This document shows positions 1 through 64,000 of a stretch of 64,000 bases of DNA, piece after piece. The position numbers and the translations under genes were made by a program. The stretch is from Candidatus Kapaibacterium sp. Its GTDB lineage: Bacteria; Bacteroidota; Ignavibacteria; Palsa-1295. Each line of letters starts with the position of its first letter. Within the stretch, counting starts at the first letter, position 1. Location of the stretch: positions 5,447 to 69,446 of the forward strand of contig JBBQWV010000016.1 of NCBI GenBank assembly GCA_038210275.1, given 5' to 3'. The notes below the pieces were generated by a model. That model was not told the DNA's origin. It did not search any database and saw only the letters and a program-made list of their open reading frames with translations.

Positions 1-1297
1 TGCATCGGTAAGCTATACGCCTCTTCCGATACGAGAAATTCCCCCTGCACCACCTCCACCGCCGCCGCCACCACCACCACCGCCGCCGCCGCCTGAGGAT
101 AAGACGCCGAAGCTCAATGCTTCAGTGCAAGTAGTCGGCGTTGATAAAGATGGGCATGAGATACCACTTCAATTTAAGGTCGAAGAGTTTATCAGTACTC
201 AGCTTCGTCCGCTCTTGAACTATGTTTTCTTTATGGAAAACTCCGCAGAGCTACGCCCCGAATATACTCAGCTCAGTAAAGATGAAGCTGATAAATTCTA
301 TGTCGATAAACTTTTTAACTACGAGACTCTTCCGCTTTACTACCAACTGATGAATATCATTGGCAGACGTATGGTCGAGCATCCTGACGCAAAGATCACC
401 ATCGTTGGTTGCAATGCCGCGCTTCGTGATGAGAAGGGAAATCTTGATCTCTCCATGAAACGTGCTGAAACTGTCCGAAATTATCTAAAGACTGCATGGC
501 AGATCAGTGATGACCGCATGAGTCTGAAAGCACGAGAGCTTCCTGAACGAAATTCGAGCATGACAACTGAAGATGGAATTGCCGAAAACCGTCGCGTTGA
601 AATTCAATCTGCTGATTGGTCAATTCTTGAACCCGTGCTGACGATCGATACGATTCGCGTTACTAATCCTCCGACTGTCAGATTCAAGCCGACGATCAAT
701 GCTCAGGCAGGGCTTGCAAACTGGCACGTTGAAGCCGGCAATCAAGGAAAACGCCTGAAAGAATTTAACGGAAATTCTACTGTACCTACAAATCTTGATT
801 GGCGAATTGAAAAAGAAAAACAGCATACTTTGGCATCGCTTAGAGCTTTGAACTATCAGCTCACGGCAACCGATGCGATCGGGCAGAAAGTAACGACAAA
901 ACCTGATTCGATACCCGTCTTGCAGCTTACGCTTGCCAAAAAGAAGGAAGAGCATATTGCCGATACCGTCTTCTCGCGATATAATCTTATTCTTTTTGAT
1001 TTCGGCAAAGCGAATCTCAATCCTGCTAACCAAAAGATCGCCGATTACGTGAAGTCGCGTATCACTCCTGATGACATCGCAACGATCAACGGTTACGCCG
1101 ATAGAATCGGAACACCGGAATACAACCAGAAACTTTCCGAAGGCAGAGCTAATGCGACAGCCGTTGCTGTTAACCTCACAAAAGCAACGATCAAAGGCAT
1201 CGGCGGCTCAGAGTTGCTTTATGATAACGACGTACCCGAAGGACGCTTCTATTGCCGAACAGTGACGATATTCGTGGCTACTCCGAAAAAGCAGTAA
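1..1297 (+). CDS. OmpA-family protein, 5'-partial (frame opens at nt 2, no stop upstream); polyproline linker then two OmpA-like peptidoglycan-binding domains
   Basis: The frame from nt 2 is open to the window edge, so the listed GTG at 125 is not the true start. The C-terminus reads GYADRIGTPEYNQKLSEGRANATAVAVNL, a typical OmpA_C-like motif. An internal copy reads KITIVGCNAALRDEKGNLDLSMKRAETVRNYL. The N-terminal part encodes PPAPPPPPPPPPPPPPPP. Confidence 0.8.
   Translation, partial: ASVSYTPLPIREIPPAPPPPPPPPPPPPPPPEDKTPKLNASVQVVGVDKDGHEIPLQFKVEEFISTQLRPLLNYVFFMENSAELRPEYTQLSKDEADKFYVDKLFNYETLPLYYQLMNIIGRRMVEHPDAKITIVGCNAALRDEKGNLDLSMKRAETVRNYLKTAWQISDDRMSLKARELPERNSSMTTEDGIAENRRVEIQSADWSILEPVLTIDTIRVTNPPTVRFKPTINAQAGLANWHVEAGNQGKRLKEFNGNSTVPTNLDWRIEKEKQHTLASLRALNYQLTATDAIGQKVTTKPDSIPVLQLTLAKKKEEHIADTVFSRYNLILFDFGKANLNPANQKIADYVKSRITPDDIATINGYADRIGTPEYNQKLSEGRANATAVAVNLTKATIKGIGGSELLYDNDVPEGRFYCRTVTIFVATPKKQ
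43..93 (+). repeat. (CCR)n trinucleotide run encoding a ~17-residue polyproline linker
   Basis: The sequence reads ccacctccaccgccgccgccaccaccaccaccgccgccgccgcct. It lies in-frame inside the partial OmpA-family CDS. Confidence 0.7.
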
Positions 1298-1496
1298 TTC
1301 TGAATAAGTAAAAAGTCAAAACATTAAATTCAAAAAGAGTGCCTGTTCCCCTTTTGACTTTAATGTTTAACCGCTATATTTTCTCCGGGTGAGCGACTGT
1401 AACTCCTTATAATTCATGTATATCGTTGTGCACATTCGCATCTTTTCCTTCCCTTTTATTTTCATCCTTCATCCTTCCACCTTCGTCCTTTCCCCG

Positions 1497-1605
1497 ATAG
1501 GTGCCCATCATACTTGAGATAATATACGAAATAAAAACCTGTTTGTCAAGGTGCCCAAAGAATATTTTTTAAAAGATAATATTACGAGCACCTATGAAAC
1601 TTTCC
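1497..1605. promoter_or_regulatory. Upstream motif cluster: ATAGGTGCCCAT (1497-1508), TTTGTCAAGGTGCCCA (1541-1556), inverted partial copy GAGCACCTAT (1596-1605)
   Basis: Exact 12-mer and 16-mer words, both repeated exactly at 46928-47028. The TTTG ... TATTTTTT spacing resembles a Bacteroidota-type -33/-7 promoter (TTTG / TAnnTTTG). The cluster lies ~90-190 bp upstream of the 1692 ATG. Confidence 0.4.
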
Positions 1606-1691
1606 ACCCCTCTCAGGTCATATTATACCAAGAACATGACATGTCTCTTCGAAAACTAGTATTTTTGTAATCATCATCTAATCAGTACGTT

Positions 1692-3005
1692 ATGAAAACT
1701 ATTACTATTCGCCTCCTCGCACTCTGCGCATTAGCAGTTATGCTATTGCCGGGATTATCATCGGCGCAATCAATCTCGATAAATTCTGTCTCTGCAACAA
1801 CGTTTTGCGGCGGTGATCGAATCTCTGTTACCTTCACTGCATCTGGAACTTGGGGTCATAAGAATGCCTTTACACTTCAGCTTTCCGATGAGACAGGTAG
1901 TTTCAGCAATACCTTCTCGAACATAGGGTCAATTTCTGACACGATACCAGGTACTTTTACACTTGTATCAACACTTCCTGATATTCAATTGCCTTCGGCA
2001 CATTATCGTTTCCGTATAATCAGCGCCAATCCTTATACAGCAAGTACTGATAATGGAAGTGGTATCTATATCGGAAAAGTACCCGATGAGTTTCTTCTTG
2101 GTTCATCAACACCATCAGTCTATATCTATGCACCTGTTAATTTTTTCATCTTGAATCGTGGAGGTCCAGATAAAGACGATACCATCTATTGGGACTTCGG
2201 AGCCGATGCAACCCCCCAAACTTACGTAAGTAATACAGCAAGTGCTTGGAACCTCAACGCTTCCTATTCAACCGGAGGAGAAAAAACCATAAAGGTACGC
2301 ATGATAGCACAGGGAGGATGCTTAAGGGACTATTCATTCAAGCTTAAAGTCATTGATACTTCTTATAACGCTTCATATTGTTTCCCTGCAATCCCTAAAA
2401 CTGCATTAATTGATAGTTCATCAAGCCAAGATTTTACCTACTACGATTTTGGAAAAGTTGTTTGGATCAATCCAGGAGTTACTTCTTCTTATTCACAAAA
2501 TATTGAATACGATACTGTCTTTTGCGAGCCTGGAGCATCAATAATCAATCATAATAAGGGAAATGTTTACTATTTGAAATCTGGCGTTTCTTATAGAGAA
2601 AATAGTTCAGACGGAAATTCTAATAATACTATTATTCATGCAGATGGAGTAAGCATTCAGAACACTAATAGCAGCGACGTTATTATTTCCTGCCCGGGGC
2701 TTACTTTCGACTATACAAATGCTCCGCTAAACAAAGCATTCCAAGGCGATGTAAAAAGGAATATTTCTTCAAATCAAATAGAGCTATCTCCAAATCCGAC
2801 AACCGGTAATATCACTGTACATGGGTTACCCCTCGTCACGCAAAACATCAGCATTATGAGTATTCTTGGCAATACTGTTATGCAGATTCCACCAGTATAT
2901 TCTGAGAGCTTTACAGTAAGCATCTCGAAGCTTCCGCAAGGAACGTATTATCTGCGCATCGTGTCGAATAACGGAGTCGTCACGAAGAAGATTATTAAAG
3001 AGTAA
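1692..3005 (+). CDS. Secreted protein with C-terminal T9SS type-A (Por_Secre_tail-like) sorting domain
   Basis: The N-terminal signal peptide reads MKTITIRLLALCALAVMLLPGLSSAQS. The last ~80 aa read ...ISIMSILGNTVMQIPPVYSESFTVSISKLPQGTYYLRIVSNNGVVTKKIIKE, the hallmark pattern of T9SS type-A CTDs. Confidence 0.8.
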   Translation: MKTITIRLLALCALAVMLLPGLSSAQSISINSVSATTFCGGDRISVTFTASGTWGHKNAFTLQLSDETGSFSNTFSNIGSISDTIPGTFTLVSTLPDIQLPSAHYRFRIISANPYTASTDNGSGIYIGKVPDEFLLGSSTPSVYIYAPVNFFILNRGGPDKDDTIYWDFGADATPQTYVSNTASAWNLNASYSTGGEKTIKVRMIAQGGCLRDYSFKLKVIDTSYNASYCFPAIPKTALIDSSSSQDFTYYDFGKVVWINPGVTSSYSQNIEYDTVFCEPGASIINHNKGNVYYLKSGVSYRENSSDGNSNNTIIHADGVSIQNTNSSDVIISCPGLTFDYTNAPLNKAFQGDVKRNISSNQIELSPNPTTGNITVHGLPLVTQNISIMSILGNTVMQIPPVYSESFTVSISKLPQGTYYLRIVSNNGVVTKKIIKE

Positions 3006-3022
3006 AAGGAATTGTGAAGTGT

Positions 3023-3108
3023 AATTGAGAATTGAGAAAAGATGCTAATACTTAAAGTTTGTTCGCTCTCCCATATACGACGCGGCATTATTTTCTCAAT
3101 TCTCAATT
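3023..3108. repeat. Perfect 18-bp inverted repeat AATTGAGAATTGAGAAAA / TTTTCTCAATTCTCAATT bracketing the ATG of the next gene
   Basis: The left arm is 3023-3040 and the right arm 3091-3108, with the start codon at 3042 inside the 50-nt loop. The left arm is itself a tandem AATTGAGA x2. Confidence 0.7.
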
Positions 3109-4010
3109 TTGTATTTTCAATTCTGGTTCTCGTCCTCCTCTCAGGATGCAAGAGTTCAACTGAGCCTGTAACAAGTTCTGGATCGGGTTCACTGAGCGGT
3201 ACGGTCAAAGCATACGGAATACTTTCTGCTCAGCCGGTCAGTTCATCTGGCGTGGAAGTGGAATTACAAGCGACAAAATACCATGCAATTTCCGATTCCC
3301 TCGGAAATTTTCGTATTGATAATATCCCTGCAGGAGTCTATAATATTATTTTTTCCAAACAGGGATTCGATTCGATGATCTATCCGGTGCATCATCTTAT
3401 TGGAGCAGGGACAGATATTATCAACGATGCGTACCTGATTCAGGAATCGAATGATTCTATTCTTTTCAAAATTGTATCCTCAGTTTATACGGTAAGTATA
3501 ACGAAGTTCATTCATATCATTGATACACTTATTAAGATCGGTACCGGGCACAATGATACGATCATCCGCTCGTTCGATACGACGATCATAACCTATGATA
3601 CAGCGCGAACCCCGGTAAAAATAATTACGACGTGTAATCTCGTAGGAAATCTACTCCCTGATAATATCTATGTCTATAGCTCGCTTGATAGCGGAGTGTT
3701 CCCTAATTCGATCTGCCGCGAAACCAATAATCTTACGATGGACGCATGGCTCACCCAGCATAAAAACGATACATTATTTCATGCAGCTTTCCAATCACCA
3801 AAGATCATCAACGGAGTTTTCTTAGATACACTGTCAAGCGATGTTATCGGGCGAAAACCATTTTCCTTTGAGAGCGGGCAAGTAATTTATATTTATGCCT
3901 GCGGACATTCAAGCACGAACGGTTTACCTCTCCTTGATGGAGAGTATAAACATTTTCTCACAACACCTTACGGACCCCAGGTTGTCAGGTACAGATTTGT
4001 TGTACCGTAA
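3042..4010 (+). CDS. Lipoprotein with carboxypeptidase-regulatory-like (CarboxypepD_reg) β-sandwich domain
   Basis: The signal reads ...RRGIIFSILNFVFSILVLVLLSGC, with a lipobox LSG|C. A segment GTVKAYGILSAQPVSSSGVEVELQATKYHAISDSLGNFRIDNIPAGVYNIIFSKQGFDS matches the CarbopepD_reg pattern. Confidence 0.6.
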   Translation: MLILKVCSLSHIRRGIIFSILNFVFSILVLVLLSGCKSSTEPVTSSGSGSLSGTVKAYGILSAQPVSSSGVEVELQATKYHAISDSLGNFRIDNIPAGVYNIIFSKQGFDSMIYPVHHLIGAGTDIINDAYLIQESNDSILFKIVSSVYTVSITKFIHIIDTLIKIGTGHNDTIIRSFDTTIITYDTARTPVKIITTCNLVGNLLPDNIYVYSSLDSGVFPNSICRETNNLTMDAWLTQHKNDTLFHAAFQSPKIINGVFLDTLSSDVIGRKPFSFESGQVIYIYACGHSSTNGLPLLDGEYKHFLTTPYGPQVVRYRFVVP

Positions 4011-4013
4011 TTC

Positions 4014-4595
4014 ATGAAGTCAAGCACGCAACATGAAGAATTTCTGCAATTGCTGGAGCCGGTATACCCGAGGCTTTCACGATATTCGCTTGCTATTACC
4101 AGAAATGTTGAAGAAGCAAAAGATCTGACAAGTGAAACAGTTCTCACGATGCTTGAGCAATTTGAGAGTTTGAGAACAACCGAAAATTTTGGCGGTTATC
4201 TTTTCAAAATTGCCTCACGTCTTCATAAGCGTAAACGGTATCGCGAACGCTTTCGGATTTCTTACGATCGGCAGACTGCAGAGATGCAAGAAGATTTAAC
4301 TCCTTCACCGGAGCAAGCTGCAGAAATTGCACTCGTGATGAGAGCACTTGAAAAGCTTCCACCCAAGATGAAAGATACTCTCGTGCTCTTTGAAGTTGTC
4401 GATCTCTCTCTCGAAGAGATCCGTGATATTCAAGGGGGAAGCTTAAGCGGTGTTAAAAGCAGATTAAAACGCGGGCGCGAGATGGTTCAGCAAAACCTTG
4501 GAATTAAGAATACTATGAGGATTAATATTATCGGGAGAAGACCCGAAAATTTTAATCCTGCATTAAAAAAAGCAGAAGATTACTATGCTCTCTAA
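4014..4595 (+). CDS. RNA polymerase ECF-type sigma-70 factor
   Basis: σ70 region 2-like sequence (EAKDLTSETVLTMLEQFESL...YLFKIASRLHKRKR) and region 4-like sequence (LPPKMKDTLVLFEVVDLSLEEIRDIQGGSLSGVKSRLKRGRE). Size 193 aa. Confidence 0.9.
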   Translation: MKSSTQHEEFLQLLEPVYPRLSRYSLAITRNVEEAKDLTSETVLTMLEQFESLRTTENFGGYLFKIASRLHKRKRYRERFRISYDRQTAEMQEDLTPSPEQAAEIALVMRALEKLPPKMKDTLVLFEVVDLSLEEIRDIQGGSLSGVKSRLKRGREMVQQNLGIKNTMRINIIGRRPENFNPALKKAEDYYAL

Positions 4596-5628
4596 TAACT
4601 ATCAAAATGCTATCAACTCGCTTCGTAACCGCGAAGCACAGCCTTCGTTCGAAGAGATTCGCGAACTTGTATTAGCCGAAAAGCCCAAGCGTAAGGCATT
4701 TGGTTTACCGATCTGGACTTATCTCGCCGGAAGCGCCCCTATCTTTCTAGTCCTTGCAATTATTCTCTTGACATCAGCGATGGGGTCAAAGCAGAATCTC
4801 TCACACCTCACCAAATTGCTGCCCATTAAAAGCTTTATTTCACAGCAAAAAATAATTACACCTCAGTTCTTAGCTGTGAAATCATTTGCTTCAAGTTCAT
4901 CTCCAACTGAAACGAGAGATGTACTTCATGTTTTGGAATCTTCAGAAAATCCAATTCAGTTAAGTGAGCGATCAAAAGAAAAACAATCAGTACCAGTTCC
5001 TCCGAAACCAACAGCATCTTCTGAAGTTGAATCTGTGAAAACGACCGACAATAAATTGGATTGGTCGATCAGCCCTTCAGATATTGCCTCCGCAGAGGAG
5101 AATATTTCTTCGACGTTTCATTATTCATTCTTTATTTCGGCAGGTATACCTGCTTCTCAGTGGGCTTTTCGATTTACCGACCTACTTTATGGTTCAGTTG
5201 GGATTAAGAAGCAGTTGAACTCCGCTTCAACTATCGCTTTTGAATTACGCAGAAATACCTTTCTCAAAAAATATACTGCACATATATCAAGCTATCATGA
5301 CACAGTCTTAACAGTTGGGGGACAAACGTATCACAATTCAATCGGCGTATTTACTTCAGCATCTGCTGAAATGGTCAACAATGTTATCTCCTTTGGCGTA
5401 GGTTACCGTTTGAATTTTTCGCGGATCGGAGCATTTACCCCCTTTGGCGAGTTTGGTTTAGGAGCAAGTACACAAGGCGCTCTAACATCTGAAATTTTAG
5501 GGATACAGTATTCCTTAAACTCCCTTATCTCCCTAGAATTTCTCATTCGAAGCGATCAATTGTTTTCTCGGGGCTCATCTCCTCAGTCAAGCTTTAATAT
5601 TAATGTCGGGGCGAGTTATCCTTGGTAA
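4585..5628 (+). CDS. Membrane protein translationally coupled to the ECF sigma gene (11-nt overlap); candidate anti-sigma factor with OMP-β-barrel-like C-terminal region
   Basis: A ~45-aa cytoplasmic N-terminus is followed by a single TM helix (PIWTYLAGSAPIFLVLAIILLTSAMG), then a Ser/Pro-rich linker. The C-terminal β-rich region ends ...NINVGASYPW. Position and coupling are typical of anti-σ genes. Confidence 0.5.
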   Translation: MLSNNYQNAINSLRNREAQPSFEEIRELVLAEKPKRKAFGLPIWTYLAGSAPIFLVLAIILLTSAMGSKQNLSHLTKLLPIKSFISQQKIITPQFLAVKSFASSSSPTETRDVLHVLESSENPIQLSERSKEKQSVPVPPKPTASSEVESVKTTDNKLDWSISPSDIASAEENISSTFHYSFFISAGIPASQWAFRFTDLLYGSVGIKKQLNSASTIAFELRRNTFLKKYTAHISSYHDTVLTVGGQTYHNSIGVFTSASAEMVNNVISFGVGYRLNFSRIGAFTPFGEFGLGASTQGALTSEILGIQYSLNSLISLEFLIRSDQLFSRGSSPQSSFNINVGASYPW

Positions 5629-6415
5629 GCTGCTCAGCCTTCTCGCGATCTTTGGATGAATAAGAGATGAAGATGTCAGACATTTGGAGTGCAAAGATAC
5701 GGATTAAAGGCTAATACAGGTTTCAAATAGCTTAAAATAAGATTTGAAAAGTTACAAGGTTGATGATTCCAATATATTCCCGAGATCGAGTATTGCTCGG
5801 AGCTTAGGGGTCCGCCATCGTCAAAGCTAAGGTTACATGGATAGTTCAAAATAAGTCATATCAACGAAAATAAATTTTATTTTCTTAATACAATGTTTTA
5901 GAATAAGTTATGGGGTAAATGGAGTGTCATTCTAAAAAAAAAAAGCGAAAGGATTAGGATTTTCAACATTATTGTTGTATTTTTGTTTTTGTATTTCAGG
6001 GTTTGCCCCCATGTTTCTTTGAAATTTGATTAGTTTGCTTATCGTCAGTAGCCGCAGATAAACGCCTTATCCTTAAACTTTGCCAAGGATCATGCGGCTT
6101 TCAAGACAAATAGTTTGCGCTGAAAACCTAAAAATCAGCACAAAATACCATGTAAGAGTCTTTGCCACTTTGCCGGCGAAACTCACTTTATCGTTGAAAA
6201 TAACGTGAAATCAACAAAAATGAAGGAAGCCTTGCTCTGTCAAGTCACTTTAATAGTCTCTACGAACCTGTTTGACTGTAACAAAATAGGGTTTCGTGAG
6301 TTATTAACAAACAGGAGTGGTGTTTTATGGGGCATGATGGTACTTAATGTTGATTAGTGGTAAAATTTTGATATTTTTTAACTTAATTGCTTTGAGAATC
6401 CCGTTTCATAAAATT

Positions 6416-7984
6416 ATGCCTTTCTGCGTCGGAGCAATGCTCATGGCTCTTGTATCTGTGGGATTTTCTCAAATCCCAAGGCAGATCAGCTACCAGGGCT
6501 TGTTGATCTCACCGTCAGGTGTTCCGATTTCTAATGGGAAGCATGTGTTGAAGATAAGTTTATACATTTCCGCAATAGCGGCTACCGATATTTACAACGA
6601 ATCGATCGAGACACAAACAAATAATGGACTTTTCACCGTCATCATCGGTGGCAATGCGCCTATTCCTGCTTCAATAGATTTTCGAGATCAGTATTGGTTG
6701 GGCGTAAGCGTTGATGGAGGTGCTGAAATGGCACCTCGTACAGCGCTGACATCTGTTCCGTATGCGCTTCATGCTGAAGTGGCGGATAGGGTTTCTTCTA
6801 TTTCGCCAGATGCAAAAGGTGTGGTGACCAGTATTAACGAAGTTGACGGACCGATTCGTATCATCGGAGACAGCACAGCAAAAGTTACACAAAAAGGTCA
6901 AGTCATCACGATTTCCTCAATGCCTGACGGAGTCCAGACTATCCAAAATGTTGACGGCACAATTTCAATCCAGAATTCAAGCGGACCGATCGTGACATTA
7001 GGAATCAACGACACATCTATCACCAACAGCAAACTTGCAAGGAATTCCGTATCAACGATAAATCTTCAGGACGCTTCCGTGACTGGGGCGAAGATCAACC
7101 AGATGGGAGCATTTACGAATCAGGTTCTCAAATGGGATGGTACAAAGTGGTCACCGGGAAAAGATGATACAACGGCGATCAAACCCGGAACAGGAATTGT
7201 AATTACCCAAAATGCGAATGGCGATAATGTGATCTCGACAACGCTGATCGGCTTGCCTCCAGGCACCACAGGCGCGACTCTTCGCTATGATGGAAATAAC
7301 TGGATATCCAATACTTTTCTTTATAACGACGGCGCACGTATCGGAATCGGCACAACGACTCCTGGTGCGATGCTTGACATGGCAGGAAATTTGATGATCA
7401 GCAATAACGGAAACGCGTCGAGTGAATTGCGAATTCAGGAGCCTTTAGTGGGCGGACAGAATAAATTTTACACGTCATTCAGATCGCCGAATTATATTCG
7501 TAACATCGACTATCTCCTTCCACCGGCATTACAGCCGAATGATGCAGTGATGTCTGTGAATAGTCAGGGAGTGATGACTTGGGTGAATGTACTGCCTCCG
7601 AGTGTTGCCGTTCCATTTAATCTCGTCACCTCAGCAACCAATACCGGGCAAGACTTACAAGTAGGGGATGGATCAAATCTTCACCCGACCGGAACCGGTG
7701 TCGTCAGTGCAAATAAGCTTTCAGGATCAACGCAGGGTGGCAGTTCTTATGCAGGCAGAGTTGTAGTACCGCAAGGTACGACATCGCTAAAAGTGAACCT
7801 CGCGCCATCAGTCGGCTGCGCTCCGAATTCCAGCGTAACTGTCTCACAATTCGATGCGCAGGGTTACAGCAATATCGTTGCGACGATGGTGACGGAAATA
7901 ATTCAGGATTCATTCACCGTGCAATTCTCGGCTTCATATCCGACGAACACAGGATTTATCACGTACTTGATCGTCAATCCATAA
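6416..7984 (+). CDS. Secreted tail-fibre-like repeat protein (paralogue 1). ORF track starts at 6347; 6416 (MPFCVGAMLMALVSVGFSQ signal peptide) is the likelier start
   Basis: N-terminal module ISYQGLL...NGLFTVIIGG...SVPYALHA. Tail-fibre-like motif ARIGIGTTTPGAMLDMAGNLMISNNGNASSELRIQ...YLLPPALQPNDAVMSVNSQGVMTW, the same module as in the giant gene. C-terminus ...FTVQFSASYPTNTGFITYLIVNP. Confidence 0.65.
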   Translation: MPFCVGAMLMALVSVGFSQIPRQISYQGLLISPSGVPISNGKHVLKISLYISAIAATDIYNESIETQTNNGLFTVIIGGNAPIPASIDFRDQYWLGVSVDGGAEMAPRTALTSVPYALHAEVADRVSSISPDAKGVVTSINEVDGPIRIIGDSTAKVTQKGQVITISSMPDGVQTIQNVDGTISIQNSSGPIVTLGINDTSITNSKLARNSVSTINLQDASVTGAKINQMGAFTNQVLKWDGTKWSPGKDDTTAIKPGTGIVITQNANGDNVISTTLIGLPPGTTGATLRYDGNNWISNTFLYNDGARIGIGTTTPGAMLDMAGNLMISNNGNASSELRIQEPLVGGQNKFYTSFRSPNYIRNIDYLLPPALQPNDAVMSVNSQGVMTWVNVLPPSVAVPFNLVTSATNTGQDLQVGDGSNLHPTGTGVVSANKLSGSTQGGSSYAGRVVVPQGTTSLKVNLAPSVGCAPNSSVTVSQFDAQGYSNIVATMVTEIIQDSFTVQFSASYPTNTGFITYLIVNP

Positions 7985-8044
7985 AAATTTGAGTAGTGTA
8001 ATTTAAATTTATTTGTGTATTTACTTAACCTAACCATACAAACA

Positions 8045-9931
8045 ATGAAACATAGTAAACTCCTTAGGATGGTCGCATGGCTTGCCGTGTTGAGCATCGG
8101 AATGATCGGAGAAGTATTCGCTCAGGTACCATCGCTTGTTACCCAACAAACGAGGTTATCAACGGGCGGACCGACTCCAAGTTACGTCCAACTCCGTGCA
8201 AAAGCAGGCGTTGGAACAAGTACTGATGCCTACTTCTGGGATCAGGCACCTGCACCGACAGCCAATACGAATTACTCGCTTTGGTTGGACGCTAATAACA
8301 ATATCGTTCGAAGCAATCCGTTCGGACCGGGACAGTCAAATTACTTGATGCAGGTCAATGCAACAGGTACTGGTCTGCAATGGGTGAATCCTGCGAATTT
8401 AACCACTCTTGCAGGAGATATCATCGGACAGACTGGTGACGATTCAGTGAACGTCGGACATAGCGGTTTAAATAACCGTTTGATTCTGGGTATCAATAAT
8501 GCTACAGGATATGACGGAACGAGCTTGATCGCCATTGACCGTGGAGGTACGAACAGCAATGCAGTTCCGACTGCAGGTGCTATTGCTTACGGTGACGGTA
8601 CAAAATATATGTTCAATGCTGTGGGTACGACGGGTCAGATTCTTGCTTCAACCGGAGCGGGTGTTCCGATCTGGGTGAATTCACCTTCACTGCTCACATT
8701 TGATAACGGCTTGACTAAAACACTGGATAATGTTCAGTTTGGCGGACCACTTGTGAAGGCAACGTCAGTTGATCAGGCAACATTCGGTTTGACGTTCACC
8801 AATGGTACACTTGACCTTGGTAGTGCAGTCGGAACTTACGATATCAATATTGATCTCGGAAATTCAGCGACTCATAACATGAATATGAAGAACATCGCTG
8901 TTGATCTAACTGCTCCGAACATCCTTGCACTTGATGCAGCGGGCAATGTTCGTACCCGTACGTTCGGATCAATTATTACTGCTGATAACGGTTTGATCAC
9001 CAACGGCTTAGGGTTGGTATCAATGGGCGCTCCTGCAACAGGAGGCGCATTGCTTTTAACCGATCGTTTTATTGGTTTGGCTACACATAAGTTGACTTAT
9101 GAAGGTGCCGGTGATTTCAATATCGGTGACGGTACATCTGCTCAGAACATTACTTTGGATCCGAGCGCAACCGGTTCTACAAACTTCAAAAATTTGGCGA
9201 ATCAGGCTGCTCCTGCGGCAACGGATAGGTTCGTCATGATGAGCACCGGATCGGATAAAGCTTTCACGCGCACACTTGCATCGCTTGTGAATGCTGATAA
9301 CGGTTTAGTCGTAGATAATACGGTTACTCCAGGTACAAGCACAGTTCAGCTTGGTGCTCCGGCAACAGGCGGCGCATTGCTTTTATCAAACCGGTTTATT
9401 GGACTTCGTGGATTTGCATTGAACTTTGACGGAGACGGAAGCATCAATATGGGCGCTTCGGGTAACGTTAATGTGAATGTCAATACCGGTGCAACTGGCA
9501 ATATGACGCTTCAGGGTACGACCTTGAGTGCTGGAGCTGGAACACCGAAATTTGATAACATGGCATTTGTTGACGGAACTACGAACAATGTTCGTATTGC
9601 GAAGACAACAGATATCACGACCAATGCGACACCGACGATGTTTATAACCGTCGATGCCACAGGTAATATCACAAAGTCCGTCAGCCCAACAACAGGGTTT
9701 GCTAAAGGACAGATCGCAGGAAACGGAAGTTATCAGTACACCTCACCTGTAATAGCTACGGGTATCGTTGCCGGAGCTTCAATCACTTGTACGGTACAAA
9801 ACATGACCGGTATAACAGGTACGATTCTTGTGCAGGTAACAGGTGTCAATACTGCTGCAGGTACATTTACGGTTGAGACATCAGAGAGTATTCAAAACGG
9901 CTCGTTTATTAACTACGTCGTAATGAATTAA
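8045..9931 (+). CDS. Secreted tail-fibre-like repeat protein (paralogue 2). ORF track starts at 8015; 8045 (MKHSKLLRMVAWLAVLSIGMIGEVFAQ) is the likelier start
   Basis: Signal peptide, then Gly/Thr/Asn-rich β-repeat sequence. Repeated LLL(T/S)(D/N)RFIGL motif (GAPATGGALLLTDRFIGL / GAPATGGALLLSNRFIGL). C-terminus ...GTFTVETSESIQNGSFINYVVMN resembles the C-termini of 6416 and 11003 proteins. Confidence 0.65.
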   Translation: MKHSKLLRMVAWLAVLSIGMIGEVFAQVPSLVTQQTRLSTGGPTPSYVQLRAKAGVGTSTDAYFWDQAPAPTANTNYSLWLDANNNIVRSNPFGPGQSNYLMQVNATGTGLQWVNPANLTTLAGDIIGQTGDDSVNVGHSGLNNRLILGINNATGYDGTSLIAIDRGGTNSNAVPTAGAIAYGDGTKYMFNAVGTTGQILASTGAGVPIWVNSPSLLTFDNGLTKTLDNVQFGGPLVKATSVDQATFGLTFTNGTLDLGSAVGTYDINIDLGNSATHNMNMKNIAVDLTAPNILALDAAGNVRTRTFGSIITADNGLITNGLGLVSMGAPATGGALLLTDRFIGLATHKLTYEGAGDFNIGDGTSAQNITLDPSATGSTNFKNLANQAAPAATDRFVMMSTGSDKAFTRTLASLVNADNGLVVDNTVTPGTSTVQLGAPATGGALLLSNRFIGLRGFALNFDGDGSINMGASGNVNVNVNTGATGNMTLQGTTLSAGAGTPKFDNMAFVDGTTNNVRIAKTTDITTNATPTMFITVDATGNITKSVSPTTGFAKGQIAGNGSYQYTSPVIATGIVAGASITCTVQNMTGITGTILVQVTGVNTAAGTFTVETSESIQNGSFINYVVMN

Positions 9932-9944
9932 TTTATTTTTCATG

Positions 9945-10000
9945 ATGGGAGCGGTCTTGGCGCCACTGAGCCGTTCCTATCATGAATTTATTTCAGAGTT
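9945..10000 (+). terminator. Putative intrinsic terminator after the 8045 gene
   Basis: Imperfect 15-bp inverted repeat TCATGATGGGAGCGG ... CCGTTCCTATCATGA (13/15 complementary, loop contains palindrome GGCGCC), followed by TTTATTT. Confidence 0.45.
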
Positions 10001-10048
10001 TACAAGAGAGAGAGGGAGCCATTAGTTTGCCAATATCAACACGGCTCG

Positions 10049-10834
10049 TTGAAAAAGAGAGAAACAATTTGTATGTGCGCACTAGCGAAAAATCGAATTG
10101 AAGCTTGTATCATTGGCATTATCACTTTGGTGATGATGCCGATGGTTCTTGCTGCGCAACCAACATCGTCGGCACTTGAAAACCCACCGCCTGTTTCACA
10201 GCGCACTTATACTGCGCCACCGCCGAAGGCGAAACAAGAGACTGTAAGAACTATAGCGATCAACGAAGCTCCAAGACCCTTACCTCAACAAATATCAGAT
10301 ATTGAGCCTCGTATAGAAATTTTAAAAGTAAGCGCCGGAAACCCGGATCATTTATCCGCAGGATTTTATGCTTCCTTTGAACCAAAGACATACGACACAG
10401 TCTTTATTTATGAAGGGGAAACCGATAAGTATGAAGTGATAGGCATTCATGCTAATAAAGAAGTCATACAAGGTGATTCCGGATCAGTTGCAGAAGAGGT
10501 AACCTTTCGGATGAATCACTTCAATGAAAACGATATACCTGTTGCCAACGAGCAGCATACGAAGACGAATTCCATGATCATTCGGACCGGATTTATTCCT
10601 TCACAAGGATTCGGATCCAAGCGATATAGATTTGCTATCAAGCCCGGAAAATTTATTTTGTCCGGCAATTCAATGATCTCCGCATCGGTCCACATGACGC
10701 ACGGAGAGAATATTGGCACCATACTGTGTGCAGTGACAAATATTGATTTTAAGAAAGGGATATTCTATGTCGAGACATCGAATGAAGTCCCGAAGGGAGA
10801 AGATATTAACTGGATCATTATCAACTCGATGTGA
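10049..10834 (+). CDS. Hypothetical secreted protein (start could be 10073, MCALAKN...)
   Basis: N-terminal hydrophobic segment IIGIITLVMMPMVLAAQ, then a Pro-rich stretch. No recognisable domain. It sits between the tail-fibre-like paralogues. Confidence 0.45.
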   Translation: MKKRETICMCALAKNRIEACIIGIITLVMMPMVLAAQPTSSALENPPPVSQRTYTAPPPKAKQETVRTIAINEAPRPLPQQISDIEPRIEILKVSAGNPDHLSAGFYASFEPKTYDTVFIYEGETDKYEVIGIHANKEVIQGDSGSVAEEVTFRMNHFNENDIPVANEQHTKTNSMIIRTGFIPSQGFGSKRYRFAIKPGKFILSGNSMISASVHMTHGENIGTILCAVTNIDFKKGIFYVETSNEVPKGEDINWIIINSM

Positions 10835-11002
10835 TCTGGTTTTAGATTTGCCTTTAAAAAGAGTGTTTGTTTCCCATGTACAGTTTCTTGACATTACGTT
10901 TGCTTTTTAACAAATTGGCGAATTTAGGCTTTTGTGGATAAGCAGTGGAATACGCTGCGCACAATGAACGTTAAATTTGCACAATAACAAAATGCCTCAA
11001 AG

Positions 11003-14000
11003 ATGATACTGAAAAAATTTTCGGTATTTTACGTCTTATTTTTTATTTGCCTTACCGCAACGATCGTTCGCGGTCAGGCAAGTATGCAGCGTGGAGTCCG
11101 TATCTCCAACGCTAATGGCAATATTGTAACGATTCAAACCGGAATCGCTCCGCAAACCTATAGCCTCGTCCTTCCACTTACTTCGAATCCATCCCTTACA
11201 ACGGCTTCAGTTCTTTACGGACTCGGAACTGGTAATCTCACATGGACAGATATCACCGGCGTTGCTGATGGATGGCTGTTGGCGCTCAAAACTTCCGGGG
11301 GTAATCTTGTGCCAACATGGATTGATCCAACGACGATTGGCGCATGGGCACTGAATGGAAATGCAACCATCTCCGCGTGGAATGGCTCGGCAGGAAATTT
11401 TCTCGGTACGACTTCTGCACAGCCTTTAGTTGTTGCAACGACCAACTCCACTCCACAAGATATTATATTCATGACGGGCAACACTGAGAAGATGCGATTG
11501 CTCGGTTCGGGAGAATTGGGAATCGGATTAAGTCCGGTTTCAGGAAGACTTCTTGATGTTGGTGGAACATCGGGAACGGCAAACATTCGCTTCACATCAC
11601 TTTCCGGAGCTGATCTTAATACAGCACTGGCTGCGACCGATGGTTTAGTGATCGCCGATAATAACGGTGATCTGACAAAACGCTCGCCGTCTATTTTGGG
11701 TACGGTACTTGCGGGATCTTATGTTCAGTATGATCTTGCTGGAACACAAAATATCTCTGCCACTCGCCCGGATTATCTTTTTAATGTTGCTTATGCGAAT
11801 GCTGCGTCTGATGCTAATGCTGCCGGAGCGGTGATTACTTCTGCATCAGGTGCAACAAACCGCAGCGCTGCTGGTTTGGCTGTAACGGCCACAGCAACAG
11901 GAACGGGTACATCTACCGGATTGAATGTTACAGCCGGAGGTGGCGCTACAAATTATGCGGCACTATTCAATGGCGGCAGAGTCGGTATCGGGCAGAGCAC
12001 ACCATCACAATTACTTGAAGTTCGCGACGGAAATCTTTTCTTATCGAATTCTGGAACAGCAAGTCAGTTACAATTGCAAGGCACAGGTACGGGACTGAGT
12101 ACTTTGCAAGCGGGAGCGCAAGGGACAAATATTTTTAATCTTACTCTGCCCACTTCTACTCCATCAGCGAATCAGGTATTGGGTGTGAATGCTATTTCAG
12201 GCGCAGGACCTTATGCAATTACACTTGGATGGCAGAATATTATCAGCGGTTCGTTTGTAAATTATAATACTACTTCAGTTCAAAATAGCGGAGTCATTAC
12301 TTCGCCAAATTATCTTTTTAATGTTGCTTACGCTGGAAGCGCAACGACGAACGATGCGCTCGGAGCTGTTATTTCATCTGTTGGAGGAACATCCGGAGCA
12401 ACAAATGCAACAGGACTCGCCGTTACTGCTACTGCAAATAGCACCGGTACATCGACGGCGCTGAATGTTACCGCCGGTGGGGGATCGACAAATTATGCCG
12501 CACTCTTCAATGGAGGAAAAGTCGGAATAGGGCAGAGTGCTCCTACACAATTGCTTGAAGTTCGAAACGGAAATTTCTTGCTTTCAAATTCCGGAACTGC
12601 AGATCAATTACAATTTCAAGGAACAAGTTCGGGCATCACCACTTTTCAGGCAGGAGCACAAGGCGCGACAAATATTAATTATACACTCCCCACATCTGCC
12701 TCTGCTGCGAACGGCTATGTACTTGCATCAACAACAGGCGGAGTGATGAGTTGGACTGATCCTTCAGCTCTTGTATCAAGTAATTATTGGTCACTTGCAG
12801 GAAATGCGATTGCTTCAGCTTGGAATGGCGCAGCCGGAAGTTTTCTGGGCACGACAAGCACACAGCCATTAGTTGTTGCCACAACGAACACCACAACACC
12901 GCAGCCAATAGAATTTTTTACGAACAATGCTGAGAAGATGCGGCTTACTTCTGCCGGGAATCTCGGAATTAATCAAACAAATCCTTCACAACTTCTGGAT
13001 GTTGCCAACGGCAATATTTTACTTTCAAATTCCGGGACAGCCGGTCAATTACAATTTCAAGGTACAAGTTCAGGCATTACATCCTTGCAAGCAGGAGCAC
13101 AAGGAGCTAATACATACAACGTAACATTTCCGATCACAACACCTGCAGCAAATCAAGTATTGGGAGTCAGTGCGATTTCTGGTGCTGGTCCATACTCAAT
13201 AGCATTAGGATGGCAGAATGTTTTCAGTGGCTCGTTCGTAAATTACAATACGGCATCGGCGCAGAATACTGCCATCATCACCTCACCGAATTATCTTTTT
13301 AATGTTGCCTATACATCAAGTGCAACAACGAATAATGCGTTAGGGGCAGTTATTACTTCTGTCGGTGGTACTTCCGGAGCGACCAACGCATCAGGTCTTG
13401 CAGTAACTGCCACTGCAAATGGAGCAGGTACTTCAACGGGTTTGAATGTTACCGCAAGCGGAGGTACTACAAATTATGCTGCATTATTCAGCGGTGGCAA
13501 TGTAGGTATTGGACAAGTTTCGCCAACGCAATTACTCGAAGTTCGTAACGGAAATTTCTTGCTTTCAAATTCCGGAACAGCGGATCAATTGCAATTCCAG
13601 GGCACGAGCACCGGCATTACAACTTTTCAAGCGGGCGTTCAGGGAGCGACGAATATAAATTATACTCTGCCGACTGCTGCTGCGGTTGCAAATGGTTATG
13701 TTCTTTCATCAACAACGGGCGGTGTGATGAGTTGGAGCGATCCATCATCGCTTATTGCAAGTAATTATTGGTCACTTACCGGAAATGCAACAGCATCGGC
13801 ATGGAATGGTGCTGCCGGAAATTTCTTAGGTACGACAAGCACACAGCCACTTGTCGTTGCAACAACGAATACCACGACACCTCAGCCTATAGAATTTTTC
13901 ACGAACAATGTTGAGAGCGCACGTATTGCTTCGACAGGTGAATTTGGTATTGGTTTAACTCCTACAGCCGGAAGACTTCTTCATGTTGCTGGTACTGGTG

Positions 14001-17000
14001 GAACAGCGAATATTCGTTTTAACTCCTTATCAGGTGCTGATCTTAATACGGCTTTAGCTGCCACAGATGGGTTAGTGATAGCTGATAATAATGGTGATCT
14101 TACCAAACGTTCTCCTTCAGTCTTGGGAACTGCGCTGACTGGATCGTACGTGCAGTATGATATTTCTTCGCAGCAAAGTATTTCCGTTACTCGGGCAAAT
14201 AATTTATTTAATGTTGCCTACAATGCTGCTGCCACAGATGCGAATGCGGCAGGAGCTATTATCTCATCTGTAGGCGGCGCGACAAATAGAAGTGCAAACG
14301 GACTTGCCGTTACTGCAACTGCAACTGGAACAGGAACATCAACTGGGTTGAATGTCACTGCTGGCGGCGGTGGAACAAATTATGCTGCATTGTTTAGTGG
14401 CGGCAATGTGGGAATTGGTCAGGCAACGCCGACGCAATTGCTTGAACTTCGCAATGGTAATTTTTTACTTTCTAATTCCGGTTCTGCAGACCAACTTCAA
14501 TTTCAAGGCACGAGTACCGGGATAACAACTTTCCAAGCAGGGGTGCAAGGTGCGACGAATATCAATTACACGCTTCCAATTTCAGCTGCAGCTGCAAATA
14601 ATTATGTGATGGCTTCGACGACTGCGGGAGTACTTAGTTGGGTGGATGCTTCGACGATTACGAATGATTGGCATTTAATCGGAAACGCAACAGCTTCCGC
14701 ATGGAATGGAGCTGCTGGAAATTTCTTAGGGACGACAAGTACTCAGCCGCTTGTGGTTGCAACGACGAATACTACGACTCCACAGCCTATAGAGTTCTTC
14801 ACGAACAATACGGAGAAGATGCGTTTATTACCATCAGGTAATTTTGGTATTGGACAAACAAATCCATCTCAATTACTCGAAGTTCGTAATGGTAATTTCT
14901 TGCTTTCGAATTCAGGTTCAGCCGATCAGTTACAATTCCAGGGGACAAGCACAGGGATAACAACTTTCCAAGCAGGGGTGCAAGGTGCGACGAATATCAA
15001 TTACACGCTTCCAATTTCAGCTGCAGCGGCAAATAATTATGTGATGGCTTCGACGATTGCGGGAGTACTTAGTTGGGTGGATGCTTCGACGATTACGAAT
15101 GATTGGCATTTAATTGGCAACGCAACAGCTTCTGCATGGAATGGCGCTGCCGGAAATTTCTTAGGCACGACCAGTACTCAGCCTCTTGTGGTTGCAACAA
15201 CAAATACCACGACTCCACAGCCGATAGAATTCTTCACAAATAATACGGAGAAGATGCGCTTGCTGCCATCGGGTAATCTCGGTATAGGACAAACGAATCC
15301 ATCGCAGCTTCTTGAAGTTCGCAACGGCAACCTTCTTCTTTCGAATTCTGGTTCAGCAGATCAATTACAATTCCAAGGTACAGGTGCCGGAACGACGAGC
15401 TTTTTAGCCGGTGCTCAGGGAGTGACAAATCTTACATATACTCTTCCTATTTCAGCGCCTTCTGCTAACTCATTATTTTATTCATTGGGCGGAGCTGCAA
15501 GTAATTTGTCATGGTCGAATGCCGGTAGCAATGGACAGATACTCACGGTCACGGGCGGAGTACCTTCATGGCAGAACGCCTCGATATTAAATGGCAACTT
15601 TGTTCTTTATGATGTGACGACACCTCAAAATCTTTCAGTCACACGTACTGATAATTTATTTAATGTTGCCTACGCTGCCGGAGCAAATGATGCTAACGCC
15701 GCTGGCGGTGTTGTCACTTCAGTAGGCGGAGCAACGAACAGAAGTGCTACAGGACTCTCAGTGACTGCAACAGCGACAGGAACGGGTACATCAACCGGAT
15801 TAAATGTTACATCAGGTGGCGGCGGAACAAATTATGCTGCATTATTTAACGGAGGAAATGTAGGAATTGGTCAGGCAGCGCCGACGCAATTACTTGAAGT
15901 TCGTAATGGAAATTTGTTGCTCTCAAATTCAGGTTCAGCCGATCAGTTGCAATTCCAAGGTACGAGCACAGGGCTAACAACATTCCAAGCAGGGGTGCAG
16001 GGTGCGACGAATATAAATTATACTCTCCCTATTTCTGCCGCTGCAGCAAATAATTATGTAATGGCTTCGACAACAACCGGGACACTGAGTTGGGTTGATG
16101 TTTCAACTATTACAAATGATTGGCATTTAATTGGCAATGCAACAGGATCGGCTTGGAACGGTGCAGCGGGAAGTTTTCTTGGTACGACAAGTACACAGCC
16201 TCTTGTCGTTGCAACGACAAATACTACTACTCCTCAGCCGATAGAATTCTTTACAAATAATGCTGAGAAGATGCGCATTGCTTCTTCGGGAAATGTCGGT
16301 ATTAATCAAACTAATCCATCGCAGCTGCTTGAAGTTCGCAACGGAAATCTTCTCATTTCGAATTCAGGTTCGTCAGGTCAATTGCAGTTGCAAGGATCAA
16401 GTACTGGCGCTTCAACTTTCTTGGCAGGTTCACAGGGCGCTGTCAATATTAATTATACGCTTCCTGTTTCTTCGCCTTCGGCAAACTCATTGCTATATTC
16501 TTCCGGCGGAGCGACAAATAATCTTGTATGGTCCAATACCGGAAGTAATGGACAGATATTAATAGTAACAGCCGGAGTTCCGAGTTGGCAGAATTCAAAT
16601 ACACTGACAGGTTTTGTGCTCTATGATGTGACGACTCCGCAAAATTCCTCTGTTACGCGTACAGATAATTTATTTAATCTTGCGTATGGGGCTGGTGCGA
16701 ATGATGTTAATGCAGCAGGAGCAGTAATATCTTCAACTGGTGGGGCAACCAATCGCAGTGCAACAGCACTTTCATTAACCTCGGCAGCAACCGGAACCGG
16801 GACTTCTACCGGATTAAGCGTAACTGCTTCAGGTGGTACAACACAGACAGCAATTATAGCGACAGGTAATATAAATTTGCTCAGCGCAGGCGGAGTAGCG
16901 AGTAATTTAAGTTTACAAAATCCGGCAGGGACGTTCGCTTCAAGTTTTACGTCGGGTACGCAAGCAGCGAACATTAATTATACATTGCCAATATCTGTCG

Positions 17001-20000
17001 CTGCATCAAACGGATATGTACTCTCATCCTCAACAACTGGTTCGCTTAGTTGGGTAGATGCGACGACTGTTACCAATGATTGGCATTTAATTGGAAATGC
17101 AACCGGATCGGCATGGAATGGCGCAGCAGGAAGTTTCCTCGGAACGACAAGTACTCAGCCATTAGTAATCGCAACAACAAATACGACGACACCACAGCCG
17201 ATCGAATTCTTCACGAACAATACGGAGAAGATGCGGTTGCTGCCTTCGGGTAATTTTGGTATTGGGCAAACTAATCCATCGCAGTTGTTCGAAGTACGTA
17301 ATGGTAATTTCTTGCTTTCAAATTCAGGAGCCTCTGATCAATTACAATTCCAGGGAACAGGGTCAGGTATAACAACCTTCGCAGCAGGTGCACAAGGAGT
17401 AACGAATCTTAACTATACTCTGCCGATCTCTGCCCCTGTTGCGAACTCATTGCTCTATTCTTCAGGCGGTGCGGCAAGTAATTTATCGTGGTCGAATACC
17501 GGAACGGCGGGACAAATTTTAACGATCACCGGTGGAATACCAAGTTGGCAGAATTCCAATACGCTTACTGGCTTTGTACTCTACGATGTAACGACTCCAC
17601 AAAATTCATCTGTTACTCGCACAGATAATTTATTTAATCTTGCTTATGGAGCTGGCGGCAATGATGCGAATGCTGCCGGAGCTGTTATCAGTTCAACAGG
17701 TGGAGCTACCAATAGAAGCGCGACAGCTTTATCATTGACTTCAACTGCGACAGGCACAGGCACTTCAACAGGGTTAAGCATAACTTCATCAGGTGGTACA
17801 ACTCAAACAGCTATTTCCGCGACAGGAAATATCAATTTATTGAGCGCTGGCGGTTTGGCAAGCAGTTTCAGTCTGCAGAATCCGGCTGGTACTTTTGCGA
17901 CAAGTTTTTCTGCAGGTGCGCAGATCGCAAATATTGGTTACACACTTCCTACTGCCGGAGCAGCAGCGAATGGATATGTTCTTTCGGCAACAACAACGGG
18001 AGTTCTGAGTTGGAGCAATCCAACTGTTCTTCTTAGTAATAATTACTGGACTCTTTCAGGTAATTCCGGAACGACAGCATATAACGGCGCAACAGGCAAC
18101 TTCTTAGGTACAACGGATGCACAGCCGTTAGTTCTTGCAACAACGTTTACTGCAACACCGCAGCCGATAGAGTTCTTTGCGAATAATTTGGAGAAGATGC
18201 GCATTGCTGCAAACGGCAATGTCGGAATCGGTCAGACAAATCCGTCTCAGCTTCTTGAACTTAAAAATGGTAATCTGTTATTTTCAAATACTACTGGCAC
18301 TGCGGATCAGTTACAACTTCAAGGTACGGCGGCAGGTATAACGACTTTCGCTGCAGGCGCACAAGGAGCAACGAATCTTAATTACACACTTCCGATCCTA
18401 ACTCCGGCGGCAAGTTCATTGCTCTACTCATCCGGCGGTGCAGCAAGTAATTTATCGTGGTCGAATACCGGAACGGCGGGACAAATTTTAACAATCACAG
18501 GCGGAATACCTTCGTGGCAGAATTCAAATACTCTGACAGGTTTTGTGCTCTATGATGTGACTACTCCTCAGAATGCATCTGTAACACGCACTGATAATTT
18601 ATTTAATATTGCCTATGGTGCAGGCGGCAATGATGCGAATGCTGCGGGTGCAGTAATAACTTCTGTCGGCGGAGCCACGAATAGAAATGCAACAGGTCTT
18701 TCTGTGACAACAACTGCAACCGGCACCGGTACCTCGACAGGATTGAATATAACTACTGGTGGTGGTACAACAAATTATGCTGCAACATTCAGCGGCGGCA
18801 ATGTTGGAATCGGTCAGGTTGCACCGACGCAATTGCTTGAAGTCAAGAATGGTAATCTTCTACTTTCAAATTCCGCGACTGCCGATCAGTTGCAATTTCA
18901 AGGTACAAGTACTGGCCTGAGCACATTCGCAGCCGGAGTGCAAGGAGCGAATACTTTTAACTACACGTTGCCGATCACTACGCCATCAGCAAATCAAGTC
19001 TTGACCGCGACGGCAGTTTCCGGTGCAGGTCCTTTTGCAGTGACATTGGGGTGGCAAAATGCTTCAGGCTCATTTGTGAACTACAATACAGCCACAGTAC
19101 AAAATTCTGCAGTTATCACATCACCGAATTATCTCTTTAATGCAGCCTACGCCGCAAGTGCCACAGCAAATAATGCACTTGGCGGAGTGATTACATCTGC
19201 AAGCGGAACGTCGGCTGCAACAAATGCAACGGGTCTTGCTGTGACCGCGACTGCAAATGGAGCAGGTACCTCAACAGCATTGAATGTTACGGCAGGTGGT
19301 GGTACAACAAATTATGCTGCATTATTTAATGGCGGAAATGTTGGAATTGGTCAAGCCACTCCATCGCAATTACTTGAAGTGCGAAACGGAAATCTTTTGC
19401 TTTCAAACTCAGGTTCAGCCGATCAGTTACAATTCCAAGGGACAAGCACAGGAATAACGACATTGCAAGCAGGTGCTCAGGGAGTAACAAGTCTTAATTA
19501 TACACTTCCGATCACTGCGCCGGCTGCAAGTTCATTATTATATTCATCAGGTGGAGCGGCAAGTAATTTATCCTGGTCGAATACAGGAAGCAATGGTCAG
19601 ATCCTGACAATTACGGCAGGAGTACCTTCTTGGCAGAATGCTTCGGCTCTCAACGGATCGTTCGTTCAATATGATGTTACCTCAGCGCAAAATGGATCAG
19701 CGACACGTACGGATAATCTTTTTAATGTTGCGTATGCTGCAGGTGCAAGTGATGTGAATGCGGCAGGCGCAGTAATAACTTCTGTCGGCGGAGCCACGAA
19801 TAGAAATGCAACAGGTCTTTCCGTGACAACAACTGCAACCGGCACCGGTACCTCGACAGGATTGAATGTAACTGCAGGTGGTGGCGGAACAAATTATTCC
19901 GCATTATTTAATGGTGGTAATGTGGGTATCGGACAAGCAACGCCAACACAATTGCTTGAAGTCAAGAATGGTAATCTTCTACTTTCAAATTCCGCGACTG

Positions 20001-23000
20001 CCGATCAGTTACAATTCCAGGGTACGAGTACTGGCTTAAGCACTTTCCAAGCCGGTGTTCAGGGTGCAAATACATTTAATTACACGCTACCAATTACGAC
20101 TCCGACTGTAAATCAAGTTCTTACTGCAAGTGCAGTCAGCGGTGCAGGTCCTTTTGCCGTTACTCTTTCCTGGGCAGCTGCAGCGGCGGCAGGATCGTAT
20201 GTTAATTATAACACTGCTTCGATTCAAAATACCGCTGTTATTACTTCTCCAAATTACTTATTTAATGTAGCCTACGCCGCAAGTGCCACAGCAAATAATG
20301 CACTTGGTGGAGTGATTACTGCTGCAAGCGGAACATCTGCGGCAACAAATGCGACCGGACTTGCAGTTACTGCAACAGCAAACGGAGCGGGCACTTCAAC
20401 AGGTCTGAATGTCACAGCCAGTGGTGGAACAACAAATTATGCTGCATTATTTAATGGTGGTAGAGTAGGTATCGGCAATGCAACACCGACGCAATTACTT
20501 GAAGTCAAGAGTGGTAATCTTTTACTCTCGAATGCAGGTGCGGCTGATCAGTTGCAATTTCAAGGAACAAGCACCGGAATATCCACATTCCAAGCAGGAG
20601 CGCAGGGAGCAACAAATATAAATTACACTCTTCCTCTTGCTGCTCCTGTTGCCAATAATTATGTACTCACTGCAACGACGGGTGGCGTGATGAGTTGGAC
20701 AGACCCAGCAGCACTTCCTCCGAATGATTGGCATTTAACAGGTAATAGTGCTACGACAGCTTATAACGGAGCTACAGGTAATTTCATTGGTACGACGGAT
20801 GCACAACCATTTGTCTTAGGTACAACATTTACGACAACATCTCAACCGATCGAATTTTTTACGAACAACACGGAGAAGATGCGTTTGCTGCCATCGGGTA
20901 ATCTTGGTATCGGACAGACAAATCCAACACAGCTTCTTGAAGTCCGCAATGGTAATTTACTTCTCTCGAATTCAGCGACTGCCGATCAGTTACAATTCCA
21001 AGGTACGAGTACAGGGCTGAGTACTTTCGCAGCAGGAGTTCAGGGAGCGAATACTTTTAATTACACACTGCCGATCACAACACCGACTGTAAATCAAGTT
21101 CTCACAGCAAGTGCAGTCAGCGGTGCAGGACCTTTTGCCGTTACTCTTTCCTGGGCAGCTGCAGCGGCGGCAGGATCGTATGTAAATTATAATACTGCTT
21201 CTGTACAGAATACCGCTGTTATTACTTCTCCAAATTACTTATTTGATGTTGCTTACGCAGCAAGTGCTACGGCTAATAATGCACTCGGTGCGATCATCAG
21301 TTCTTCAAGCGGTACATCTGCGGCAACCAATGCAACGGGTCTTGCTGTCACTGCAACAGCAAATGGAGCAGGCACTTCAACCGGTTTAAATGTTACTGCC
21401 GGTGGTGGTACAACAAATTACGCAGCATTGTTCAATGGCGGTAGAGTAGGTATTGGAAATGCCGCCCCGGCGACCGGGCTCGATCTTTCCTCTGATTTTG
21501 CAACACGTGAATTGAATTATGCAACTGCAATGCCTGCTTCAAGCAATGACGTGAATTTTGACGCATCAGGAAATCTGATAAGTCTTGTACGTATTGCAAA
21601 TGCTGCTGCACCATTTACTATAACCGGTTTTGCCGGAGGGCGGAACGGTAAGATGTTAACGGTATATAATGCTACGGGTCAGGCATTGTCTATTGCAAAT
21701 CAAAGCGCATCGAGTGTAGCCGCAAATAGAGTTATTACCGGAACGGCCGCAAACGTTGTCCTTCAATCTGGAAGTAGTGTTGATTTTAAATACAGCCCGA
21801 CTGATGCTCGCTGGTTCATCGCTTCACTGAATGACCTCAGTCAGCTGCCCGGTATGTTTGTAAATTACAATACTGCAACTGCTCAGAATACGGCAGTAAT
21901 AACTTCTGCAAATTATCTTTACAATATTGCTTATGCTGCAAGTGCTACAACCAATAATGCACTTGGGGCTTTAATTACTTCGGCAAGTGGCACCTCCGGT
22001 GCTACAAATGCAACGGGACTTGGTATTGTTTCTACAGCAAATGGAGCAGGAACATCCACCGGTTTGAATGTAAATGTGAGTGGCGGCACGACGAACTATG
22101 CAGCATTATTCAATGGTGGTAATGTCGGAATAGGGCAAACCGCTCCAACACAGTTGCTTGAAGTCAAGAACGGTAATTTACTTCTTTCAAATTCCGCAAC
22201 TGCTGATCAATTACAATTCCAAGGAACAAGTACTGGTTTAAGCACTTTCCAAGCCGGTGTACAGGGAGCGAATACTTTTAATTACACACTGCCGATCACA
22301 ACGCCGACTGTAAATCAAGTTCTCACAGCAAGTGCAGTCAGCGGAGCGAGTCCTTATGCTGTAACTCTTTCATGGGCAGCAGCAGGTGGAGGATCATTCG
22401 TTAATTATAATACTGCTGCGGTTCAGAACAGCGCAATTATTACTTCTCCTAATTATCTGTTTAATGTTGCCTATGCTGCAAGTGCAACAACGAATAATGC
22501 GTTAGGCGGAGTCATCAGTTCAGTCGGTGGAACATCAGGAAATACAAATGCGACAGGTCTTGCTATTACTGCAACAGCCCATAGTACCGGAACATCTACA
22601 GGATTGAATGTTAACGCTAGTGGTGGTACAAATAATTATGCAGCACTCTTCCAAAGTGGTAGGGTTGCCATCGGTAATGCAGCACCTGCGACAGGACTTG
22701 ATCTCAGTTCTGATTTTGCAACTCGTGAATATAATTATGCTACCTCACTTGTTGGTACAAAAAATGATGTAAACTTTGACGGCGCAAATAATTCGATCAG
22801 CTTTGTTCGCCTTGCTACAGCATCAGGTGGATTTACTTTGACAGGTTTCACCGGTGGTCAAAACGGAAAACGACTAACGATCTATAACGGAACTGCGCAA
22901 ACGATGACGATTGCCAATCAAAGTGCAAGCAGTGTTGCTGCGAATAGGATCATCACAGGAACACAGGTGAATATTCCTATTCCAACGGGCGGATCTTGCG

Positions 23001-24757
23001 ACATGGTTTATAGCACAACAGAATCACGCTGGATTATAAGTTCGACAAGCGGAGTATCAGGATGGCTCTATACCGGCAACAGCGGATTAACCGACAACGT
23101 TAATAACTATCATGGCACATTAGACGATATACCGATTCGATTCGTTGCAGGCGCTTCCGGCGCTCCGAGTACAAAGATGTTGCTTGATATTAATGGCAAC
23201 TTGTTATTCGGACCGAATTCCGGAGCAACAAGCTTCCCTGCAGGAACGGCAGGTCGTTTAGCATTTGGTGATAATCTCAATACAGTCCGATTAGGAAGCG
23301 TACCCACATTCGGAACGCGTATATTTAATATGATAGATCAAAGTGCTGTACTTCGCGTGTGGCGTTTCAATAGCAATGCTGGTGGTACTGATCCAGCGAT
23401 TGAATTGATTGGCGGTACGAATGACGACCAAGGCAATTCTGCCAATCATTGGTGGGACGTTTATGCAACAGGTACTCCCGGTGTTGCTGGAACCGGAACC
23501 GGTGGAGGTTACGGTGAGCATATGGCATTCCGTCGTCGTACCGGTGCACATGATTCTGAGTATCTGAGTGTTTTCGCAGGGGGCAATATTGGAATCGGTA
23601 ATAATGGAGTGAATGGTGTCGCAACTCCGGATACTCGATTGGTCGTAAGACAAGTTGACGGTGCAACAAGCACTATTTCAAATCTTGTATCTTTGTATCA
23701 CTCTTCCAGCGCGGGAAATGGCATTACCAGTGGTTTTGGATCAGGACTTGTTTTTAAAGCGGAGGATACAACGGTAGATAATCAGGAAATGGCACGAATT
23801 GCAGCTATTTGGACAAACACCGTTGATGCGAGTCGCACAGGAGCGTTGACTTTCTCCACTGTGAATAACGGTCTTGCCGAAGCTGAAAGAGTCCGTATTT
23901 CGGGTGTTGGGTATGTTGGTGTTGGAACTACCACACCTGCCGTCAGCATGGACATCAATGGAGCGCTGGCAACGGAGGCGACAAATATTGCTCTCTCGAA
24001 TGGTACAAATAATAACTTAGCACTAACGAATCAATCTTTTGCACGAATTACTGGACCAACAGCAGCATTTACTGTTACCGGTGTTGCAGGTGGTGTGGAT
24101 GGACAGATACTGAGGATTGAAAATACTACTGCTCAGAATATGACGATCTCTCATAGTAGCGCTTCATCCACCGCAGGTAACCGTATTTATTCTCCAAGTG
24201 GATCCGATGTCGTTCTCAAAGGACAGAATTCTTCAGCTGAGTTGATCTACGATGCGACCAATACGCAATGGGTTTTGACAAACTCGAATTCAAACCAGAT
24301 TACCGGTCCTATCGGCTCTATTGCGTATATGACAAAAGCAGCAGATCAGAGTGTGACCAATTCGGCAGTGCTTGCTAATGACGCAGATATTTCATTCTCA
24401 ACCAATCCGAATGAAACATGGGAGATTCATGGTGAACTTCATGCAGATAATACTGTAGCAAACTCGAATATCAAGATTGCATTTACTATACCCGCTGGTT
24501 CCACAATGAAAATTTATTATACCGGCATCCAAGATGGAGGAGTCTCAGCTGGTGCATCAATCCTCACTGCCTCTGGTGTTGCAAAAACTATTACGATTGC
24601 TGCAGGTGCTGTTTCGACTTATATCCAACTTCATGGAATTGTCAGGAATGGCGGAACTGGTGGCACAGTGCAACTCAAATGGGCACAAGGAACTGCTAAT
24701 GCCCAGTCAACCATCCTTCGTCAGGATTCTTTCATCAAAGCAGTGCGCGTGAACTAA
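11003..24757 (+). CDS. Giant (4,584 aa) secreted tail-fibre-like repeat protein; surface fibre/adhesin candidate
   Basis: Single uninterrupted 13.7-kb ORF with signal peptide MILKKFSVFYVLFFICLTATIVRGQA. Roughly twenty copies of module A (NVGIGQ.(S/A)P(S/T)QLLEVRNGN(L/F)LLSNSG.ADQLQFQGTS.G.TTFQAG.QG..N.NYTLP...). These interleave with module B (NYLFNVAYA...GATNRSA.GLAVTATATGTGTSTGLNVTAGGG.TNYAALFNGG) and module C (ASAWNGAAGNFLGTTSTQPLVVATTNTTTPQPIEFFTNN.EKMRL). A distinct C-terminal ~1,100 aa follows. Confidence 0.85.
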   Translation: MILKKFSVFYVLFFICLTATIVRGQASMQRGVRISNANGNIVTIQTGIAPQTYSLVLPLTSNPSLTTASVLYGLGTGNLTWTDITGVADGWLLALKTSGGNLVPTWIDPTTIGAWALNGNATISAWNGSAGNFLGTTSAQPLVVATTNSTPQDIIFMTGNTEKMRLLGSGELGIGLSPVSGRLLDVGGTSGTANIRFTSLSGADLNTALAATDGLVIADNNGDLTKRSPSILGTVLAGSYVQYDLAGTQNISATRPDYLFNVAYANAASDANAAGAVITSASGATNRSAAGLAVTATATGTGTSTGLNVTAGGGATNYAALFNGGRVGIGQSTPSQLLEVRDGNLFLSNSGTASQLQLQGTGTGLSTLQAGAQGTNIFNLTLPTSTPSANQVLGVNAISGAGPYAITLGWQNIISGSFVNYNTTSVQNSGVITSPNYLFNVAYAGSATTNDALGAVISSVGGTSGATNATGLAVTATANSTGTSTALNVTAGGGSTNYAALFNGGKVGIGQSAPTQLLEVRNGNFLLSNSGTADQLQFQGTSSGITTFQAGAQGATNINYTLPTSASAANGYVLASTTGGVMSWTDPSALVSSNYWSLAGNAIASAWNGAAGSFLGTTSTQPLVVATTNTTTPQPIEFFTNNAEKMRLTSAGNLGINQTNPSQLLDVANGNILLSNSGTAGQLQFQGTSSGITSLQAGAQGANTYNVTFPITTPAANQVLGVSAISGAGPYSIALGWQNVFSGSFVNYNTASAQNTAIITSPNYLFNVAYTSSATTNNALGAVITSVGGTSGATNASGLAVTATANGAGTSTGLNVTASGGTTNYAALFSGGNVGIGQVSPTQLLEVRNGNFLLSNSGTADQLQFQGTSTGITTFQAGVQGATNINYTLPTAAAVANGYVLSSTTGGVMSWSDPSSLIASNYWSLTGNATASAWNGAAGNFLGTTSTQPLVVATTNTTTPQPIEFFTNNVESARIASTGEFGIGLTPTAGRLLHVAGTGGTANIRFNSLSGADLNTALAATDGLVIADNNGDLTKRSPSVLGTALTGSYVQYDISSQQSISVTRANNLFNVAYNAAATDANAAGAIISSVGGATNRSANGLAVTATATGTGTSTGLNVTAGGGGTNYAALFSGGNVGIGQATPTQLLELRNGNFLLSNSGSADQLQFQGTSTGITTFQAGVQGATNINYTLPISAAAANNYVMASTTAGVLSWVDASTITNDWHLIGNATASAWNGAAGNFLGTTSTQPLVVATTNTTTPQPIEFFTNNTEKMRLLPSGNFGIGQTNPSQLLEVRNGNFLLSNSGSADQLQFQGTSTGITTFQAGVQGATNINYTLPISAAAANNYVMASTIAGVLSWVDASTITNDWHLIGNATASAWNGAAGNFLGTTSTQPLVVATTNTTTPQPIEFFTNNTEKMRLLPSGNLGIGQTNPSQLLEVRNGNLLLSNSGSADQLQFQGTGAGTTSFLAGAQGVTNLTYTLPISAPSANSLFYSLGGAASNLSWSNAGSNGQILTVTGGVPSWQNASILNGNFVLYDVTTPQNLSVTRTDNLFNVAYAAGANDANAAGGVVTSVGGATNRSATGLSVTATATGTGTSTGLNVTSGGGGTNYAALFNGGNVGIGQAAPTQLLEVRNGNLLLSNSGSADQLQFQGTSTGLTTFQAGVQGATNINYTLPISAAAANNYVMASTTTGTLSWVDVSTITNDWHLIGNATGSAWNGAAGSFLGTTSTQPLVVATTNTTTPQPIEFFTNNAEKMRIASSGNVGINQTNPSQLLEVRNGNLLISNSGSSGQLQLQGSSTGASTFLAGSQGAVNINYTLPVSSPSANSLLYSSGGATNNLVWSNTGSNGQILIVTAGVPSWQNSNTLTGFVLYDVTTPQNSSVTRTDNLFNLAYGAGANDVNAAGAVISSTGGATNRSATALSLTSAATGTGTSTGLSVTASGGTTQTAIIATGNINLLSAGGVASNLSLQNPAGTFASSFTSGTQAANINYTLPISVAASNGYVLSSSTTGSLSWVDATTVTNDWHLIGNATGSAWNGAAGSFLGTTSTQPLVIATTNTTTPQPIEFFTNNTEKMRLLPSGNFGIGQTNPSQLFEVRNGNFLLSNSGASDQLQFQGTGSGITTFAAGAQGVTNLNYTLPISAPVANSLLYSSGGAASNLSWSNTGTAGQILTITGGIPSWQNSNTLTGFVLYDVTTPQNSSVTRTDNLFNLAYGAGGNDANAAGAVISSTGGATNRSATALSLTSTATGTGTSTGLSITSSGGTTQTAISATGNINLLSAGGLASSFSLQNPAGTFATSFSAGAQIANIGYTLPTAGAAANGYVLSATTTGVLSWSNPTVLLSNNYWTLSGNSGTTAYNGATGNFLGTTDAQPLVLATTFTATPQPIEFFANNLEKMRIAANGNVGIGQTNPSQLLELKNGNLLFSNTTGTADQLQLQGTAAGITTFAAGAQGATNLNYTLPILTPAASSLLYSSGGAASNLSWSNTGTAGQILTITGGIPSWQNSNTLTGFVLYDVTTPQNASVTRTDNLFNIAYGAGGNDANAAGAVITSVGGATNRNATGLSVTTTATGTGTSTGLNITTGGGTTNYAATFSGGNVGIGQVAPTQLLEVKNGNLLLSNSATADQLQFQGTSTGLSTFAAGVQGANTFNYTLPITTPSANQVLTATAVSGAGPFAVTLGWQNASGSFVNYNTATVQNSAVITSPNYLFNAAYAASATANNALGGVITSASGTSAATNATGLAVTATANGAGTSTALNVTAGGGTTNYAALFNGGNVGIGQATPSQLLEVRNGNLLLSNSGSADQLQFQGTSTGITTLQAGAQGVTSLNYTLPITAPAASSLLYSSGGAASNLSWSNTGSNGQILTITAGVPSWQNASALNGSFVQYDVTSAQNGSATRTDNLFNVAYAAGASDVNAAGAVITSVGGATNRNATGLSVTTTATGTGTSTGLNVTAGGGGTNYSALFNGGNVGIGQATPTQLLEVKNGNLLLSNSATADQLQFQGTSTGLSTFQAGVQGANTFNYTLPITTPTVNQVLTASAVSGAGPFAVTLSWAAAAAAGSYVNYNTASIQNTAVITSPNYLFNVAYAASATANNALGGVITAASGTSAATNATGLAVTATANGAGTSTGLNVTASGGTTNYAALFNGGRVGIGNATPTQLLEVKSGNLLLSNAGAADQLQFQGTSTGISTFQAGAQGATNINYTLPLAAPVANNYVLTATTGGVMSWTDPAALPPNDWHLTGNSATTAYNGATGNFIGTTDAQPFVLGTTFTTTSQPIEFFTNNTEKMRLLPSGNLGIGQTNPTQLLEVRNGNLLLSNSATADQLQFQGTSTGLSTFAAGVQGANTFNYTLPITTPTVNQVLTASAVSGAGPFAVTLSWAAAAAAGSYVNYNTASVQNTAVITSPNYLFDVAYAASATANNALGAIISSSSGTSAATNATGLAVTATANGAGTSTGLNVTAGGGTTNYAALFNGGRVGIGNAAPATGLDLSSDFATRELNYATAMPASSNDVNFDASGNLISLVRIANAAAPFTITGFAGGRNGKMLTVYNATGQALSIANQSASSVAANRVITGTAANVVLQSGSSVDFKYSPTDARWFIASLNDLSQLPGMFVNYNTATAQNTAVITSANYLYNIAYAASATTNNALGALITSASGTSGATNATGLGIVSTANGAGTSTGLNVNVSGGTTNYAALFNGGNVGIGQTAPTQLLEVKNGNLLLSNSATADQLQFQGTSTGLSTFQAGVQGANTFNYTLPITTPTVNQVLTASAVSGASPYAVTLSWAAAGGGSFVNYNTAAVQNSAIITSPNYLFNVAYAASATTNNALGGVISSVGGTSGNTNATGLAITATAHSTGTSTGLNVNASGGTNNYAALFQSGRVAIGNAAPATGLDLSSDFATREYNYATSLVGTKNDVNFDGANNSISFVRLATASGGFTLTGFTGGQNGKRLTIYNGTAQTMTIANQSASSVAANRIITGTQVNIPIPTGGSCDMVYSTTESRWIISSTSGVSGWLYTGNSGLTDNVNNYHGTLDDIPIRFVAGASGAPSTKMLLDINGNLLFGPNSGATSFPAGTAGRLAFGDNLNTVRLGSVPTFGTRIFNMIDQSAVLRVWRFNSNAGGTDPAIELIGGTNDDQGNSANHWWDVYATGTPGVAGTGTGGGYGEHMAFRRRTGAHDSEYLSVFAGGNIGIGNNGVNGVATPDTRLVVRQVDGATSTISNLVSLYHSSSAGNGITSGFGSGLVFKAEDTTVDNQEMARIAAIWTNTVDASRTGALTFSTVNNGLAEAERVRISGVGYVGVGTTTPAVSMDINGALATEATNIALSNGTNNNLALTNQSFARITGPTAAFTVTGVAGGVDGQILRIENTTAQNMTISHSSASSTAGNRIYSPSGSDVVLKGQNSSAELIYDATNTQWVLTNSNSNQITGPIGSIAYMTKAADQSVTNSAVLANDADISFSTNPNETWEIHGELHADNTVANSNIKIAFTIPAGSTMKIYYTGIQDGGVSAGASILTASGVAKTITIAAGAVSTYIQLHGIVRNGGTGGTVQLKWAQGTANAQSTILRQDSFIKAVRVN
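14456..15325 (+). repeat. Two tandem 435-bp units (14456-14890, 14891-15325), ~95% identical, inside the giant ORF; a further degenerate unit starts at 15326
   Basis: Direct comparison shows long identical runs, e.g. gggataacaactttccaagcaggggtgcaaggtgcgacgaatatcaattacacgcttccaatttcagctgcagc at 14519 and 14954. The units encode LLEVRNGNFLLSNSGSADQLQFQGTSTGITTFQAGVQGATNINYTLPISAAAANNYVMAST(T/I)AGVLSWVDASTITNDWHLIGNATASAWNG... Confidence 0.85.
18640..22440 (+). repeat. Dispersed near-identical direct repeats inside the giant ORF (e.g. ~18650 vs ~19790; ~20102 vs ~21083 vs ~22300)
   Basis: A ~100-nt stretch gcagtaataacttctgtcggcggagccacgaatagaaatgcaacaggtctttc.gtgacaacaactgcaaccggcaccggtacctcgacaggattgaat recurs ~1.14 kb apart. 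A ~75-nt identical stretch ...gcaagtgcagtcagcggtgcagg.ccttttgccgttactctttcctgggcagctgcagcggcggcaggatcgtatgt recurs 981 bp apart. Confidence 0.8.
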
Positions 24758-24859
24758 TTAGTGAAGGTCGTCTTAGGTCAAAAACTCTGCTCTTGATAGG
24801 ACTTACGTCGAATTCTCCGTATATTCGTCTTACGGATAATTGTCAAATCTGAAGTCACT

Positions 24860-25549
24860 ATGGAATTATTATTTGAAGGCGATCATCACGATCACCCCTA
24901 TGAGCACGGGACGATATTTTGTGTTGGCAGAAATTACGTAGAGCATATTCGAGAACTCGGCAGTGAAGTACCGAAAGATCCTGTCATATTCGTCAAGCCG
25001 GATTGTGCGCTGCGGCACGGATCGTATAACATTGCCGAGTATCCGCCGCAATCGCAGGAGCTTGAATTCGAAGGCGAACTTGTTCTGCTTCTTCGTGGAG
25101 GAGGACGAGACATACCGGCATTTAGTACCGCTGATATTATTGCAGGGTACGGAATAGGTTTGGACCTGACGTTGCGTGATTTACAGAATGAATTTAAAAA
25201 GAAGGGATTGCCCTGGACGCTTTCCAAAGGCTTTGATGGCTCGGCACAGATAAGTCATTTTCTTCCCTTCGAAGCAGCGCCGCCATTTGAAGAACTGGGC
25301 TTTTCACTATATATAAATGGTGAACTCAGGCAGAGAGCAACAACGAACCAGATGATCTTTTCGCCGGAGATGATGGTAAGTTTTCTTTCTCGGACTTGCT
25401 CGCTCAAAGCAGGTGATCTACTTTTTACCGGAACACCGAAAGGCTGCGGTAAACTGGCGATCGGAGATAAGATCGTGATGCAATTGCATACGCTCAATCC
25501 GAATGAGATATTGCTCGATTTTCACGTTGAAGTGATCGAGTGGAGATAG
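24860..25549 (+). CDS. Fumarylacetoacetate hydrolase (FAH) family protein
   Basis: Motifs IFCVGRNYVEHIRELG, VIFVKP, GELVLLL, GYGIGLDLTLRD and DLLFTGTPKG are the characteristic FAH-fold pattern. Size 229 aa. Confidence 0.85.
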   Translation: MELLFEGDHHDHPYEHGTIFCVGRNYVEHIRELGSEVPKDPVIFVKPDCALRHGSYNIAEYPPQSQELEFEGELVLLLRGGGRDIPAFSTADIIAGYGIGLDLTLRDLQNEFKKKGLPWTLSKGFDGSAQISHFLPFEAAPPFEELGFSLYINGELRQRATTNQMIFSPEMMVSFLSRTCSLKAGDLLFTGTPKGCGKLAIGDKIVMQLHTLNPNEILLDFHVEVIEWR

Positions 25550-25576
25550 GGGAAATGGATGAGAGTTGAAGGATGA

Positions 25577-26701
25577 ATGGAAAAATTACAATCGTTCGAG
25601 ATAGTAGTACTCGCAGCAACAGGAATATATTTTCTTGGCTTAGCGGCTTTTCTTCCGGGACTTCTCCGAGGTTTACGTCGTAAAAAAGAATTCCCATTTC
25701 AAACAACTCCTTCTGTTACCGTCCTGGTCTGCGCAAGAAACGAAGAAAAAAATCTGGATGGATGTCTTGCCTCGCTTTTGTCTCTGGACTACCCATCAGC
25801 GCTTCTCGAAATTCTGATCGTTGATGATCGCTCGACTGATGCGACAGCTCAGATGCTTGAAAGCTGGAAGAAGCAGTTTCCAAATCTTAAGACAATTTCC
25901 ACTGCGGATTTCGACGAGACGCAGCATCAAGGCAAGGTCAATGCGCTTATCAGAGGCATGGACGAAGCAAGCGGAGAGTTTGTCGTTATCACCGATGCCG
26001 ATTGTGCAGTCTGTCCGAATTGGGTGCGCGAGCATTTACGATGGTATGATAACGAAACCGGAATGGTATCGAGTATTACCGTACTTGATTCGATGAAGCC
26101 ATTTGATATTGCGCAGTCGCTGGAGATGACAGAACTGTTAGGGCTTTCCATGGCGGCGATCAATTATAGTATTCCTGTCTCTGTGATCGGCAATAATCTT
26201 TCAATTCGAAAAGCAGCATACGAGGAGATCGGTGGATACCGAAAAATTCCGTTTAGTGTGACAGAAGATGTTGCGCTTTTTCAATCAGTTTGGAATACCG
26301 AAAAATGGAAAGTCCGTTTCAAAGCCAATGACGATCTTCTTGTCCGAAGCCAGCCGCCGGGAAGTTTCAAAACGTGGTGGCGGCAGAAACATCGGTGGGT
26401 GATCGGCGGAAAAGATATTCGGGTGATGGGGAAGATCATTTTGCTACTTGGTTTTATCGGAGCGTTTACACTCATTGCTGCTCCGTTCGTTTTGCCTTTG
26501 AAATTAGCGCTGCTGGTAATTGCAGTAAAATTCTTCGGCGATTTACTTATTATTTATCCCACGCTTAGCGGGATGAAACAGATGAAGCTCATTTGGTTTT
26601 TGCCTGTGTATCAATTGTATCTTTTTTTCTTTTTGCTCTGCGTTCCGATTCTGTATCTTCAAAAAGAAGTTCGATGGAAGGGAAGAGTATATCATACATG
26701 A
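25577..26701 (+). CDS. Glycosyltransferase family 2, processive type (membrane-embedded)
   Basis: Two N-terminal TM segments, then VLVCARNEEKNLDGCL...ILIVDDRSTD, a DXD motif (ITDADC), and a Q/RxxRW motif (WWRQKHRWVIGG). Several C-terminal TM helices. Confidence 0.85.
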   Translation: MEKLQSFEIVVLAATGIYFLGLAAFLPGLLRGLRRKKEFPFQTTPSVTVLVCARNEEKNLDGCLASLLSLDYPSALLEILIVDDRSTDATAQMLESWKKQFPNLKTISTADFDETQHQGKVNALIRGMDEASGEFVVITDADCAVCPNWVREHLRWYDNETGMVSSITVLDSMKPFDIAQSLEMTELLGLSMAAINYSIPVSVIGNNLSIRKAAYEEIGGYRKIPFSVTEDVALFQSVWNTEKWKVRFKANDDLLVRSQPPGSFKTWWRQKHRWVIGGKDIRVMGKIILLLGFIGAFTLIAAPFVLPLKLALLVIAVKFFGDLLIIYPTLSGMKQMKLIWFLPVYQLYLFFFLLCVPILYLQKEVRWKGRVYHT

Positions 26702-27549
26702 AAAAACTTCACACGATTTGCCTTGCTCTATTTATTCTTGTTCTTTCATCTTCGTGCATTAAGGCGCAGGGAGATTATTCTTCCTACCGTTGGAAAGATC
26801 ATTGGACTCCGACGTGGATGGAAATGCGCGGCTCATTCTTAGAGCCTAATCGTTTTGCAACAGTCTATGATTTCAAACCTGGCTGGCTTCGGCTTGAGGC
26901 GGGATATGGCGGCGAGTTTGTGAGAGTTGATGCAACATCCATAGGTGTCGAAGGACTTATCTGGAGTGGCTTAAAGGCGACTTCCGGTTTTCGCTTCCCG
27001 GTCGAGACGGCAGATTATTTTTTCGGAGCTTATAGTATTTTTCCTTTGCCGATCTTTGGAAGTAACAATAAACCCTGGCGGATGCGTTTTCGGATCGGGC
27101 ATATTTCCTCGCATTATGTTGACGGATTCGATTCTATCGTCGGAGGATCAAGCAGCAGATTCAGCCGCGAATTCATCTCGCTTGAATCGCTTTTCGATGA
27201 AACAATAAAAAATAGCTTCCGCCTTTCTCTTGGAGTAAAATATGTTTTTCATCAAGTGCAGGAGTTCGAGCAAAAACTTCAATTCCCGGCAGTCCTTGAT
27301 TTCATCGTATTCTATGAAGAAGGCAATCAGATCTTTGCAACTCTCAGCACTGCCGCTGGTCCTGCGCTTCCTACCTATAGCGCCGGACTTACTTTTCGGA
27401 CTACAACGTCATGGGGGCGCATTGCAGATCTCTATGCCGAATATCACACAGGCAGAACCCGCTACGGTGTCGAAGGCAGTCTGAGGCAAGATGGCTACGA
27501 ATTAGGAATCCGTATCGGAGCATCGAAGGAATTGGAGAAAGTTAATTAG
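26698..27549 (+). CDS. Hypothetical lipoprotein / outer-membrane β-barrel-like protein. True start 26698 (MKKLHTICLALFILVLSSSC); the 26593 start in the ORF track is an in-frame artefact overlapping the GT2 gene
   Basis: ATGA start/stop overlap with the GT2 gene. Lipobox LSSS|C. Alternating hydrophobic β-strand-like pattern with abundant aromatics. Confidence 0.5.
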   Translation: MKKLHTICLALFILVLSSSCIKAQGDYSSYRWKDHWTPTWMEMRGSFLEPNRFATVYDFKPGWLRLEAGYGGEFVRVDATSIGVEGLIWSGLKATSGFRFPVETADYFFGAYSIFPLPIFGSNNKPWRMRFRIGHISSHYVDGFDSIVGGSSSRFSREFISLESLFDETIKNSFRLSLGVKYVFHQVQEFEQKLQFPAVLDFIVFYEEGNQIFATLSTAAGPALPTYSAGLTFRTTTSWGRIADLYAEYHTGRTRYGVEGSLRQDGYELGIRIGASKELEKVN

Positions 27550-27636
27550 ATATAACTATAATTTTATTTGGAATTCTCACCGGAGTTCTCATTCAAATAA
27601 TATTGTTGTAATAGCTTAGCTAAATTTTACAATAAT

Positions 27637-28635
27637 TTGACACTGAGACTTGAACGGCTTTTTGGGAAGCAGCGCATTTGGCTTCATTTTTCACTTTTTA
27701 TTCTGACGCTTTACACGACTACTCTTGCCGGAGTTGCTTGGAGCGGGCATGATCCATTCGAGCTTTCGAATATGGGTTATGGTATTGAGTATGCGCTGCT
27801 GCTTTTGCTATTTCTCTCCGCGCATGAATTCGGTCATTTTATAGCAGCGCGAATTCACGGAGTTGATGTGACGCTTCCATACTACATCCCCTTTCCCGGT
27901 GCGATGCTTGGCATGATGCCGAATTTTGGTACATTCGGTGCAGTGATCCGCACCCGTCAGCGTATTCCAAGCCGTTCGATTATTTTTGATATCGGTGTTG
28001 CCGGTCCTATCGCAGGATTCATTGTCTGCCTCATTATTCTTGCCGTCGGTTTTGCAACGTTGCCCGGCATTGAGTATTTGCAAGCTATTAATCCTGACTA
28101 TCCGCTCGTGCATGTTCCTACAGGAAGTAATCTGTTCTTCGGAAAAACGATTCTTTATTCCTTCATGGAAAAAGTTTTTGCAAATCATACCGGCTATATT
28201 CCTCCAATGTCGGAGATGTATCACTATCCGATGCTTTGCGCGGGTTGGTTCGGCCTATTCGTTACGGCGCTGAATCTTCTTCCTGTTGGTCAGCTTGATG
28301 GCGGACATCTGATATACGGATTATTTCCAAGACGCATTCATCGCATTATTGGTATAGTCACAGTATCTGCTCTTGCATTGATTTCAATTCCTGAACTCAT
28401 CCTCAGTCTTGCTGGAGATAAGCTACCGCACTATTTTGACTGGCTTGAGAAGGTGGCCATTCCCGGCGGTTCGTCATGGATATTTTGGGTGGTGATGATT
28501 CTTTTTATTATAAAGCTTCGACATCCAGCCGCAATTGATGAGTCACCGATGGATATGAAGCGCAAGATCATCGGCGTTCTGACCATAATAATTTTCATCC
28601 TTTCATTTACTCCGTCGCCAATTGTTTTGGAATAA
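27637..28635 (+). CDS. Site-2 protease family (peptidase M50) membrane metalloprotease
   Basis: HEFGHF zinc motif in a TM helix, and downstream LNLLPVGQLDGGH (the second M50 zinc-ligand motif). Multiple TM helices. Confidence 0.85.
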   Translation: MTLRLERLFGKQRIWLHFSLFILTLYTTTLAGVAWSGHDPFELSNMGYGIEYALLLLLFLSAHEFGHFIAARIHGVDVTLPYYIPFPGAMLGMMPNFGTFGAVIRTRQRIPSRSIIFDIGVAGPIAGFIVCLIILAVGFATLPGIEYLQAINPDYPLVHVPTGSNLFFGKTILYSFMEKVFANHTGYIPPMSEMYHYPMLCAGWFGLFVTALNLLPVGQLDGGHLIYGLFPRRIHRIIGIVTVSALALISIPELILSLAGDKLPHYFDWLEKVAIPGGSSWIFWVVMILFIIKLRHPAAIDESPMDMKRKIIGVLTIIIFILSFTPSPIVLE

Positions 28636-30310
28636 AATTAAAGCTCACACGCCGGAAATATTTCTGCTGGGATCAGTAGCGATCTTGCAGTTCTTTCGTC
28701 TCGGCATCGGGGAAATCCAACCGTGGGATGAATCGCTCTATCTCGTTCGCGTCGAAGCTATCCAGAAATTTGGAGGCTGGCTTGACCAAACACAATACGC
28801 CATTGGTGGTCTCTATTCTTCAACTCATCCGCCCCTTGCGATCTGGATGATGACCCTTATGCGAATGACATTTGGAAATAGTGTTTTCGTCTCGAGGATG
28901 ATAGCAGCAATAGCCGGAGTGTTCGCAATATTTTTCTTTTATAGACTTGCCTGCCGCTTTTTTTCTCGATGGACTTCTCTTCTTTCTGCAGTTATTCTTG
29001 GTTCTGCTCAGTTATTTGTATGGTATAGCCATCATGCGCAGCTTGATATTCCGATGTTCGCATTTATTATTGCTGCTGCATATTACGCTGTTCTCGCGTT
29101 TGAAGTGGGTGGTCGTTCAAAATATTTAATCATTGCCGGAGTTCTCTTTGGCTGCGCTCTTTCGACGAAAGCAGTACAAGGTCTCTATCTTCTTCCGTTT
29201 ATTATTTCACTACCCTACATCTATCAATCGGAAAAACCTTTTCAAAAACTTACCATTTTTTTTAGTATAACATTTCTCATCGCTGCGCCATGGTATATTT
29301 ATATGTTGATCCAACACCCTGATTTCTATAATGATTATTCAGGGTTAGTAGGAGCAATTAAAACCGGTTCGTATGCAAAGGAATTAACGTCTCAGTGGTG
29401 GTATTATCTCAACCAACTGATTATTAATTTCCCTTTCCTCATCCTTGGAGTGATGGCTATTCCACCGATTATTCGAAAATGGAAAATGCAGAATACTCCT
29501 CGTATTCGTATGTCGCTCATCGTTGTTATATGGTTTTCCGGAATGGTTATTTTTATGTCAAGCTTTCATACGCGTTTTTCACATTTCGCTTTGTTTTTAT
29601 TCTTACCTGCCGCACTTCTCGTTTGTTTTTTTATTGAGGAAGTATGTACTTCACTCAATAAAAATAGAAGTCTTGCAATCTCTATACTTCTTCTTCTACC
29701 TATCCTCGCTTGGAGCGGCAGTGAATTAATTCGCAAAGCGATCAAAGAGCATACTATAATTTCTTTACATAATATTCTGATTCCAGTTGCTGCAATACTA
29801 ATAGTAGTTCTGATTGCAAGTGTTATTTTCTATAAATACTACTCTTCATCAAAAGAAACTGTCTTGCTCTTTGCATCAGTTATATTATTGATTTGCACGG
29901 ATTATTATAGGTGGGGAAGTCGCAAAAACGAAATTTATATTGATGGAGCTGAGCAGGCAGCAAATATCATATTACACTCCCCAAATATTCATTCACTAAC
30001 CGCATATCACGACGGTACTCCGCATGAATCAATGCTTCCACAACTTAACTACTATTCTGAAGGTATTCTTTTTGGTTGGAATCCGAATATCATCAACGGG
30101 ACTAAAACGTGGGGTGAGATAGATTCTCTTATCAAAAATGACACAGTTCCAAAATCAGATGCTGCGATCGTGTATGTTTCTTGGAGTCCTTTCTATACTC
30201 CGACAGATGAAGAGAATACGTTGTTATCACGAATCAATCAGGGGCTAAGTGCGAAGTATCAAAATTATTTGGACTGCAAAAAATATAAATTATATTGGGA
30301 CCCAAAATAA
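28622..30310 (+). CDS. ArnT/PMT-like (GT39/GT83-fold) membrane glycosyltransferase family protein
   Basis: Polytopic N-terminal half with a first-periplasmic-loop-like sequence (EIQPWDESLYLVRVEAIQKFGGW...STHPPLAIWMM), plus a large C-terminal soluble domain. Architecture is typical of undecaprenyl-/dolichyl-phosphate-sugar-dependent glycosyltransferases. Confidence 0.65.
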   Translation: MFWNKIKAHTPEIFLLGSVAILQFFRLGIGEIQPWDESLYLVRVEAIQKFGGWLDQTQYAIGGLYSSTHPPLAIWMMTLMRMTFGNSVFVSRMIAAIAGVFAIFFFYRLACRFFSRWTSLLSAVILGSAQLFVWYSHHAQLDIPMFAFIIAAAYYAVLAFEVGGRSKYLIIAGVLFGCALSTKAVQGLYLLPFIISLPYIYQSEKPFQKLTIFFSITFLIAAPWYIYMLIQHPDFYNDYSGLVGAIKTGSYAKELTSQWWYYLNQLIINFPFLILGVMAIPPIIRKWKMQNTPRIRMSLIVVIWFSGMVIFMSSFHTRFSHFALFLFLPAALLVCFFIEEVCTSLNKNRSLAISILLLLPILAWSGSELIRKAIKEHTIISLHNILIPVAAILIVVLIASVIFYKYYSSSKETVLLFASVILLICTDYYRWGSRKNEIYIDGAEQAANIILHSPNIHSLTAYHDGTPHESMLPQLNYYSEGILFGWNPNIINGTKTWGEIDSLIKNDTVPKSDAAIVYVSWSPFYTPTDEENTLLSRINQGLSAKYQNYLDCKKYKLYWDPK

Positions 30311-31519
30311 TTATTTGTCACAGTGAACGATGGTCGTACTGTAGTTTGTCCCGTCATATTCCTCCGAAAGCATGACTGCAACACCATCTCTGACTTTCTC
30401 AAAAGGGATGCTGCTGATCTGTTCCCCCTTTTTCGGGAGAATAACGTATGAGGGGACCATGAAAGGCAGCCATTCACCTGCTGATAGAAAGAATGCTACA
30501 ATAGGTTTGTTCTCTGCACTTGTCAAATGCACGATTGATGTATCTGGAGTAATGACTACTGATGAGTTGCGAATGAGTACGATCATTGCCTGAATATCGG
30601 GAGTCGAAAAATATCGCACCCGCTGAATATTGCTCTTTATTAAAATCTCTTCAGTCACTTCTTTATTTTCTGGTAAAGAAGTAATCATTATTACAAACTG
30701 TGGGTATTGATCGGAAATAAATTTAGCAAGTGCAATATTGTTTGCCATTGTCCATTTCTTAAATGCAGGAGCATCAATATTGAGAACTATATATTTCTCA
30801 CACCTTGTATCGGCAAGAATATTCTTGATTCGGTTGTGTACTTCTGCCTCAATATCTCCGTCAATAATAAGTGAAGGACGTTCAACATTCGCATCAGGAA
30901 TTTTTATTACTGCACGCAAAAGATATTGAAGCTGAGCAGTCATCGGCATCTCGTTCATTGGCTGGGGAAGCTGAACAAGTTTTGTGAAAAGTTTTTGGTG
31001 CCCTTCTATATTTTTAGAGCCGACTGTAGCGGTAATGCCCTTTGGAGAAGCGAGACGCGAAATAATAGAGTTGCGTGTTTTTTGATTGAAGTTGCCCATC
31101 AGAACTACATCCCAGTGTTGTTTGCGTGTCTCTTGGGAAATTTCGAAGAAATCTCGTAACGATGAAGCGGTATAGTCATAGAGAAAATCAATGTCTGTAT
31201 CGTCGCGAAGAAGATCGAGATTTTTGAAACTTCCGGCGACTCCGATCTTTATCGAAGGTTTAAATCTTTTCAGAATGCGCCAGAGGGGTGTGGTAACGAT
31301 CATGTCGCCAAGTGCATCATATCGGATTATAAGTACGCTTGAAACTTGTGCGAGTGGAATTGGATCGGTTATCGGATGAATTTTAAGGAGTTTTCCAAGA
31401 AGTCTGAGGAATAAAATCTTGTTGAATTTTTCTACTCTTCGTACCACTTCTTTATACCATGGAATTCCATTCGCATATTCTTTTTGAGGGCGGTATTTAT
31501 AATGCTGTGGCTGTGGCAC
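30311..31519 (-). CDS. Glycosyltransferase family 9 (LPS heptosyltransferase-like)
   Basis: VLIIRYDALGDMIVTTPLWRILKRFKPSIKIGVAGS is the typical GT9 N-terminal motif. C-terminal region ...IVHLTSAENKPIVAFF... Confidence 0.7.
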   Translation of the reverse strand: MPQPQHYKYRPQKEYANGIPWYKEVVRRVEKFNKILFLRLLGKLLKIHPITDPIPLAQVSSVLIIRYDALGDMIVTTPLWRILKRFKPSIKIGVAGSFKNLDLLRDDTDIDFLYDYTASSLRDFFEISQETRKQHWDVVLMGNFNQKTRNSIISRLASPKGITATVGSKNIEGHQKLFTKLVQLPQPMNEMPMTAQLQYLLRAVIKIPDANVERPSLIIDGDIEAEVHNRIKNILADTRCEKYIVLNIDAPAFKKWTMANNIALAKFISDQYPQFVIMITSLPENKEVTEEILIKSNIQRVRYFSTPDIQAMIVLIRNSSVVITPDTSIVHLTSAENKPIVAFFLSAGEWLPFMVPSYVILPKKGEQISSIPFEKVRDGVAVMLSEEYDGTNYSTTIVHCDK

Positions 31520-31529
31520 AATGATATAT

Positions 31530-33392
31530 TTAGGATGGAATTTGCACTAATCCTTCGGTGGCGGCTCTCATCTGAATCGTATAAAGCCGGTGATAAACGC
31601 CTTCACCACTTTCAAGTAACTCATCATGTGTACCTATCTCAACGATCTTTCCTTTATCAAAAACTGCAATGCGGTCAGCTTTCTGAATTGTAGAAAGCCG
31701 ATGCGCAATAACGACGGCTGTTCGTTGTTGCAACAGTCTATCTATTGCTTCTTGAACAAGCATTTCATTCTCCGTATCGAGTGCGCTTGTCGCTTCATCG
31801 AAAATAAGAATAGGTGGATTCTTTAGCAGCGCTCTTGCAATCGCGATACGTTGGCGCTGTCCGCCGGATAAGCGTACACCGCGATCACCGGTAACAGTAT
31901 TATAGCCCTTCGGCATCGAAAGAATAAAATCATGAGCATTAGCTGCTCGTGCAGCTTCGTGGATCATCTCAGGAGTTGCACTTCTATTTCCGTATGCAAT
32001 ATTATTATATATGGTGTCGTGAAAGAGAATCGTATCCTGAGTAACGATACCAAAAAGTTTTCGAAGACTGACAAGATCGTAATCTTTAATATCAAATCCA
32101 CCGAGGACAATTTTTCCACCGGTCGGATCATAAAAGCGAGCAAGGAGATCAACGAAAGTTGTTTTTCCGGCACCTGATGGACCGACAAGCGCGAGCACTT
32201 CATTTGGCTGAATGTCAATCGAAATATTATCTATCGCTTCTTCATTTGAATTATTATATTTGAAACTGACATCACCGAATTGAATCGATGATGTAATCTT
32301 CTCCGGAGCCTCAAGAATTCCAGGCATCACCGTAGGAAGAGCATCAAGAACAGAAAAAACATTTTCCGAAGCAGCAGAGCCTTCATGAAGTTTACCAACT
32401 ACCTCACTCAAGGCACGAACTGGTTGCATAAGCGCGATCAGCGCAATAAGAAAAAAGAAAAGATCGCTGCCTTGCATTCTGTTTGCAAAAACTTCACGCC
32501 CGCCGAACCAGAGAATTCCGATAAATCCGAGAATTGCAAGCGTCTCATTGAGCGGACTAATGATCTGACGTATCCGCGCTAATCTTCTTGAAAAAACAAA
32601 ATGCTTCCGGGTCTCTTCTTTGAAACGCTCAACTTCATAGTGCTCCATCCCAAAGGACTTCACAACTTTGATGCCTGTAATCATTTCCTGCGCAACACTT
32701 AAGAACCCGCCGATATTCTCCTGAACCTTGTGCGCATATTTTTTAAGTGTCTTGCCGAGAATATTAATGAGGAGAATGCTTGTAACGGCTATGCCAATAC
32801 CAATAAATGCAAGATTCGCATTGATCCAAAATAATGTAATGAGAAATCCTAAAGCAGTAATAGGTTCGCGAATGAGGGTCGTCAAGCTGGAGGTGATCGT
32901 CCCATTCGTTACTCCGACATCATCCGTGACGCGCTGCAATAATTGACCAGTGCGACGATCATAATAATAATCGAGCGAAAGTGTCGCGAGTTTTTCGAAC
33001 ACCATATCGCGCAGTGTCTTGCTCATCCCGCCCTCGACAAGAGCCATGAAATAATTTCCAAAATATTGGAAAATATTTTTCAGCCCATACGCAAGAAAAA
33101 TAAAAAGGCAAACTCGCAGAAGCGCTTCTTCGTTTGTTCCTTCGAGGAAGTAACCTTTAAATGAATCAAGAAGAGCTTGTTTGCTCGGGAGAATATTAGT
33201 GATTGGCAGTCCGGGCTTCGCAGATGTTGCAGTATTAGTTACACCGAGCAATACCTGCATTGCCGGAATAAGTGCGACAAAGACAACGACGTTAAAAAAT
33301 GCGCTGAAAGAATTTAGGATAACGGCAGCAGTAAACTTCAGCCGAAACGGCTTTGAGTAGGGAAGCAGACGTTTGTAGTTGCTGAATATCAT
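31530..33392 (-). CDS. ABC transporter permease/ATP-binding protein, MsbA-like lipid exporter
   Basis: N-terminal 6-TM domain, then Walker A (GPSGAGKTT), ABC signature (LSGGQRQRIAIARALLKNPPILIFDEATSALD), Walker B and H-loop (VIAHRLSTI). Confidence 0.9.
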   Translation of the reverse strand: MIFSNYKRLLPYSKPFRLKFTAAVILNSFSAFFNVVVFVALIPAMQVLLGVTNTATSAKPGLPITNILPSKQALLDSFKGYFLEGTNEEALLRVCLFIFLAYGLKNIFQYFGNYFMALVEGGMSKTLRDMVFEKLATLSLDYYYDRRTGQLLQRVTDDVGVTNGTITSSLTTLIREPITALGFLITLFWINANLAFIGIGIAVTSILLINILGKTLKKYAHKVQENIGGFLSVAQEMITGIKVVKSFGMEHYEVERFKEETRKHFVFSRRLARIRQIISPLNETLAILGFIGILWFGGREVFANRMQGSDLFFFLIALIALMQPVRALSEVVGKLHEGSAASENVFSVLDALPTVMPGILEAPEKITSSIQFGDVSFKYNNSNEEAIDNISIDIQPNEVLALVGPSGAGKTTFVDLLARFYDPTGGKIVLGGFDIKDYDLVSLRKLFGIVTQDTILFHDTIYNNIAYGNRSATPEMIHEAARAANAHDFILSMPKGYNTVTGDRGVRLSGGQRQRIAIARALLKNPPILIFDEATSALDTENEMLVQEAIDRLLQQRTAVVIAHRLSTIQKADRIAVFDKGKIVEIGTHDELLESGEGVYHRLYTIQMRAATEGLVQIPS

Positions 33393-34495
33393 GCTGTTAA
33401 TACTCTCTCATTTAATCGAGGTTTCACTTTCTCGATCAATTTTACTAGATGTTCAATGATGTTGTTTGCTTCGAGAGAATCAAGAGACGGTTCTTGAATT
33501 ATCATTTCGTAAGGAACACCGATTGGTGTCCAATAATGCAATTCCGGAGGAAAGGGAGCATATAAGCCGACAACAGGAATGCCATAGGCAGAACATAGAT
33601 GCAGCGCCGATGTATCAGGTGTGATAATATATTCACACGATCTGATCTGCTTTACATATTCAATAAAATTTTGTGTTGCAGGAGCGAGAGAAATTCGTGT
33701 ATCATTTGTTCGGCTGAGAATATCTTCAGCCAATGCACGGTCTTTCGGATGAAAAAGTATTTTTACTTCCGAAGCATATCCTGCCCCAATAATTTTATTT
33801 GCTGTCTCAGCATTTATCTGTGCAGGAACATATCGGCTCTGCGCACCTGCGGAAATAACAAGCCCGATTCTTCCTTCGATTTTTTGTGAGGAAATATCTT
33901 TGAGTTGCGGACGAAGTGAGACTACCTCCGGATCAATGCCGAATGGTCTGAGAAGTTCAATAAGCCGTCTCGCAATATGAAATTTTGCTCTGTCAATAAG
34001 CGGCACGGTTACATTATACGATGAAGAATTTGCTTTCTCGATACCTACAGAAGATCGTGCAGCAATTATTGCTGTTAATATGCTGGAAGTGGACGACGGG
34101 TTATCCATCAGATCGACCAATACATCTATCTTACGTCTGCGAAGTCCCAGTAGCATTTCAATATCAGCGATAGGGCTCTTTCTATAGATGAGAGTTTCAC
34201 ATGGGATAGGGAGCAGTTCTGCAATGCCTTTATTATTTTCTCCCAGAAGCACAATGAAATGTGCGTTCGGATATTTTTTATATATCTCAGTAAATACGGG
34301 GGTCGAGACTATGGCATCACCAAGCCGATCTTGTCTGAGGAAAAGTATTGTCGGGTTATCAGGAAGTTCGAGGGGAAGTGATGGTGACAGCGATCCTTTT
34401 TTTAAGCGAGTTCTCAGTTGGAGGGAAGCGATGAAGGCCCGCCTGATGGCGATCTCTACTTTCTTAAGAGCTTTGCTGAGTGTTGACTCTTTCAC
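33389..34495 (-). CDS. Glycosyltransferase family 9 (LPS heptosyltransferase-like)
   Basis: ILFLRQDRLGDAIVSTPVFTEIYKKYPNAHFIVL is the GT9 N-terminal motif. ...ITPDTSALHLCSAYGIPVVGLY is the GT9 C-terminal motif. It overlaps the msbA-like stop by 4 nt. Confidence 0.75.
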   Translation of the reverse strand: MKESTLSKALKKVEIAIRRAFIASLQLRTRLKKGSLSPSLPLELPDNPTILFLRQDRLGDAIVSTPVFTEIYKKYPNAHFIVLLGENNKGIAELLPIPCETLIYRKSPIADIEMLLGLRRRKIDVLVDLMDNPSSTSSILTAIIAARSSVGIEKANSSSYNVTVPLIDRAKFHIARRLIELLRPFGIDPEVVSLRPQLKDISSQKIEGRIGLVISAGAQSRYVPAQINAETANKIIGAGYASEVKILFHPKDRALAEDILSRTNDTRISLAPATQNFIEYVKQIRSCEYIITPDTSALHLCSAYGIPVVGLYAPFPPELHYWTPIGVPYEMIIQEPSLDSLEANNIIEHLVKLIEKVKPRLNERVLTA

Positions 34496-34567
34496 TGTTT
34501 CCCAAATTCCTTTAAACAGAAAAAGTCGTTCACCTTAGCGAACGACTTTTCTCTAAGGTCACTTCGT

Positions 34568-34789
34568 TTAGCGAACGGTCTGATTCTTGAAGGCTCCGAA
34601 ACCTTTTTTATCAAGCGTGCGGAATGCACGTGCCGTTGCCTTTATCGTGATGAATCGATTCGTCTGCGGATCCCAAATGCGCTTTGTTTGCAAATTAGGA
34701 AGGAATCTTGTTTTTGAGCGGTTCACAGCATGCGAGACGTTATTACCTGCATGTGGTTTTACTCCGGTTAGTTCACAAACTCTTGCCAT
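34568..34789 (-). CDS. rpmB: 50S ribosomal protein L28
   Basis: MARVCELTGVKPHAGNNVSHAVNRSKTRFLPNLQTKRIW... aligns along its length to bacterial L28 (compare [33 protein letters not shown]). Confidence 0.9.
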   Translation of the reverse strand: MARVCELTGVKPHAGNNVSHAVNRSKTRFLPNLQTKRIWDPQTNRFITIKATARAFRTLDKKGFGAFKNQTVR

Positions 34790-34810
34790 TGTTGTATTTC
34801 TGATTTAAAA

Positions 34811-35122
34811 TTATTTTAAGCCGCCTGCTACGAATGGAAGCAATGCAAGATGTCTTGCATGCTTGATCGAGCTTTCGATCTTGCGCTGATACTTTGCGCT
34901 TACACCGGTGATACGATTAGGAAGGATCTTGCCACGATCATTCAAGAAACGTTCGAGGATACGAATATCCCTGTAATCAACATACGTAATATTACGTAGT
35001 TTCAGCGGATCAACTTTCTTCTTATTCGGATCGCGTTTCTGACGGTTATTTGCTCCGTACTGTCCCGGACGCTGGTTTCCTGCGTCGCGTCCTGTCGTTG
35101 CCGATTTCTTTTTTGGTGGCAT
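34811..35122 (-). CDS. rpsR: 30S ribosomal protein S18
   Basis: ...[51 protein letters not shown] matches the S18 core (DYKD...L..FI.E.GKI.P.RITG..AK.QR.L..AIKRAR.LALLPY). Confidence 0.9.
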
Positions 35123-35164
35123 TATCTAAAAAATATTTCTTACGTAAATTCTTGTAAACTTGAA

Positions 35165-35368
35165 TTAAAGAATGATCGAGTCTCCGCCGCCTTCCGGCTC
35201 TGCGAGACGAGTGATCCTATCTTCAAAGAAGTACTCAGATCCCTTTTTTGCGATACCGATAAAACGCACCGGTATGAGTTTTGCTTTCTTCCCAAGCTGC
35301 GGGACGAACTCAACACGATCAACCGATTGCTTCTTTGTCTTATCTCCGAATGTCTGTTGTTTTGCCAT
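35165..35368 (-). CDS. Small basic hypothetical protein at the head of the rpsR-rpmB operon
   Basis: 67 aa, MAKQQTFGDKTKKQ...IGIAKKGSEYFFEDRI... No confident family match; faint resemblance to short DUF4295-type proteins found beside rpmB/rpmG in Bacteroidota. It lies co-directional immediately upstream of rpsR. Confidence 0.35.
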   Translation of the reverse strand: MAKQQTFGDKTKKQSVDRVEFVPQLGKKAKLIPVRFIGIAKKGSEYFFEDRITRLAEPEGGGDSIIL

Positions 35369-35697
35369 AACTCTTTGTAATATTAGCAGATAGCGACCAT
35401 GAAAGTTACCACCTTTATAAAAGCCAAGTATAAACAGCCTTAGGGGATGGGAAGTTCAATAAATTTGGGCTTTCGGGGCTTCTGAACCTTGATTAACATG
35501 ATTTAAGAATGATTTTCTGGATTTTTAACCTTGAAAATCGTCGTATTTCAGAAGAGTTAGTAAGTGGGTAAGCAACATATATTGACAAAGTCACCGACCG
35601 AAGAATCTCTAATTTCGGTTACACTGAAGTGTGAGATTCTTCACTTCGTTCAGAATGACAATAAACTCTTTCCCAAAAATCCTTATAAAATCCTGGT

Positions 35698-37587
35698 TCA
35701 GAGATTCCCCAACTCAACCCATCGCTCAAGTTTGCTATCAAGAGATTTCAATAACATCTCAAGCTCTTTTGAAAGTGATTGAATCAGCGAAAAGTCGCTG
35801 ACTGCTTTTGAGAGTTCTTCCTCTATTTCTAATTTTCGTTTTTCAGATTTTGCTATTTCGATTTCCAAAGCATCGAATTCCTTCTGTTCTTTGAAAGTGA
35901 GTTTTCTTTTCTTTAAATCTAGATTGTCTGTTTTTTGCGGCGTAGCTTTTTTATCTTTTGCCTTCAACCTATCTTCTTCCTCTTTCTCTTCTCGTTCTTT
36001 GATCTGAAGGAAATCAGAATAATTACCTGGATAATCACGTAGCCTTCCATCACCTTCGAAACGGAATATGTGATCAACCGTGCGATCAAGGAAATACCGA
36101 TCATGGCTGACGACAATGAGACAGCCCGTATAATCATCTAAGAAAGATTCGAGAGCAACGAGTGTTGGAATGTCAAGATCGTTCGTCGGCTCATCGAGCA
36201 GCAAAATATTCGGCGTACCCATGAGGATGCGCAATAGATACAACCTGCGTCTTTCACCGCCTGAAAGTTTTCCAATAACGGAGTATTGCATCTCCGGCGG
36301 AAACAAAAAGCGTTCGAGCATCTGCGAAGCAGAGATCGTCGAGCCATCTGAAGTCGGAATATGCTCGGCAATTTCCTTGATGTAATCAATGATACGCTGA
36401 TCTTCATTGAGTTTGCGGCTTTCCTGATCGTAATATCCAAGAACAACAGTTGAACCGATCTCAAGTTTTCCTTTGTCGGGTTTCGAACGCTCAGTGATCA
36501 TTTCCAGAAGCGTTGTTTTGCCTGAACCATTGGGACCGATAATACCGATGCGCTCGCCTCGCGTCATCACATAAGTAAAATCTTTTACGAGCGTTTTGCC
36601 GTCATACGATTTTGAGACGTTATCGAACTCGATCGTCTTAGTCCCGAGTTTACGGGTTAAGATCGTGATCTCGATCTGCTCTTTCTCGCGATCTTTCGGA
36701 GCCGCCATCATCTCTTCGGCTCTATCAATTCGGGCTTTCTGTTTTGTTGATCGTGCTTTCGCTCCGCGGCGCAGCCAAGCAAGTTCACTCTTTATAAGAG
36801 ATTTTAATTTTTGTCCCTCAACTTTTCGGTTGAATTCAAGTTCAGCTTTGCGTTCTAGATAATACGCATAATTGCCATCGAAAAGCTGTGTCGTTCCGCG
36901 ATCAATTTCTAAAATATGATCTGTCACTCTATCAAGAAAATAGCGATCATGCGTTACAAGCAGTAAAGCACCTGAATAACGCGAAAGATATTGCTCAAGC
37001 CAACTGATAGTTTCGGCGTCAAGATGGTTAGTTGGTTCATCGAGCATCAAAAGATCAGGCTGTACGATGAGTGCATGAGCAAGCGCAACACGCTTGCGCT
37101 GCCCGCCGGAAAGCTGTCCCATCTTCGCTTCCATATCGGTAATGCCCAGCTTTGCAAGAATGATCTTGGCATTCGTCTCGATCTCCCATGCTCCTGCTGC
37201 ATCGATCTTCGAGCTGAGTTCGCTGATCTGTCTGGCAAGCGCAGCATCTTCATGGTTATGCATCAATTCATTACACGCTGCTTCGTAATCGTGAATGAGA
37301 CTCAAGGCATCGCTGCTTCGCGAGAAAATTGCATCGAGGACGGTTTCTTCGGGATCGAAGATCGGATTCTGAGGGAGGTAACCAACTCTACTTCCTTCGG
37401 CAACACTGATTCCGCCTGTATCAGGGCTTTCTTCTCCTGATAAAATTCGCATCAACGTCGTCTTGCCGCTACCATTGGTGCCAATAAGTCCGAGGCGTTC
37501 AGACCAATCAATGCTGAAAGTCACGTCACTAAAAAGCGGCTTGTAACGGAAATCCTTACTTATTTTATCGACTGAAAGAATCGGCAT
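35698..37587 (-). CDS. ABC-F family ATPase (two fused ABC domains, no TM domain; Uup/EttA-like)
   Basis: Two Walker A motifs (GTNGSGKTT, GPNGSGKTT), two signature motifs (LSGGQRKRVALAHAL, LSGGERRRLYLLRIL), and a C-terminal coiled-coil tail. Size 629 aa. Confidence 0.9.
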   Translation of the reverse strand: MPILSVDKISKDFRYKPLFSDVTFSIDWSERLGLIGTNGSGKTTLMRILSGEESPDTGGISVAEGSRVGYLPQNPIFDPEETVLDAIFSRSSDALSLIHDYEAACNELMHNHEDAALARQISELSSKIDAAGAWEIETNAKIILAKLGITDMEAKMGQLSGGQRKRVALAHALIVQPDLLMLDEPTNHLDAETISWLEQYLSRYSGALLLVTHDRYFLDRVTDHILEIDRGTTQLFDGNYAYYLERKAELEFNRKVEGQKLKSLIKSELAWLRRGAKARSTKQKARIDRAEEMMAAPKDREKEQIEITILTRKLGTKTIEFDNVSKSYDGKTLVKDFTYVMTRGERIGIIGPNGSGKTTLLEMITERSKPDKGKLEIGSTVVLGYYDQESRKLNEDQRIIDYIKEIAEHIPTSDGSTISASQMLERFLFPPEMQYSVIGKLSGGERRRLYLLRILMGTPNILLLDEPTNDLDIPTLVALESFLDDYTGCLIVVSHDRYFLDRTVDHIFRFEGDGRLRDYPGNYSDFLQIKEREEKEEEDRLKAKDKKATPQKTDNLDLKKRKLTFKEQKEFDALEIEIAKSEKRKLEIEEELSKAVSDFSLIQSLSKELEMLLKSLDSKLERWVELGNL

Positions 37588-37650
37588 GAGTTATGGGCGA
37601 ACAGAAATATTGAAAGAGATAATAGTGTAACGGAATGAGATAAAGTTATC

Positions 37651-38904
37651 TTATCTTCTGCGTCTTCTGCCTTGCCATACTTTTTTCTTCGGAGCGGCTG
37701 ACTCTTCTTTTTGTTGCTCGGATTCCGGTTTTGGCTGATGAAAGATGCCTCGTTTTTCCGGTCTCTTTTCGGATTCAGCAAATGAATGTCCATGCGCAAT
37801 TGGGATATGCTTGCCGATCAGTTTTTCAATGCCGCGAATATGTTCTTTTTCATCTGGACTGCAAAATGATAATGCAGATCCTTCTGCTCCTGCACGACCT
37901 GTCCTGCCGATACGATGCACGTAGGTTTCTGGAACATTCGGAATTTCGAAGTTGATCACGTATTCGAGATCATCAATGTCAATGCCTCGTGCGGCAATGT
38001 CCGTTGCGACGAGAACTTGCGTCTTCCCTTTTTTGAAATTCGCCAACGCTCGCTGGCGGACATTCTGTGATTTATTACCGTGGATAGCTTCTGCCTGAAT
38101 ATTATTTTTGCCAAGATCGCGGACGACAATATCTGCACCGTGCTTAGTACGGGTAAAGACAAGCGCTGTATAGATCGGCGTCTCTTTTAGTAACTGAACC
38201 AACAAAGGAATCTTATTTGGCTTTTTTACATAGTAGAGCTGTTGATGGATCAGATCAACCGTTGCAGTTTCCGGAGTGACTTCAACCTTTACCGGATTAT
38301 GCAGAATGGCATCAGCAAGTTTTACAATATCATACGGCATCGTTGCGGAGAAGAACAGAGACTGTCGCTTCTTTGGAATTTCATGGATCAGTCTTTTGAC
38401 ATCCTGGAGGAAACCCATATCAAGCATTCTATCCGCTTCATCCAAGACAAGAATTTCAACGTGATTGAGTAAGAGAAATCCCTGATTCATCAGATCGAGC
38501 AATCTGCCCGGCGTTCCGACAACAATATCAACTCCCCGTTGCAGTGCAGATGTTTGCTTGCCTTGCTTGACTCCTCCGAAGATGACGACGCTATGTAATC
38601 CGGCATGTCTGCCGTATGCTTTCAGACTTTCGTCAATCTGAATTGCAAGTTCGCGTGTTGGGGTTAAGATCAAACTTCTGATAACTCTCTTCTTGCCGTG
38701 AACAGGGTTAGCGCTGAGGAGTTGAATGATGGGAATAGCAAATGCAGCAGTTTTTCCGGTGCCGGTTTGAGCAACGCCGAGGAAATCTTTTCCTTCTAAA
38801 ATGATTGGAATTGCCTGCGCCTGAATTGGTGTAGGCGTTGTGTAGCCCTCTTGCTCCAATGAACGAAGGATGGGGTCTATAATTTTAAGTGACTTGAACG
38901 GCAT
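37651..38904 (-). CDS. DEAD-box ATP-dependent RNA helicase
   Basis: Q-motif region, motif I AQTGTGKTAAF, PTRELA, motif II VLDEADRMLDMGF, SAT, and motif VI HRIGRTGRAG. Basic C-terminal tail. Confidence 0.9.
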   Translation of the reverse strand: MPFKSLKIIDPILRSLEQEGYTTPTPIQAQAIPIILEGKDFLGVAQTGTGKTAAFAIPIIQLLSANPVHGKKRVIRSLILTPTRELAIQIDESLKAYGRHAGLHSVVIFGGVKQGKQTSALQRGVDIVVGTPGRLLDLMNQGFLLLNHVEILVLDEADRMLDMGFLQDVKRLIHEIPKKRQSLFFSATMPYDIVKLADAILHNPVKVEVTPETATVDLIHQQLYYVKKPNKIPLLVQLLKETPIYTALVFTRTKHGADIVVRDLGKNNIQAEAIHGNKSQNVRQRALANFKKGKTQVLVATDIAARGIDIDDLEYVINFEIPNVPETYVHRIGRTGRAGAEGSALSFCSPDEKEHIRGIEKLIGKHIPIAHGHSFAESEKRPEKRGIFHQPKPESEQQKEESAAPKKKVWQGRRRRR

Positions 38905-39073
38905 GAATATATCTGTTAACGATAATTATTTGATTTAAGAGAGAGAAAATTGGTCTGCTCCCTTGCGAATTATTCGGCTGGGGGAGTTCAGAGTGCGGCA
39001 GACAAACGAACGGGAGCGGAATTACATCCCCTAAAGAATATCTTGGGCAGAAAAAAGGTATTAAAAACGAAAA

Positions 39074-39808
39074 TTAACGGACAGCCATTGCCGGTGTCTT
39101 TAATACATCAGAGAGCGGCAGATGTTTACGCAGGTTGGAATGTAAATAAGCAAGATTTGCCGGAGCAATAACTTCTAGACTAACCTGAGCCGTGCCGTTG
39201 TTCGAAAAACCAAGCTCCTGTGCCGCGCCACGGGATACATCAATGATACGGTGCTTTACAAATGGTCCGCGATCAGTTATTTCGACAATGCACGATTTGT
39301 TATTTGTCAGATTCGTAACTCTCAGTAATGTTCCAAAAGGTAGTGTGCGATGCGCAGCCATGAGAGCATCCTGATCGAAGGGTTTGCCGGAAGCTGTCTT
39401 GCGGTTATTGAACTCGTTACCGTACCATGAGGCAGTACCGGTCATTGAGGAATTCGTATCGCTCGAATGCTTGAAAGTTTTGTAATGATTGCGATGGCGC
39501 ATAGCCGTTTTTGATTTCGCAGGCTTCACTTTTGTCGCTGTATGCGCGACGGCGGTTGCGCCGATGGAAATTATTCCTGCAAGCCAAAAGAAAGCTGTCG
39601 CGAGACAAACACGGAGAATCGTTTGAATGCGATGACGCACGATTTCCTCGGCAGCAATAACCTCCTTCGGAAAATCTTTCAGAGCGCCGGTAGAACGCTT
39701 AATAATGTTGCTTGAAATGCTCAATATATTTTTCCTCCAAGTGGGGAAGTGCATAGAATACGTTTTTAGGGTGAAAAGGTTTCCCAATTCTGTAAACAAA
39801 TTGCCCAC
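39074..39808 (-). CDS. RlpA-like (DPBB-fold) septal lytic-transglycosylase family protein; real start may be internal
   Basis: GTASWYGNEFNNRKTASGKPFDQDALMAAHRTLPFGTLLRVTNLTNNKSCIVEITDRGPF is the canonical RlpA double-psi β-barrel signature. An N-terminal TM/signal segment precedes it. Confidence 0.75.
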   Translation of the reverse strand: MGNLFTELGNLFTLKTYSMHFPTWRKNILSISSNIIKRSTGALKDFPKEVIAAEEIVRHRIQTILRVCLATAFFWLAGIISIGATAVAHTATKVKPAKSKTAMRHRNHYKTFKHSSDTNSSMTGTASWYGNEFNNRKTASGKPFDQDALMAAHRTLPFGTLLRVTNLTNNKSCIVEITDRGPFVKHRIIDVSRGAAQELGFSNNGTAQVSLEVIAPANLAYLHSNLRKHLPLSDVLKTPAMAVR

Positions 39809-39812
39809 AGAA

Positions 39813-40637
39813 TTACGTAAAGTACATTTTGCTTTGCCTATCAGTAATTATATTATTGAAATTATTTATATTTTTTAATCTCGTCTCTTCCGTGAGAACA
39901 TCGGCATAAGTTATTGATTCACCTTGAGTTGAACCCAAATTGAGAATCTCACCGTTGTAATTTATGATGCAGCTTTCACCCCTGAAGACTAATTCTTCAG
40001 TATTCCCATTTGCCACCTCTTTTTCGGTGCCGATGCGGTCGGCGAAGGCAATAATCACCTTATTTTCAAAAGCCCGGACTTTAAGAGTTTCTATCAGCAT
40101 TCCAGTAGTCGTAACGATATTCGATGGGATTGCAATAACTTCTGCGCCGTTCAAAGCAAGTGAGCGTGTTGCTTCTGGGAATCGCCAGTCGTAGCAGATC
40201 TGAATTCCAAGTTTAATTTTCTCGCCATTTCGGACTTCGATCTCGCAAACAGGAAAGCCAAGATTTCCAGGAGCGAAGACGATCTTCTCATAATAGAAAA
40301 GATGCACCTTCCGGTAATGCCCGACAAGCTTTCCGTTGCGATCTATGGCAATTGCGGAGTTATAGAGAATTCCATTATCCGCTTCGAGAAACCCAGTGAC
40401 AATTGCAACGTTGTTTTCTTTGGCAACCAGTTTGATCTTCTCTGCGAGAATTCCATCAATGGGCTGGGCATATTTTTTGGCATCGTCGGAAGATGTAAAA
40501 AAATATCCGGTGAAAGCAAGTTCAGGAAAAATGAGAATATCTGCTTTCGCTTCAGTGACAAATTGCTCAAACTTATCGAGGTTTCCTTCAACATCTTTAA
40601 AGACAGGATTTGATTGCACACAGCCGATTCGTATCAT
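39813..40637 (-). CDS. Carbon-nitrogen hydrolase (nitrilase superfamily) family protein
   Basis: Catalytic E-K-C triad contexts: ILIFPELAFTGY (Glu), HYRKVHLF (Lys), GIQICYDWRFPE (Cys). Size 274 aa. Confidence 0.85.
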   Translation of the reverse strand: MIRIGCVQSNPVFKDVEGNLDKFEQFVTEAKADILIFPELAFTGYFFTSSDDAKKYAQPIDGILAEKIKLVAKENNVAIVTGFLEADNGILYNSAIAIDRNGKLVGHYRKVHLFYYEKIVFAPGNLGFPVCEIEVRNGEKIKLGIQICYDWRFPEATRSLALNGAEVIAIPSNIVTTTGMLIETLKVRAFENKVIIAFADRIGTEKEVANGNTEELVFRGESCIINYNGEILNLGSTQGESITYADVLTEETRLKNINNFNNIITDRQSKMYFT

Positions 40638-40638
40638 G

Positions 40639-41487
40639 TTATTTTTCTTTCGTTAGCCGTTTCAATCCTAACCGCACGTAATCGGGATTCATCTCAATCC
40701 CAATAAATTTTCTTCCCAGACGTTTTGCGACGACAGATGTTGTGCCTGAACCGCTGAAGAGATCGAGAATCTTATCACCAGGATTGCTGCTTGCGCGAAT
40801 AATCCTTTCAATAAGTGCTTCGGGTTTTTGTGTCGGATGTTCCGTGTTTTCCGGCATTGACCAAAAGGGGACGGTCATATCTGTCCAGATATTTGATGGA
40901 TGCGTCATGCGTTCTTGAGTACCATCAGCTTTGATATACCAATCTTTCGGTTTGCCGTTTTCTCGGTACGGTGCAATTACCTTCTTTGGAATTTTTACTT
41001 CATTAAGATTAAAGGTATAGTTTTTTTTATCCCGAACTGCGAACCAAATATCTTCCATGTTCTGCTTCCAGTTTTTCGAAGCTCCGCGCCCTTTATCACG
41101 CTTCCACGTTATTCGGTTGAGAATTGTAAGTCCGGATTTTTCTAACGCATCCTGGAAGAGAGATGATTGTCTCCAATCGCAACAAATATATAATGACGCA
41201 TTAGGCTTTGCAATACGCGGCAAAAGTGAAACCCATTGATATACCCATTCACGATATTCATCTTCACTTCTCATATCAGTCTTATTTCCGAAATCCATTC
41301 CTAAATTATATGGCGGATCGGCAATGATAAGATCGAAATATTTTTTTGGAAGAGAAGCGATGGCGATTTCGATCTCGCCTTGAAAGATGCCAATTGTATT
41401 GGACGTTATTTTTTTTGCTAAAGACGGAATAGTTTGCATCTTCTCATTTGCACTAAGCCGAATTGTTTTATTAAGTGGTGAAGGCAT
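40639..41487 (-). CDS. β-class N6-adenine/N4-cytosine DNA methyltransferase (N6_N4_Mtase family), apparently orphan
   Basis: Motif IV DLIIADPPYNLG precedes motif I LDLFSGSGTTSVVAKRLGRKFIGIE, the β-class circular-permuted order. No endonuclease-like ORF is adjacent. Confidence 0.85.
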   Translation of the reverse strand: MPSPLNKTIRLSANEKMQTIPSLAKKITSNTIGIFQGEIEIAIASLPKKYFDLIIADPPYNLGMDFGNKTDMRSEDEYREWVYQWVSLLPRIAKPNASLYICCDWRQSSLFQDALEKSGLTILNRITWKRDKGRGASKNWKQNMEDIWFAVRDKKNYTFNLNEVKIPKKVIAPYRENGKPKDWYIKADGTQERMTHPSNIWTDMTVPFWSMPENTEHPTQKPEALIERIIRASSNPGDKILDLFSGSGTTSVVAKRLGRKFIGIEMNPDYVRLGLKRLTKEK

Positions 41488-41488
41488 T

Positions 41489-43411
41489 TCAGAATCCGAA
41501 TTCGAATGAAAGAGTGGTAGTCACGTCTTTATAACTGAATCCTGTTTTATTGGAAATATATTTTGTCGATTGAATGTCGAGCACGGGAGTGAAAGAATCA
41601 AAAATGCTGATCAGTCGCGAATCAAAAAGAAATTCCCGTGACAAATCAATTCCGAGCTGCGGTCCATAATCTTTACGATCTGCTGATTGTGGAACAAGTG
41701 GCGCCAATCTTTTCGGCAATTGGATGTTGGTATAAGCGCGATTTTCATAGGCGGCATCGAGTGAAAAATTAATATCCCAAAAAATGCGCCACAAAAAGAA
41801 AGCAGTTGCGCGTGTCAGATCATATGAATACTCATCATCATTCGCAATTCCACCTATCTTACTTCGCGCTGTGATTGCCTCGTCAATATAGGGCCTCAAG
41901 TTTGAACTTCTGGTTAGATGGGCTGCGACTCCGATACTCAGTCTATCCGATGGAAAAATATAGATTGCACCGCCAAAAAAGAAATGAGAGAAGTTCGATC
42001 CGGTCTTTATTGTGCGGGTTAATTTCGGAGTAACAACAATTTCATACACAAGCGGGTGGCTATAACTCTTCGATGCATAACCGCCTTCAAGTCCTAACAC
42101 AGCACCGGAAAAAATCTCTATTCTGCTGTCGAGTCGAATTTTATTTTCGGTACCAGCAAACACCGTATCATGCGGAAATCTCGTGCTTGTGAGATCAAAT
42201 GTCCCACCGAATCCGAATTTTTCTCCGCTATAAATATCGAGGCGCGGTTTGAATTCAAATGTCGAATAACTGTAAATTTTTAAAGTATCTTTATTATTCT
42301 GCATTTCCAAAGAAACCGGAATGCTCAGGAGTGTCGCCAATGTCTTTTTTGAAACCGGAAGGATATCTTCTTTGAGAAAAATATCCTGTGAACTGAGATC
42401 CTTAAATTCTGTCTGTGAATTAGCAAGGGTCAATAACGGAGCATTTTTCTTTGCGATATTACTTCCATCACCGCCCTCAATTTGTAAATGTTGACGTGCC
42501 TCTGCAATCATTTGATCGACAGTTGTTGTAGGCGGCGTGGAAGGAGTGGGAACCGGAGTCTCGGCTTTAACAAATGATTCTGGAACGGCAAGAATATCAG
42601 ATTGCGGGTTGCCTGCTTTCATTATAGAAATAATGACATCGATATCTTTTACGATCTCCTCTTTATGATCGCTTTCCATCGGCACCTGTAAAAATATTTT
42701 TTTCTGGTTAGCTAATTCACTCGTTACAACATCGGAAATACTTTCGCTGAATGTTTGTGTTCCAAGTATGTCGCTTAGAGCAAGCACTGCTTCCGAAACG
42801 GAATCTTTCAGATCGGAAAAAATATCTTCCGAAGCGGCGCCGAGTCCTTTTTTATCAATATCAAATGAATCCATCAACTCACTGAGTGCTGCAAGTTTGA
42901 TCGAAGCTATTTGTGAAAGATCTGTAATTGCAGGTTTGGCAATAATTTTCTGCGGTGGTATTTCCTTTGTCGTTTTTTGCTCGTCCGCTGCTGGATTTCC
43001 TTTTATTTGCTGAGTCTGAATTTGTCTCACCGGCAGGACGGAAGAATTCTCCTCGATATTCGAGAGATAAAAACTTCCGGTTACTCCAAAATAACTTTTC
43101 ACAAAAGAACGCGAAGGGACATCTTGATAGAATGTTGGCGTCGTCAACGCTTCAAATTTTATTGAAGCTGGGTTTGCAACGATCCAATTATACATCAGAT
43201 CGATCGTCGGATTAAAAACATTATCGGGGGTCGCAGAATCACGCCCTTCGACATTCGAAGAATGGTATCCGCTGATCGTTGCCGATCCTGAAAATTGCGC
43301 GAACGAAGTTGCTGCATTCAATAATATGAATGTGATTGTAATGTTAGCGAAAATTCTCGAAATAGTACAGATGTTCAAGATAGAATAATAATTCTTATTT
43401 AACCAATGCAT
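41489..43411 (-). CDS. Hypothetical outer-membrane protein (signal peptide, β-barrel-like C-terminus ending ...LSFEFGF)
   Basis: N-terminal hydrophobic signal, C-terminal alternating β-pattern with a terminal Phe. No recognisable catalytic motif. Confidence 0.5.
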   Translation of the reverse strand: MHWLNKNYYSILNICTISRIFANITITFILLNAATSFAQFSGSATISGYHSSNVEGRDSATPDNVFNPTIDLMYNWIVANPASIKFEALTTPTFYQDVPSRSFVKSYFGVTGSFYLSNIEENSSVLPVRQIQTQQIKGNPAADEQKTTKEIPPQKIIAKPAITDLSQIASIKLAALSELMDSFDIDKKGLGAASEDIFSDLKDSVSEAVLALSDILGTQTFSESISDVVTSELANQKKIFLQVPMESDHKEEIVKDIDVIISIMKAGNPQSDILAVPESFVKAETPVPTPSTPPTTTVDQMIAEARQHLQIEGGDGSNIAKKNAPLLTLANSQTEFKDLSSQDIFLKEDILPVSKKTLATLLSIPVSLEMQNNKDTLKIYSYSTFEFKPRLDIYSGEKFGFGGTFDLTSTRFPHDTVFAGTENKIRLDSRIEIFSGAVLGLEGGYASKSYSHPLVYEIVVTPKLTRTIKTGSNFSHFFFGGAIYIFPSDRLSIGVAAHLTRSSNLRPYIDEAITARSKIGGIANDDEYSYDLTRATAFFLWRIFWDINFSLDAAYENRAYTNIQLPKRLAPLVPQSADRKDYGPQLGIDLSREFLFDSRLISIFDSFTPVLDIQSTKYISNKTGFSYKDVTTTLSFEFGF

Positions 43412-44099
43412 GGTACAATGGCAAATATACTGTAGGCTGAATGAGGGACAATAAAAAATATGTTACCCACATCACAATTCCTATGGAGATTGGTACAGAA
43501 AAATTATCATCAACTCGTAGCCTTACACTCATTGCTTCAATTATGCTGCCAATAAATGCTGCGCCGAAACCAATAATATATTCTTCCCACATATCACTCA
43601 CTTTCGGTGTGACAATTATGACAAGACAGGCTGAAGTGAATACAGCAATCGAACCTTCCAAGCTTTTATCTAAGAAGTGATGCTTCCCGAATTTTCTTCC
43701 AAGCAATGCCCCTGCCGTATCGGAGATGATAAGAATAGTAAATGCAGTGATCGCTATCACTTTCGGAAAGATCAGAATGCAAATACAGGCGCTAATGAGA
43801 ACATACGAGCCACCGGAAAGTAATTTCCGGCTGCTATCTTTTTCATGCTCTCGCAGAATATTGCCGAATAATTTATTTACCGCTTTATCGAGCCACTTAA
43901 AATAAAATCTTCCGTAATCAACGCAGAGCGAAAATATTGTGAACGGTATAAGAATCCACAGCATCGTGCTATACGAAAGATAGGCATAGCCGATAGGAAT
44001 TACCAGCGATGAAATATGGATCGTCTTTCGCAGAAGTTCACCCGTCATGGGTATCTGCGAAGAGATGAGTTTTTTCGTTTTTGTTTTCTTTCGAGTCAA
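43395..44099 (-). CDS. CTP_transf_1 (CdsA/DGK1/dolichol-kinase-like) family integral membrane protein
   Basis: Polytopic protein containing ISDTAGALLGRKFGKHHF, which matches the C-terminal signature of phosphatidate cytidylyltransferase-like enzymes. Confidence 0.45.
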   Translation of the reverse strand: MTRKKTKTKKLISSQIPMTGELLRKTIHISSLVIPIGYAYLSYSTMLWILIPFTIFSLCVDYGRFYFKWLDKAVNKLFGNILREHEKDSSRKLLSGGSYVLISACICILIFPKVIAITAFTILIISDTAGALLGRKFGKHHFLDKSLEGSIAVFTSACLVIIVTPKVSDMWEEYIIGFGAAFIGSIIEAMSVRLRVDDNFSVPISIGIVMWVTYFLLSLIQPTVYLPLYHALVK

Positions 44100-44286
44100 G
44101 AAATTATTGTAGTCTTAATCCGGGAAAATGAACTGGGGAATTCAAAAATACGGAAACTCCGATGTTCTGCTTCCAATATAGCATCTTTCTCAGTGCAACA
44201 TCCTTCTATTTAAGAAGTATAAACTATGGCTTTCGAATCGTTGTTAAGCGCATTCATGAAGCAATCTAAACTTATTAATCGGTAGA

Positions 44287-46329
44287 ATGGGTCTAATAAA
44301 AGCTACACAATTTTTCTATTCCGGGGTTTTCCTTCTCCTGCTAACCTCTTCACTGTACTCTCAGGAAGTGCAGTGGGCTAACGAGGTTATCAGCAAATCG
44401 TCTGAAATCGGATCGAAGGAATATTCGGCGAAGCAAGTTCTTGGCAAACCCAATAAATGCCCGGCATCCGGTGATAGCCCTTGTGCTTGGTTTGGCAGAA
44501 GCGATGGTCTGTTTGGCGGCAGGGAAGAGCATATCAAGGTTGGTTACAAAAAACCAATGCAGATCCAGCAAGTTGGTATTGCAGAGAATTTTAATCCCGG
44601 TGCTGTCGAGAAAGTGATCCTCTACGATACCAAAGATGAGCCTCATGTCGTCTATCATGGCGAAGCCGCGCCGGTGAACGTTGCATCGCGTGTGATGCAC
44701 GTAAATTTCCTCAAAACCGATTATAAAGTAAAAGCTGTTGAGCTTGTTCTTCAATGCGGAAAAGTCCCCGGCATGAATGAGATTGATGCCATCGGAATTT
44801 CAGCTTCAAAGACTCCCATTACTGCAGAGATCAACATTGCACCGAATTCGAAGATCGAAGGGACAAAAGAAAATCTCGGATCGGGAGTGAACTCTCCTTA
44901 CGAAGAAGTCTATCCTATTATTTCTCCGGATGGAAAAACATTATACCTTGATCGTAAATATAGTCCAAATAATTTTGGGGCAGATATTAACGGCCCAAAT
45001 GATAATATCTGGTACTCGGAGTTAACTCCGGATGGGAAATGGGGACTAGCAAAGAATATTGGAAGTGGATTGAATAACGGATATGGCACTTTCTCTGCTT
45101 CGATCACGCCTGATGGTAATACACTCTTGATCGGAGGTAAATTTCTCGATAACGCAACGAACCAGATTACTTTTAGTATTTGGACTGTCAGGAAAATTGT
45201 CGGTGGCTGGGGAATTCCATCAAGGGTTCGAATCGATAGCTACTATACCCACAACCGCTTCATGGAGTTTTGTCTTTCTCCTGATGGTAAAACATTGCTT
45301 ATGAGTCTGCAGCGCGATGATTCTTATGGTGCACGCGATATGTATGCATCTTTTCTTAAACCTGACGGCACATGGAGCGCTCCAAAAAATCTCGGTCCGG
45401 AAGTAAATTCTGCCGGAGATGAAGGGATGCCATTCCTTGCTGCCGATGGAAAAACGCTTTACTTTGGTTCTGACGGATTCAGCGGATATGGCTCGACGGA
45501 TATGTTCTTTTCTCATAGACTTGACGACACATGGCAGAATTGGAGCGAACCCGAAAATCTCGGACCCGATTTTAATACACCGGAATGGGATGCGTATTTT
45601 ACAATTCCTGCATCAGCTGAGTATGCCTATTTCGTATCACATCAAGGCTCGATGGGTGGCTCAGATATTTTCCGCGCAAAACTTCCACCGTCTCTACAGC
45701 CATTTCCTGTAGTTCTGGTTAACGGAAAAGTGATTGATGCCAATACCGGAAAACCTATCGAAGCAACGATCCATTACGAAGTTCTTCCCGGCGGCAAAGA
45801 AGCCGGCATTGCACATAGTAATCCAGCAACTGGCGAATATAAAATATCGCTCCCAGCAGGTGCTCTGTACGGTTTTCGCGCCGAAGTGAAAGGCTACGTT
45901 GCCGTCAACGAAAATCTCGACGTGAAAAAGGTTACCGCTTATAAAGAAATAGAGCGCAATCTTAAACTCGTTCCATTCGAAGTCGGGCAGACCGTTCGCT
46001 TGAATAATCTTTTCTTCGATCTAAATAAAAGTGAACTGAAATCCGAATCTTTCGCCGAGCTTGACCGTCTCGTGGAATTACTGAAAACCTCATCGAAAAT
46101 GGAAGTCGAGATCATCGGACATACCGATAACATCGGCTACGATGCAGCGAATAAAAAATTATCCGTTGATCGCGCAAATGCCGTCCGCAATTATCTTGTC
46201 AGCAAGTCCATTCCCGGCAACCGCCTCAAAACCATCGGTTACGGCAAAACCAAACCCCTTGCCTCCAACGACACCGAAGAAGGCAGACAGCAGAATCGCA
46301 GAGTTGAGTTTACGATTCTGAAACAGTAG
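44287..46329 (+). CDS. OmpA-family protein with TolB-like PD40 β-propeller repeats and CarboxypepD_reg-like domain
   Basis: Signal peptide. Repeated (S/Y)PDGKTLY(L/F) PD40 motifs. VVLVNGKVIDANTGKPIEATIHYE... (CarbopepD_reg-like). C-terminal OmpA domain NNLFFDLNKSELKSESFAELDRLVELLK...VEIIGHTDNIGYDAANKKLSVDRANAVRNYL...NRRVEF. Confidence 0.85.
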   Translation: MGLIKATQFFYSGVFLLLLTSSLYSQEVQWANEVISKSSEIGSKEYSAKQVLGKPNKCPASGDSPCAWFGRSDGLFGGREEHIKVGYKKPMQIQQVGIAENFNPGAVEKVILYDTKDEPHVVYHGEAAPVNVASRVMHVNFLKTDYKVKAVELVLQCGKVPGMNEIDAIGISASKTPITAEINIAPNSKIEGTKENLGSGVNSPYEEVYPIISPDGKTLYLDRKYSPNNFGADINGPNDNIWYSELTPDGKWGLAKNIGSGLNNGYGTFSASITPDGNTLLIGGKFLDNATNQITFSIWTVRKIVGGWGIPSRVRIDSYYTHNRFMEFCLSPDGKTLLMSLQRDDSYGARDMYASFLKPDGTWSAPKNLGPEVNSAGDEGMPFLAADGKTLYFGSDGFSGYGSTDMFFSHRLDDTWQNWSEPENLGPDFNTPEWDAYFTIPASAEYAYFVSHQGSMGGSDIFRAKLPPSLQPFPVVLVNGKVIDANTGKPIEATIHYEVLPGGKEAGIAHSNPATGEYKISLPAGALYGFRAEVKGYVAVNENLDVKKVTAYKEIERNLKLVPFEVGQTVRLNNLFFDLNKSELKSESFAELDRLVELLKTSSKMEVEIIGHTDNIGYDAANKKLSVDRANAVRNYLVSKSIPGNRLKTIGYGKTKPLASNDTEEGRQQNRRVEFTILKQ

Positions 46330-46360
46330 AGTATTGACGTATATGGTGTACCCATGGCTG

Positions 46361-46459
46361 TCTGAACCTTGATTTCATGAGATTAAAAAGATGTGGTAAG
46401 ATTTTTACTACAACAAAATCTTTCTTAATCCTCAAAATCTTTTAAAATCAAGGTTCAGA
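46361..46459. repeat. 99-bp element bounded by perfect 15-bp terminal inverted repeats TCTGAACCTTGATTT / AAATCAAGGTTCAGA, with nested inner inverted repeat AAGATTTT/AAAATCTT
   Basis: The arms are at 46361-46375 and 46445-46459. A third copy of the arm plus flanks (GGCTtCTGAACCTTGATTaaCATGA) lies at 35477-35501. Confidence 0.6.
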
Positions 46460-46927
46460 TGTTTTTAAATTTTCAATGAACAGATCGCAGCGATATCCCT
46501 TCTGAGGATCACTCTCCGATCATGAAAACAGTTTGGTAGTTTAGTAGTTGGTAGTTTAGTAGTTATTTAAAAAATGTCATTGCGAGGAGTCCGCTTGCGG
46601 ACGACGTGGCAATCTCAGATAGTTATCGTAGTTATAAATCTCCGGATTAGAGATTAGAGTGGTGGTTAGTTCACTCATAGCTCAGTCCTCATAGCTCATA
46701 GCTACTCCCACAACCCCACAATTGCTCGTTTCCCAATATCTCTCTTTTTATTTTTCCATTTATCGGCGAGGATTACGCTCTAAGTGCCATCGAAGCAAAA
46801 TATCAAAAGGAATAGAAGGCTGGATTGAGGCTTCCTGTATGTATTTTACGCAAAACATCGTAGGTTATTTCGCTATAAAATACATATTGTCGAACTTTCG
46901 AATGCAAATATACGGATGAAAAGTGTT

Positions 46928-47028
46928 TTTGTCAAGGTGCCCATACCAAACTATTTTCAAAATCGGCGAAATCAGGCTGGAATCGCCAAAGATTTTTTTG
47001 AGGGTGAATTGTGGGAATAGGTGCCCAT
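46928..47028. promoter_or_regulatory. Second copy of the motif pair TTTGTCAAGGTGCCCA (46928-46943) and ATAGGTGCCCAT (47017-47028), upstream of the 47209 gene
   Basis: Both words are exact matches to 1541-1556 and 1497-1508. Confidence 0.4.
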
Positions 47029-47208
47029 TGGGAAAATCGGTCGAGTTTCGGCGATCTGGCGTTCAGGGGGAGATCGGATTCATTTCCCAAATCCCCGAAG
47101 AGAGTTGTTCGCTTACCCAGCAAGAAGTAAAGAACAGAAATCTCTCTGCCCTTGTTAATTATGTGAAGATGCGAAAAGCATCCTAAATTCACAGAAAAAT
47201 ACTATGCT

Positions 47209-48102
47209 ATGTTCCGGTACTTATTTACCACTTTTTTTATCTTTTCACTTATAGTTGTTTTTGATAGAACTGCGAAGGCACAAACCGATTCATTAGAGAT
47301 TGAATATGGTTTGGAATCTAATAATCTGGATCCCACCACCGCTATTCCTGTAATTGATTCATTTCTCCTGAAAAACCCAAATACTCCCAGGCGTGCGAAG
47401 ATTGAATATAAACTTGCCGAATTATACGCAAAGGGGAATCAAGTGGAAAAGGCGAAAGAGCTTTATTTGAAGATCATCGAATCAAAGAGGAACGATACAG
47501 CACAAATAAGTCCTGATGAGATGATGGAAGGCGATAGAGCATATATGGTTAATCTGCGAAACTATGCAGCATTTAATATGGCAGAATTATATTATGCTGC
47601 AAAGGATTATAAAACGGCAATCGTTTATTATAAAATAGGAATATACAGATTTCCGTTTCGCCATTTCTCCGGTTCGGATATTAATCAGCACCGTGTCAAA
47701 GAATTCCAAAATCTTGCGGATGCGTATGCACAGTCAGGTCAAATGGATAGCGCCCTCTCAGTTCTTCTGCCGTTTATGTTTAATCCCATTGTGTATTCGC
47801 CTCGTGCAGTAATGAAAGCTGCATATCTGATTATGATGGATTCCACTAATCATAATTGGTGCTCAAAGTTTAATACTGCCCTTGCAACCATGAAGCTTAC
47901 CGATACGACAATGCAATTCCGACTTGATTCCGTGCTTATTAAGATACCAATGGTATTTCATGAATTTCCGAATACTTCAGTCACGACCACAGGAAATTCA
48001 GAAATGTGGACCCCTCCAAAAACTGCTTCTCAAGCGATTAAATTATTCAAAGACCACCAATTCTGTAAGGTTATCTGTAAGCAGGAGGATGAAAAGAAAT
48101 GA
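47209..48102 (+). CDS. Secreted TPR-like repeat protein
   Basis: Signal peptide MFRYLFTTFFIFSLIVVFDRTAKAQ. Helical-repeat segments such as NMAELYYAAKDYKTAIVYYKIG and QNLADAYAQSGQMDSAL. Confidence 0.5.
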   Translation: MFRYLFTTFFIFSLIVVFDRTAKAQTDSLEIEYGLESNNLDPTTAIPVIDSFLLKNPNTPRRAKIEYKLAELYAKGNQVEKAKELYLKIIESKRNDTAQISPDEMMEGDRAYMVNLRNYAAFNMAELYYAAKDYKTAIVYYKIGIYRFPFRHFSGSDINQHRVKEFQNLADAYAQSGQMDSALSVLLPFMFNPIVYSPRAVMKAAYLIMMDSTNHNWCSKFNTALATMKLTDTTMQFRLDSVLIKIPMVFHEFPNTSVTTTGNSEMWTPPKTASQAIKLFKDHQFCKVICKQEDEKK

Positions 48103-48110
48103 GAGCTGAT

Positions 48111-48839
48111 TCAATGAATCCTCATGGTATCATACGTTACGGGAGGATTGACATGAATTTTCTCCTTCTTTAATATAGGGTTCTGAGGCATAGGCTCTGT
48201 CGGAATAAACCCATGGATCCAAGCATCTTTGATATGAAGCCGTGATATCCATACCTTTGATTTATTGGGATTGAGTTCTACTGCAGCAAGAATACCGCCC
48301 CATCTGGTGGATTCGCCTACCATCGTGGATAGGTGCATTTCTGCAGTATCGGATACAGTGTAGGGGAAATCATAATTCTCAAAGCAGTATATAGATGTTT
48401 TTGCTTTGTTCGATGAAGTACAATGCCCCTTTACTGAATCGTGCTTCATACTTATCTCGTTCTGGTTGAATCGTGCATGACTGTCGTCAGTATCGAAAGT
48501 TGTTGGATGCCCAGCCATCTTCAGAGGTTTTCCTATTAACGTTGTCGCATACTTCCCGAAGCTTTCGTATGACAACTCACCTTCAGATACGCTTCCTGCA
48601 CCGGCGAGAATCGTTATATACCGAAGCAGTTCTGGAAATCCGGACGTAATATCGTCCTCATGCTTGGCAAGCAAATCTTTCGACATCGCATAAGCGTCAG
48701 TCCATGATTCCGTACCGAGCTTTTGAAAGATTGGAAGCATTTCTTCGCGAGTTACTTCCTGCGAGAAGACGCTCGCGGAAGCAGAAAAGATAAAAATAAG
48801 AATGAGAATGAATTTATGAAGCTGTGGCATAGAATGCAA
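48111..48839 (-). CDS. Hypothetical secreted protein
   Basis: Signal peptide ...[18 protein letters not shown]. No recognisable motif. Confidence 0.4.
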
Positions 48840-48913
48840 ATATACGTAAGCAATTCGGAGTAATCTTAAAGCTTGTACTATTCCCCAAAACTCTCTCCCT
48901 TGTTTTTTCGTTT

Positions 48914-49798
48914 ATGGGTTTGATGTTACTCGATCTGCCTGTTATTGCCCAGCCAAAGCCTCGTGAAGCCCGTCCTGAGTGGCTGAAGGTGCGTATTCCG
49001 TCCGGTGAAAATTATTCGCGATTGAAAAATATCATGCAGGAGCATGATCTGCATACGGTTTGCGAAGAAGCGCGCTGCCCGAATGTGGCTGAATGCTGGA
49101 ATTCGGGCACGGCAACATTCATGATCTTAGGCGATACGTGTACTCGCTCATGTGGCTTTTGCGCTGTCAAAACAGGACGTCCGACATTTCTCGATACCGA
49201 AGAACCTGAGCGCGTCGCCGATGCTGCGAGACTCATGGACTTACGTCATCTCGTTATCACGAGTGTTAATCGCGACGAACTTCCCGATGGCGGAGCAAGT
49301 GTTTTTGCCGAGACGATCCGTGCAACTCGCAGAGCGAATCCGAAAACAAGAATTGAAGTTCTTATTCCTGATTTCAAAGGGAAAGATGAATCGCTGAAAT
49401 TAATTTTTGATGCACGTCCTGATATTTTGAATCATAATACAGAGACCGTACCTTCGATGTATCGGTTAGTTCGTCCCCAAGCAAAGTATCAATGGTCGCT
49501 GAAAGTATTGCGTCGCGCAAAAGAAGAAGGATTTATCACGAAGACAGGAATCATGCTCGGACTTGGCGAGAGCAGGGAAGAGCTTATGCGCGTGATGACA
49601 GATCTTGTAGAAATTAAAGTTGATATTCTGACCTTAGGACAGTACCTTCAACCTTCACCGAATCACCTCCCCGTGTTTCGCTTTTTGCATCCCGATGAAT
49701 TCAAAGAGCTGCACGATATCGGCATGGATATGGGTTTCCGTAATGTCGAATCGGGTCCCCTCGTTCGCAGTTCCTATCACGCTGAACAGCATATTTGA
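48914..49798 (+). CDS. lipA: Lipoyl synthase
   Basis: Two Cys clusters, [12 protein letters not shown] and [10 protein letters not shown] (radical-SAM CxxxCxxC). Lipoyl-synthase-typical spacing and length. Confidence 0.9.
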
Positions 49799-51084
49799 TG
49801 TATTTTTTTTATTCGGTTTTTATTTTCTTTTTTCGTATCATTCTCGGTACTCTTTCGCTATTTGATAGTAAGATCAGGCGCGGCATTGAGGGAAGAAAAA
49901 GTTTATTCCAGATAATAGAAAAACATTACTCAACAATAAGCCCACTACGCAAAAGAATTCTCATTCACGTTTCGTCCTTTGGGGAGTTGGAGCAAGCGAA
50001 GCCGGTGATCGCGGCGATCAAAGAAAAATATCCCGAAGCTCACATTCATCTGACTTTCTTTTCTCCGAGCGGATATGATAATGCAATTGATACATATAAG
50101 CTTCCTGATATAATCACATACTTGCCACTGGATTCGCAAGGCGATGTGGAATGGTTTCTCGATATTGTGAAGCCGCATCTTGTTCTTTTTGTCCGCTATG
50201 ATCTCTGGCATAATTTCGTGCATGAACTTCATGACCGGAATATTCCAATGCTTCTTTTTAGCGCAACGTTTGATTCGTCATTTGGCAAATCTCTTCCTTT
50301 CTTGCGAAGTCTTTATAATAAGACGTATTCATTTATGAATACGATCTGTACCGTCAGCGAAGCAGATAAAAATATCATTACAAAATTTGCTGCTCATGCA
50401 AAAGACATAATCGTTGCCGGCGATACCAGATGCGATCAGGTGATTGCAAGGAAAAATGCTGTCGACGAAAGTAAAGAGCAGACGCTCCCTGAAAATATTC
50501 TGCAAAAAATAACTTCAGAGAATTTACGAGTTGTCGTTGCAGGGAGTACATGGGAAAATGACGAAGTGATTATTGTGCCGATATTAATGAAGGCTCTTTC
50601 TGCCGGAGAAAAACTATTTGTTATCATCGCTCCGCACGAAATAGGGAAAGCGCATATTGCATCATTGCTGTCGCAATTGGGAAGTCAGGCAATCGTATTA
50701 TCAAAAATATCTTCCTATCGCGACGAAAAAATTATTATTATTGATAGCATCGGAAAATTATTTGCGCTCTATCAATTTGCCTCGTTCTCATACGTCGGCG
50801 GCGGATTTGGCTCCGGAGTGCATAATGTTCTGGAGCCTGCTGTTTGGGGAGTGCCTACAATTGTAGGACCGAATCATAAACGCTCGAAAGAAATTTCTGC
50901 GCTTATAGGACTTGGCGCTGCAGTAGAAGTACAGAACCGTGACGAATTCGAGCAAGCGATGGGGCATTGGTTTACAACTGATATGGCACGATTGATCGCT
51001 TCAGCTTCAGCAAAAAGTTATGTTACCTCTTCTGCTGGAGCAACAGAGAAGATCATGGAGAAGATTGGTTTGCTGCAATGGTAA
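49795..51084 (+). CDS. waaA: 3-deoxy-D-manno-octulosonic acid (Kdo) transferase
   Basis: [40 protein letters not shown] is the N-terminal Kdo-transferase motif. C-terminal GT-B region ...FSYVGGGFG...NVLEPA. Overlaps the lipA stop by 4 nt. Confidence 0.8.
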
Positions 51085-51109
51085 ACTGACGGTATTATCC
51101 CGAAAACGA

Positions 51110-51940
51110 TTAAGATGCTTCGTATTGCTCTTTATATTTCTTAATCGCCTCTAAAATTCCTCGCGCATATTTTGTCTGACCGGCTGCACTTTTTAAGAGC
51201 GCTTCTTCTTTGAGATTTGAAATATATCCAGTCTCAATAAGTACATTCGGCATTGATGCACCTACGAGGACGAAAAAACCTGCTTGTTCCACACCGTTGT
51301 TCTTTATCCCAACTGATTTCTTTAACTCCTTCTGCACTGACGAGGCAAATTTCTCCGAGAACTTTACATCCTGCGAACGTGACATTGAAGTCAGAATAAA
51401 ATCAATATCGGAAAGCGCATCATAGCGTTTTTTATTCTTCTCATATTCTATGACGGCATTTTCCCGCGCAGCAACTTTGATGGCTGCATCGGTTTTACCT
51501 GGACGCAGAATATACGTTGCTGTGCCGCTTGCTTTTGTAGGTTTTTCTGGGGTGGAGTTACAGTGGATGCTAATAAAAAGTTTTCCTTTATTCTCATTTG
51601 CAATCTCTCCACGACGATAGAGTTCGATGAATTTATCTGATTTGCGAGTATAAACTACTTCAATATCGGGAAGTTCTTCTTTAATTAACTCGCCTAATTT
51701 CAAGACTATCGCAAGCGTCGCTTGTTTCTCCTTAAACCCTTTTGTACCAATAGCTCCGGGATCTTTCCCTCCATGTCCTGCATCGAGTACAATGACATCA
51801 AGTTTAGGATGTTTCTTTTTCGGCTTTGTTTTTACTTTAACAGCAGTCGAATCGTCATCACTCTTCTGATGAACGCTAGGAGTATAACTTGATAGGCAGA
51901 ACGAAAAAAAACAAAATGCTAATAGCGGAAGTTTGAGCAT
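51110..51940 (-). CDS. N-acetylmuramoyl-L-alanine amidase (Amidase_3 family)
   Basis: IVLDAGHGGKDPGAIG and ...SIHCNS... are Amidase_3 zinc-site motifs. Signal peptide/lipoprotein-like N-terminus. Confidence 0.8.
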   Translation of the reverse strand: MLKLPLLAFCFFSFCLSSYTPSVHQKSDDDSTAVKVKTKPKKKHPKLDVIVLDAGHGGKDPGAIGTKGFKEKQATLAIVLKLGELIKEELPDIEVVYTRKSDKFIELYRRGEIANENKGKLFISIHCNSTPEKPTKASGTATYILRPGKTDAAIKVAARENAVIEYEKNKKRYDALSDIDFILTSMSRSQDVKFSEKFASSVQKELKKSVGIKNNGVEQAGFFVLVGASMPNVLIETGYISNLKEEALLKSAAGQTKYARGILEAIKKYKEQYEAS

Positions 51941-51943
51941 CCG

Positions 51944-52441
51944 TTAGCGATAATTCGTGAATTGAATGGGGAAATCAAAACTCTGAGCCTTCAGCGTTTG
52001 CATAGCTGTTTGTAGATCGTCCTTGCTTTTTCCGGTGATACGGACTTCCTCGCCTTGGATTGCGGCCTGAACTTTTAGCTTCAACTCCTTGACCATCTTC
52101 GTGATCTGCTTCGCTTGCTCGGTTTCTAAACCGCTTTTGAGTTTGATGACCTGCCTGATAGAGCCGCCCGTCGCGGGTTCTTCTTTTCCGTAATCAAGCA
52201 CTTTAAGCGAAATTCCTCGCTTAATCATCTTGCCGTTCAATATTTCATGAAGGGCGCGGAGCTTCATATCATCGCTGGTATGAAGGGTGATCGTTTTTTC
52301 CTTGAGATTCATATCTATCTCGGTGTTCGAGCCTTTGAAGTCGTAGCGTTGCTCGACTTCCTTGCGCGCCTGATTGACGGCATTATCTACTTCCTGCTCA
52401 TCGAACTCGCTTACAACATCGAATGAAAATTGGCTTGCCAT
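51944..52441 (-). CDS. yajQ: YajQ family (UPF0234) nucleotide-binding protein
   Basis: MASQFSFDVVSEFDEQEVDNAVNQARKEVEQRYDFKG... Full-length 165 aa match to the YajQ pattern. Confidence 0.85.
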   Translation of the reverse strand: MASQFSFDVVSEFDEQEVDNAVNQARKEVEQRYDFKGSNTEIDMNLKEKTITLHTSDDMKLRALHEILNGKMIKRGISLKVLDYGKEEPATGGSIRQVIKLKSGLETEQAKQITKMVKELKLKVQAAIQGEEVRITGKSKDDLQTAMQTLKAQSFDFPIQFTNYR

Positions 52442-52612
52442 AATTATTTATATAGTTTAATATGCAAATTTACGGAAACTCTGGAGTCCTATGCCCGAAG
52501 TCCGGTGTCCGAAGAACTTTTGACATTGAACTTCGTACCTCGAACTTTGGAGTACCCTAAATTTTTCTTCAAGAAAAACTGTTTCATGCGGCTACTCAAT
52601 TAACACCTACGA

Positions 52613-55507
52613 ATGAATACAGTTTTACACCGCTACGACAGATTCCAAGACCGACACATAGGACCGAATTCCGAAGATCAACAAAAGATGCTCAACTATA
52701 TCGGAGCATCTTCACTCGATGATCTTATCGAGCAGACTATTCCTTCGAAGATACGTTTGAAGCATCCCCTCAAAGGCGTGAAGGCAAAAACGGAAGTAGA
52801 GTTTTTGGAAGAATTCAAACAGATCGCTTCGGAAAATAAAATTTATAAATCGTATATCGGAATGGGGTATTACGATTGCGTTACTCCTCCGGTTATCTTG
52901 CGCAACGTCATGGAGAATCCGGGTTGGTACACTCAGTACACACCCTATCAGGCGGAGATCGCACAGGGAAGGCTTGAATCACTGCTGAATTTCCAGACGA
53001 TGGTTATGGATCTCGCAGGAATGGAGATTGCCAACGCTTCGCTTCTCGATGAAGGTACTGCCGCTGCAGAAGCAATGCATTTGATGTATGCTCATCGCAG
53101 TCATCCGATGCAGGAAAAAGACGCGAATATTCTTTTCGTATCGCAAGATTGTTTTCCTCAGACGATTGATCTCTTGATTACTCGCGCTGAACCACTTGGG
53201 ATCGAGTTAGTTATCGGCGATCCTCTGAAAATGGAAAAAGCATGGAATGAAAAAATCTTTGGTGCGATCCTTCAATATCCGAATGGCAATGGCGGCATTG
53301 TGAGCTATGATGAATTCTGCAAAGTGGCACATCATCATCATGCAAGCGTTGCTGTCGCAGCTGATTTATTAAGTTTAACTTTATTAAGACCACCGGGTGA
53401 ATTCGGTGCTGATATTGTTTTTGGTTCTGCGCAAAGATTTGGTGTGCCGCTTGGGTATGGCGGTCCTCATGCAGCTTTTTTCGCCGCGCAAGAACGCTTC
53501 AAGCGTCAATTGCCGGGAAGAATCATTGGAGTTTCAATTGATTCATATGGTAAGCCAGCTCTGCGCATGGCATTGCAAACACGCGAGCAGCATATTCGCC
53601 GCGATAAAGCAACGAGTAACATCTGCACTGCGCAAGCATTGCTCGCGAATATGGCGGCAATGTATGCCGTCTATCATGGACCTGCAGGATTAAAAATTAT
53701 CGCTGAACGTGTTCATGGATTAACCTCACTTCTTTCGAAGCATTTAGAGAAGAGCGGATATAAACTTGCGTATTCGCATTTCTTCGATACGATCAAGATC
53801 ATCACTGATGATAAAAATATCGTTGCGATCCAAAAAAGTGCGGAAGCAGCAAAGATGAATTTCAGGTATTTCAGCGACGGCGTTGGAATTTCACTCGATG
53901 AGACGACTACGATTAATGATGTTAATAATATTGCTGAAGTATTTGCTAAAGTATTAGGGACAAAAACAATTAATCATACTGATATTCAAATCTCAGTCGC
54001 AATACCTTCCGAAGCGAAAAGAACAACGACTTATTTGACGCATCCTGTTTTTAATACGTATCGTTCGGAAACGGAGATGCTGCGGTATTTGAAGAGTCTG
54101 GAAAATAAAGATCTTTCACTTACTCATTCGATGATTGCGCTCGGATCATGCACGATGAAATTAAATGCCACAAGTGAGATGATCCCCGTGACGTGGCAGG
54201 AATTCGGAAGACTTCATCCTTTCGCACCGCTTGACCAGACACTTGGCTATCAGAAAGTTTTTAAACTGCTTGAAGAATCATTGTGCGAGATCACAGGCTT
54301 TGATGCCGTAAGTTTACAACCGAATTCTGGGGCGCAGGGCGAATATGCCGGACTTCTCGTTATCAGAGAATATCATAAATCTCGTGGCGAAAGTCATCGC
54401 AACGTCGTTATCATTCCGGCTTCTGCACATGGCACAAATCCTGCAAGTGCTGTTATGGCAGGCATGAAAGTAGTCGTTTCGAAAACCGATGCAAATGGGA
54501 ATATCGATATGGCTGATCTGAAAGAAAAAGCAGACCAGCATAAAAATGATCTTGCTGCACTGATGGTCACATATCCTTCGACTCATGGAGTTTTCGAAGA
54601 GACGATCATTGAAGTTTGTGAAATAATCCATAAACACGGCGGGCAGGTATATATGGATGGTGCGAATATGAATGCGCAAGTTGGGTTGACTAGTCCGCGC
54701 AATATCGGCGCTGATGTATGTCATTTGAATCTTCATAAAACTTTCTGCATTCCGCATGGCGGTGGTGGTCCCGGAATGGGACCGATCGGCGTGGCAAATC
54801 ATTTGCAGGCTTTCTTGCCCGGTCATGCAGTTGTTTCTATCGGTGGTAAACAAAGCATTCACGCTGTCTCTGCCGCACCATGGGGAAGTGCAAGTATTCT
54901 GCTTATTTCATGGGCATATATTTCGATGATGGGCAGCGATGGCTTAACTGATGCAACGAAGGTTGCGATCTTGAATGCAAATTATATAAAGTCGCGACTC
55001 GAAAAACATTTTCCGATCCTTTATCAAGGAAAACAAGGAAGAGTTGCGCATGAGATGATCGTTGATATGCGTCACTTCAAACATACGGTCGGAATTGAAG
55101 TTGAAGATATTGCTAAGCGTCTTATTGATTATGGATTCCATGCGCCGACGGTTTCTTTTCCTGTTGCCGGAACATTGATGATCGAGCCGACAGAAAGCGA
55201 AGCATTGCATGAGATCGATAGATTCTGTGACGCTCTTATTGCTATCGGCGAAGAGATCAAGGAGATCGAAACAGGATTAGCAGATAAAGAGGATAATGTT
55301 CTGAAAAATTCTCCACATACAGCTGAGTCTCTGATGGCTGATGAGTGGGCGCATTCGTATTCTCGCTCGAAGGCTGGATACCCGGCACCGTGGACAAGAC
55401 ATAATAAATTCTGGACTCCGGTCGGAAGAATTAATGGCGCGTACGGAGATAGGACGCTTGTCTGTAGTTGCCCTCCGATTGAGGACTATGCGGAAGTTGC
55501 AGTATAA
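52613..55507 (+). CDS. gcvP: Glycine dehydrogenase (decarboxylating), single-chain P-protein
   Basis: 964 aa. ...[18 protein letters not shown]...[21 protein letters not shown]... and a PLP-Lys region ...[24 protein letters not shown]... Confidence 0.95.
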
Positions 55508-55528
55508 TTTATTTCTTAAGGGCGCGTC

Positions 55529-56902
55529 ATGCGCCCTTTTGCTATTACAATGAACGTCGAGATCAAACCCGATACGACTTCGATAAGAGTGCAAACTTCT
55601 GCACCGCGCCCCATCACGCTTCCGCCGGATAAATCTATTTTCCACCGCCTTCTCATTATCGGATCGCTGACAAAATCGAACATCCGAATTCCGATCAGTT
55701 CGATCGAAGATATACCCGTTGATGTATATGCAACGATCTTAGCGCTTCAATCACTTGGAGTGCCAATCGAACTATCCAGAAGTGAGATCGAATTACAGGG
55801 TGTTGGACTTGGCGGCTTCCACGCTCCGAAATATCAAATCAATTGCGCAAACTCCGGTACAACTGCGCGGCTTCTTATGGGGTTACTCGGAGGACAAAAC
55901 TTCTCTTCAAAATTAACCGGTGATGAATCGCTTTCGAAACGTCCGATGAAACGTCTTGCCGATCTTTTGAATAATGGACTCGGTGCAGATATTGTTACAT
56001 CAGTTGATGGGAGTATGCCGATAACAATTAATGGAAAAGAATTGCATTCCGGAAATTTCACACTTCCTGTAGCATCAGCACAAATGAAGTCCGCTGTGCT
56101 TCTTGCTGGATTACATTCAAACGGGGAAGTTTCTGTAACCGAGCCGCAGCAGAGCCGCGATCATACTGAAAGAATGCTCAAAGCTTTCGGCGCAGATATA
56201 AAAATTGAGGGAAGAACTTCGGTCATTAATTCTAAAAGCACTCTCATTGAAGATGAATTTACGTATCATGTTCCCGGAGATATTTCCTCTGCTGCGTTTT
56301 TGATCGCTGCTGCAATTATTGCAAGAAGAAATATAGTGCTTTCGAATGTTGGCTTGAATACGACTCGAAAGAAATTCTTAGACATTCTTTCTACAAGCGG
56401 ATTAGAAATTGACATATCTGCTGTCAGAGATGAATGGGGAGAAGATCGTGGCAGGATCGAAATACTTGCAATGGAAACATCACCCACTAAGCCATTCCAA
56501 TTAGTTGCTGAAGATATTCCTTTGCTCATTGATGAAATTCCTATTCTATCTGTACTCGCTTCATTTTGCAACGGCGCGACAACTATTTTTCATGCAGAGG
56601 AATTGCGGAATAAAGAAAGCGATAGGCTTGCTGCAATAATTAAAAATCTTCGCGCATTCGGAGTGCTTGTCGAAGAAAAAGATGATGGGTTTGTGGTCTT
56701 TGGTGATGTTAACTTTATTCCAAAAGGTGGTACTATCGAACATTTCGGTGATCACCGCATTGCTATGGCATTTGCTATTATGGCGTTTCGAGCAAAAGAC
56801 GCCGTGACCATTTCCGATGCATCGGTTGTTTCTATATCTTATCCCAGATTCTTCGAGGATCTGGCACTTATTGTTGGTGCGCGGCGTATGAAGATCACGT
56901 AA
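55529..56902 (+). CDS. aroA: 3-phosphoshikimate 1-carboxyvinyltransferase (EPSP synthase)
   Basis: LPPDKSIFHRLLIIGSL, NCANSGTTARLLMGLL, DHRIAMAFAI. Size 457 aa. Confidence 0.85.
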   Translation: MRPFAITMNVEIKPDTTSIRVQTSAPRPITLPPDKSIFHRLLIIGSLTKSNIRIPISSIEDIPVDVYATILALQSLGVPIELSRSEIELQGVGLGGFHAPKYQINCANSGTTARLLMGLLGGQNFSSKLTGDESLSKRPMKRLADLLNNGLGADIVTSVDGSMPITINGKELHSGNFTLPVASAQMKSAVLLAGLHSNGEVSVTEPQQSRDHTERMLKAFGADIKIEGRTSVINSKSTLIEDEFTYHVPGDISSAAFLIAAAIIARRNIVLSNVGLNTTRKKFLDILSTSGLEIDISAVRDEWGEDRGRIEILAMETSPTKPFQLVAEDIPLLIDEIPILSVLASFCNGATTIFHAEELRNKESDRLAAIIKNLRAFGVLVEEKDDGFVVFGDVNFIPKGGTIEHFGDHRIAMAFAIMAFRAKDAVTISDASVVSISYPRFFEDLALIVGARRMKIT

Positions 56903-56904
56903 CT

Positions 56905-57810
56905 ATGTCAGTACTAAAAGCAGCATTATTAGGAAAAGAACTTTCGCATTCTGTTTCACCGGAGCTTCACCAAGAATTATACAAGATTCTTGGAAGAAAG
57001 TTTTCTTCTGATTCATTGGATTTTTTTTATAACGCAGTTGAGTGCGCTGAGGAATGCGATGTTGCTCAGTGGATAAAAACTGCTCCGACGAATAATTTTA
57101 TCGGAGCAAATATAACCTACCCTTATAAATCACTTGCCTCGTCACTTTCAGATCGCCGCGTTGGTGTATCTTCATTTATTGATTCTGCAAATTGTATCCG
57201 CTTTTTAAATGAGGGAGTTGTCTGTGCAAGTACGGATGGCGCAGGTCTTTTGCATTCGGTCTTGCGAAAGTATCCGACATTCGATATGGAGCGTTATCAT
57301 TTAGTAATTGTCGGTGCGGGAAGTGCTGCACGGGCAGTGGCCTATGCGCTTTGCACGAAATGGATGCCGCAATCTCTCACAATAGTTAATCGCTCAATTG
57401 CAAGTGCAGAGAGCCTCGCCGAGTTTTGTATTGCACAAGCGCCGGGACCTTCGGTTCGCGTGATAAATGCCAATGAATTTATTTATGACAAGCACGAACC
57501 GCGTTACCGATTAATTATTCAGTGCACACCTGTCGGACAAATAAATCATCCCGGCGATCTTTTAACAGGATTCGCATGGCATGAAACTGATTTTGCAATT
57601 GATCTGATTTATAATCCTCTTCAATCTGCTTTCCTGAAAAATGCTTCTCATGCCGGAGCAAAAACAATGAACGGACTTGGGATGCTGATCGAACAAGCGG
57701 CGCTCTCGCAAGTATTTTGGTTAACGGGTCTTTTAGCGGATGCTTCTCCATTATCCGAAACCGAATACGAATCTCTTGAAATAATTTTGACAAAAATACT
57801 CGCCAAATAA
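56905..57810 (+). CDS. aroE: Shikimate dehydrogenase
   Basis: N-terminal LGKELSHSVSPELHQ (substrate-binding SxS motif), Rossmann VIVGAGSAARAVAYAL. Size 301 aa. Confidence 0.8.
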   Translation: MSVLKAALLGKELSHSVSPELHQELYKILGRKFSSDSLDFFYNAVECAEECDVAQWIKTAPTNNFIGANITYPYKSLASSLSDRRVGVSSFIDSANCIRFLNEGVVCASTDGAGLLHSVLRKYPTFDMERYHLVIVGAGSAARAVAYALCTKWMPQSLTIVNRSIASAESLAEFCIAQAPGPSVRVINANEFIYDKHEPRYRLIIQCTPVGQINHPGDLLTGFAWHETDFAIDLIYNPLQSAFLKNASHAGAKTMNGLGMLIEQAALSQVFWLTGLLADASPLSETEYESLEIILTKILAK

Positions 57811-58991
57811 TGCCGCAGCTCAGGTATCTGACAGCAGGGGAGTCGCATGGCAAGTCACTTATCGGAGTGATTGACGGCATGCCAGCGGGCTTATCTCTCG
57901 AAGCCGTTCGAGATATTGATCCAATCTTGGCTGAGCGTCAACGCGGTTACGGAAGATCGCATCGTCAAAAGATCGAAAACGATAAAGCCGAAATTCTTTC
58001 CGGTGTTCGTTTTGGAATTACTACAGGTGCGCCAATAGCAATTCAGATCACAAATAAAGATTGGGAGAATTGGGGTGAGAAGATGTCCGTGCTTCCATCT
58101 GATGTTGATGTCAAATCCGTAACTATTCCACGTCCCGGCCATGCTGATCTTGCCGGAGCAATAAAATATCAGCAGTCAGATATTCGCAATATTCTAGAAC
58201 GAGCAAGCGCACGTGAAACGGCGATGCGTGTTGCTATCGGAGCAGTAGCAACAAAATTTCTCAGAGAATTAGGAATTGAATCTACTTCTTATGTAAAGTC
58301 AATTGGGAATGTCAGTGTTGAAGTTTCTAAAAAAACAAGTGATATAGAAAAACTCCGCACAATTCTTCGGACGTCCGAACTGCGAATGTATGATACAAAG
58401 GCAGAACAAAAAGCAAAGCTACTTATTGACGAAGCAAAAGCAAAAGGTGACACTCTTGGCGGAGTCATTGAAGTACAATTTACCGGGCTACCGATCGGGA
58501 TAGGGAGTCACGTTCAATGGGATAGAAAACTTGATGGACTTATCGCGCAAATAGTCATGAGTGTTCAGGCTGTCAAGGCAGTCGAGATCGGCGGTGGTGT
58601 TACTGTTGCAAGTATGTTTGGATCAGATTGCCATGATGCAATTGAAATTCAAGACGGCGAAATAATGCGAACCTCGAATAATGCCGGAGGAATCGAAGGC
58701 GGAATGAGCGATGGAATGCCGATCATAGTGCGCGCATCAATGAAACCGATCTCTACACTTATGCGTCCGCTTCAATCAATTGATCTTGCAACCGGCGAGC
58801 CTGCACCATCGCATATTGAGCGCAGCGATGTTTGCGCGGTGCCTTCGCTGGCATTGATCGTCGAATCGGTGGTCGCATTTACTTTAGCATCTGCTTTGCT
58901 TGATACTTTTGGTGGCGATACTCTTTCTGAAGTTCAAGAGCGAGCGAAGCTCCGACATAAACAAAGTAAATTAAAAAAACTTATTCATTGA
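57810..58991 (+). CDS. aroC: Chorismate synthase
   Basis: LTAGESHGKSLIGVIDGMPAGL, RPGHADLAG, ...SARETAMRVA... Canonical AroC signatures. Confidence 0.9.
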   Translation: MPQLRYLTAGESHGKSLIGVIDGMPAGLSLEAVRDIDPILAERQRGYGRSHRQKIENDKAEILSGVRFGITTGAPIAIQITNKDWENWGEKMSVLPSDVDVKSVTIPRPGHADLAGAIKYQQSDIRNILERASARETAMRVAIGAVATKFLRELGIESTSYVKSIGNVSVEVSKKTSDIEKLRTILRTSELRMYDTKAEQKAKLLIDEAKAKGDTLGGVIEVQFTGLPIGIGSHVQWDRKLDGLIAQIVMSVQAVKAVEIGGGVTVASMFGSDCHDAIEIQDGEIMRTSNNAGGIEGGMSDGMPIIVRASMKPISTLMRPLQSIDLATGEPAPSHIERSDVCAVPSLALIVESVVAFTLASALLDTFGGDTLSEVQERAKLRHKQSKLKKLIH

Positions 58992-60694
58992 CCTGGCGCG
59001 GACGACATATCTATCTTGTTGGTCTTCCGGGAGCAGGCAAATCCTCCCTCGGAAAAGAACTTGTTCGGCTTCTGATAAAAAGCGGATATGAATTTATTGA
59101 TCTTGATGAAGAGATCGTCAAGGCAACTGGGAAAACGATTGCTAATATTTTTCAATCTGATGGCGAAGATAAATTTCGTGAGATCGAGACGCAACAACTT
59201 CTGCTTCTCTCACAAAGAAATTTCGAGCAGCATCCTTGCGTGATTGCAACCGGTGGCGGGACTCCTCTCCGAGCGATTAATCGTTCGATCATGCGTGGTT
59301 CAGGCATAGTTGTGTGGGTAGATGTGACTGTTCGCCAAGCCGCAAAGAACGTAATGAAAAGTCTTTTAGAAGGAGAGACTCGTCCGCTCTTGAGAGCTTC
59401 GACTTCGGAAGAACTGACAGAAAAACTTCGACTCTTATTAGATGAACGAATGCATTTCTATGAGCAGTCAACGATGCATTTTGTGACTCGTAGTGCAAGA
59501 GGTGACGAGCGCAATCCACAAGAACTTGCGGATCAACTCTTGCAGGCATTGGAGCAAATGTCTCGTAGCATTCGGCTCCGTCCGCGTTTCGAAACATTTA
59601 TTGCAAGATCAGGCATGGGTGATTATCCTGTCGCTATTGGCAGCGGTATTGCCGCAAGCGAACTCGGTGCAAGTATTCGGGATATGAATGCCAAACGCGC
59701 CATCGTCATCACCGATGAAAATGTTGGGAAGCTTTATCTTCAAAAATTTTCACAAAAGATTATTAGTGAGCATAAGCGACAAATAGAGATTCATCAAATA
59801 GTTATACAGCCCGGAGAATTATCCAAAAACCGAGATACTCTTTTTGAAATTCTCGATACATTTGAAAAGCTTGCGCTCTCCAGGAAGTCAGACGTCGTTA
59901 TTAGTCTTGGTGGTGGAGTTGTTAGCGATATTGCAGGATTGGCTGCAAGCCTTTATCATCGCGGCTTGCAGCTTGTTCTTGTTCCGACAACATTAATAGG
60001 GCAAGCCGATGCTGCAATTGGAGGGAAGACAGGTATTGACTTTGCAGGTCATAAAAATTATGTCGGGACTTTCTATGCTCCACATCTTGTGCTCATTGAT
60101 CCGATATTTTTGAAATCGCTCCCGAAAAGAGAAATACATTCCGGACTTGCAGAAGTAATAAAATATGCATTGATCGGATCGCCAATGTTATGGCTGAAGC
60201 TTTCCAAATCATTGCGCAGACTGTTGCGTGGAATTGATTCCGGCATTGAAATAATTATTCGCGATGCAGTTCAGGAAAAATTACGATATATAAATGCGGA
60301 TGAATTTGAACGCAAGAATGGTGTTCGCGAACTCTTAAATTTCGGACATACATTTGCTCATGGATTTGAATTCGCTACAAATTACACCTCACTCCTTCAT
60401 GGTGAAGCAGTCACGATAGGAATGCGAGCAGCTGCTTGGTTATCAATGGATCTGGGAATGCTGAGCGAAGAAGATTGGAATAAGATAGAAGTTGTTCTAG
60501 GAAGACTTCCTATCCCCGTAACGCCTGAATGCACAACCGAGGAAATACTTCTTGCAATGCGCCGAGATAAAAAACAAATTGCCGGAAGTCATAGACTGGT
60601 GCTGCTCGAATCAATAGGGAAAGCCGTCATTCGAGAAAACGTTGATGAAAAGTTGATCAGAAAAGCAATAGATTTCGTTCTTTCCGTACTCTAA
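58988..60694 (+). CDS. aroKB: Bifunctional shikimate kinase / 3-dehydroquinate synthase fusion
   Basis: N-terminal P-loop IYLVGLPGAGKSSLGKELV (AroK-like, ~170 aa). This is followed by a DHQ-synthase region GGGVVSDIAGLAA...LVLVPTTLIGQADAAIGGKTGIDF...NFGHTFAHGFE. Confidence 0.85.
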   Translation: MTWRGRHIYLVGLPGAGKSSLGKELVRLLIKSGYEFIDLDEEIVKATGKTIANIFQSDGEDKFREIETQQLLLLSQRNFEQHPCVIATGGGTPLRAINRSIMRGSGIVVWVDVTVRQAAKNVMKSLLEGETRPLLRASTSEELTEKLRLLLDERMHFYEQSTMHFVTRSARGDERNPQELADQLLQALEQMSRSIRLRPRFETFIARSGMGDYPVAIGSGIAASELGASIRDMNAKRAIVITDENVGKLYLQKFSQKIISEHKRQIEIHQIVIQPGELSKNRDTLFEILDTFEKLALSRKSDVVISLGGGVVSDIAGLAASLYHRGLQLVLVPTTLIGQADAAIGGKTGIDFAGHKNYVGTFYAPHLVLIDPIFLKSLPKREIHSGLAEVIKYALIGSPMLWLKLSKSLRRLLRGIDSGIEIIIRDAVQEKLRYINADEFERKNGVRELLNFGHTFAHGFEFATNYTSLLHGEAVTIGMRAAAWLSMDLGMLSEEDWNKIEVVLGRLPIPVTPECTTEEILLAMRRDKKQIAGSHRLVLLESIGKAVIRENVDEKLIRKAIDFVLSVL

Positions 60695-60699
60695 ATTTC

Positions 60700-61125
60700 A
60701 TGAATATTCTCATCCTACATGGACCAAATCTCAATCTTCTCGGCGAACGCGAGCCGGAGATCTATGGCTATACAACACTTGCAGAAATAAACAGAGAGTT
60801 AGAAAAACGCGGTAAAGAATTAGCTGCGAATATAATAATTAATCAATCAAATCACGAGGGTGTCTTGCTCGACACTATTCACGAAAATAGAAAATGGGCA
60901 GATGCTCTTATTATTAATCCGGGTGCGTTCACGCATTATTCGTATGCGCTTCGTGATGCGATTGCTGCTTTTGCAAAACCAGTCATTGAAGTTCATCTAT
61001 CCGATATTACGAAGCGTGAGGAATTCCGAAAATTTTCTGTTCTTGATGGATTAAATAATGTCAGAAGGATTATCGGGAAAGGTGCTGACGGATATTATGA
61101 AGCATTAGAAAATCTAGTAAAATAG
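60700..61125 (+). CDS. aroQ: 3-dehydroquinate dehydratase, type II
   Basis: MNILILHGPNLNLLGEREPEIYG...INPGAFTHYSYALRDAI... Size 141 aa. Confidence 0.9.
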   Translation: MNILILHGPNLNLLGEREPEIYGYTTLAEINRELEKRGKELAANIIINQSNHEGVLLDTIHENRKWADALIINPGAFTHYSYALRDAIAAFAKPVIEVHLSDITKREEFRKFSVLDGLNNVRRIIGKGADGYYEALENLVK

Positions 61126-61127
61126 TT

Positions 61128-62003
61128 GTGAAGAAATATTTTTCATTTGTAAAGATAGAGCATACGCTTTTTTCTCTTCCTGTCATTTATGCAGGAATGG
61201 CGCTTGGCTATCTTGCGATTATAAAAAATGGAGAGGTGGCTCCCGAGACTGTATCGCTTTGGAAGATAGGCACGTGGATTCTTGCCGCAGCTACAGGTGC
61301 TCGAACAGTGGGGTTTGCGATGAACCGGATTGTTGATAGGCATATTGATGCGAAAAACCCGCGCACGGCTATTCGCGATCTACCGACGGGGCGAATGAAT
61401 ATCAGGCAGGCATATGGAGTATTGGTTGCCGGAGTTGTTCTTTATATTTTGTCTGCATCGCAACTAAATACACTTTGTCTTTATCTTTCACCGATTCCAC
61501 TTTTAGTATTTTGTATTTACCCGTTTTTAAAACGTTTTACTGTCTTTGCTCATTTTGGTGTTGGGCTTTCTCTTGCATTGGGACCGCTTGGCGGATATTT
61601 TGCAATGCGTCCGATTATTGATGCTTCAATTGTACCAATAATTTTTCTTACACTTTTTACATGGTTATGGGTTTCCGGATTTGATATTATCTATTCTACA
61701 AGCGATGAAGAATTTGATAAGCGTGAAGGACTTTTCTCTTTCCCATCGAAGTTTGGAAAGCGGAAGGCATTAAAATATTCTGGAGCTATTCATATTGTTG
61801 CGTTTACTCTTTTGATCGGATTATATGTTTCAGCATTTTATGGAAGCATCATCGTCGGAGTCTTAACGCTTGTTGCCGGGTATCTTTTGTATCTCGAACA
61901 GAGCAAAGCTGATGATGTGGAATTGGCATTCTTCAAGATTAATTCTATTCTGGGTTTCGTCATCTTTACTTTTGTAATAATTGGAGTTCAACTTGCCATC
62001 TAA
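61128..62003 (+). CDS. UbiA-family aromatic prenyltransferase (futalosine-pathway MqnP-like candidate)
   Basis: Polytopic protein with NRIVDRHIDAKNPRT (first Asp-rich motif) and DIIYSTSDEEFDKREG (second Asp-rich motif). Confidence 0.75.
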   Translation: MKKYFSFVKIEHTLFSLPVIYAGMALGYLAIIKNGEVAPETVSLWKIGTWILAAATGARTVGFAMNRIVDRHIDAKNPRTAIRDLPTGRMNIRQAYGVLVAGVVLYILSASQLNTLCLYLSPIPLLVFCIYPFLKRFTVFAHFGVGLSLALGPLGGYFAMRPIIDASIVPIIFLTLFTWLWVSGFDIIYSTSDEEFDKREGLFSFPSKFGKRKALKYSGAIHIVAFTLLIGLYVSAFYGSIIVGVLTLVAGYLLYLEQSKADDVELAFFKINSILGFVIFTFVIIGVQLAI

Positions 62004-62004
62004 T

Positions 62005-62589
62005 ATGGGAGATTCAAAACACATTCGCAAGCCACGTATCGCAGTCGGCATCACAGGTTCAAGCGGAGCGATTTATGCTCTCGATTTTTTGAAGCGCTAC
62101 CCTCATGATAAATTTCTCATCATGAGCAAATGGGGAAAAGCAGTGATGAAAGATGAACTAAAAATGCCTAATCCTGAGACCGCGCTCAAGCCCTATTATA
62201 AAAAAGCATTTGCTGATACTGATCTCACAGCTCCGCTTGCTTCAGGCACGACAGTTCTTGATGCCTTTGTCATCATCCCCGCAACAACTTCAACGATCGG
62301 AAAAATCGCGTCGGGAATTGGTGATACATTGATCACCAGAACTGCTGCAGTATGCTTAAAAGAAAGATACAAGATGATCATCTGTGTGCGGGAGACTCCA
62401 CTTTCGACTATTACTCTTGAACAATGTGCGAAGCTTTCGCAGCAAGGTGTGATAATTATGCCAATCTCACCGCCGCTATATTTTGTTCCGAAGACTGTTG
62501 AAGAATATGTACAGGGCTTTGTAAATAAAGTGTTGCAGCAATGCGGCGTGACCACAGGTAAAGGGTGGCGTTCGGAGGAAATGGTATAA
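62005..62589 (+). CDS. ubiX: UbiX-family flavin prenyltransferase (MqnL-like candidate). The 62005 ATG, right after the UbiA stop, is likelier than 61981
   Basis: PRIAVGITGSSGAIYALDFLKR...AFVIIPATTSTIGKIASGI... Confidence 0.8.
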   Translation: MGDSKHIRKPRIAVGITGSSGAIYALDFLKRYPHDKFLIMSKWGKAVMKDELKMPNPETALKPYYKKAFADTDLTAPLASGTTVLDAFVIIPATTSTIGKIASGIGDTLITRTAAVCLKERYKMIICVRETPLSTITLEQCAKLSQQGVIIMPISPPLYFVPKTVEEYVQGFVNKVLQQCGVTTGKGWRSEEMV

Positions 62590-62592
62590 CCA

Positions 62593-64000
62593 ATGGCAAA
62601 ACGTAACACGTTTCATTCACTTCAGGAATTTCTCCGTTATTTAGATAATGAAGGCGAACTCCAGCGCATTATTACGCCTGTTAATTCAGATCTCGAAGCA
62701 GCTGAGATTGCCGTCCGGTCAATGCGCGAAGGTGGAAAGGCATTAGTATTTGAAAACATCATCGGTTCGAAGTATCCTCTCGCAATGAATATTCTTTCAA
62801 GCGATAGAAGAATCGAACTTGCCGTTGGTGAAGATCCGAATGAACTCGGCGAAAAACTTTTGCACGTCGCTGAAGAACTGATGCCTCCTAAACCGGCAAA
62901 GCTTTATAATTTGCTAAAGCCGCTCGCTTCGAGAATATTTGGTTCGCGTTCTTCATCTTCCGTAGAATCTGCGCCGTCGCAAAGAATAGTTGAGCCTTCA
63001 GAATTATCCTCTCTTCCGATCTTAAAAACTTGGACCGATGATGCCGGAAAATTTATCACTTTGCCACAAGTCTTTACTTACGACCCGCTCACTGGCAAGC
63101 GAAATATCGGAATGTACCGGATGCAAGTCTTTGATGAATCAACGACTGGTATGCATTGGCAAATTCAAAAAGGCGGCGGCTTTCATTACTCTGCTGCCGA
63201 GCAAATGAATAAAATGCTTGAAGTTGCAGTAGCAGTCGGTACTGATCCCGCGCTTTTACTTGCAACGATCGCGCCGCTTCCTGAGGGATTAGATGAGGCA
63301 ATGTTTGCAGGATTTCTTCGAGGAGCCGCCACCCGAATGACTCGCGGAAAACGCATCTCCATTGATGTGCCTGCCGAAGCGGAATTTGTTATGGAAGGTT
63401 TCGTCCTTCCCAATGAGCGCAGACTTGAAGGACCATTCGGCGATCACTTTGGACACTATTCCCATGCAGGGATGTTCCCGATATTTCATATCAAAGCGAT
63501 AACTCATCGTGCGAATGCCATCTTTGCTGCAACTGTTGTCGGCAAACCACCGATGGAAGATAAATGGCTTGGCGATGCAACCCAAAAGATATTAGGACCC
63601 CTTGCGCGGTTGATGCACCCGGAAGTCCGCGACATCTGGGCTTTTTACGAAGCCGGATTTCATAATTTTCTTTCGATCTCTACGAAACAGCGATACGGAA
63701 AAGAGGCGATGAAGTCTGCAATCTCTCTAGTGGCAGAAGGTCAGCTTTCTCTCACAAAATGTGCAGTTGTTGTCGGTGAAAAAACAAATGCCAGAAATTT
63801 TTCTGAAGTACTTAAAGCTATCAAGGACAATTTCGACTCTTACTACGACTTTTTATTACTTCCCAACGTTCCGCTCGATACGCTTGACTTCACAAGCTAC
63901 ACGATGAATCTCGGCTCAAAGATGATCTTGGATGCAAGTCCGAAACTTGAATCTTCAGCAAGCGGCGGAAAATATCCACCAAGAGGTGAAAATGAATTTT
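62593..64000 (+). CDS. UbiD-family (prenyl-FMN-dependent) decarboxylase, 3'-partial at window end (MqnM-like candidate)
   Basis: MAKRNTFHSLQEFLRYLDNEGELQRIITPVNSDLEAAEIAVRSMREGGKALVFENIIGSKYPLAMN... The frame is open to nt 64000. Confidence 0.8.
   Translation, partial: MAKRNTFHSLQEFLRYLDNEGELQRIITPVNSDLEAAEIAVRSMREGGKALVFENIIGSKYPLAMNILSSDRRIELAVGEDPNELGEKLLHVAEELMPPKPAKLYNLLKPLASRIFGSRSSSSVESAPSQRIVEPSELSSLPILKTWTDDAGKFITLPQVFTYDPLTGKRNIGMYRMQVFDESTTGMHWQIQKGGGFHYSAAEQMNKMLEVAVAVGTDPALLLATIAPLPEGLDEAMFAGFLRGAATRMTRGKRISIDVPAEAEFVMEGFVLPNERRLEGPFGDHFGHYSHAGMFPIFHIKAITHRANAIFAATVVGKPPMEDKWLGDATQKILGPLARLMHPEVRDIWAFYEAGFHNFLSISTKQRYGKEAMKSAISLVAEGQLSLTKCAVVVGEKTNARNFSEVLKAIKDNFDSYYDFLLLPNVPLDTLDFTSYTMNLGSKMILDASPKLESSASGGKYPPRGENEF

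Follow-up and report, generated by a model that had tools for sequence, protein, structure and literature searches.

We describe a set of four co-directional secreted-protein genes (6416-7984, 8045-9931, 10049-10834 and 11003-24757), which we call fibA, fibB, p261 and the giant, in "the window", meaning the whole 64-kb stretch of DNA that was analysed. The set probably encodes trimeric surface fibres of the MAT (mosaic adhesive trimer) type, likely used in glycan-directed adhesion, and the ECF sigma factor pair that lies just upstream is probably not a member of it. The cassette is not the first of a new class; its kind is already known from MAT fibres. The features on which the argument draws are given below in window coordinates.

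125-1297, + strand: 3' part of an OmpA-family gene, about 690 aa whole, which begins before the window start (Pfam OmpA, two OmpA-like stretches)
1300-5860, + strand: lineage-specific insertion of about 4.5 kb (blastn with OmpA-fibA intergenic sequences from L003 and L006-L009)
1692-3005, + strand: T9SS cargo gene, 437 aa (Pfam Por_Secre_tail)
3042-4010, + strand: CarboxypepD_reg protein gene, 322 aa (Pfam CarboxypepD_reg)
4014-4595, + strand: ECF-type sigma-70 family factor, 193 aa (Pfam Sigma70_r2 and Sigma70_r4_2; TIGR02937 at 55.4 bits, cutoff 42.9)
4585-5628, + strand: 347-aa single-pass membrane protein (one TM segment; 11-nt overlap with the sigma gene)
5859-6415, + strand: conserved non-coding region upstream of fibA (block resembling the Bacteroidetes-type -7 element at about 6350-6396)
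6416-7984, + strand: fibA, 522 aa (signal peptide, MAT-type N domain, short stalk, TIP)
6476-6754, + strand: MAT-type N-terminal domain of fibA, aa 21-113 (NCBIfam Bdello_MAT_N)
about 7337-7438, + strand: S module of fibA, one copy
7727-7981, + strand: TIP β-sandwich of fibA
8045-9931, + strand: fibB, 628 aa (signal peptide, its own stalk, TIP at 9674-9928)
10049-10834, + strand: p261, 253-261 aa (signal peptide, Pro-rich linker, conserved middle domain of about 90 aa, TIP at 10577-10831)
11003-24757, + strand: giant fibre protein, 4,584 aa (translation and module map)
11315-22666, + strand: giant stalk, with 19 S modules by local HMM and up to about 22 by motif, each after an A-type or B-type module
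21488-21874, + strand: D domain copy 1 of the giant, aa 3496-3624 (local HMM)
22706-23089, + strand: D domain copy 2, aa 3902-4029 (local HMM; AF2 pLDDT 75-87)
23957-24337, + strand: D domain copy 3, aa 4319-4445 (local HMM; AF2 pLDDT 82-91)
24320-24754, + strand: TNF-like jelly-roll tip of the giant, aa ~4440-4584 (AF2 pLDDT 75-91, Foldseek)

The order fibA-fibB-p261-giant is kept in seven related MAG loci (L002, L003 and L005-L009) at protein identities of 40-75%, and in six of the seven an OmpA-family gene lies directly upstream. The OmpA-family gene of the window is 66-81% identical to the immediate upstream neighbour of fibA in L002, L003, L006, L007, L008 and L009. Flanking genes are chromosomal housekeeping genes with LPS, shikimate and glycine-cleavage functions, and orthologous loci have these non-phage neighbours as well. 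The cassette is a chromosomal four-gene unit of Kapaibacteria-like Bacteroidota, usually placed after an OmpA-family gene. An earlier note on this DNA had given the ORF coordinates of the sigma factor, the membrane protein and the genes at 6416-7984, 8045-9931 and 11003-24757 correctly, and had rightly seen that the secreted-protein genes run in the same direction, but its count of three fibre paralogues and an interleaved 261-aa protein has to be replaced by four related genes. Its claim of signal peptides agrees with a hydrophobic leader followed by Gln at the N-terminus of all four proteins (GFS/Q, VFA/Q, LAA/Q and VRG/Q, read from the sequence).

The N-terminal domain of fibA is, by homology, of the MAT type. 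It matches the NCBIfam model Bdello_MAT_N with an E value of 4e-7, and the same model matches 18 of 21 fibA-family proteins (best E 8.6e-10); in the AF2 model the domain is predicted with confidence to have a β-rich fold. There is no Bdello_MAT_N match in fibB, p261 or the giant, whose N-termini differ from that of fibA but are conserved, and no N-terminal domain common to fibB and the giant was found. Searches of the four cassette proteins against Pfam, NCBIfam and PHROGs gave matches limited to Bdello_MAT_N and one weak PHROG tail-fibre match; neither Peptidase_S74 (PF13884) nor the YadA-type C-terminal membrane anchor of trimeric autotransporter adhesins was detected in any of them with Pfam. 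Distant relatives of fibA end in S74, C1q, Collar or YadA-head tips. Nothing meaningful was returned when fibA was compared as a single sequence with PDB sequences, and its AF2 model had no Foldseek match in the PDB at E <= 1e-3.

The stalk repeats and the tip of the giant also point to MAT fibres. A GIGxxxPxxLLxV...NYTLP module is common to fibA and the giant (BLASTP E 1e-10; module HMM). The earlier suggestion that a tail-fibre-like module is found in three of the proteins therefore stands for these two and fails for fibB, in which no S, A, B or D module was matched by the local HMMs; the BLASTP similarity of fibB to the giant is a marginal match of 48 aa (E 0.008). The whole giant as a single sequence had no meaningful match in the PDB, and a profile search was required: the profile of its C-terminal 704 aa matches the MAT fibre structures 8oml (4.6e-12), 8ond (Bd2133; 1e-11), 8on4 (2e-6) and 8ojn (4.5e-5). 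As the earlier note had proposed checking, structures were predicted with AF2 and compared by Foldseek, and the modelled tip of the giant has as its top match the C-terminal domains of the Bd2439 MAT fibre (8onf, E 2.3e-6, probability 1.0), with the TNF-like lectin PLTL, 4-1BBL and Pgp3 next. Phage tailspikes and R-pyocin fibres come closest in structure to the fibA model. The C-terminal model of the giant also matches the N-terminal docking region of CBA120 TSP4 (7rfv, Foldseek E 5.7e-5). In related MAGs, A and S modules like those of the giant sit behind a MAT N domain in the paralogues L015 (2,081 aa) and L016 (3,425 aa).

Copies of the giant repeat are 60-87% identical in DNA. In one pair of modules the protein identity is 97% and the DNA identity 84%, with pS of 0.59 and pN of 0.02; the repeats are under purifying selection. 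Repeat expansion as an assembly artefact was ruled out on the same comparison, the DNA copies being 60-87% identical and the protein copies much closer. Across the orthologues, stalk lengths span about 1,600 to 4,600 aa. The D domains are three globular domains of about 125 aa, and a rule by which their number would equal the number of TIP proteins was dropped because orthologues carry one or two of them. The AF2 models of the stalk are of monomers and have pLDDT below 50.

We define "TIP" as the C-terminal β-sandwich of about 85 aa that is common to fibA, fibB and p261. In profile-profile comparisons (hhalign) fibA and fibB match with 93.6% probability (E 2e-7) and fibB and p261 with 91% (E 1e-6); p261 also matches the fibB C-terminus by BLASTP at E 1e-6. 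The C-terminus of the giant is unrelated to the TIP profile, with an hhalign probability of 0.2-0.3%. A C-terminal motif of about 25 residues had been noted earlier as common to the two smaller fibre proteins and the giant; it is real in fibA and fibB, where it belongs to the larger domain, it does not extend to the giant, and it had been missed in p261. Because TIP is common to fibA, fibB and p261, the 261-aa protein is no interleaved outsider, and the cassette consists of four related genes rather than three paralogues and an interloper. TIP is rare. An exhaustive search of 1.84 billion proteins recovered 38 cluster representatives that carry it, and its profile found 5 fragments only in a word index of 5.8 billion proteins. 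The commonest Pfam match of TIP is H_lectin, and the domain weakly resembles an H-type lectin. Profiles of TIP, fibB and p261 gave nothing meaningful against PDB sequences, matches to pyruvate kinase (E 0.003) in these searches being judged spurious. No relatives were detected for the fibB stalk or for most of p261.

MAT proteins are chimeric fibres of Bdellovibrio bacteriovorus that were described in 2024 as prey-recognition adhesins (Caulton et al. 2024, PMC10769870). Their features are a signal peptide, a conserved β-rich domain of about 130 aa next to it, an intertwined trimeric β-prism/β-helix stalk with capping-loop motifs, a variable adhesive tip at the C-terminus and display on the surface of the producing cell. 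The supplementary table of that paper already includes examples from the FCB group, and one of the Bdellovibrio proteins, Bd2439, binds GlcNAc. The cassette has in common with these fibres the signal peptide, a conserved β-rich N domain (here in fibA only, and by homology), stalk repeats with the motif "...ERMRI...GNVGIGT..P...L.V.G" that are sequence-homologous to the solved MAT stalks, interchangeable tips, of which the TNF-like tip of the giant is closest in structure to Bd2439, multiple and often tandem paralogues per genome, and a chromosomal, non-phage setting. It differs from them in its fixed four-gene order, in the rare TIP common to three members, in the 4,584 aa of the giant (the largest MAT protein from other organisms in the supplementary table has 1,915 aa; PMC10769870), and in its host, a Kapaibacteria-like member of the Bacteroidota with no known predatory lifestyle. 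The N domain is a further difference, being found in one of the four proteins and scoring under a Bdellovibrio-specific cutoff (29.9 against 60 bits), and this counts against a MAT-type reading, as do the other conserved N-termini of fibB, p261 and the giant, which are not the putative MAT surface-holding domain, the failure to detect relatives of the fibB stalk and of most of p261, and the low confidence of the monomeric stalk models. We place the proteins in the Bdellovibrio MAT superfamily of chimeric fibres or beside it (PMC10769870), and the combination is not, as had been thought, without a described counterpart.

Building on homology, domain folds, synteny and the insertion described below, we propose that the fibres would trimerise, be displayed at the cell surface, bind sugars and mediate adhesion. 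All four products would be exported by Sec, and the surface fibres predicted from them resemble phage tail fibres, are of the non-S74 MAT kind and, by homology, would be trimeric. In fibA the MAT N domain, which in Bdellovibrio is the proposed holder on the producer surface, would be followed by a short stalk and then by a small tip resembling an H-type lectin; this tip recurs on the different bodies of fibB and p261; and in the giant about 19-22 tandem modules would make up a very long stalk that ends in a TNF-like tip similar to the one of Bd2439. The fibres probably serve to adhere to other cells or surfaces by way of glycans. Stalk homology and predicted tip folds favour the view, already put forward in the earlier note, that these proteins are a cell-surface fibre or adhesin family. 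The tips are comparable to H-type lectins (Helix pomatia agglutinin, discoidin) and to TNF-like bacterial lectins (Photorhabdus PLTL, the Chlamydia Pgp3 C-domain), and have no significant sequence similarity to members of these two families.

The four products could instead be parts of one composite, possibly branched organelle, in which fibA, with its MAT N anchor, fibB and p261 would dock via TIP onto the D domains or the N-terminus of the giant. We regard this arrangement, which recalls the long tail fibre that several proteins build in T4 or the branched complex of tailspikes in phage CBA120, as unlikely. Linked to it is the idea that these uncultured Kapaibacteria catch other cells with the fibres, in the manner of predators. 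The strict gene order, the rarity of TIP, the lack of a MAT anchor in three of the four proteins and the match to 7rfv are consistent with it. In T4 the long tail fibre set gp34-gp35-gp36-gp37 comprises four consecutive genes of very unequal sizes that encode fibre segments. The cassette is also made up of four consecutive genes of very unequal size.

The sigma factor and the membrane protein adjoin the cassette because of a lineage-specific insertion. In blastn comparisons homology to the OmpA-fibA intergenic regions stops near 1287-1299 and restarts at 5859-5901, and the intervening segment is missing from six orthologous loci in which the OmpA-family gene abuts fibA (borders mapped in L003 and L006-L009). 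On this comparison the pair is outside the cassette and came in with the 4.5-kb insertion in this lineage. The 11-nt overlap of the two genes, noted earlier, agrees with the ORF coordinates, as does the non-coding gap after the membrane-protein gene, which measures 718 nt to an ATG at 6347 and 787 nt to the called fibA start at 6416. The 347-aa protein is a putative anti-sigma factor by its overlap and position and its single TM segment; it matches no anti-sigma domain or any other family of Pfam or NCBIfam, and a metagenome scan found no relatives. The fibA upstream region is 69% identical over about 660-700 nt to those of L004 and L005, and conserved blocks are present in L003. It matched no Rfam family and gave a weak consensus fold, and a scan for sigma-70-type promoters and terminators found no excess over chance.

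It had been suggested that the pair possibly controls the fibre genes; in such a model the ECF sigma factor and its membrane-bound anti-sigma factor would sense an envelope or surface signal and turn on the cassette as a regulon. The pair is directly upstream and reads in the same direction, and sigma/anti-sigma pairs typically overlap as these two genes do. L002 also has a sigma factor, 44% identical, and a 352-aa membrane protein, in a different position four genes upstream of fibA, two genes farther away than the pair here. A TGTAAC hexamer (within the 9-mer GACTGTAAC) is found ahead of the operon with the sigma gene (1398) and again in a conserved block upstream of fibA (6277). A shared 9-mer is about as expected by chance at such lengths, and genomes without an adjacent sigma factor keep its block too. 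The synteny of the pair with the fibre genes, suggested earlier as a check, does not hold at the OmpA-fibA junctions of L003 and L006-L009, and no sigma factor was found within 10 kb upstream of the cassette in L003, L007 or the JGI contig of P0007. Near the more distant sigma relatives of L038 and L039 there are no fibre genes. The two "anti-sigma" proteins, here and in L002, have no detectable similarity to each other, and the ECF-type promoter GAAC-N15-18-CGT, also among the earlier suggestions, is absent from every intergenic region searched. Co-transcription of the sigma gene with the upstream T9SS cargo and CarboxypepD_reg genes, the latter only 3 nt away, is more plausible. With the pair inside an insertion, its partner not conserved and no ECF promoter, we give control of the cassette by this sigma factor little credence.

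A similarly low probability attaches to the view that TIP, rather than binding a ligand as a tip, serves in sorting or docking, whether as a T9SS C-terminal domain of a new kind or as a plug that fits fibA, fibB and p261 onto a common partner. TIP is a small β-sandwich at the extreme C-terminus of three otherwise unlike secreted proteins, in an organism that has T9SS cargo and a PorE-like gene. Yet none of the four fibre proteins matches Por_Secre_tail or another CTD model (type A PF18962, type B), and TIP compared with eight local type-A CTDs reached a profile-profile probability of 0.5%. TIP clusters are far too few for a sorting signal of general use, TIP is missing from the giant although its leader is of the same kind, and the most frequent Pfam match is a lectin. 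Giant T9SS surface adhesins of the SprB type are very large repetitive cell-surface proteins of Bacteroidota. The cassette proteins differ from them in having no type-A or type-B T9SS C-terminal domain and in their repeat types.

That the cassette is a degraded prophage or tailocin with surviving tail-fibre genes is very improbable: the weak PHROG tail-fibre match of fibA (E 1e-3), the tailspikes and R-pyocin fibres among the structural matches of its model (all above the threshold given), and the matches of its stalk profile to the MYRF intramolecular-chaperone region (E 0.013) and to "orf16" of 9eg4 (E 8.6e-6) stand against conserved gene order and chromosomal context in seven loci, Sec leaders on all four proteins, which virion proteins lack, purifying selection on the repeats, a GC content that shifts only slightly (0.40 in the insertion and 0.45-0.46 across the cassette, a range also seen in the rest of the window), no tail-module genes beside the cassette at any locus examined, and no capsid, portal, terminase, sheath, tube, baseplate, integrase or transposase gene among the 30 window ORFs searched with Pfam. 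Toxin genes are absent from the window too. The earlier note had likewise seen no phage structural, transposase or toxin genes, and its conclusion that these are not prophage tail genes is upheld. Relative to phage tail fibres and tailspikes (T5 pb1, K1F endosialidase, the cyanophage Pam1 tailspike, R-type pyocin fibres), the cassette is distinguished by Sec signal peptides, the lack of an S74 chaperone-protease and of nearby virion or tailocin genes, and conserved chromosomal synteny.

The position of the sigma factor offers a caution: adjacent to the cassette only via a recent insertion, it should not be given regulatory meaning by position. Read as a set of MAT-type fibres, the cassette extends the MAT components to a lineage of uncultured Bacteroidota, where they form a set of four genes in fixed order with a rare shared tip. 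Its largest member is more than twice the length of the largest entry for other organisms in the table of the MAT paper (PMC10769870), and the series of stalk lengths across its orthologues is natural material on how such fibres are built. For a group without cultured representatives, the cassette supplies candidates for adhesins, and it may hint at interaction between cells or at predation.

Four co-directional genes, which we call fibA, fibB, p261 and giant, lie downstream of an ECF sigma factor gene and a membrane protein gene; a non-coding stretch separates the latter from fibA. All of the genes listed in the earlier note are present in the ORF table.

Features of the window (strand where assigned)
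4014-4595: ECF sigma factor, 193 aa (Pfam Sigma70_r2 and Sigma70_r4_2; passes TIGR02937, a generic ECF model)
4585-5628: 347-aa membrane protein, one hydrophobic segment, 11-nt overlap with the sigma gene
6416-7984: fibA, 522 aa as called on the public contig
8045-9931: fibB, 628 aa
10049-10834: p261, 253-261 aa
11003-24757: giant, 4,584 aa
25577-34495 and 49795-51084: envelope-glycan neighbourhood, downstream of the cassette (Pfam)
44287-46329, + strand: PorE-like protein, 680 aa, PD40 (WD40-like β-propeller) repeats and C-terminal OmpA (Pfam)
55529-60694, + strand: shikimate-pathway operon (EPSP synthase, shikimate dehydrogenase, chorismate synthase and a 568-aa fused shikimate kinase / 3-dehydroquinate synthase)

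The earlier note had maintained that the four-gene cassette is not part of a prophage, and this holds: among 30 ORFs scanned with Pfam across the window there were no genes for virion or tail proteins, integrases or transposases, and GC content varies only slightly along the region. The ORFs include a DEAD-box helicase, a glycine dehydrogenase and, in the envelope-glycan neighbourhood, a GT2 glycosyltransferase, two GT9 heptosyltransferases, a Kdo transferase, an MsbA-like ABC transporter, an M50 peptidase and a PMT_2 (ArnT-like) protein. The T9SS component PorE has the same domain combination as the PD40-OmpA protein.

The order fibA-fibB-p261-giant is found in seven related MAG loci (L002, L003 and L005-L009). 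The MAGs that carry fibA orthologues (55-76% identity) are labelled Kapabacteria/Kapaibacterium, Ignavibacteriota or Bacteroidota; Kapaibacterium is placed in the Bacteroidota. In all of the seven loci except L005, the gene immediately upstream encodes an OmpA-family protein of ~690 aa and is usually preceded by the gene for a ~977-aa PKD/T9SS-CTD protein; the first ORF of the window (125-1297) is the 3' end of this OmpA-family gene. At L003 4305-9342, for example, the ~977-aa member of the pair is a PKD/Ig protein that carries a T9SS C-terminal domain, and the ~690-aa member has two OmpA-like stretches. Such pairs may be functionally part of the cassette, for instance in cell-wall anchoring.

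The earlier note had described fibA, fibB and giant as sharing a tail-fibre-like module and a C-terminal motif, with the 261-aa protein interleaved. The module ("GIGxxxPxxLLxV...NYTLP") is common to fibA and giant (BLASTP E 1e-10), and an HMM made from giant's copies hits fibA once but neither fibB nor p261; fibB is thus without it. The C-terminal motif belongs to a genuine domain, ~85 residues long, termed TIP. When profiles made from orthologues were compared with one another, the TIP of fibA matched that of fibB (93.6% probability, E 2e-7) and the TIP of fibB matched that of p261 (91%, E 1e-6), but the C-terminus of giant was unrelated to all three (0.2-0.3%). Therefore p261 belongs to the set, and giant has a different tip. 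A second conserved domain occupies the middle of p261 (aa ~85-175, PGFYASFKP...KEVIQGDS; p261 at window 10073-10831); it is conserved in an orthologue alignment, and a profile search of PDB sequences detected no relatives.

The stalk of giant contains 19 S modules according to local HMMs (motif counts range up to about 22), each preceded by an A-type (W.L.GN...FLGTT...EFFTNN.EKMRL) or a B-type module (NYNT...NYLFNVAY...NYAALF). The protein also has three globular D domains of ~125 aa each and a non-repetitive C-terminal region. At the DNA level the repeat copies are just 60-87% identical, and their protein sequences are much closer. For the modules at aa 2975 and 3709, identity is 97% at the protein level and 84% at the DNA level (pS 0.59, pN 0.02). 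These values rule out an assembly artefact and show that the repeats are old and under selection. Orthologues of giant in other MAGs have 1,578-1,880 aa and 3-5 S modules, so the stalk has expanded about 2.5-fold in the window's lineage.

The closest described system is the superfamily of mosaic adhesive trimer (MAT) fibres. By definition such a protein has a signal peptide, a β-rich N domain of ~130 aa that is conserved, a stalk formed as an intertwined trimer, and an adhesive tip that varies; an S74 chaperone-protease may be present or absent (PMC10769870). The first ~75 mature residues of fibA match NCBIfam NF053851 "Bdello_MAT_N", the model of the N-terminal domain of Bdellovibrio bacteriovorus MAT fibres, with E 4e-7 at 29.9 bits, under the cutoff of 60; 18 of 21 fibA-family proteins match it (best E 8.6e-10). 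A profile of the last 704 residues of giant matched the sequences of four solved MAT fibre fragments (8oml, 4.6e-12; Bd2133, 8ond, 1e-11; 8on4, 2e-6; 8ojn, 4.5e-5) through the stalk motif "...L.F.T...ER.RI...G.VGIGT..P...L.V.G". In the AlphaFold2 model of these 704 residues, two D domains and the tip are predicted with confidence (pLDDT 75-91). Foldseek against the PDB ranked the C-terminal domains of the MAT protein Bd2439 first (8onf, E 2.3e-6, probability 1.0); next came PLTL (a TNF-like lectin), 4-1BBL and the C-domain of Chlamydia Pgp3. The tip of giant is therefore a TNF-like jelly roll.

In related MAGs, giant-type A and S modules occur behind a MAT N domain (L015, 2,081 aa; L016, 3,425 aa). 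MAT-N genes also stand in tandem, four in L019 (4721-13110) and three in L035 (9968-20677), and single genes reach 3,425 aa (L016 9845-20122) and 3,158 aa (L037 1-9476). The MAT-N family is thus multi-copy and size-variable in this group. A Pfam scan found no Peptidase_S74 in the four cassette proteins, which would therefore be of the non-S74 type. An orthologue profile of fibA aa ~170-235 (window ~6920-7120) matches PDB 9eg4 chain "orf16" (E 8.6e-6) through a repeated "I.D.aVT..Kia" motif.

The AF2 model of fibA has pLDDT 80-90 in the N domain and 75-90 in TIP; its stalk is not confident, and Foldseek against the PDB gave no match at E <= 1e-3. Among Pfam families matched by 21 TIP sequences, H_lectin was commonest (4 members, best E 0.0017). 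When 1.84 billion representatives were searched exhaustively with HMMER, TIP turned up in 38 proteins only (E <= 1e-3), and most single-stretch matches lie at the C-terminus or a few residues from it. A profile comparison with eight local type-A T9SS CTDs showed no similarity (0.5% probability). Both results argue against a general sorting signal. We regard TIP as a rare β-sandwich restricted to this lineage and, tentatively, as probably lectin-like.

Control of the fibre genes by the sigma factor, proposed in the earlier note, is not supported, though for this one genome it keeps a low probability. In blastn comparisons with the other loci, homology breaks off near 1287-1299 and restarts at 5859-5901, so the ~4.5 kb between is an insertion in the window's lineage. 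It holds genes for a 437-aa T9SS cargo protein, a 322-aa CarboxypepD_reg protein, the sigma factor and the membrane protein. The latter has no family match in Pfam or NCBIfam and no relatives in the metagenome contigs searched. Only one other sigma gene lies near a cassette (L002, 44% identical), upstream of the 969-aa gene; the partner protein of that sigma factor shows no similarity to the 347-aa protein. No fibre genes lie near the sigma relatives that are 43-46% identical. In L038 (9929-13871) and L039 (5680-8401) such a relative is followed, in an overlapping or abutting frame, by a large protein (1,096 and 669 aa, respectively) with a T9SS-type domain at its C-terminus, which is unusual for the partner of a sigma factor. 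A search for ECF-type promoters found no GAAC-N15-18-CGT type motif in any intergenic region, and a sigma-70 promoter scan was at chance level. The ~560 non-coding nt 5' of fibA (5859-6415) are conserved in blocks in four genomes, at ~69% identity with many invariant runs (counterparts: L003 9408-10059, L004 1775-2426, L005 9390-10041). Near 6350-6396 the relatives' sequence is TAGCTTTG, which we take to match the Bacteroidetes -7 promoter consensus. The region has no Rfam match and its consensus fold is weak.

In all four cassette proteins (6416-24757) the mature N-terminus begins with Gln after a hydrophobic predicted leader, which we read as a putative Sec signal peptide; such signals are common in Bacteroidota. 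In fibB and giant the first ~60 mature residues are very strongly conserved between orthologues, exceeding most of the stalk, which points to a functional site at the N-terminus. If they behave like their MAT homologues, the proteins would be Sec-exported, reach the cell surface by some further route and trimerise into β-prism fibres with putative sugar-binding tips, H-type-lectin-like on fibA, fibB and p261 and TNF-like on giant. The MAT N domain would hold fibA on the cell. For retention of the other three, a composite fibre, with TIP docked onto giant, is a speculative option that we consider improbable; it is raised because the gene order is fixed, TIP is rare, three members have no MAT anchor and Foldseek matched the model of giant's C-terminal part to the CBA120 TSP4 docking region (7rfv).

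The literature searched held no paper tying MAT-type proteins to Kapabacteria and no report of predation by them. The supplementary table of PMC10769870 already includes MAT proteins of several FCB-group bacteria, and its largest entry has 1,915 aa. This kind of fibre protein is known, and the sigma/anti-sigma heading is incidental; what is new here is a conserved four-gene cassette with a rare tip in common and one unusually long member.

Follow-up and report, generated by a model that had tools for sequence, protein, structure and literature searches.

A 4,584-residue repeat protein of a Kapaibacterium-type bacterium, probably a secreted tail-fibre-like surface fibre related to the MAT fibres of Bdellovibrio

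The window, i.e., the whole 64-kb stretch of bacterial DNA that was analysed, contains housekeeping and envelope genes, LPS genes being plentiful. It includes a 13.7-kb open reading frame (ORF), hereafter the giant, whose orthologues are found in a conserved cluster together with three smaller genes for fibre-like proteins and one OmpA-like gene. In the window these five genes are the following:

125..1297, forward strand: OmpA-like gene whose product has domains of the peptidoglycan-binding type; first gene of the conserved cluster in the orthologous loci L005 and L006
6347..7984, forward strand: gene for a 545-aa protein of the conserved cluster, with one A module (see below) at aa 333-392
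8015..9931, forward strand: gene for a 638-aa protein of the conserved cluster, secreted and fibre-like
10049..10834, forward strand: gene for a 261-aa protein that starts with a signal or transmembrane segment and has, in addition, a linker rich in proline and a beta-rich domain
11003..24757, forward strand: the giant ORF, 4,584 codons plus the stop codon; an identical product is already on record

The ORF starts with the ATG at 11003 and ends with the stop codon at 24755-24757; as the sequence-only reading had stated, its 4,584 codons are uninterrupted, with 0 internal stops. The identical 4,584-aa product, which has no name, is recorded from an NCBI contig of 87,439 bp, and its composition is biased to Gly, Thr, Ala, Ser and Asn. 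The 13.7-kb gene is genuine and intact. That an assembler chained together the repeats of shorter genes, or that the gene is dead and carries real frameshifts, is extremely improbable, even if the orthologous locus L001 is split into at least five ORFs in differing frames, the short-read assemblies of relatives mostly break off within the repeats, and an assembly made with k=31 from the same sequencing run halts at the first recurring 31-mer. Indeed, the longest exact repeat in the gene measures 74 nt and no 77-mer recurs, so that reads of 100-150 nt map to one place only; moreover, that k=31 assembly, an independent one, agrees with the window in 11,065 of 11,065 positions before it ends, and intact orthologues of 1.1-2.5 kaa possess the same two ends. 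Chimeric joins would seldom preserve both an open frame and a low dN/dS, while here 4,584 stop-free codons are accompanied by values of 0.04-0.15 in all the pairs of repeat copies for which the ratio could be computed. The many spurious antisense ORFs that had also been remarked upon are not distinctive of this gene, since open stretches of 60 aa or more on the antisense strand show no enrichment (2.40 per kb in the giant, against 2.55 per kb in ten further genes from the window).

Modules were counted with HMMs built on the giant protein itself. The A module (GIGQ..QLLEVRNGN..QLQFQG..NYTLP, 56 aa) is present in 17 canonical copies, two degenerate ones (aa 1941-1996 and aa 2259-2316) and two A' variants (aa 173-236 and aa 982-1045); the B module (NYLFNVAYA..TNYAALFNGG, about 70 aa) in 14 full copies and a partial one; the C module (AWNGAAG..PQPIEFFTNN.., about 50 aa) in nine. 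Thus, the earlier counts by eye, about 19 A and about 14 B, were about right, and the three alternating types then described do exist; however, linkers, super-modules, the D module, region U and the C-terminal domain had been overlooked. The modules are joined by linkers of three types, L1, L2 and L3, forming super-modules I (A-L1-C, 145-147 aa, six copies, plus two with a degenerate A), II (A-L2-B, 179-181 aa, six copies) and III (A-L3-B, 192-194 aa, five copies); larger blocks of several modules are duplicated too, with spacings of 981, 960-966 and 1119-1125 nt. Outside the A, B and C modules the protein comprises three D modules of 130 aa, about 290 aa of non-repeated sequence and a C-terminal domain of 153 aa. 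From the N- to the C-terminus its parts are the following:

11003..11362, forward strand: N-terminal region, aa 1-120; it opens with MILKKFSVFYVLFFICLTATIVRGQA, which resembles a signal peptide, and continues with a segment that the orthologues conserve
11372..22666, forward strand: repeat array, aa 124-3888, made of A, A', B and C modules joined by linkers L1, L2 and L3; one of the D modules lies within it
21449..21838, forward strand: D module copy 1, aa 3483-3612, within the repeat array; HMM score 222 bits
22667..23056, forward strand: D module copy 2, aa 3889-4018; HMM score 220 bits; AF2 pLDDT about 60-80
23057..23917, forward strand: region U, aa 4019-4305, non-repeated, divergent shaft domains, the end of which is homologous to the Bd1334 beta-helix
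23918..24295, forward strand: D module copy 3, aa 4306-4431; HMM score 185 bits; predicted beta-sandwich directly before the tip, pLDDT 75-90
24296..24754, forward strand: C-terminal tip domain, aa 4432-4584, predicted TNF/C1q-like jelly roll, pLDDT about 70-90

An L1-like stretch is also found in the N-terminal region, at aa 85-121. Region U is conserved in all the orthologues, and the AF2 model is poor there.

The DNA copies of these modules are far from near-identical, as they had been taken to be. Identity is 60-87% over ungapped stretches of 200-300 nt, while aligned super-modules have 66-88% identity in nucleotides against 68-96% in amino acids, and exact repeats do not exceed 74 nt. With DNA copies so diverged, the premise of a frame maintained across near-identical repeats fails; the selection on the product that had been deduced from it is nonetheless supported, on firmer grounds than those then given, dN/dS being 0.04-0.15 across 40 pairs of copies wherever it was computable, dS being too saturated in five of them. 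Synonymous sites are near saturation between copies and, at identical residues, codons match in many pairs no more often than expected from codon usage. Selection for codon divergence (pS > 0.75) was considered and rejected, since the Nei-Gojobori pS can pass 0.75 at saturation; a direct test of codon identity gave values at or above the random expectation, and never clearly below it. In many giant repetitive adhesins the tandem repeats are near-identical in DNA, whereas between the copies of the giant the synonymous sites have come close to saturation. The extreme length is best pictured as the outcome of repeated duplications of blocks of one to three modules, whose copies would have been retained by purifying selection on the protein, the DNA meanwhile drifting apart. 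The gene offers a clean case of repeat evolution, with more than 40 repeated modules, conserved amino acids and nearly randomised codons, which make it stable against recombination and assemblable from short reads.

A scan of genome contigs with the single protein gave no match, while an alignment-based scan found relatives. Proteins with the same N-terminus and tip have 1,113, 1,578, 1,801, 1,878, 2,496 and 4,584 aa, and they come from related metagenome-assembled genomes (MAGs), labelled Kapaibacterium for the most part. Region U, the D module and the C-terminal domain are the best-conserved part across these orthologues, whereas shaft length varies four-fold. A comparison of this kind had been suggested together with the idea of a length-tunable fibre: lengths do differ, from 1,113 to 4,584 aa with the ends kept, and the idea thus holds on the evolutionary time scale; it does not extend to rapid tuning, because with an exact identity of at most 74 nt between copies a rapid change of copy number by recombination or slipped strand is unlikely.

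Searches of the whole protein against Pfam, NCBIfam and PHROG gave no family above threshold; sub-threshold matches (PuhC TIGR03054 with 31 bits, where the cut-off is 55, CtsR, TraK_N and phrog_2498) were taken as compositional or motif noise. Likewise, phmmer with the whole giant as a single sequence found no match in the PDB, and the relevant structures were reached by profiles only. These belong to the MAT (mosaic adhesive trimer) fibres described in 2024 in Bdellovibrio bacteriovorus (Caulton et al., PMC10769870), in which MAT regions are intertwined trimeric beta-helices with the capping loop consensus V-G-G/N-π-x-x-P-x-x-x-L, and among which there are TNF-like tips that bind GlcNAc and LPS glycans. 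A repeat-unit profile run against 177,635 PDB sequences produced one significant match, 8OND (Bd2133 662-1031, E 1.6e-8), with aligned stretches that include ERMRI..GNLGLGTAAPTSALHVE and VGINTAAPLQKLHVENGN; its two remaining matches have E-values of at least 0.24. A profile of the C-terminal 695 aa matched 8OML (E 1.5e-11) and 8ON4 (1.2e-7), both from Bd1334, as well as 8OND (0.003), and nothing else. Hence the relevant PDB matches of the two profiles are three only, all of them trimeric beta-helix shafts of Bdellovibrio MAT fibres. The best E-values of a single stretch are 5.8e-6 for the C-terminal profile and 0.023 for the repeat-unit profile. The matches lie in short motif-rich stretches of a protein biased to Gly, Thr, Ala, Ser and Asn.

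The motif VGIGxxxPxxxL, which recurs along the giant, aligns with the capping loops of Bd2133 and Bd1334, and 18 strict capping-loop-like motifs, [VLFIA]G[IV][GN]xxxPxxx[LVF], were counted. Beta-helix domains with capping loops, by which a MAT shaft is defined, are therefore recognizable by sequence homology, across both the loop motifs and their flanks, and the repeat array can be read as a series of beta-helix shaft domains delimited by such loops. For the repeat region the AF2 monomer model has low confidence (mean pLDDT 53), which fits an obligate oligomer without proving one.

By inspection, the N-terminus resembles a Sec-type signal peptide: its first residues carry positive charge, about 17 residues make up a hydrophobic core, and ..VRGQA.. 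stands at the end; the same leader pattern is conserved in the orthologues P0032, P0111 and P0129, and a signal peptide is likewise possessed by the MAT fibres, of which it is a defining feature. Anchoring as a lipoprotein was rejected, as no lipobox is conserved and the leader of P0111 has no cysteine; neither this nor a C-terminal domain of the type IX secretion system (T9SS; Por_Secre_tail PF18962 or type-B, searched at E<=1) nor another anchor was found in the giant. The ORF at 1692-3005 of the window does carry PF18962, and from this T9SS cargo protein the host probably has a T9SS.

The latter finding is compatible with a different view of the giant, namely a monomeric adhesin of the beads-on-a-string or beta-solenoid kind, exported by a type I or type IX system like RTX or SprB-type proteins, in which each module would fold alone and a single chain would act as a spacer with an adhesive end. 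Its great size, its repetitiveness, its secreted look and its richness in Gly, Thr, Ala, Ser and Asn would suit such an adhesin; however, neither of the T9SS domains (Por_Secre_tail or type-B) is present, RTX repeats and repeats of the Ig-like, cadherin or similar families are lacking, its sole detectable homologues of solved structure are obligate trimers, and TNF/C1q-like tips are trimeric as a class, so that a monomer is rather unlikely. The AF2 monomer run mentioned above is neutral in this respect.

The predicted tip was compared by Foldseek with the PDB, where it matched the TNF-like lectin PLTL (target-normalised TM-score, TMt, 0.44-0.60), 4-1BBL (0.56), the C-terminal domain of Pgp3 and the central tail fibre of lambda, the top matches by E-value being birnavirus capsid jelly rolls. 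In a viral library 409 matches were obtained, including tail fibres and C1q-domain proteins, with a best TMt of 0.74. Confidence in the tip model is moderate, and the jelly roll is a common fold. A Peptidase_S74 domain is absent from the giant. A variable, C-terminal adhesive tip (S74, novel beta-sandwich, TNF-like or C-type lectin), which also defines MAT fibres, would thus be represented here by the predicted TNF-like jelly roll, which probably binds glycans and is a candidate glycan-binding module. The homology to MAT shafts, the signal-peptide-like start and the tail-fibre-like tip all sustain the modular surface fibre of the sequence-only reading as far as the fibre is concerned, its display on the surface, which together with a part in the recognition of other cells belongs to the definition of MAT fibres, being presumptive.

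Alternatively, the protein might be a passive spacer or long fuzzy coat, which sets the distance of the cell from its surroundings or keeps out phages and grazers, the tip being just structural. Its extreme length and strongly conserved modules suggest that the shaft itself matters, and many envelope and LPS genes are found in its neighbourhood; on the other hand, it is the tip region (U, D and C-terminal domain) that is best conserved, against a four-fold variation in the length of the shaft, and tips have been swapped between related fibres, as is typical of receptor-binding proteins. A merely passive role is for these reasons unlikely.

Taken together, these data indicate that the giant is probably a secreted, homotrimeric, phage-tail-fibre-like surface fibre, similar to the MAT fibres and of the non-S74 form. 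The signal peptide would be followed by about 25 shaft domains, each bounded by a VGIGxxxPxxxL capping loop, and in the trimer these would intertwine into beta-helix prisms; at the end of the shaft, two divergent beta-helix domains, the beta-sandwich D and the TNF/C1q-like jelly-roll tip would come in succession. The ligand of the tip would most probably be either a polymer or a glycan on the surface of a different cell. From the crystal structures of Bd1334 and Bd2133, in which 0.28-0.38 Å per residue were used for scaling (PMC10769870), we infer a fibre length of about 130-175 nm. Trimer formation, surface display and the mode of anchoring are likewise what we infer from the relationships described here.

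Compared with the MAT fibres with TNF-like tips (Bd2439 and Bd2734) or with solved shafts (Bd2133 and Bd1334; PMC10769870), the giant shares shaft units with capping loops homologous to those of Bd2133 and Bd1334, the lack of S74 (non-S74 subgroup), a TNF-like tip, in its case predicted, and the presence, in a single genome, of several fibre genes that differ in their tips. However, it is about 4.5 times longer (4,584 against about 1,000 aa), its tip has no sequence similarity to those of Bd2439 and Bd2734, and its gene, unlike those of the MAT fibres, belongs to a conserved cluster that includes an OmpA-like gene. Bdellovibrio is a predator, whereas the host of the giant is of Kapabacteria/Ignavibacteriota type, with no known predatory lifestyle. 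MAT fibres also have an N-terminal domain of about 130 aa, which is not detectable here: its profile (Bdello_MAT_N, NF053851) gave no match at E<=1 in the whole giant, in its first 200 aa, in P0111 or in P0129. Because of this absence, the giant is called a MAT variant and not a member. The N-terminus of the neighbouring 545-aa protein does match NF053851, although weakly (E 4.6e-7, 29.8 bits, against a curated cut-off of 60).

The 261-aa gene is directly upstream of the giant's orthologue at every locus where that position is visible, and its product has a C-terminal domain of about 80 aa in common with the 638-aa protein. Since it lacks an anchor domain of its own, the giant may form the distal part of a fibre organelle composed of several proteins; that the OmpA-like, 545-, 638- and 261-aa proteins and the giant are joined in series into such an organelle is, for the time being, a speculative proposal with a small chance of being right, which could be likened to the assembly of the long tail fibre of T4 from four proteins. 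If it holds, a reach of about 0.15 µm would allow a Kapabacteria-type cell to recognise and capture prey or partner cells. A pair of ECF sigma and anti-sigma factor genes located upstream (4014-5628) was considered as regulator and rejected, as it is absent from the orthologous L005 and L006.

Fold and modules also relate the giant to phage tail fibres and tailspikes. Such phage proteins, with beta-helical shafts and a C-terminal knob or S74 chaperone, include the L-shaped tail fibre pb1 of T5, the K1F endosialidase, the lambda fibres and the collagen/C1q-tipped fibres of uncultured Caudovirales. The fold predicted for the tip here matches many phage fibre tips, and the GIGxxxPxxxL motif with its neighbouring modules recurs in relatives that end with Peptidase_S74. 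In length the giant exceeds these phage proteins several times over. A tail fibre of a prophage, a tailocin or an extracellular contractile injection system is nevertheless very unlikely: no structural gene of phages, tailocins or contractile injection systems was found in the 64-kb window, PHROG matches are weak only, a signal-peptide-like start is needless for virion proteins that are assembled in the cytoplasm, and the chromosomal cluster with the OmpA-like gene is conserved in several MAGs. Besides this signal peptide and the non-phage context, the giant differs from phage fibres in having neither an S74 domain nor collagen repeats.

Other large surface proteins are comparable in their general design. 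Staphylococcal Embp and Giant1-5 of Apilactobacillus kunkeei (PMC9302970, PMC12863079) are multi-kilodalton secreted repeat proteins presumably used for attachment, as is the giant, but they have no sequence family in common with it. Chlamydia Pgp3 and the BclA-type fibres of Bacillus combine a trimeric stalk with a TNF/C1q-like knob; their stalks are, however, a coiled coil with a triple-helix motif, or collagen, instead of beta-helix modules, and they have no sequence similarity to the giant.

A literature search on giant Kapabacteria proteins and on later MAT-like work returned nothing specific beyond the MAT paper (PMC10769870). If the proposed fibre is real, the MAT-type design would extend well beyond Bdellovibrio, into uncultured bacteria of Kapabacteria/Ignavibacteriota type, and its shaft would be expandable about four-fold with the tip kept.

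More distant relatives that share the modules carry Peptidase_S74, YadA_head or Phage_depo_C domains, in the manner of tail-fibre-like proteins; the D module is found also in the S74-bearing relatives P0014 and P0019, and PF26696 is annotated on many relatives of about 600 aa. In metagenomes the module profile retrieves 16,936 cluster representatives, all of which, where a source name is available, are designated 'hypothetical protein', and the module HMMs, with the grammar by which modules are joined, could serve for the annotation of this large family, which has no name.

The open reading frame at window 11003-24757 (+) begins with an ATG at 11003, ends with a stop at 24755-24757 and has zero internal stops in its 4,584 codons, exactly where the sequence-only reading had placed it; the same 4,584-aa product, identical and unnamed, is on record from an 87,439-bp NCBI contig. 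This giant protein is high in Thr, Ala, Gly, Ser and Asn, and contains two Cys. Its modules were counted with HMMs, started from one example per repeat type and iterated against the protein itself; the counts agree with the earlier estimates by eye of about nineteen A-type and about fourteen B-type modules. Of the three alternating types proposed, the types themselves (A, B and C) are recovered, but simple alternation is not: the linkers L1, L2 and L3 join the modules into three super-modules. Duplication extends to blocks of two super-modules, whose starts lie 981, 960-966 and 1119-1125 nt apart. The C-terminal fifth, absent from the first description, comprises the D modules, the non-repeated stretch U and a C-terminal domain.

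Modules of the giant protein (A, A', B and C counted by HMM)
A module, GIGQxxPxQLLEVRNGN...QLQFQG...NYTLP, 56 aa: 17 canonical copies and 2 degenerate (aa 1941-1996, 2259-2316)
A' module, GIGLxPxxGRLL...DLTKRSPS: 2 copies
B module, NYLFNVAYA...TNYAALFNGG, ~70 aa: 14 full copies and 1 partial
C module, AWNGAAG...PQPIEFFTNN...MRL, ~50 aa: 9 copies
Super-module I, A-L1-C, 145-147 aa: 6 copies, and 2 with degenerate A
Super-module II, A-L2-B, 179-181 aa: 6 copies
Super-module III, A-L3-B, 192-194 aa: 5 copies
D module, 130 aa: 3 copies, starting at aa 3483, 3889 and 4306
U, non-repeated stretch: aa 4019-4305
C-terminal domain, 153 aa: aa 4432-4584

The repeats had been described as near-identical, which is untrue of the DNA: ungapped 200-300-nt copies share 60-87% of their bases, aligned super-modules have 66-88% nucleotide identity vs 68-96% amino-acid identity, and the longest exact repeat within the gene is 74 nt, no 77-mer being found twice. 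Over 40 copy pairs, the proportion of synonymous differences is 0.43-0.86, near or at saturation, and in many pairs the codons at identical residues agree in 37-45% of positions, as compared to 37-39% predicted from codon usage; the youngest pairs alone reach 60-69%. Synonymous saturation and codon agreement close to expectation indicate that the duplications are old, and neither measure gave any sign of concerted evolution among the 40 pairs. Where it could be computed, dN/dS between copies is 0.04-0.15; thus, strong purifying selection acts on the protein sequence of every module copy. The proposed selection on the full-length product is supported by this low dN/dS across diverged copies, which is stronger evidence than frame maintenance alone. 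The many antisense ORFs are not an enrichment: counting antisense open stretches of 60 aa or longer, the giant gene has 2.40/kb and a set of ten further genes from the window has 2.55/kb.

As no 77-mer is repeated, reads of ordinary length place uniquely in the gene. A Logan contig of 11,065 bp, assembled independently at k=31 from the source run SRR19962015, matches window 1531-12595 with 0 mismatches, which confirms the first 1.6 kb of the gene. This contig ends at the start of the first repeated 31-mer (12566), which explains why short-k assemblies break at such genes and usually truncate them; for the same reason, most relatives in species-representative genomes lie at contig ends. In an ENA metagenome contig (L001, 3200-12079), the orthologue is split over ~8.9 kb into at least five ORFs, in reading frames 2, 1, 3, 2, 3 and 2, reflecting either a pseudogene or an assembly error. 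Frameshifts and stops, named earlier as a possible objection to a single gene, are a real risk in the family, as L001 illustrates, but are not visible in this window.

Curated family libraries gave no match to the giant protein above threshold, and a single-sequence search of PDB returned nothing. Profiles, by contrast, gave matches; that of the II-I-A unit, built only from the copies in the giant protein and two close homologues, was searched against 177,635 PDB sequences.

PDB matches of the giant protein's profiles
II-I-A unit: 8OND, Bd2133 (662-1031), E 1.6e-8
C-terminal 695 aa: 8OML, Bd1334 (818-1151), E 1.5e-11
C-terminal 695 aa: 8ON4, Bd1334 (914-1151), E 1.2e-7
C-terminal 695 aa: 8OND, Bd2133 (662-1031), E 0.003

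All three entries are structures of the mosaic adhesive trimer (MAT) fibres of Bdellovibrio bacteriovorus. 8OND is the sole significant match of the II-I-A profile (two others have E >= 0.24), with 3-4 stretches aligning, e.g. ...ERMRIDTSGNLGLGTAAPTSALHVE and ...VGINTAAPLQKLHVENGN...; the C-terminal profile matched only the three MAT entries. The matched regions are intertwined trimeric beta-helices, bounded by capping loops with the consensus V-G-G/N-π-x-x-P-x-x-x-L (Caulton et al. 2024, PMC10769870). In Bd2133 a domain boundary falls directly after ...LHVE, whose counterpart in the A module is ...QLLEV; therefore, each GIGQ-to-GIGQ interval would correspond to one MAT shaft domain. The giant protein has 18 strict matches to a capping-loop-type motif, and an estimated ~25 putative shaft domains, variants included. 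MAT proteins are surface-displayed, ~1,000 aa long, and carry a signal peptide, a conserved N-terminal domain of ~130 aa and, at the C-terminus, either an S74 chaperone or swapped adhesive tips, among them TNF-like domains that bind GlcNAc and LPS glycans (PMC10769870). Among more distant relatives with the D module or the A/C modules, some have Peptidase_S74 at the C-terminus and others contain YadA_head or Phage_depo_C domains. The 634-aa relative P0015 is the giant in miniature: C, A, L1, B, D and the C-terminal domain each occur in it once. PF26696 is found, as a precomputed match, on many relatives of ~600 aa, e.g. P0015, P0047 and P0080.

An AF2 model of the C-terminal 695 aa, made from an alignment of 12 sequences, has usable confidence solely at D (pLDDT ~60-90) and at the C-terminal domain (~70-90), U being poor. 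Foldseek searches of PDB with this model returned jelly rolls: birnavirus VP2, the TNF-like lectin PLTL of Photorhabdus (probability 1.00; TM-score normalised by target length, TMt, 0.44-0.60), human 4-1BBL (TMt 0.56), the Chlamydia Pgp3 C-terminal domain and the lambda central tail fibre. Among predicted viral structures there were 409 matches at E<=1e-3, including annotated tail fibres, collagen-repeat fibre proteins, a C1q-domain protein and compact tip-sized proteins, the best having TMt 0.74 (rmsd 5.4 Å) and 0.62 (rmsd 4.0 Å). Together, the model and its structural matches point, with moderate confidence, to a TNF/C1q-like jelly roll as the tip, a type known from the ends of trimeric fibres. 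The repeat region, modelled as a monomer, has a mean pLDDT of 53, as expected of an obligate intertwined trimer and of a shallow alignment alike.

The MAGs with the closest homologues bear the labels Candidatus Kapaibacterium, Kapabacteria or Ignavibacteriota. All orthologues share the N-terminal region, U, D and the C-terminal domain, and their shaft modules vary in number, type and order, so that the repeat-copy variation sought in the sequence-only reading is present: lengths are 1,113 aa (L008), 1,578 aa (P0111), 1,801 aa (L006), 1,878 aa (L005), 2,496 aa (P0129) and ~2,960 aa (the broken L001), up to the 4,584 aa of the giant protein. The modules of the latter are, on average, slightly nearer to each other than to any orthologue module (for B, 0.80-0.93 vs 0.74-0.80), which points to an expansion mostly inside this lineage. 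The proposed tunable length thus holds over evolutionary time, as the orthologue shafts differ, but not by rapid repeat recombination. The module profile matched 16,936 cluster representatives at E<=1e-3 among 1.84 billion proteins, several of them of 3.1-4.0 kaa, the giant protein being the longest among the matches listed; the family sharing its modules is large and unnamed. A JGI contig from another metagenome carries two paralogous fibre genes in tandem with tips of like type (P0009/P0129), one of at least 1,112 aa, reaching the contig end, and the other of 2,496 aa, with a central region mostly unmatched by the window's module HMMs.

The giant protein looks secreted. Among possible anchors, the MAT N-domain, a T9SS sorting domain and a conserved lipobox were not found in it, making the partners in its gene cluster of interest.

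Conserved gene cluster, with the giant gene last
125-1297: OmpA-like gene
6347-7984 (+): 545-aa secreted protein
8015-9931 (+): 638-aa secreted protein
10049-10834 (+): 261-aa secreted protein
11003-24757 (+): giant protein

This order recurs in other Kapaibacterium-type MAGs, being identical in L005 and L006 and partly visible in L001 and L008, and the 261-aa gene lies directly upstream of the giant's orthologue wherever its position is visible. None of the three secreted proteins matched a curated family above threshold. The 545-aa protein contains one A module (aa 333-392), and its aa 32-103 match NF053851 (Bdello_MAT_N mosaic adhesive trimer family chimeric fiber protein) with E 4.6e-7 and 29.8 bits, below the cut-off of 60; it could be the anchoring partner absent from the giant protein itself. 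A C-terminal domain of ~80 aa is common to the 638-aa and 261-aa proteins (35% identity); it terminates with ...(Y/W)-h-I-(V/I)-N and may be an alternative fibre tip. The 44 homologues of the 261-aa gene are all un-named or "hypothetical protein" at source. Window 1692-5628, which here separates the OmpA-like gene from the fibre genes, codes for a T9SS-sorted protein (PF18962), a CarboxypepD_reg-like protein, an ECF sigma factor and a putative anti-sigma protein; this block is absent from L005 and L006 and seems to have been inserted in this genome specifically. By eye, endings similar to (Y/W)-h-I-(V/I)-N also occur in the 545-aa protein and in two otherwise unlike relatives of 3-4 kaa, P0126 and P0159.

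Three giant chains would intertwine into one fibre, probably ~130-175 nm long when scaled from Bd1334 (95 Å per 334 aa) and Bd2133 (142 Å per 370 aa; PMC10769870), and this fibre would be displayed on the cell surface and would bind, through its tip, a glycan borne by another cell or by a polymer. The giant would work like a non-S74 MAT fibre, to which its shaft has detectable sequence homology; however, the N-terminal domain, one of the defining features of the MAT family as published, is missing and it is, for this reason, not filed as a member. We call it a putative tail-fibre-like trimeric fibre, four- to five-fold elongated, lacking the MAT anchor domain and found in a different phylum. 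The fibre does not form a wholly new category, and giant repeat adhesins are common as a class; specialists might be interested in the almost complete scrambling of codons between conserved repeat copies, the four-fold range of shaft length across orthologues and the conserved five-gene cluster.

No phage or contractile-injection-system genes were found in the 64-kb window, the remaining genes being LPS-core and housekeeping ones. Regions 25577-34495 and 49795-51084 are rich in envelope/LPS genes, including a GT2, a PMT_2/ArnT-like glycosyltransferase, an M50 peptidase, two GT9 heptosyltransferase-like genes, an MsbA-like ABC exporter and a Kdo transferase. At 40639-44099 (minus), an N6/N4 DNA methylase gene (PF01555) adjoins two ORFs of 640 and 234 aa without Pfam match, and these genes may form a restriction-modification or other defence unit.
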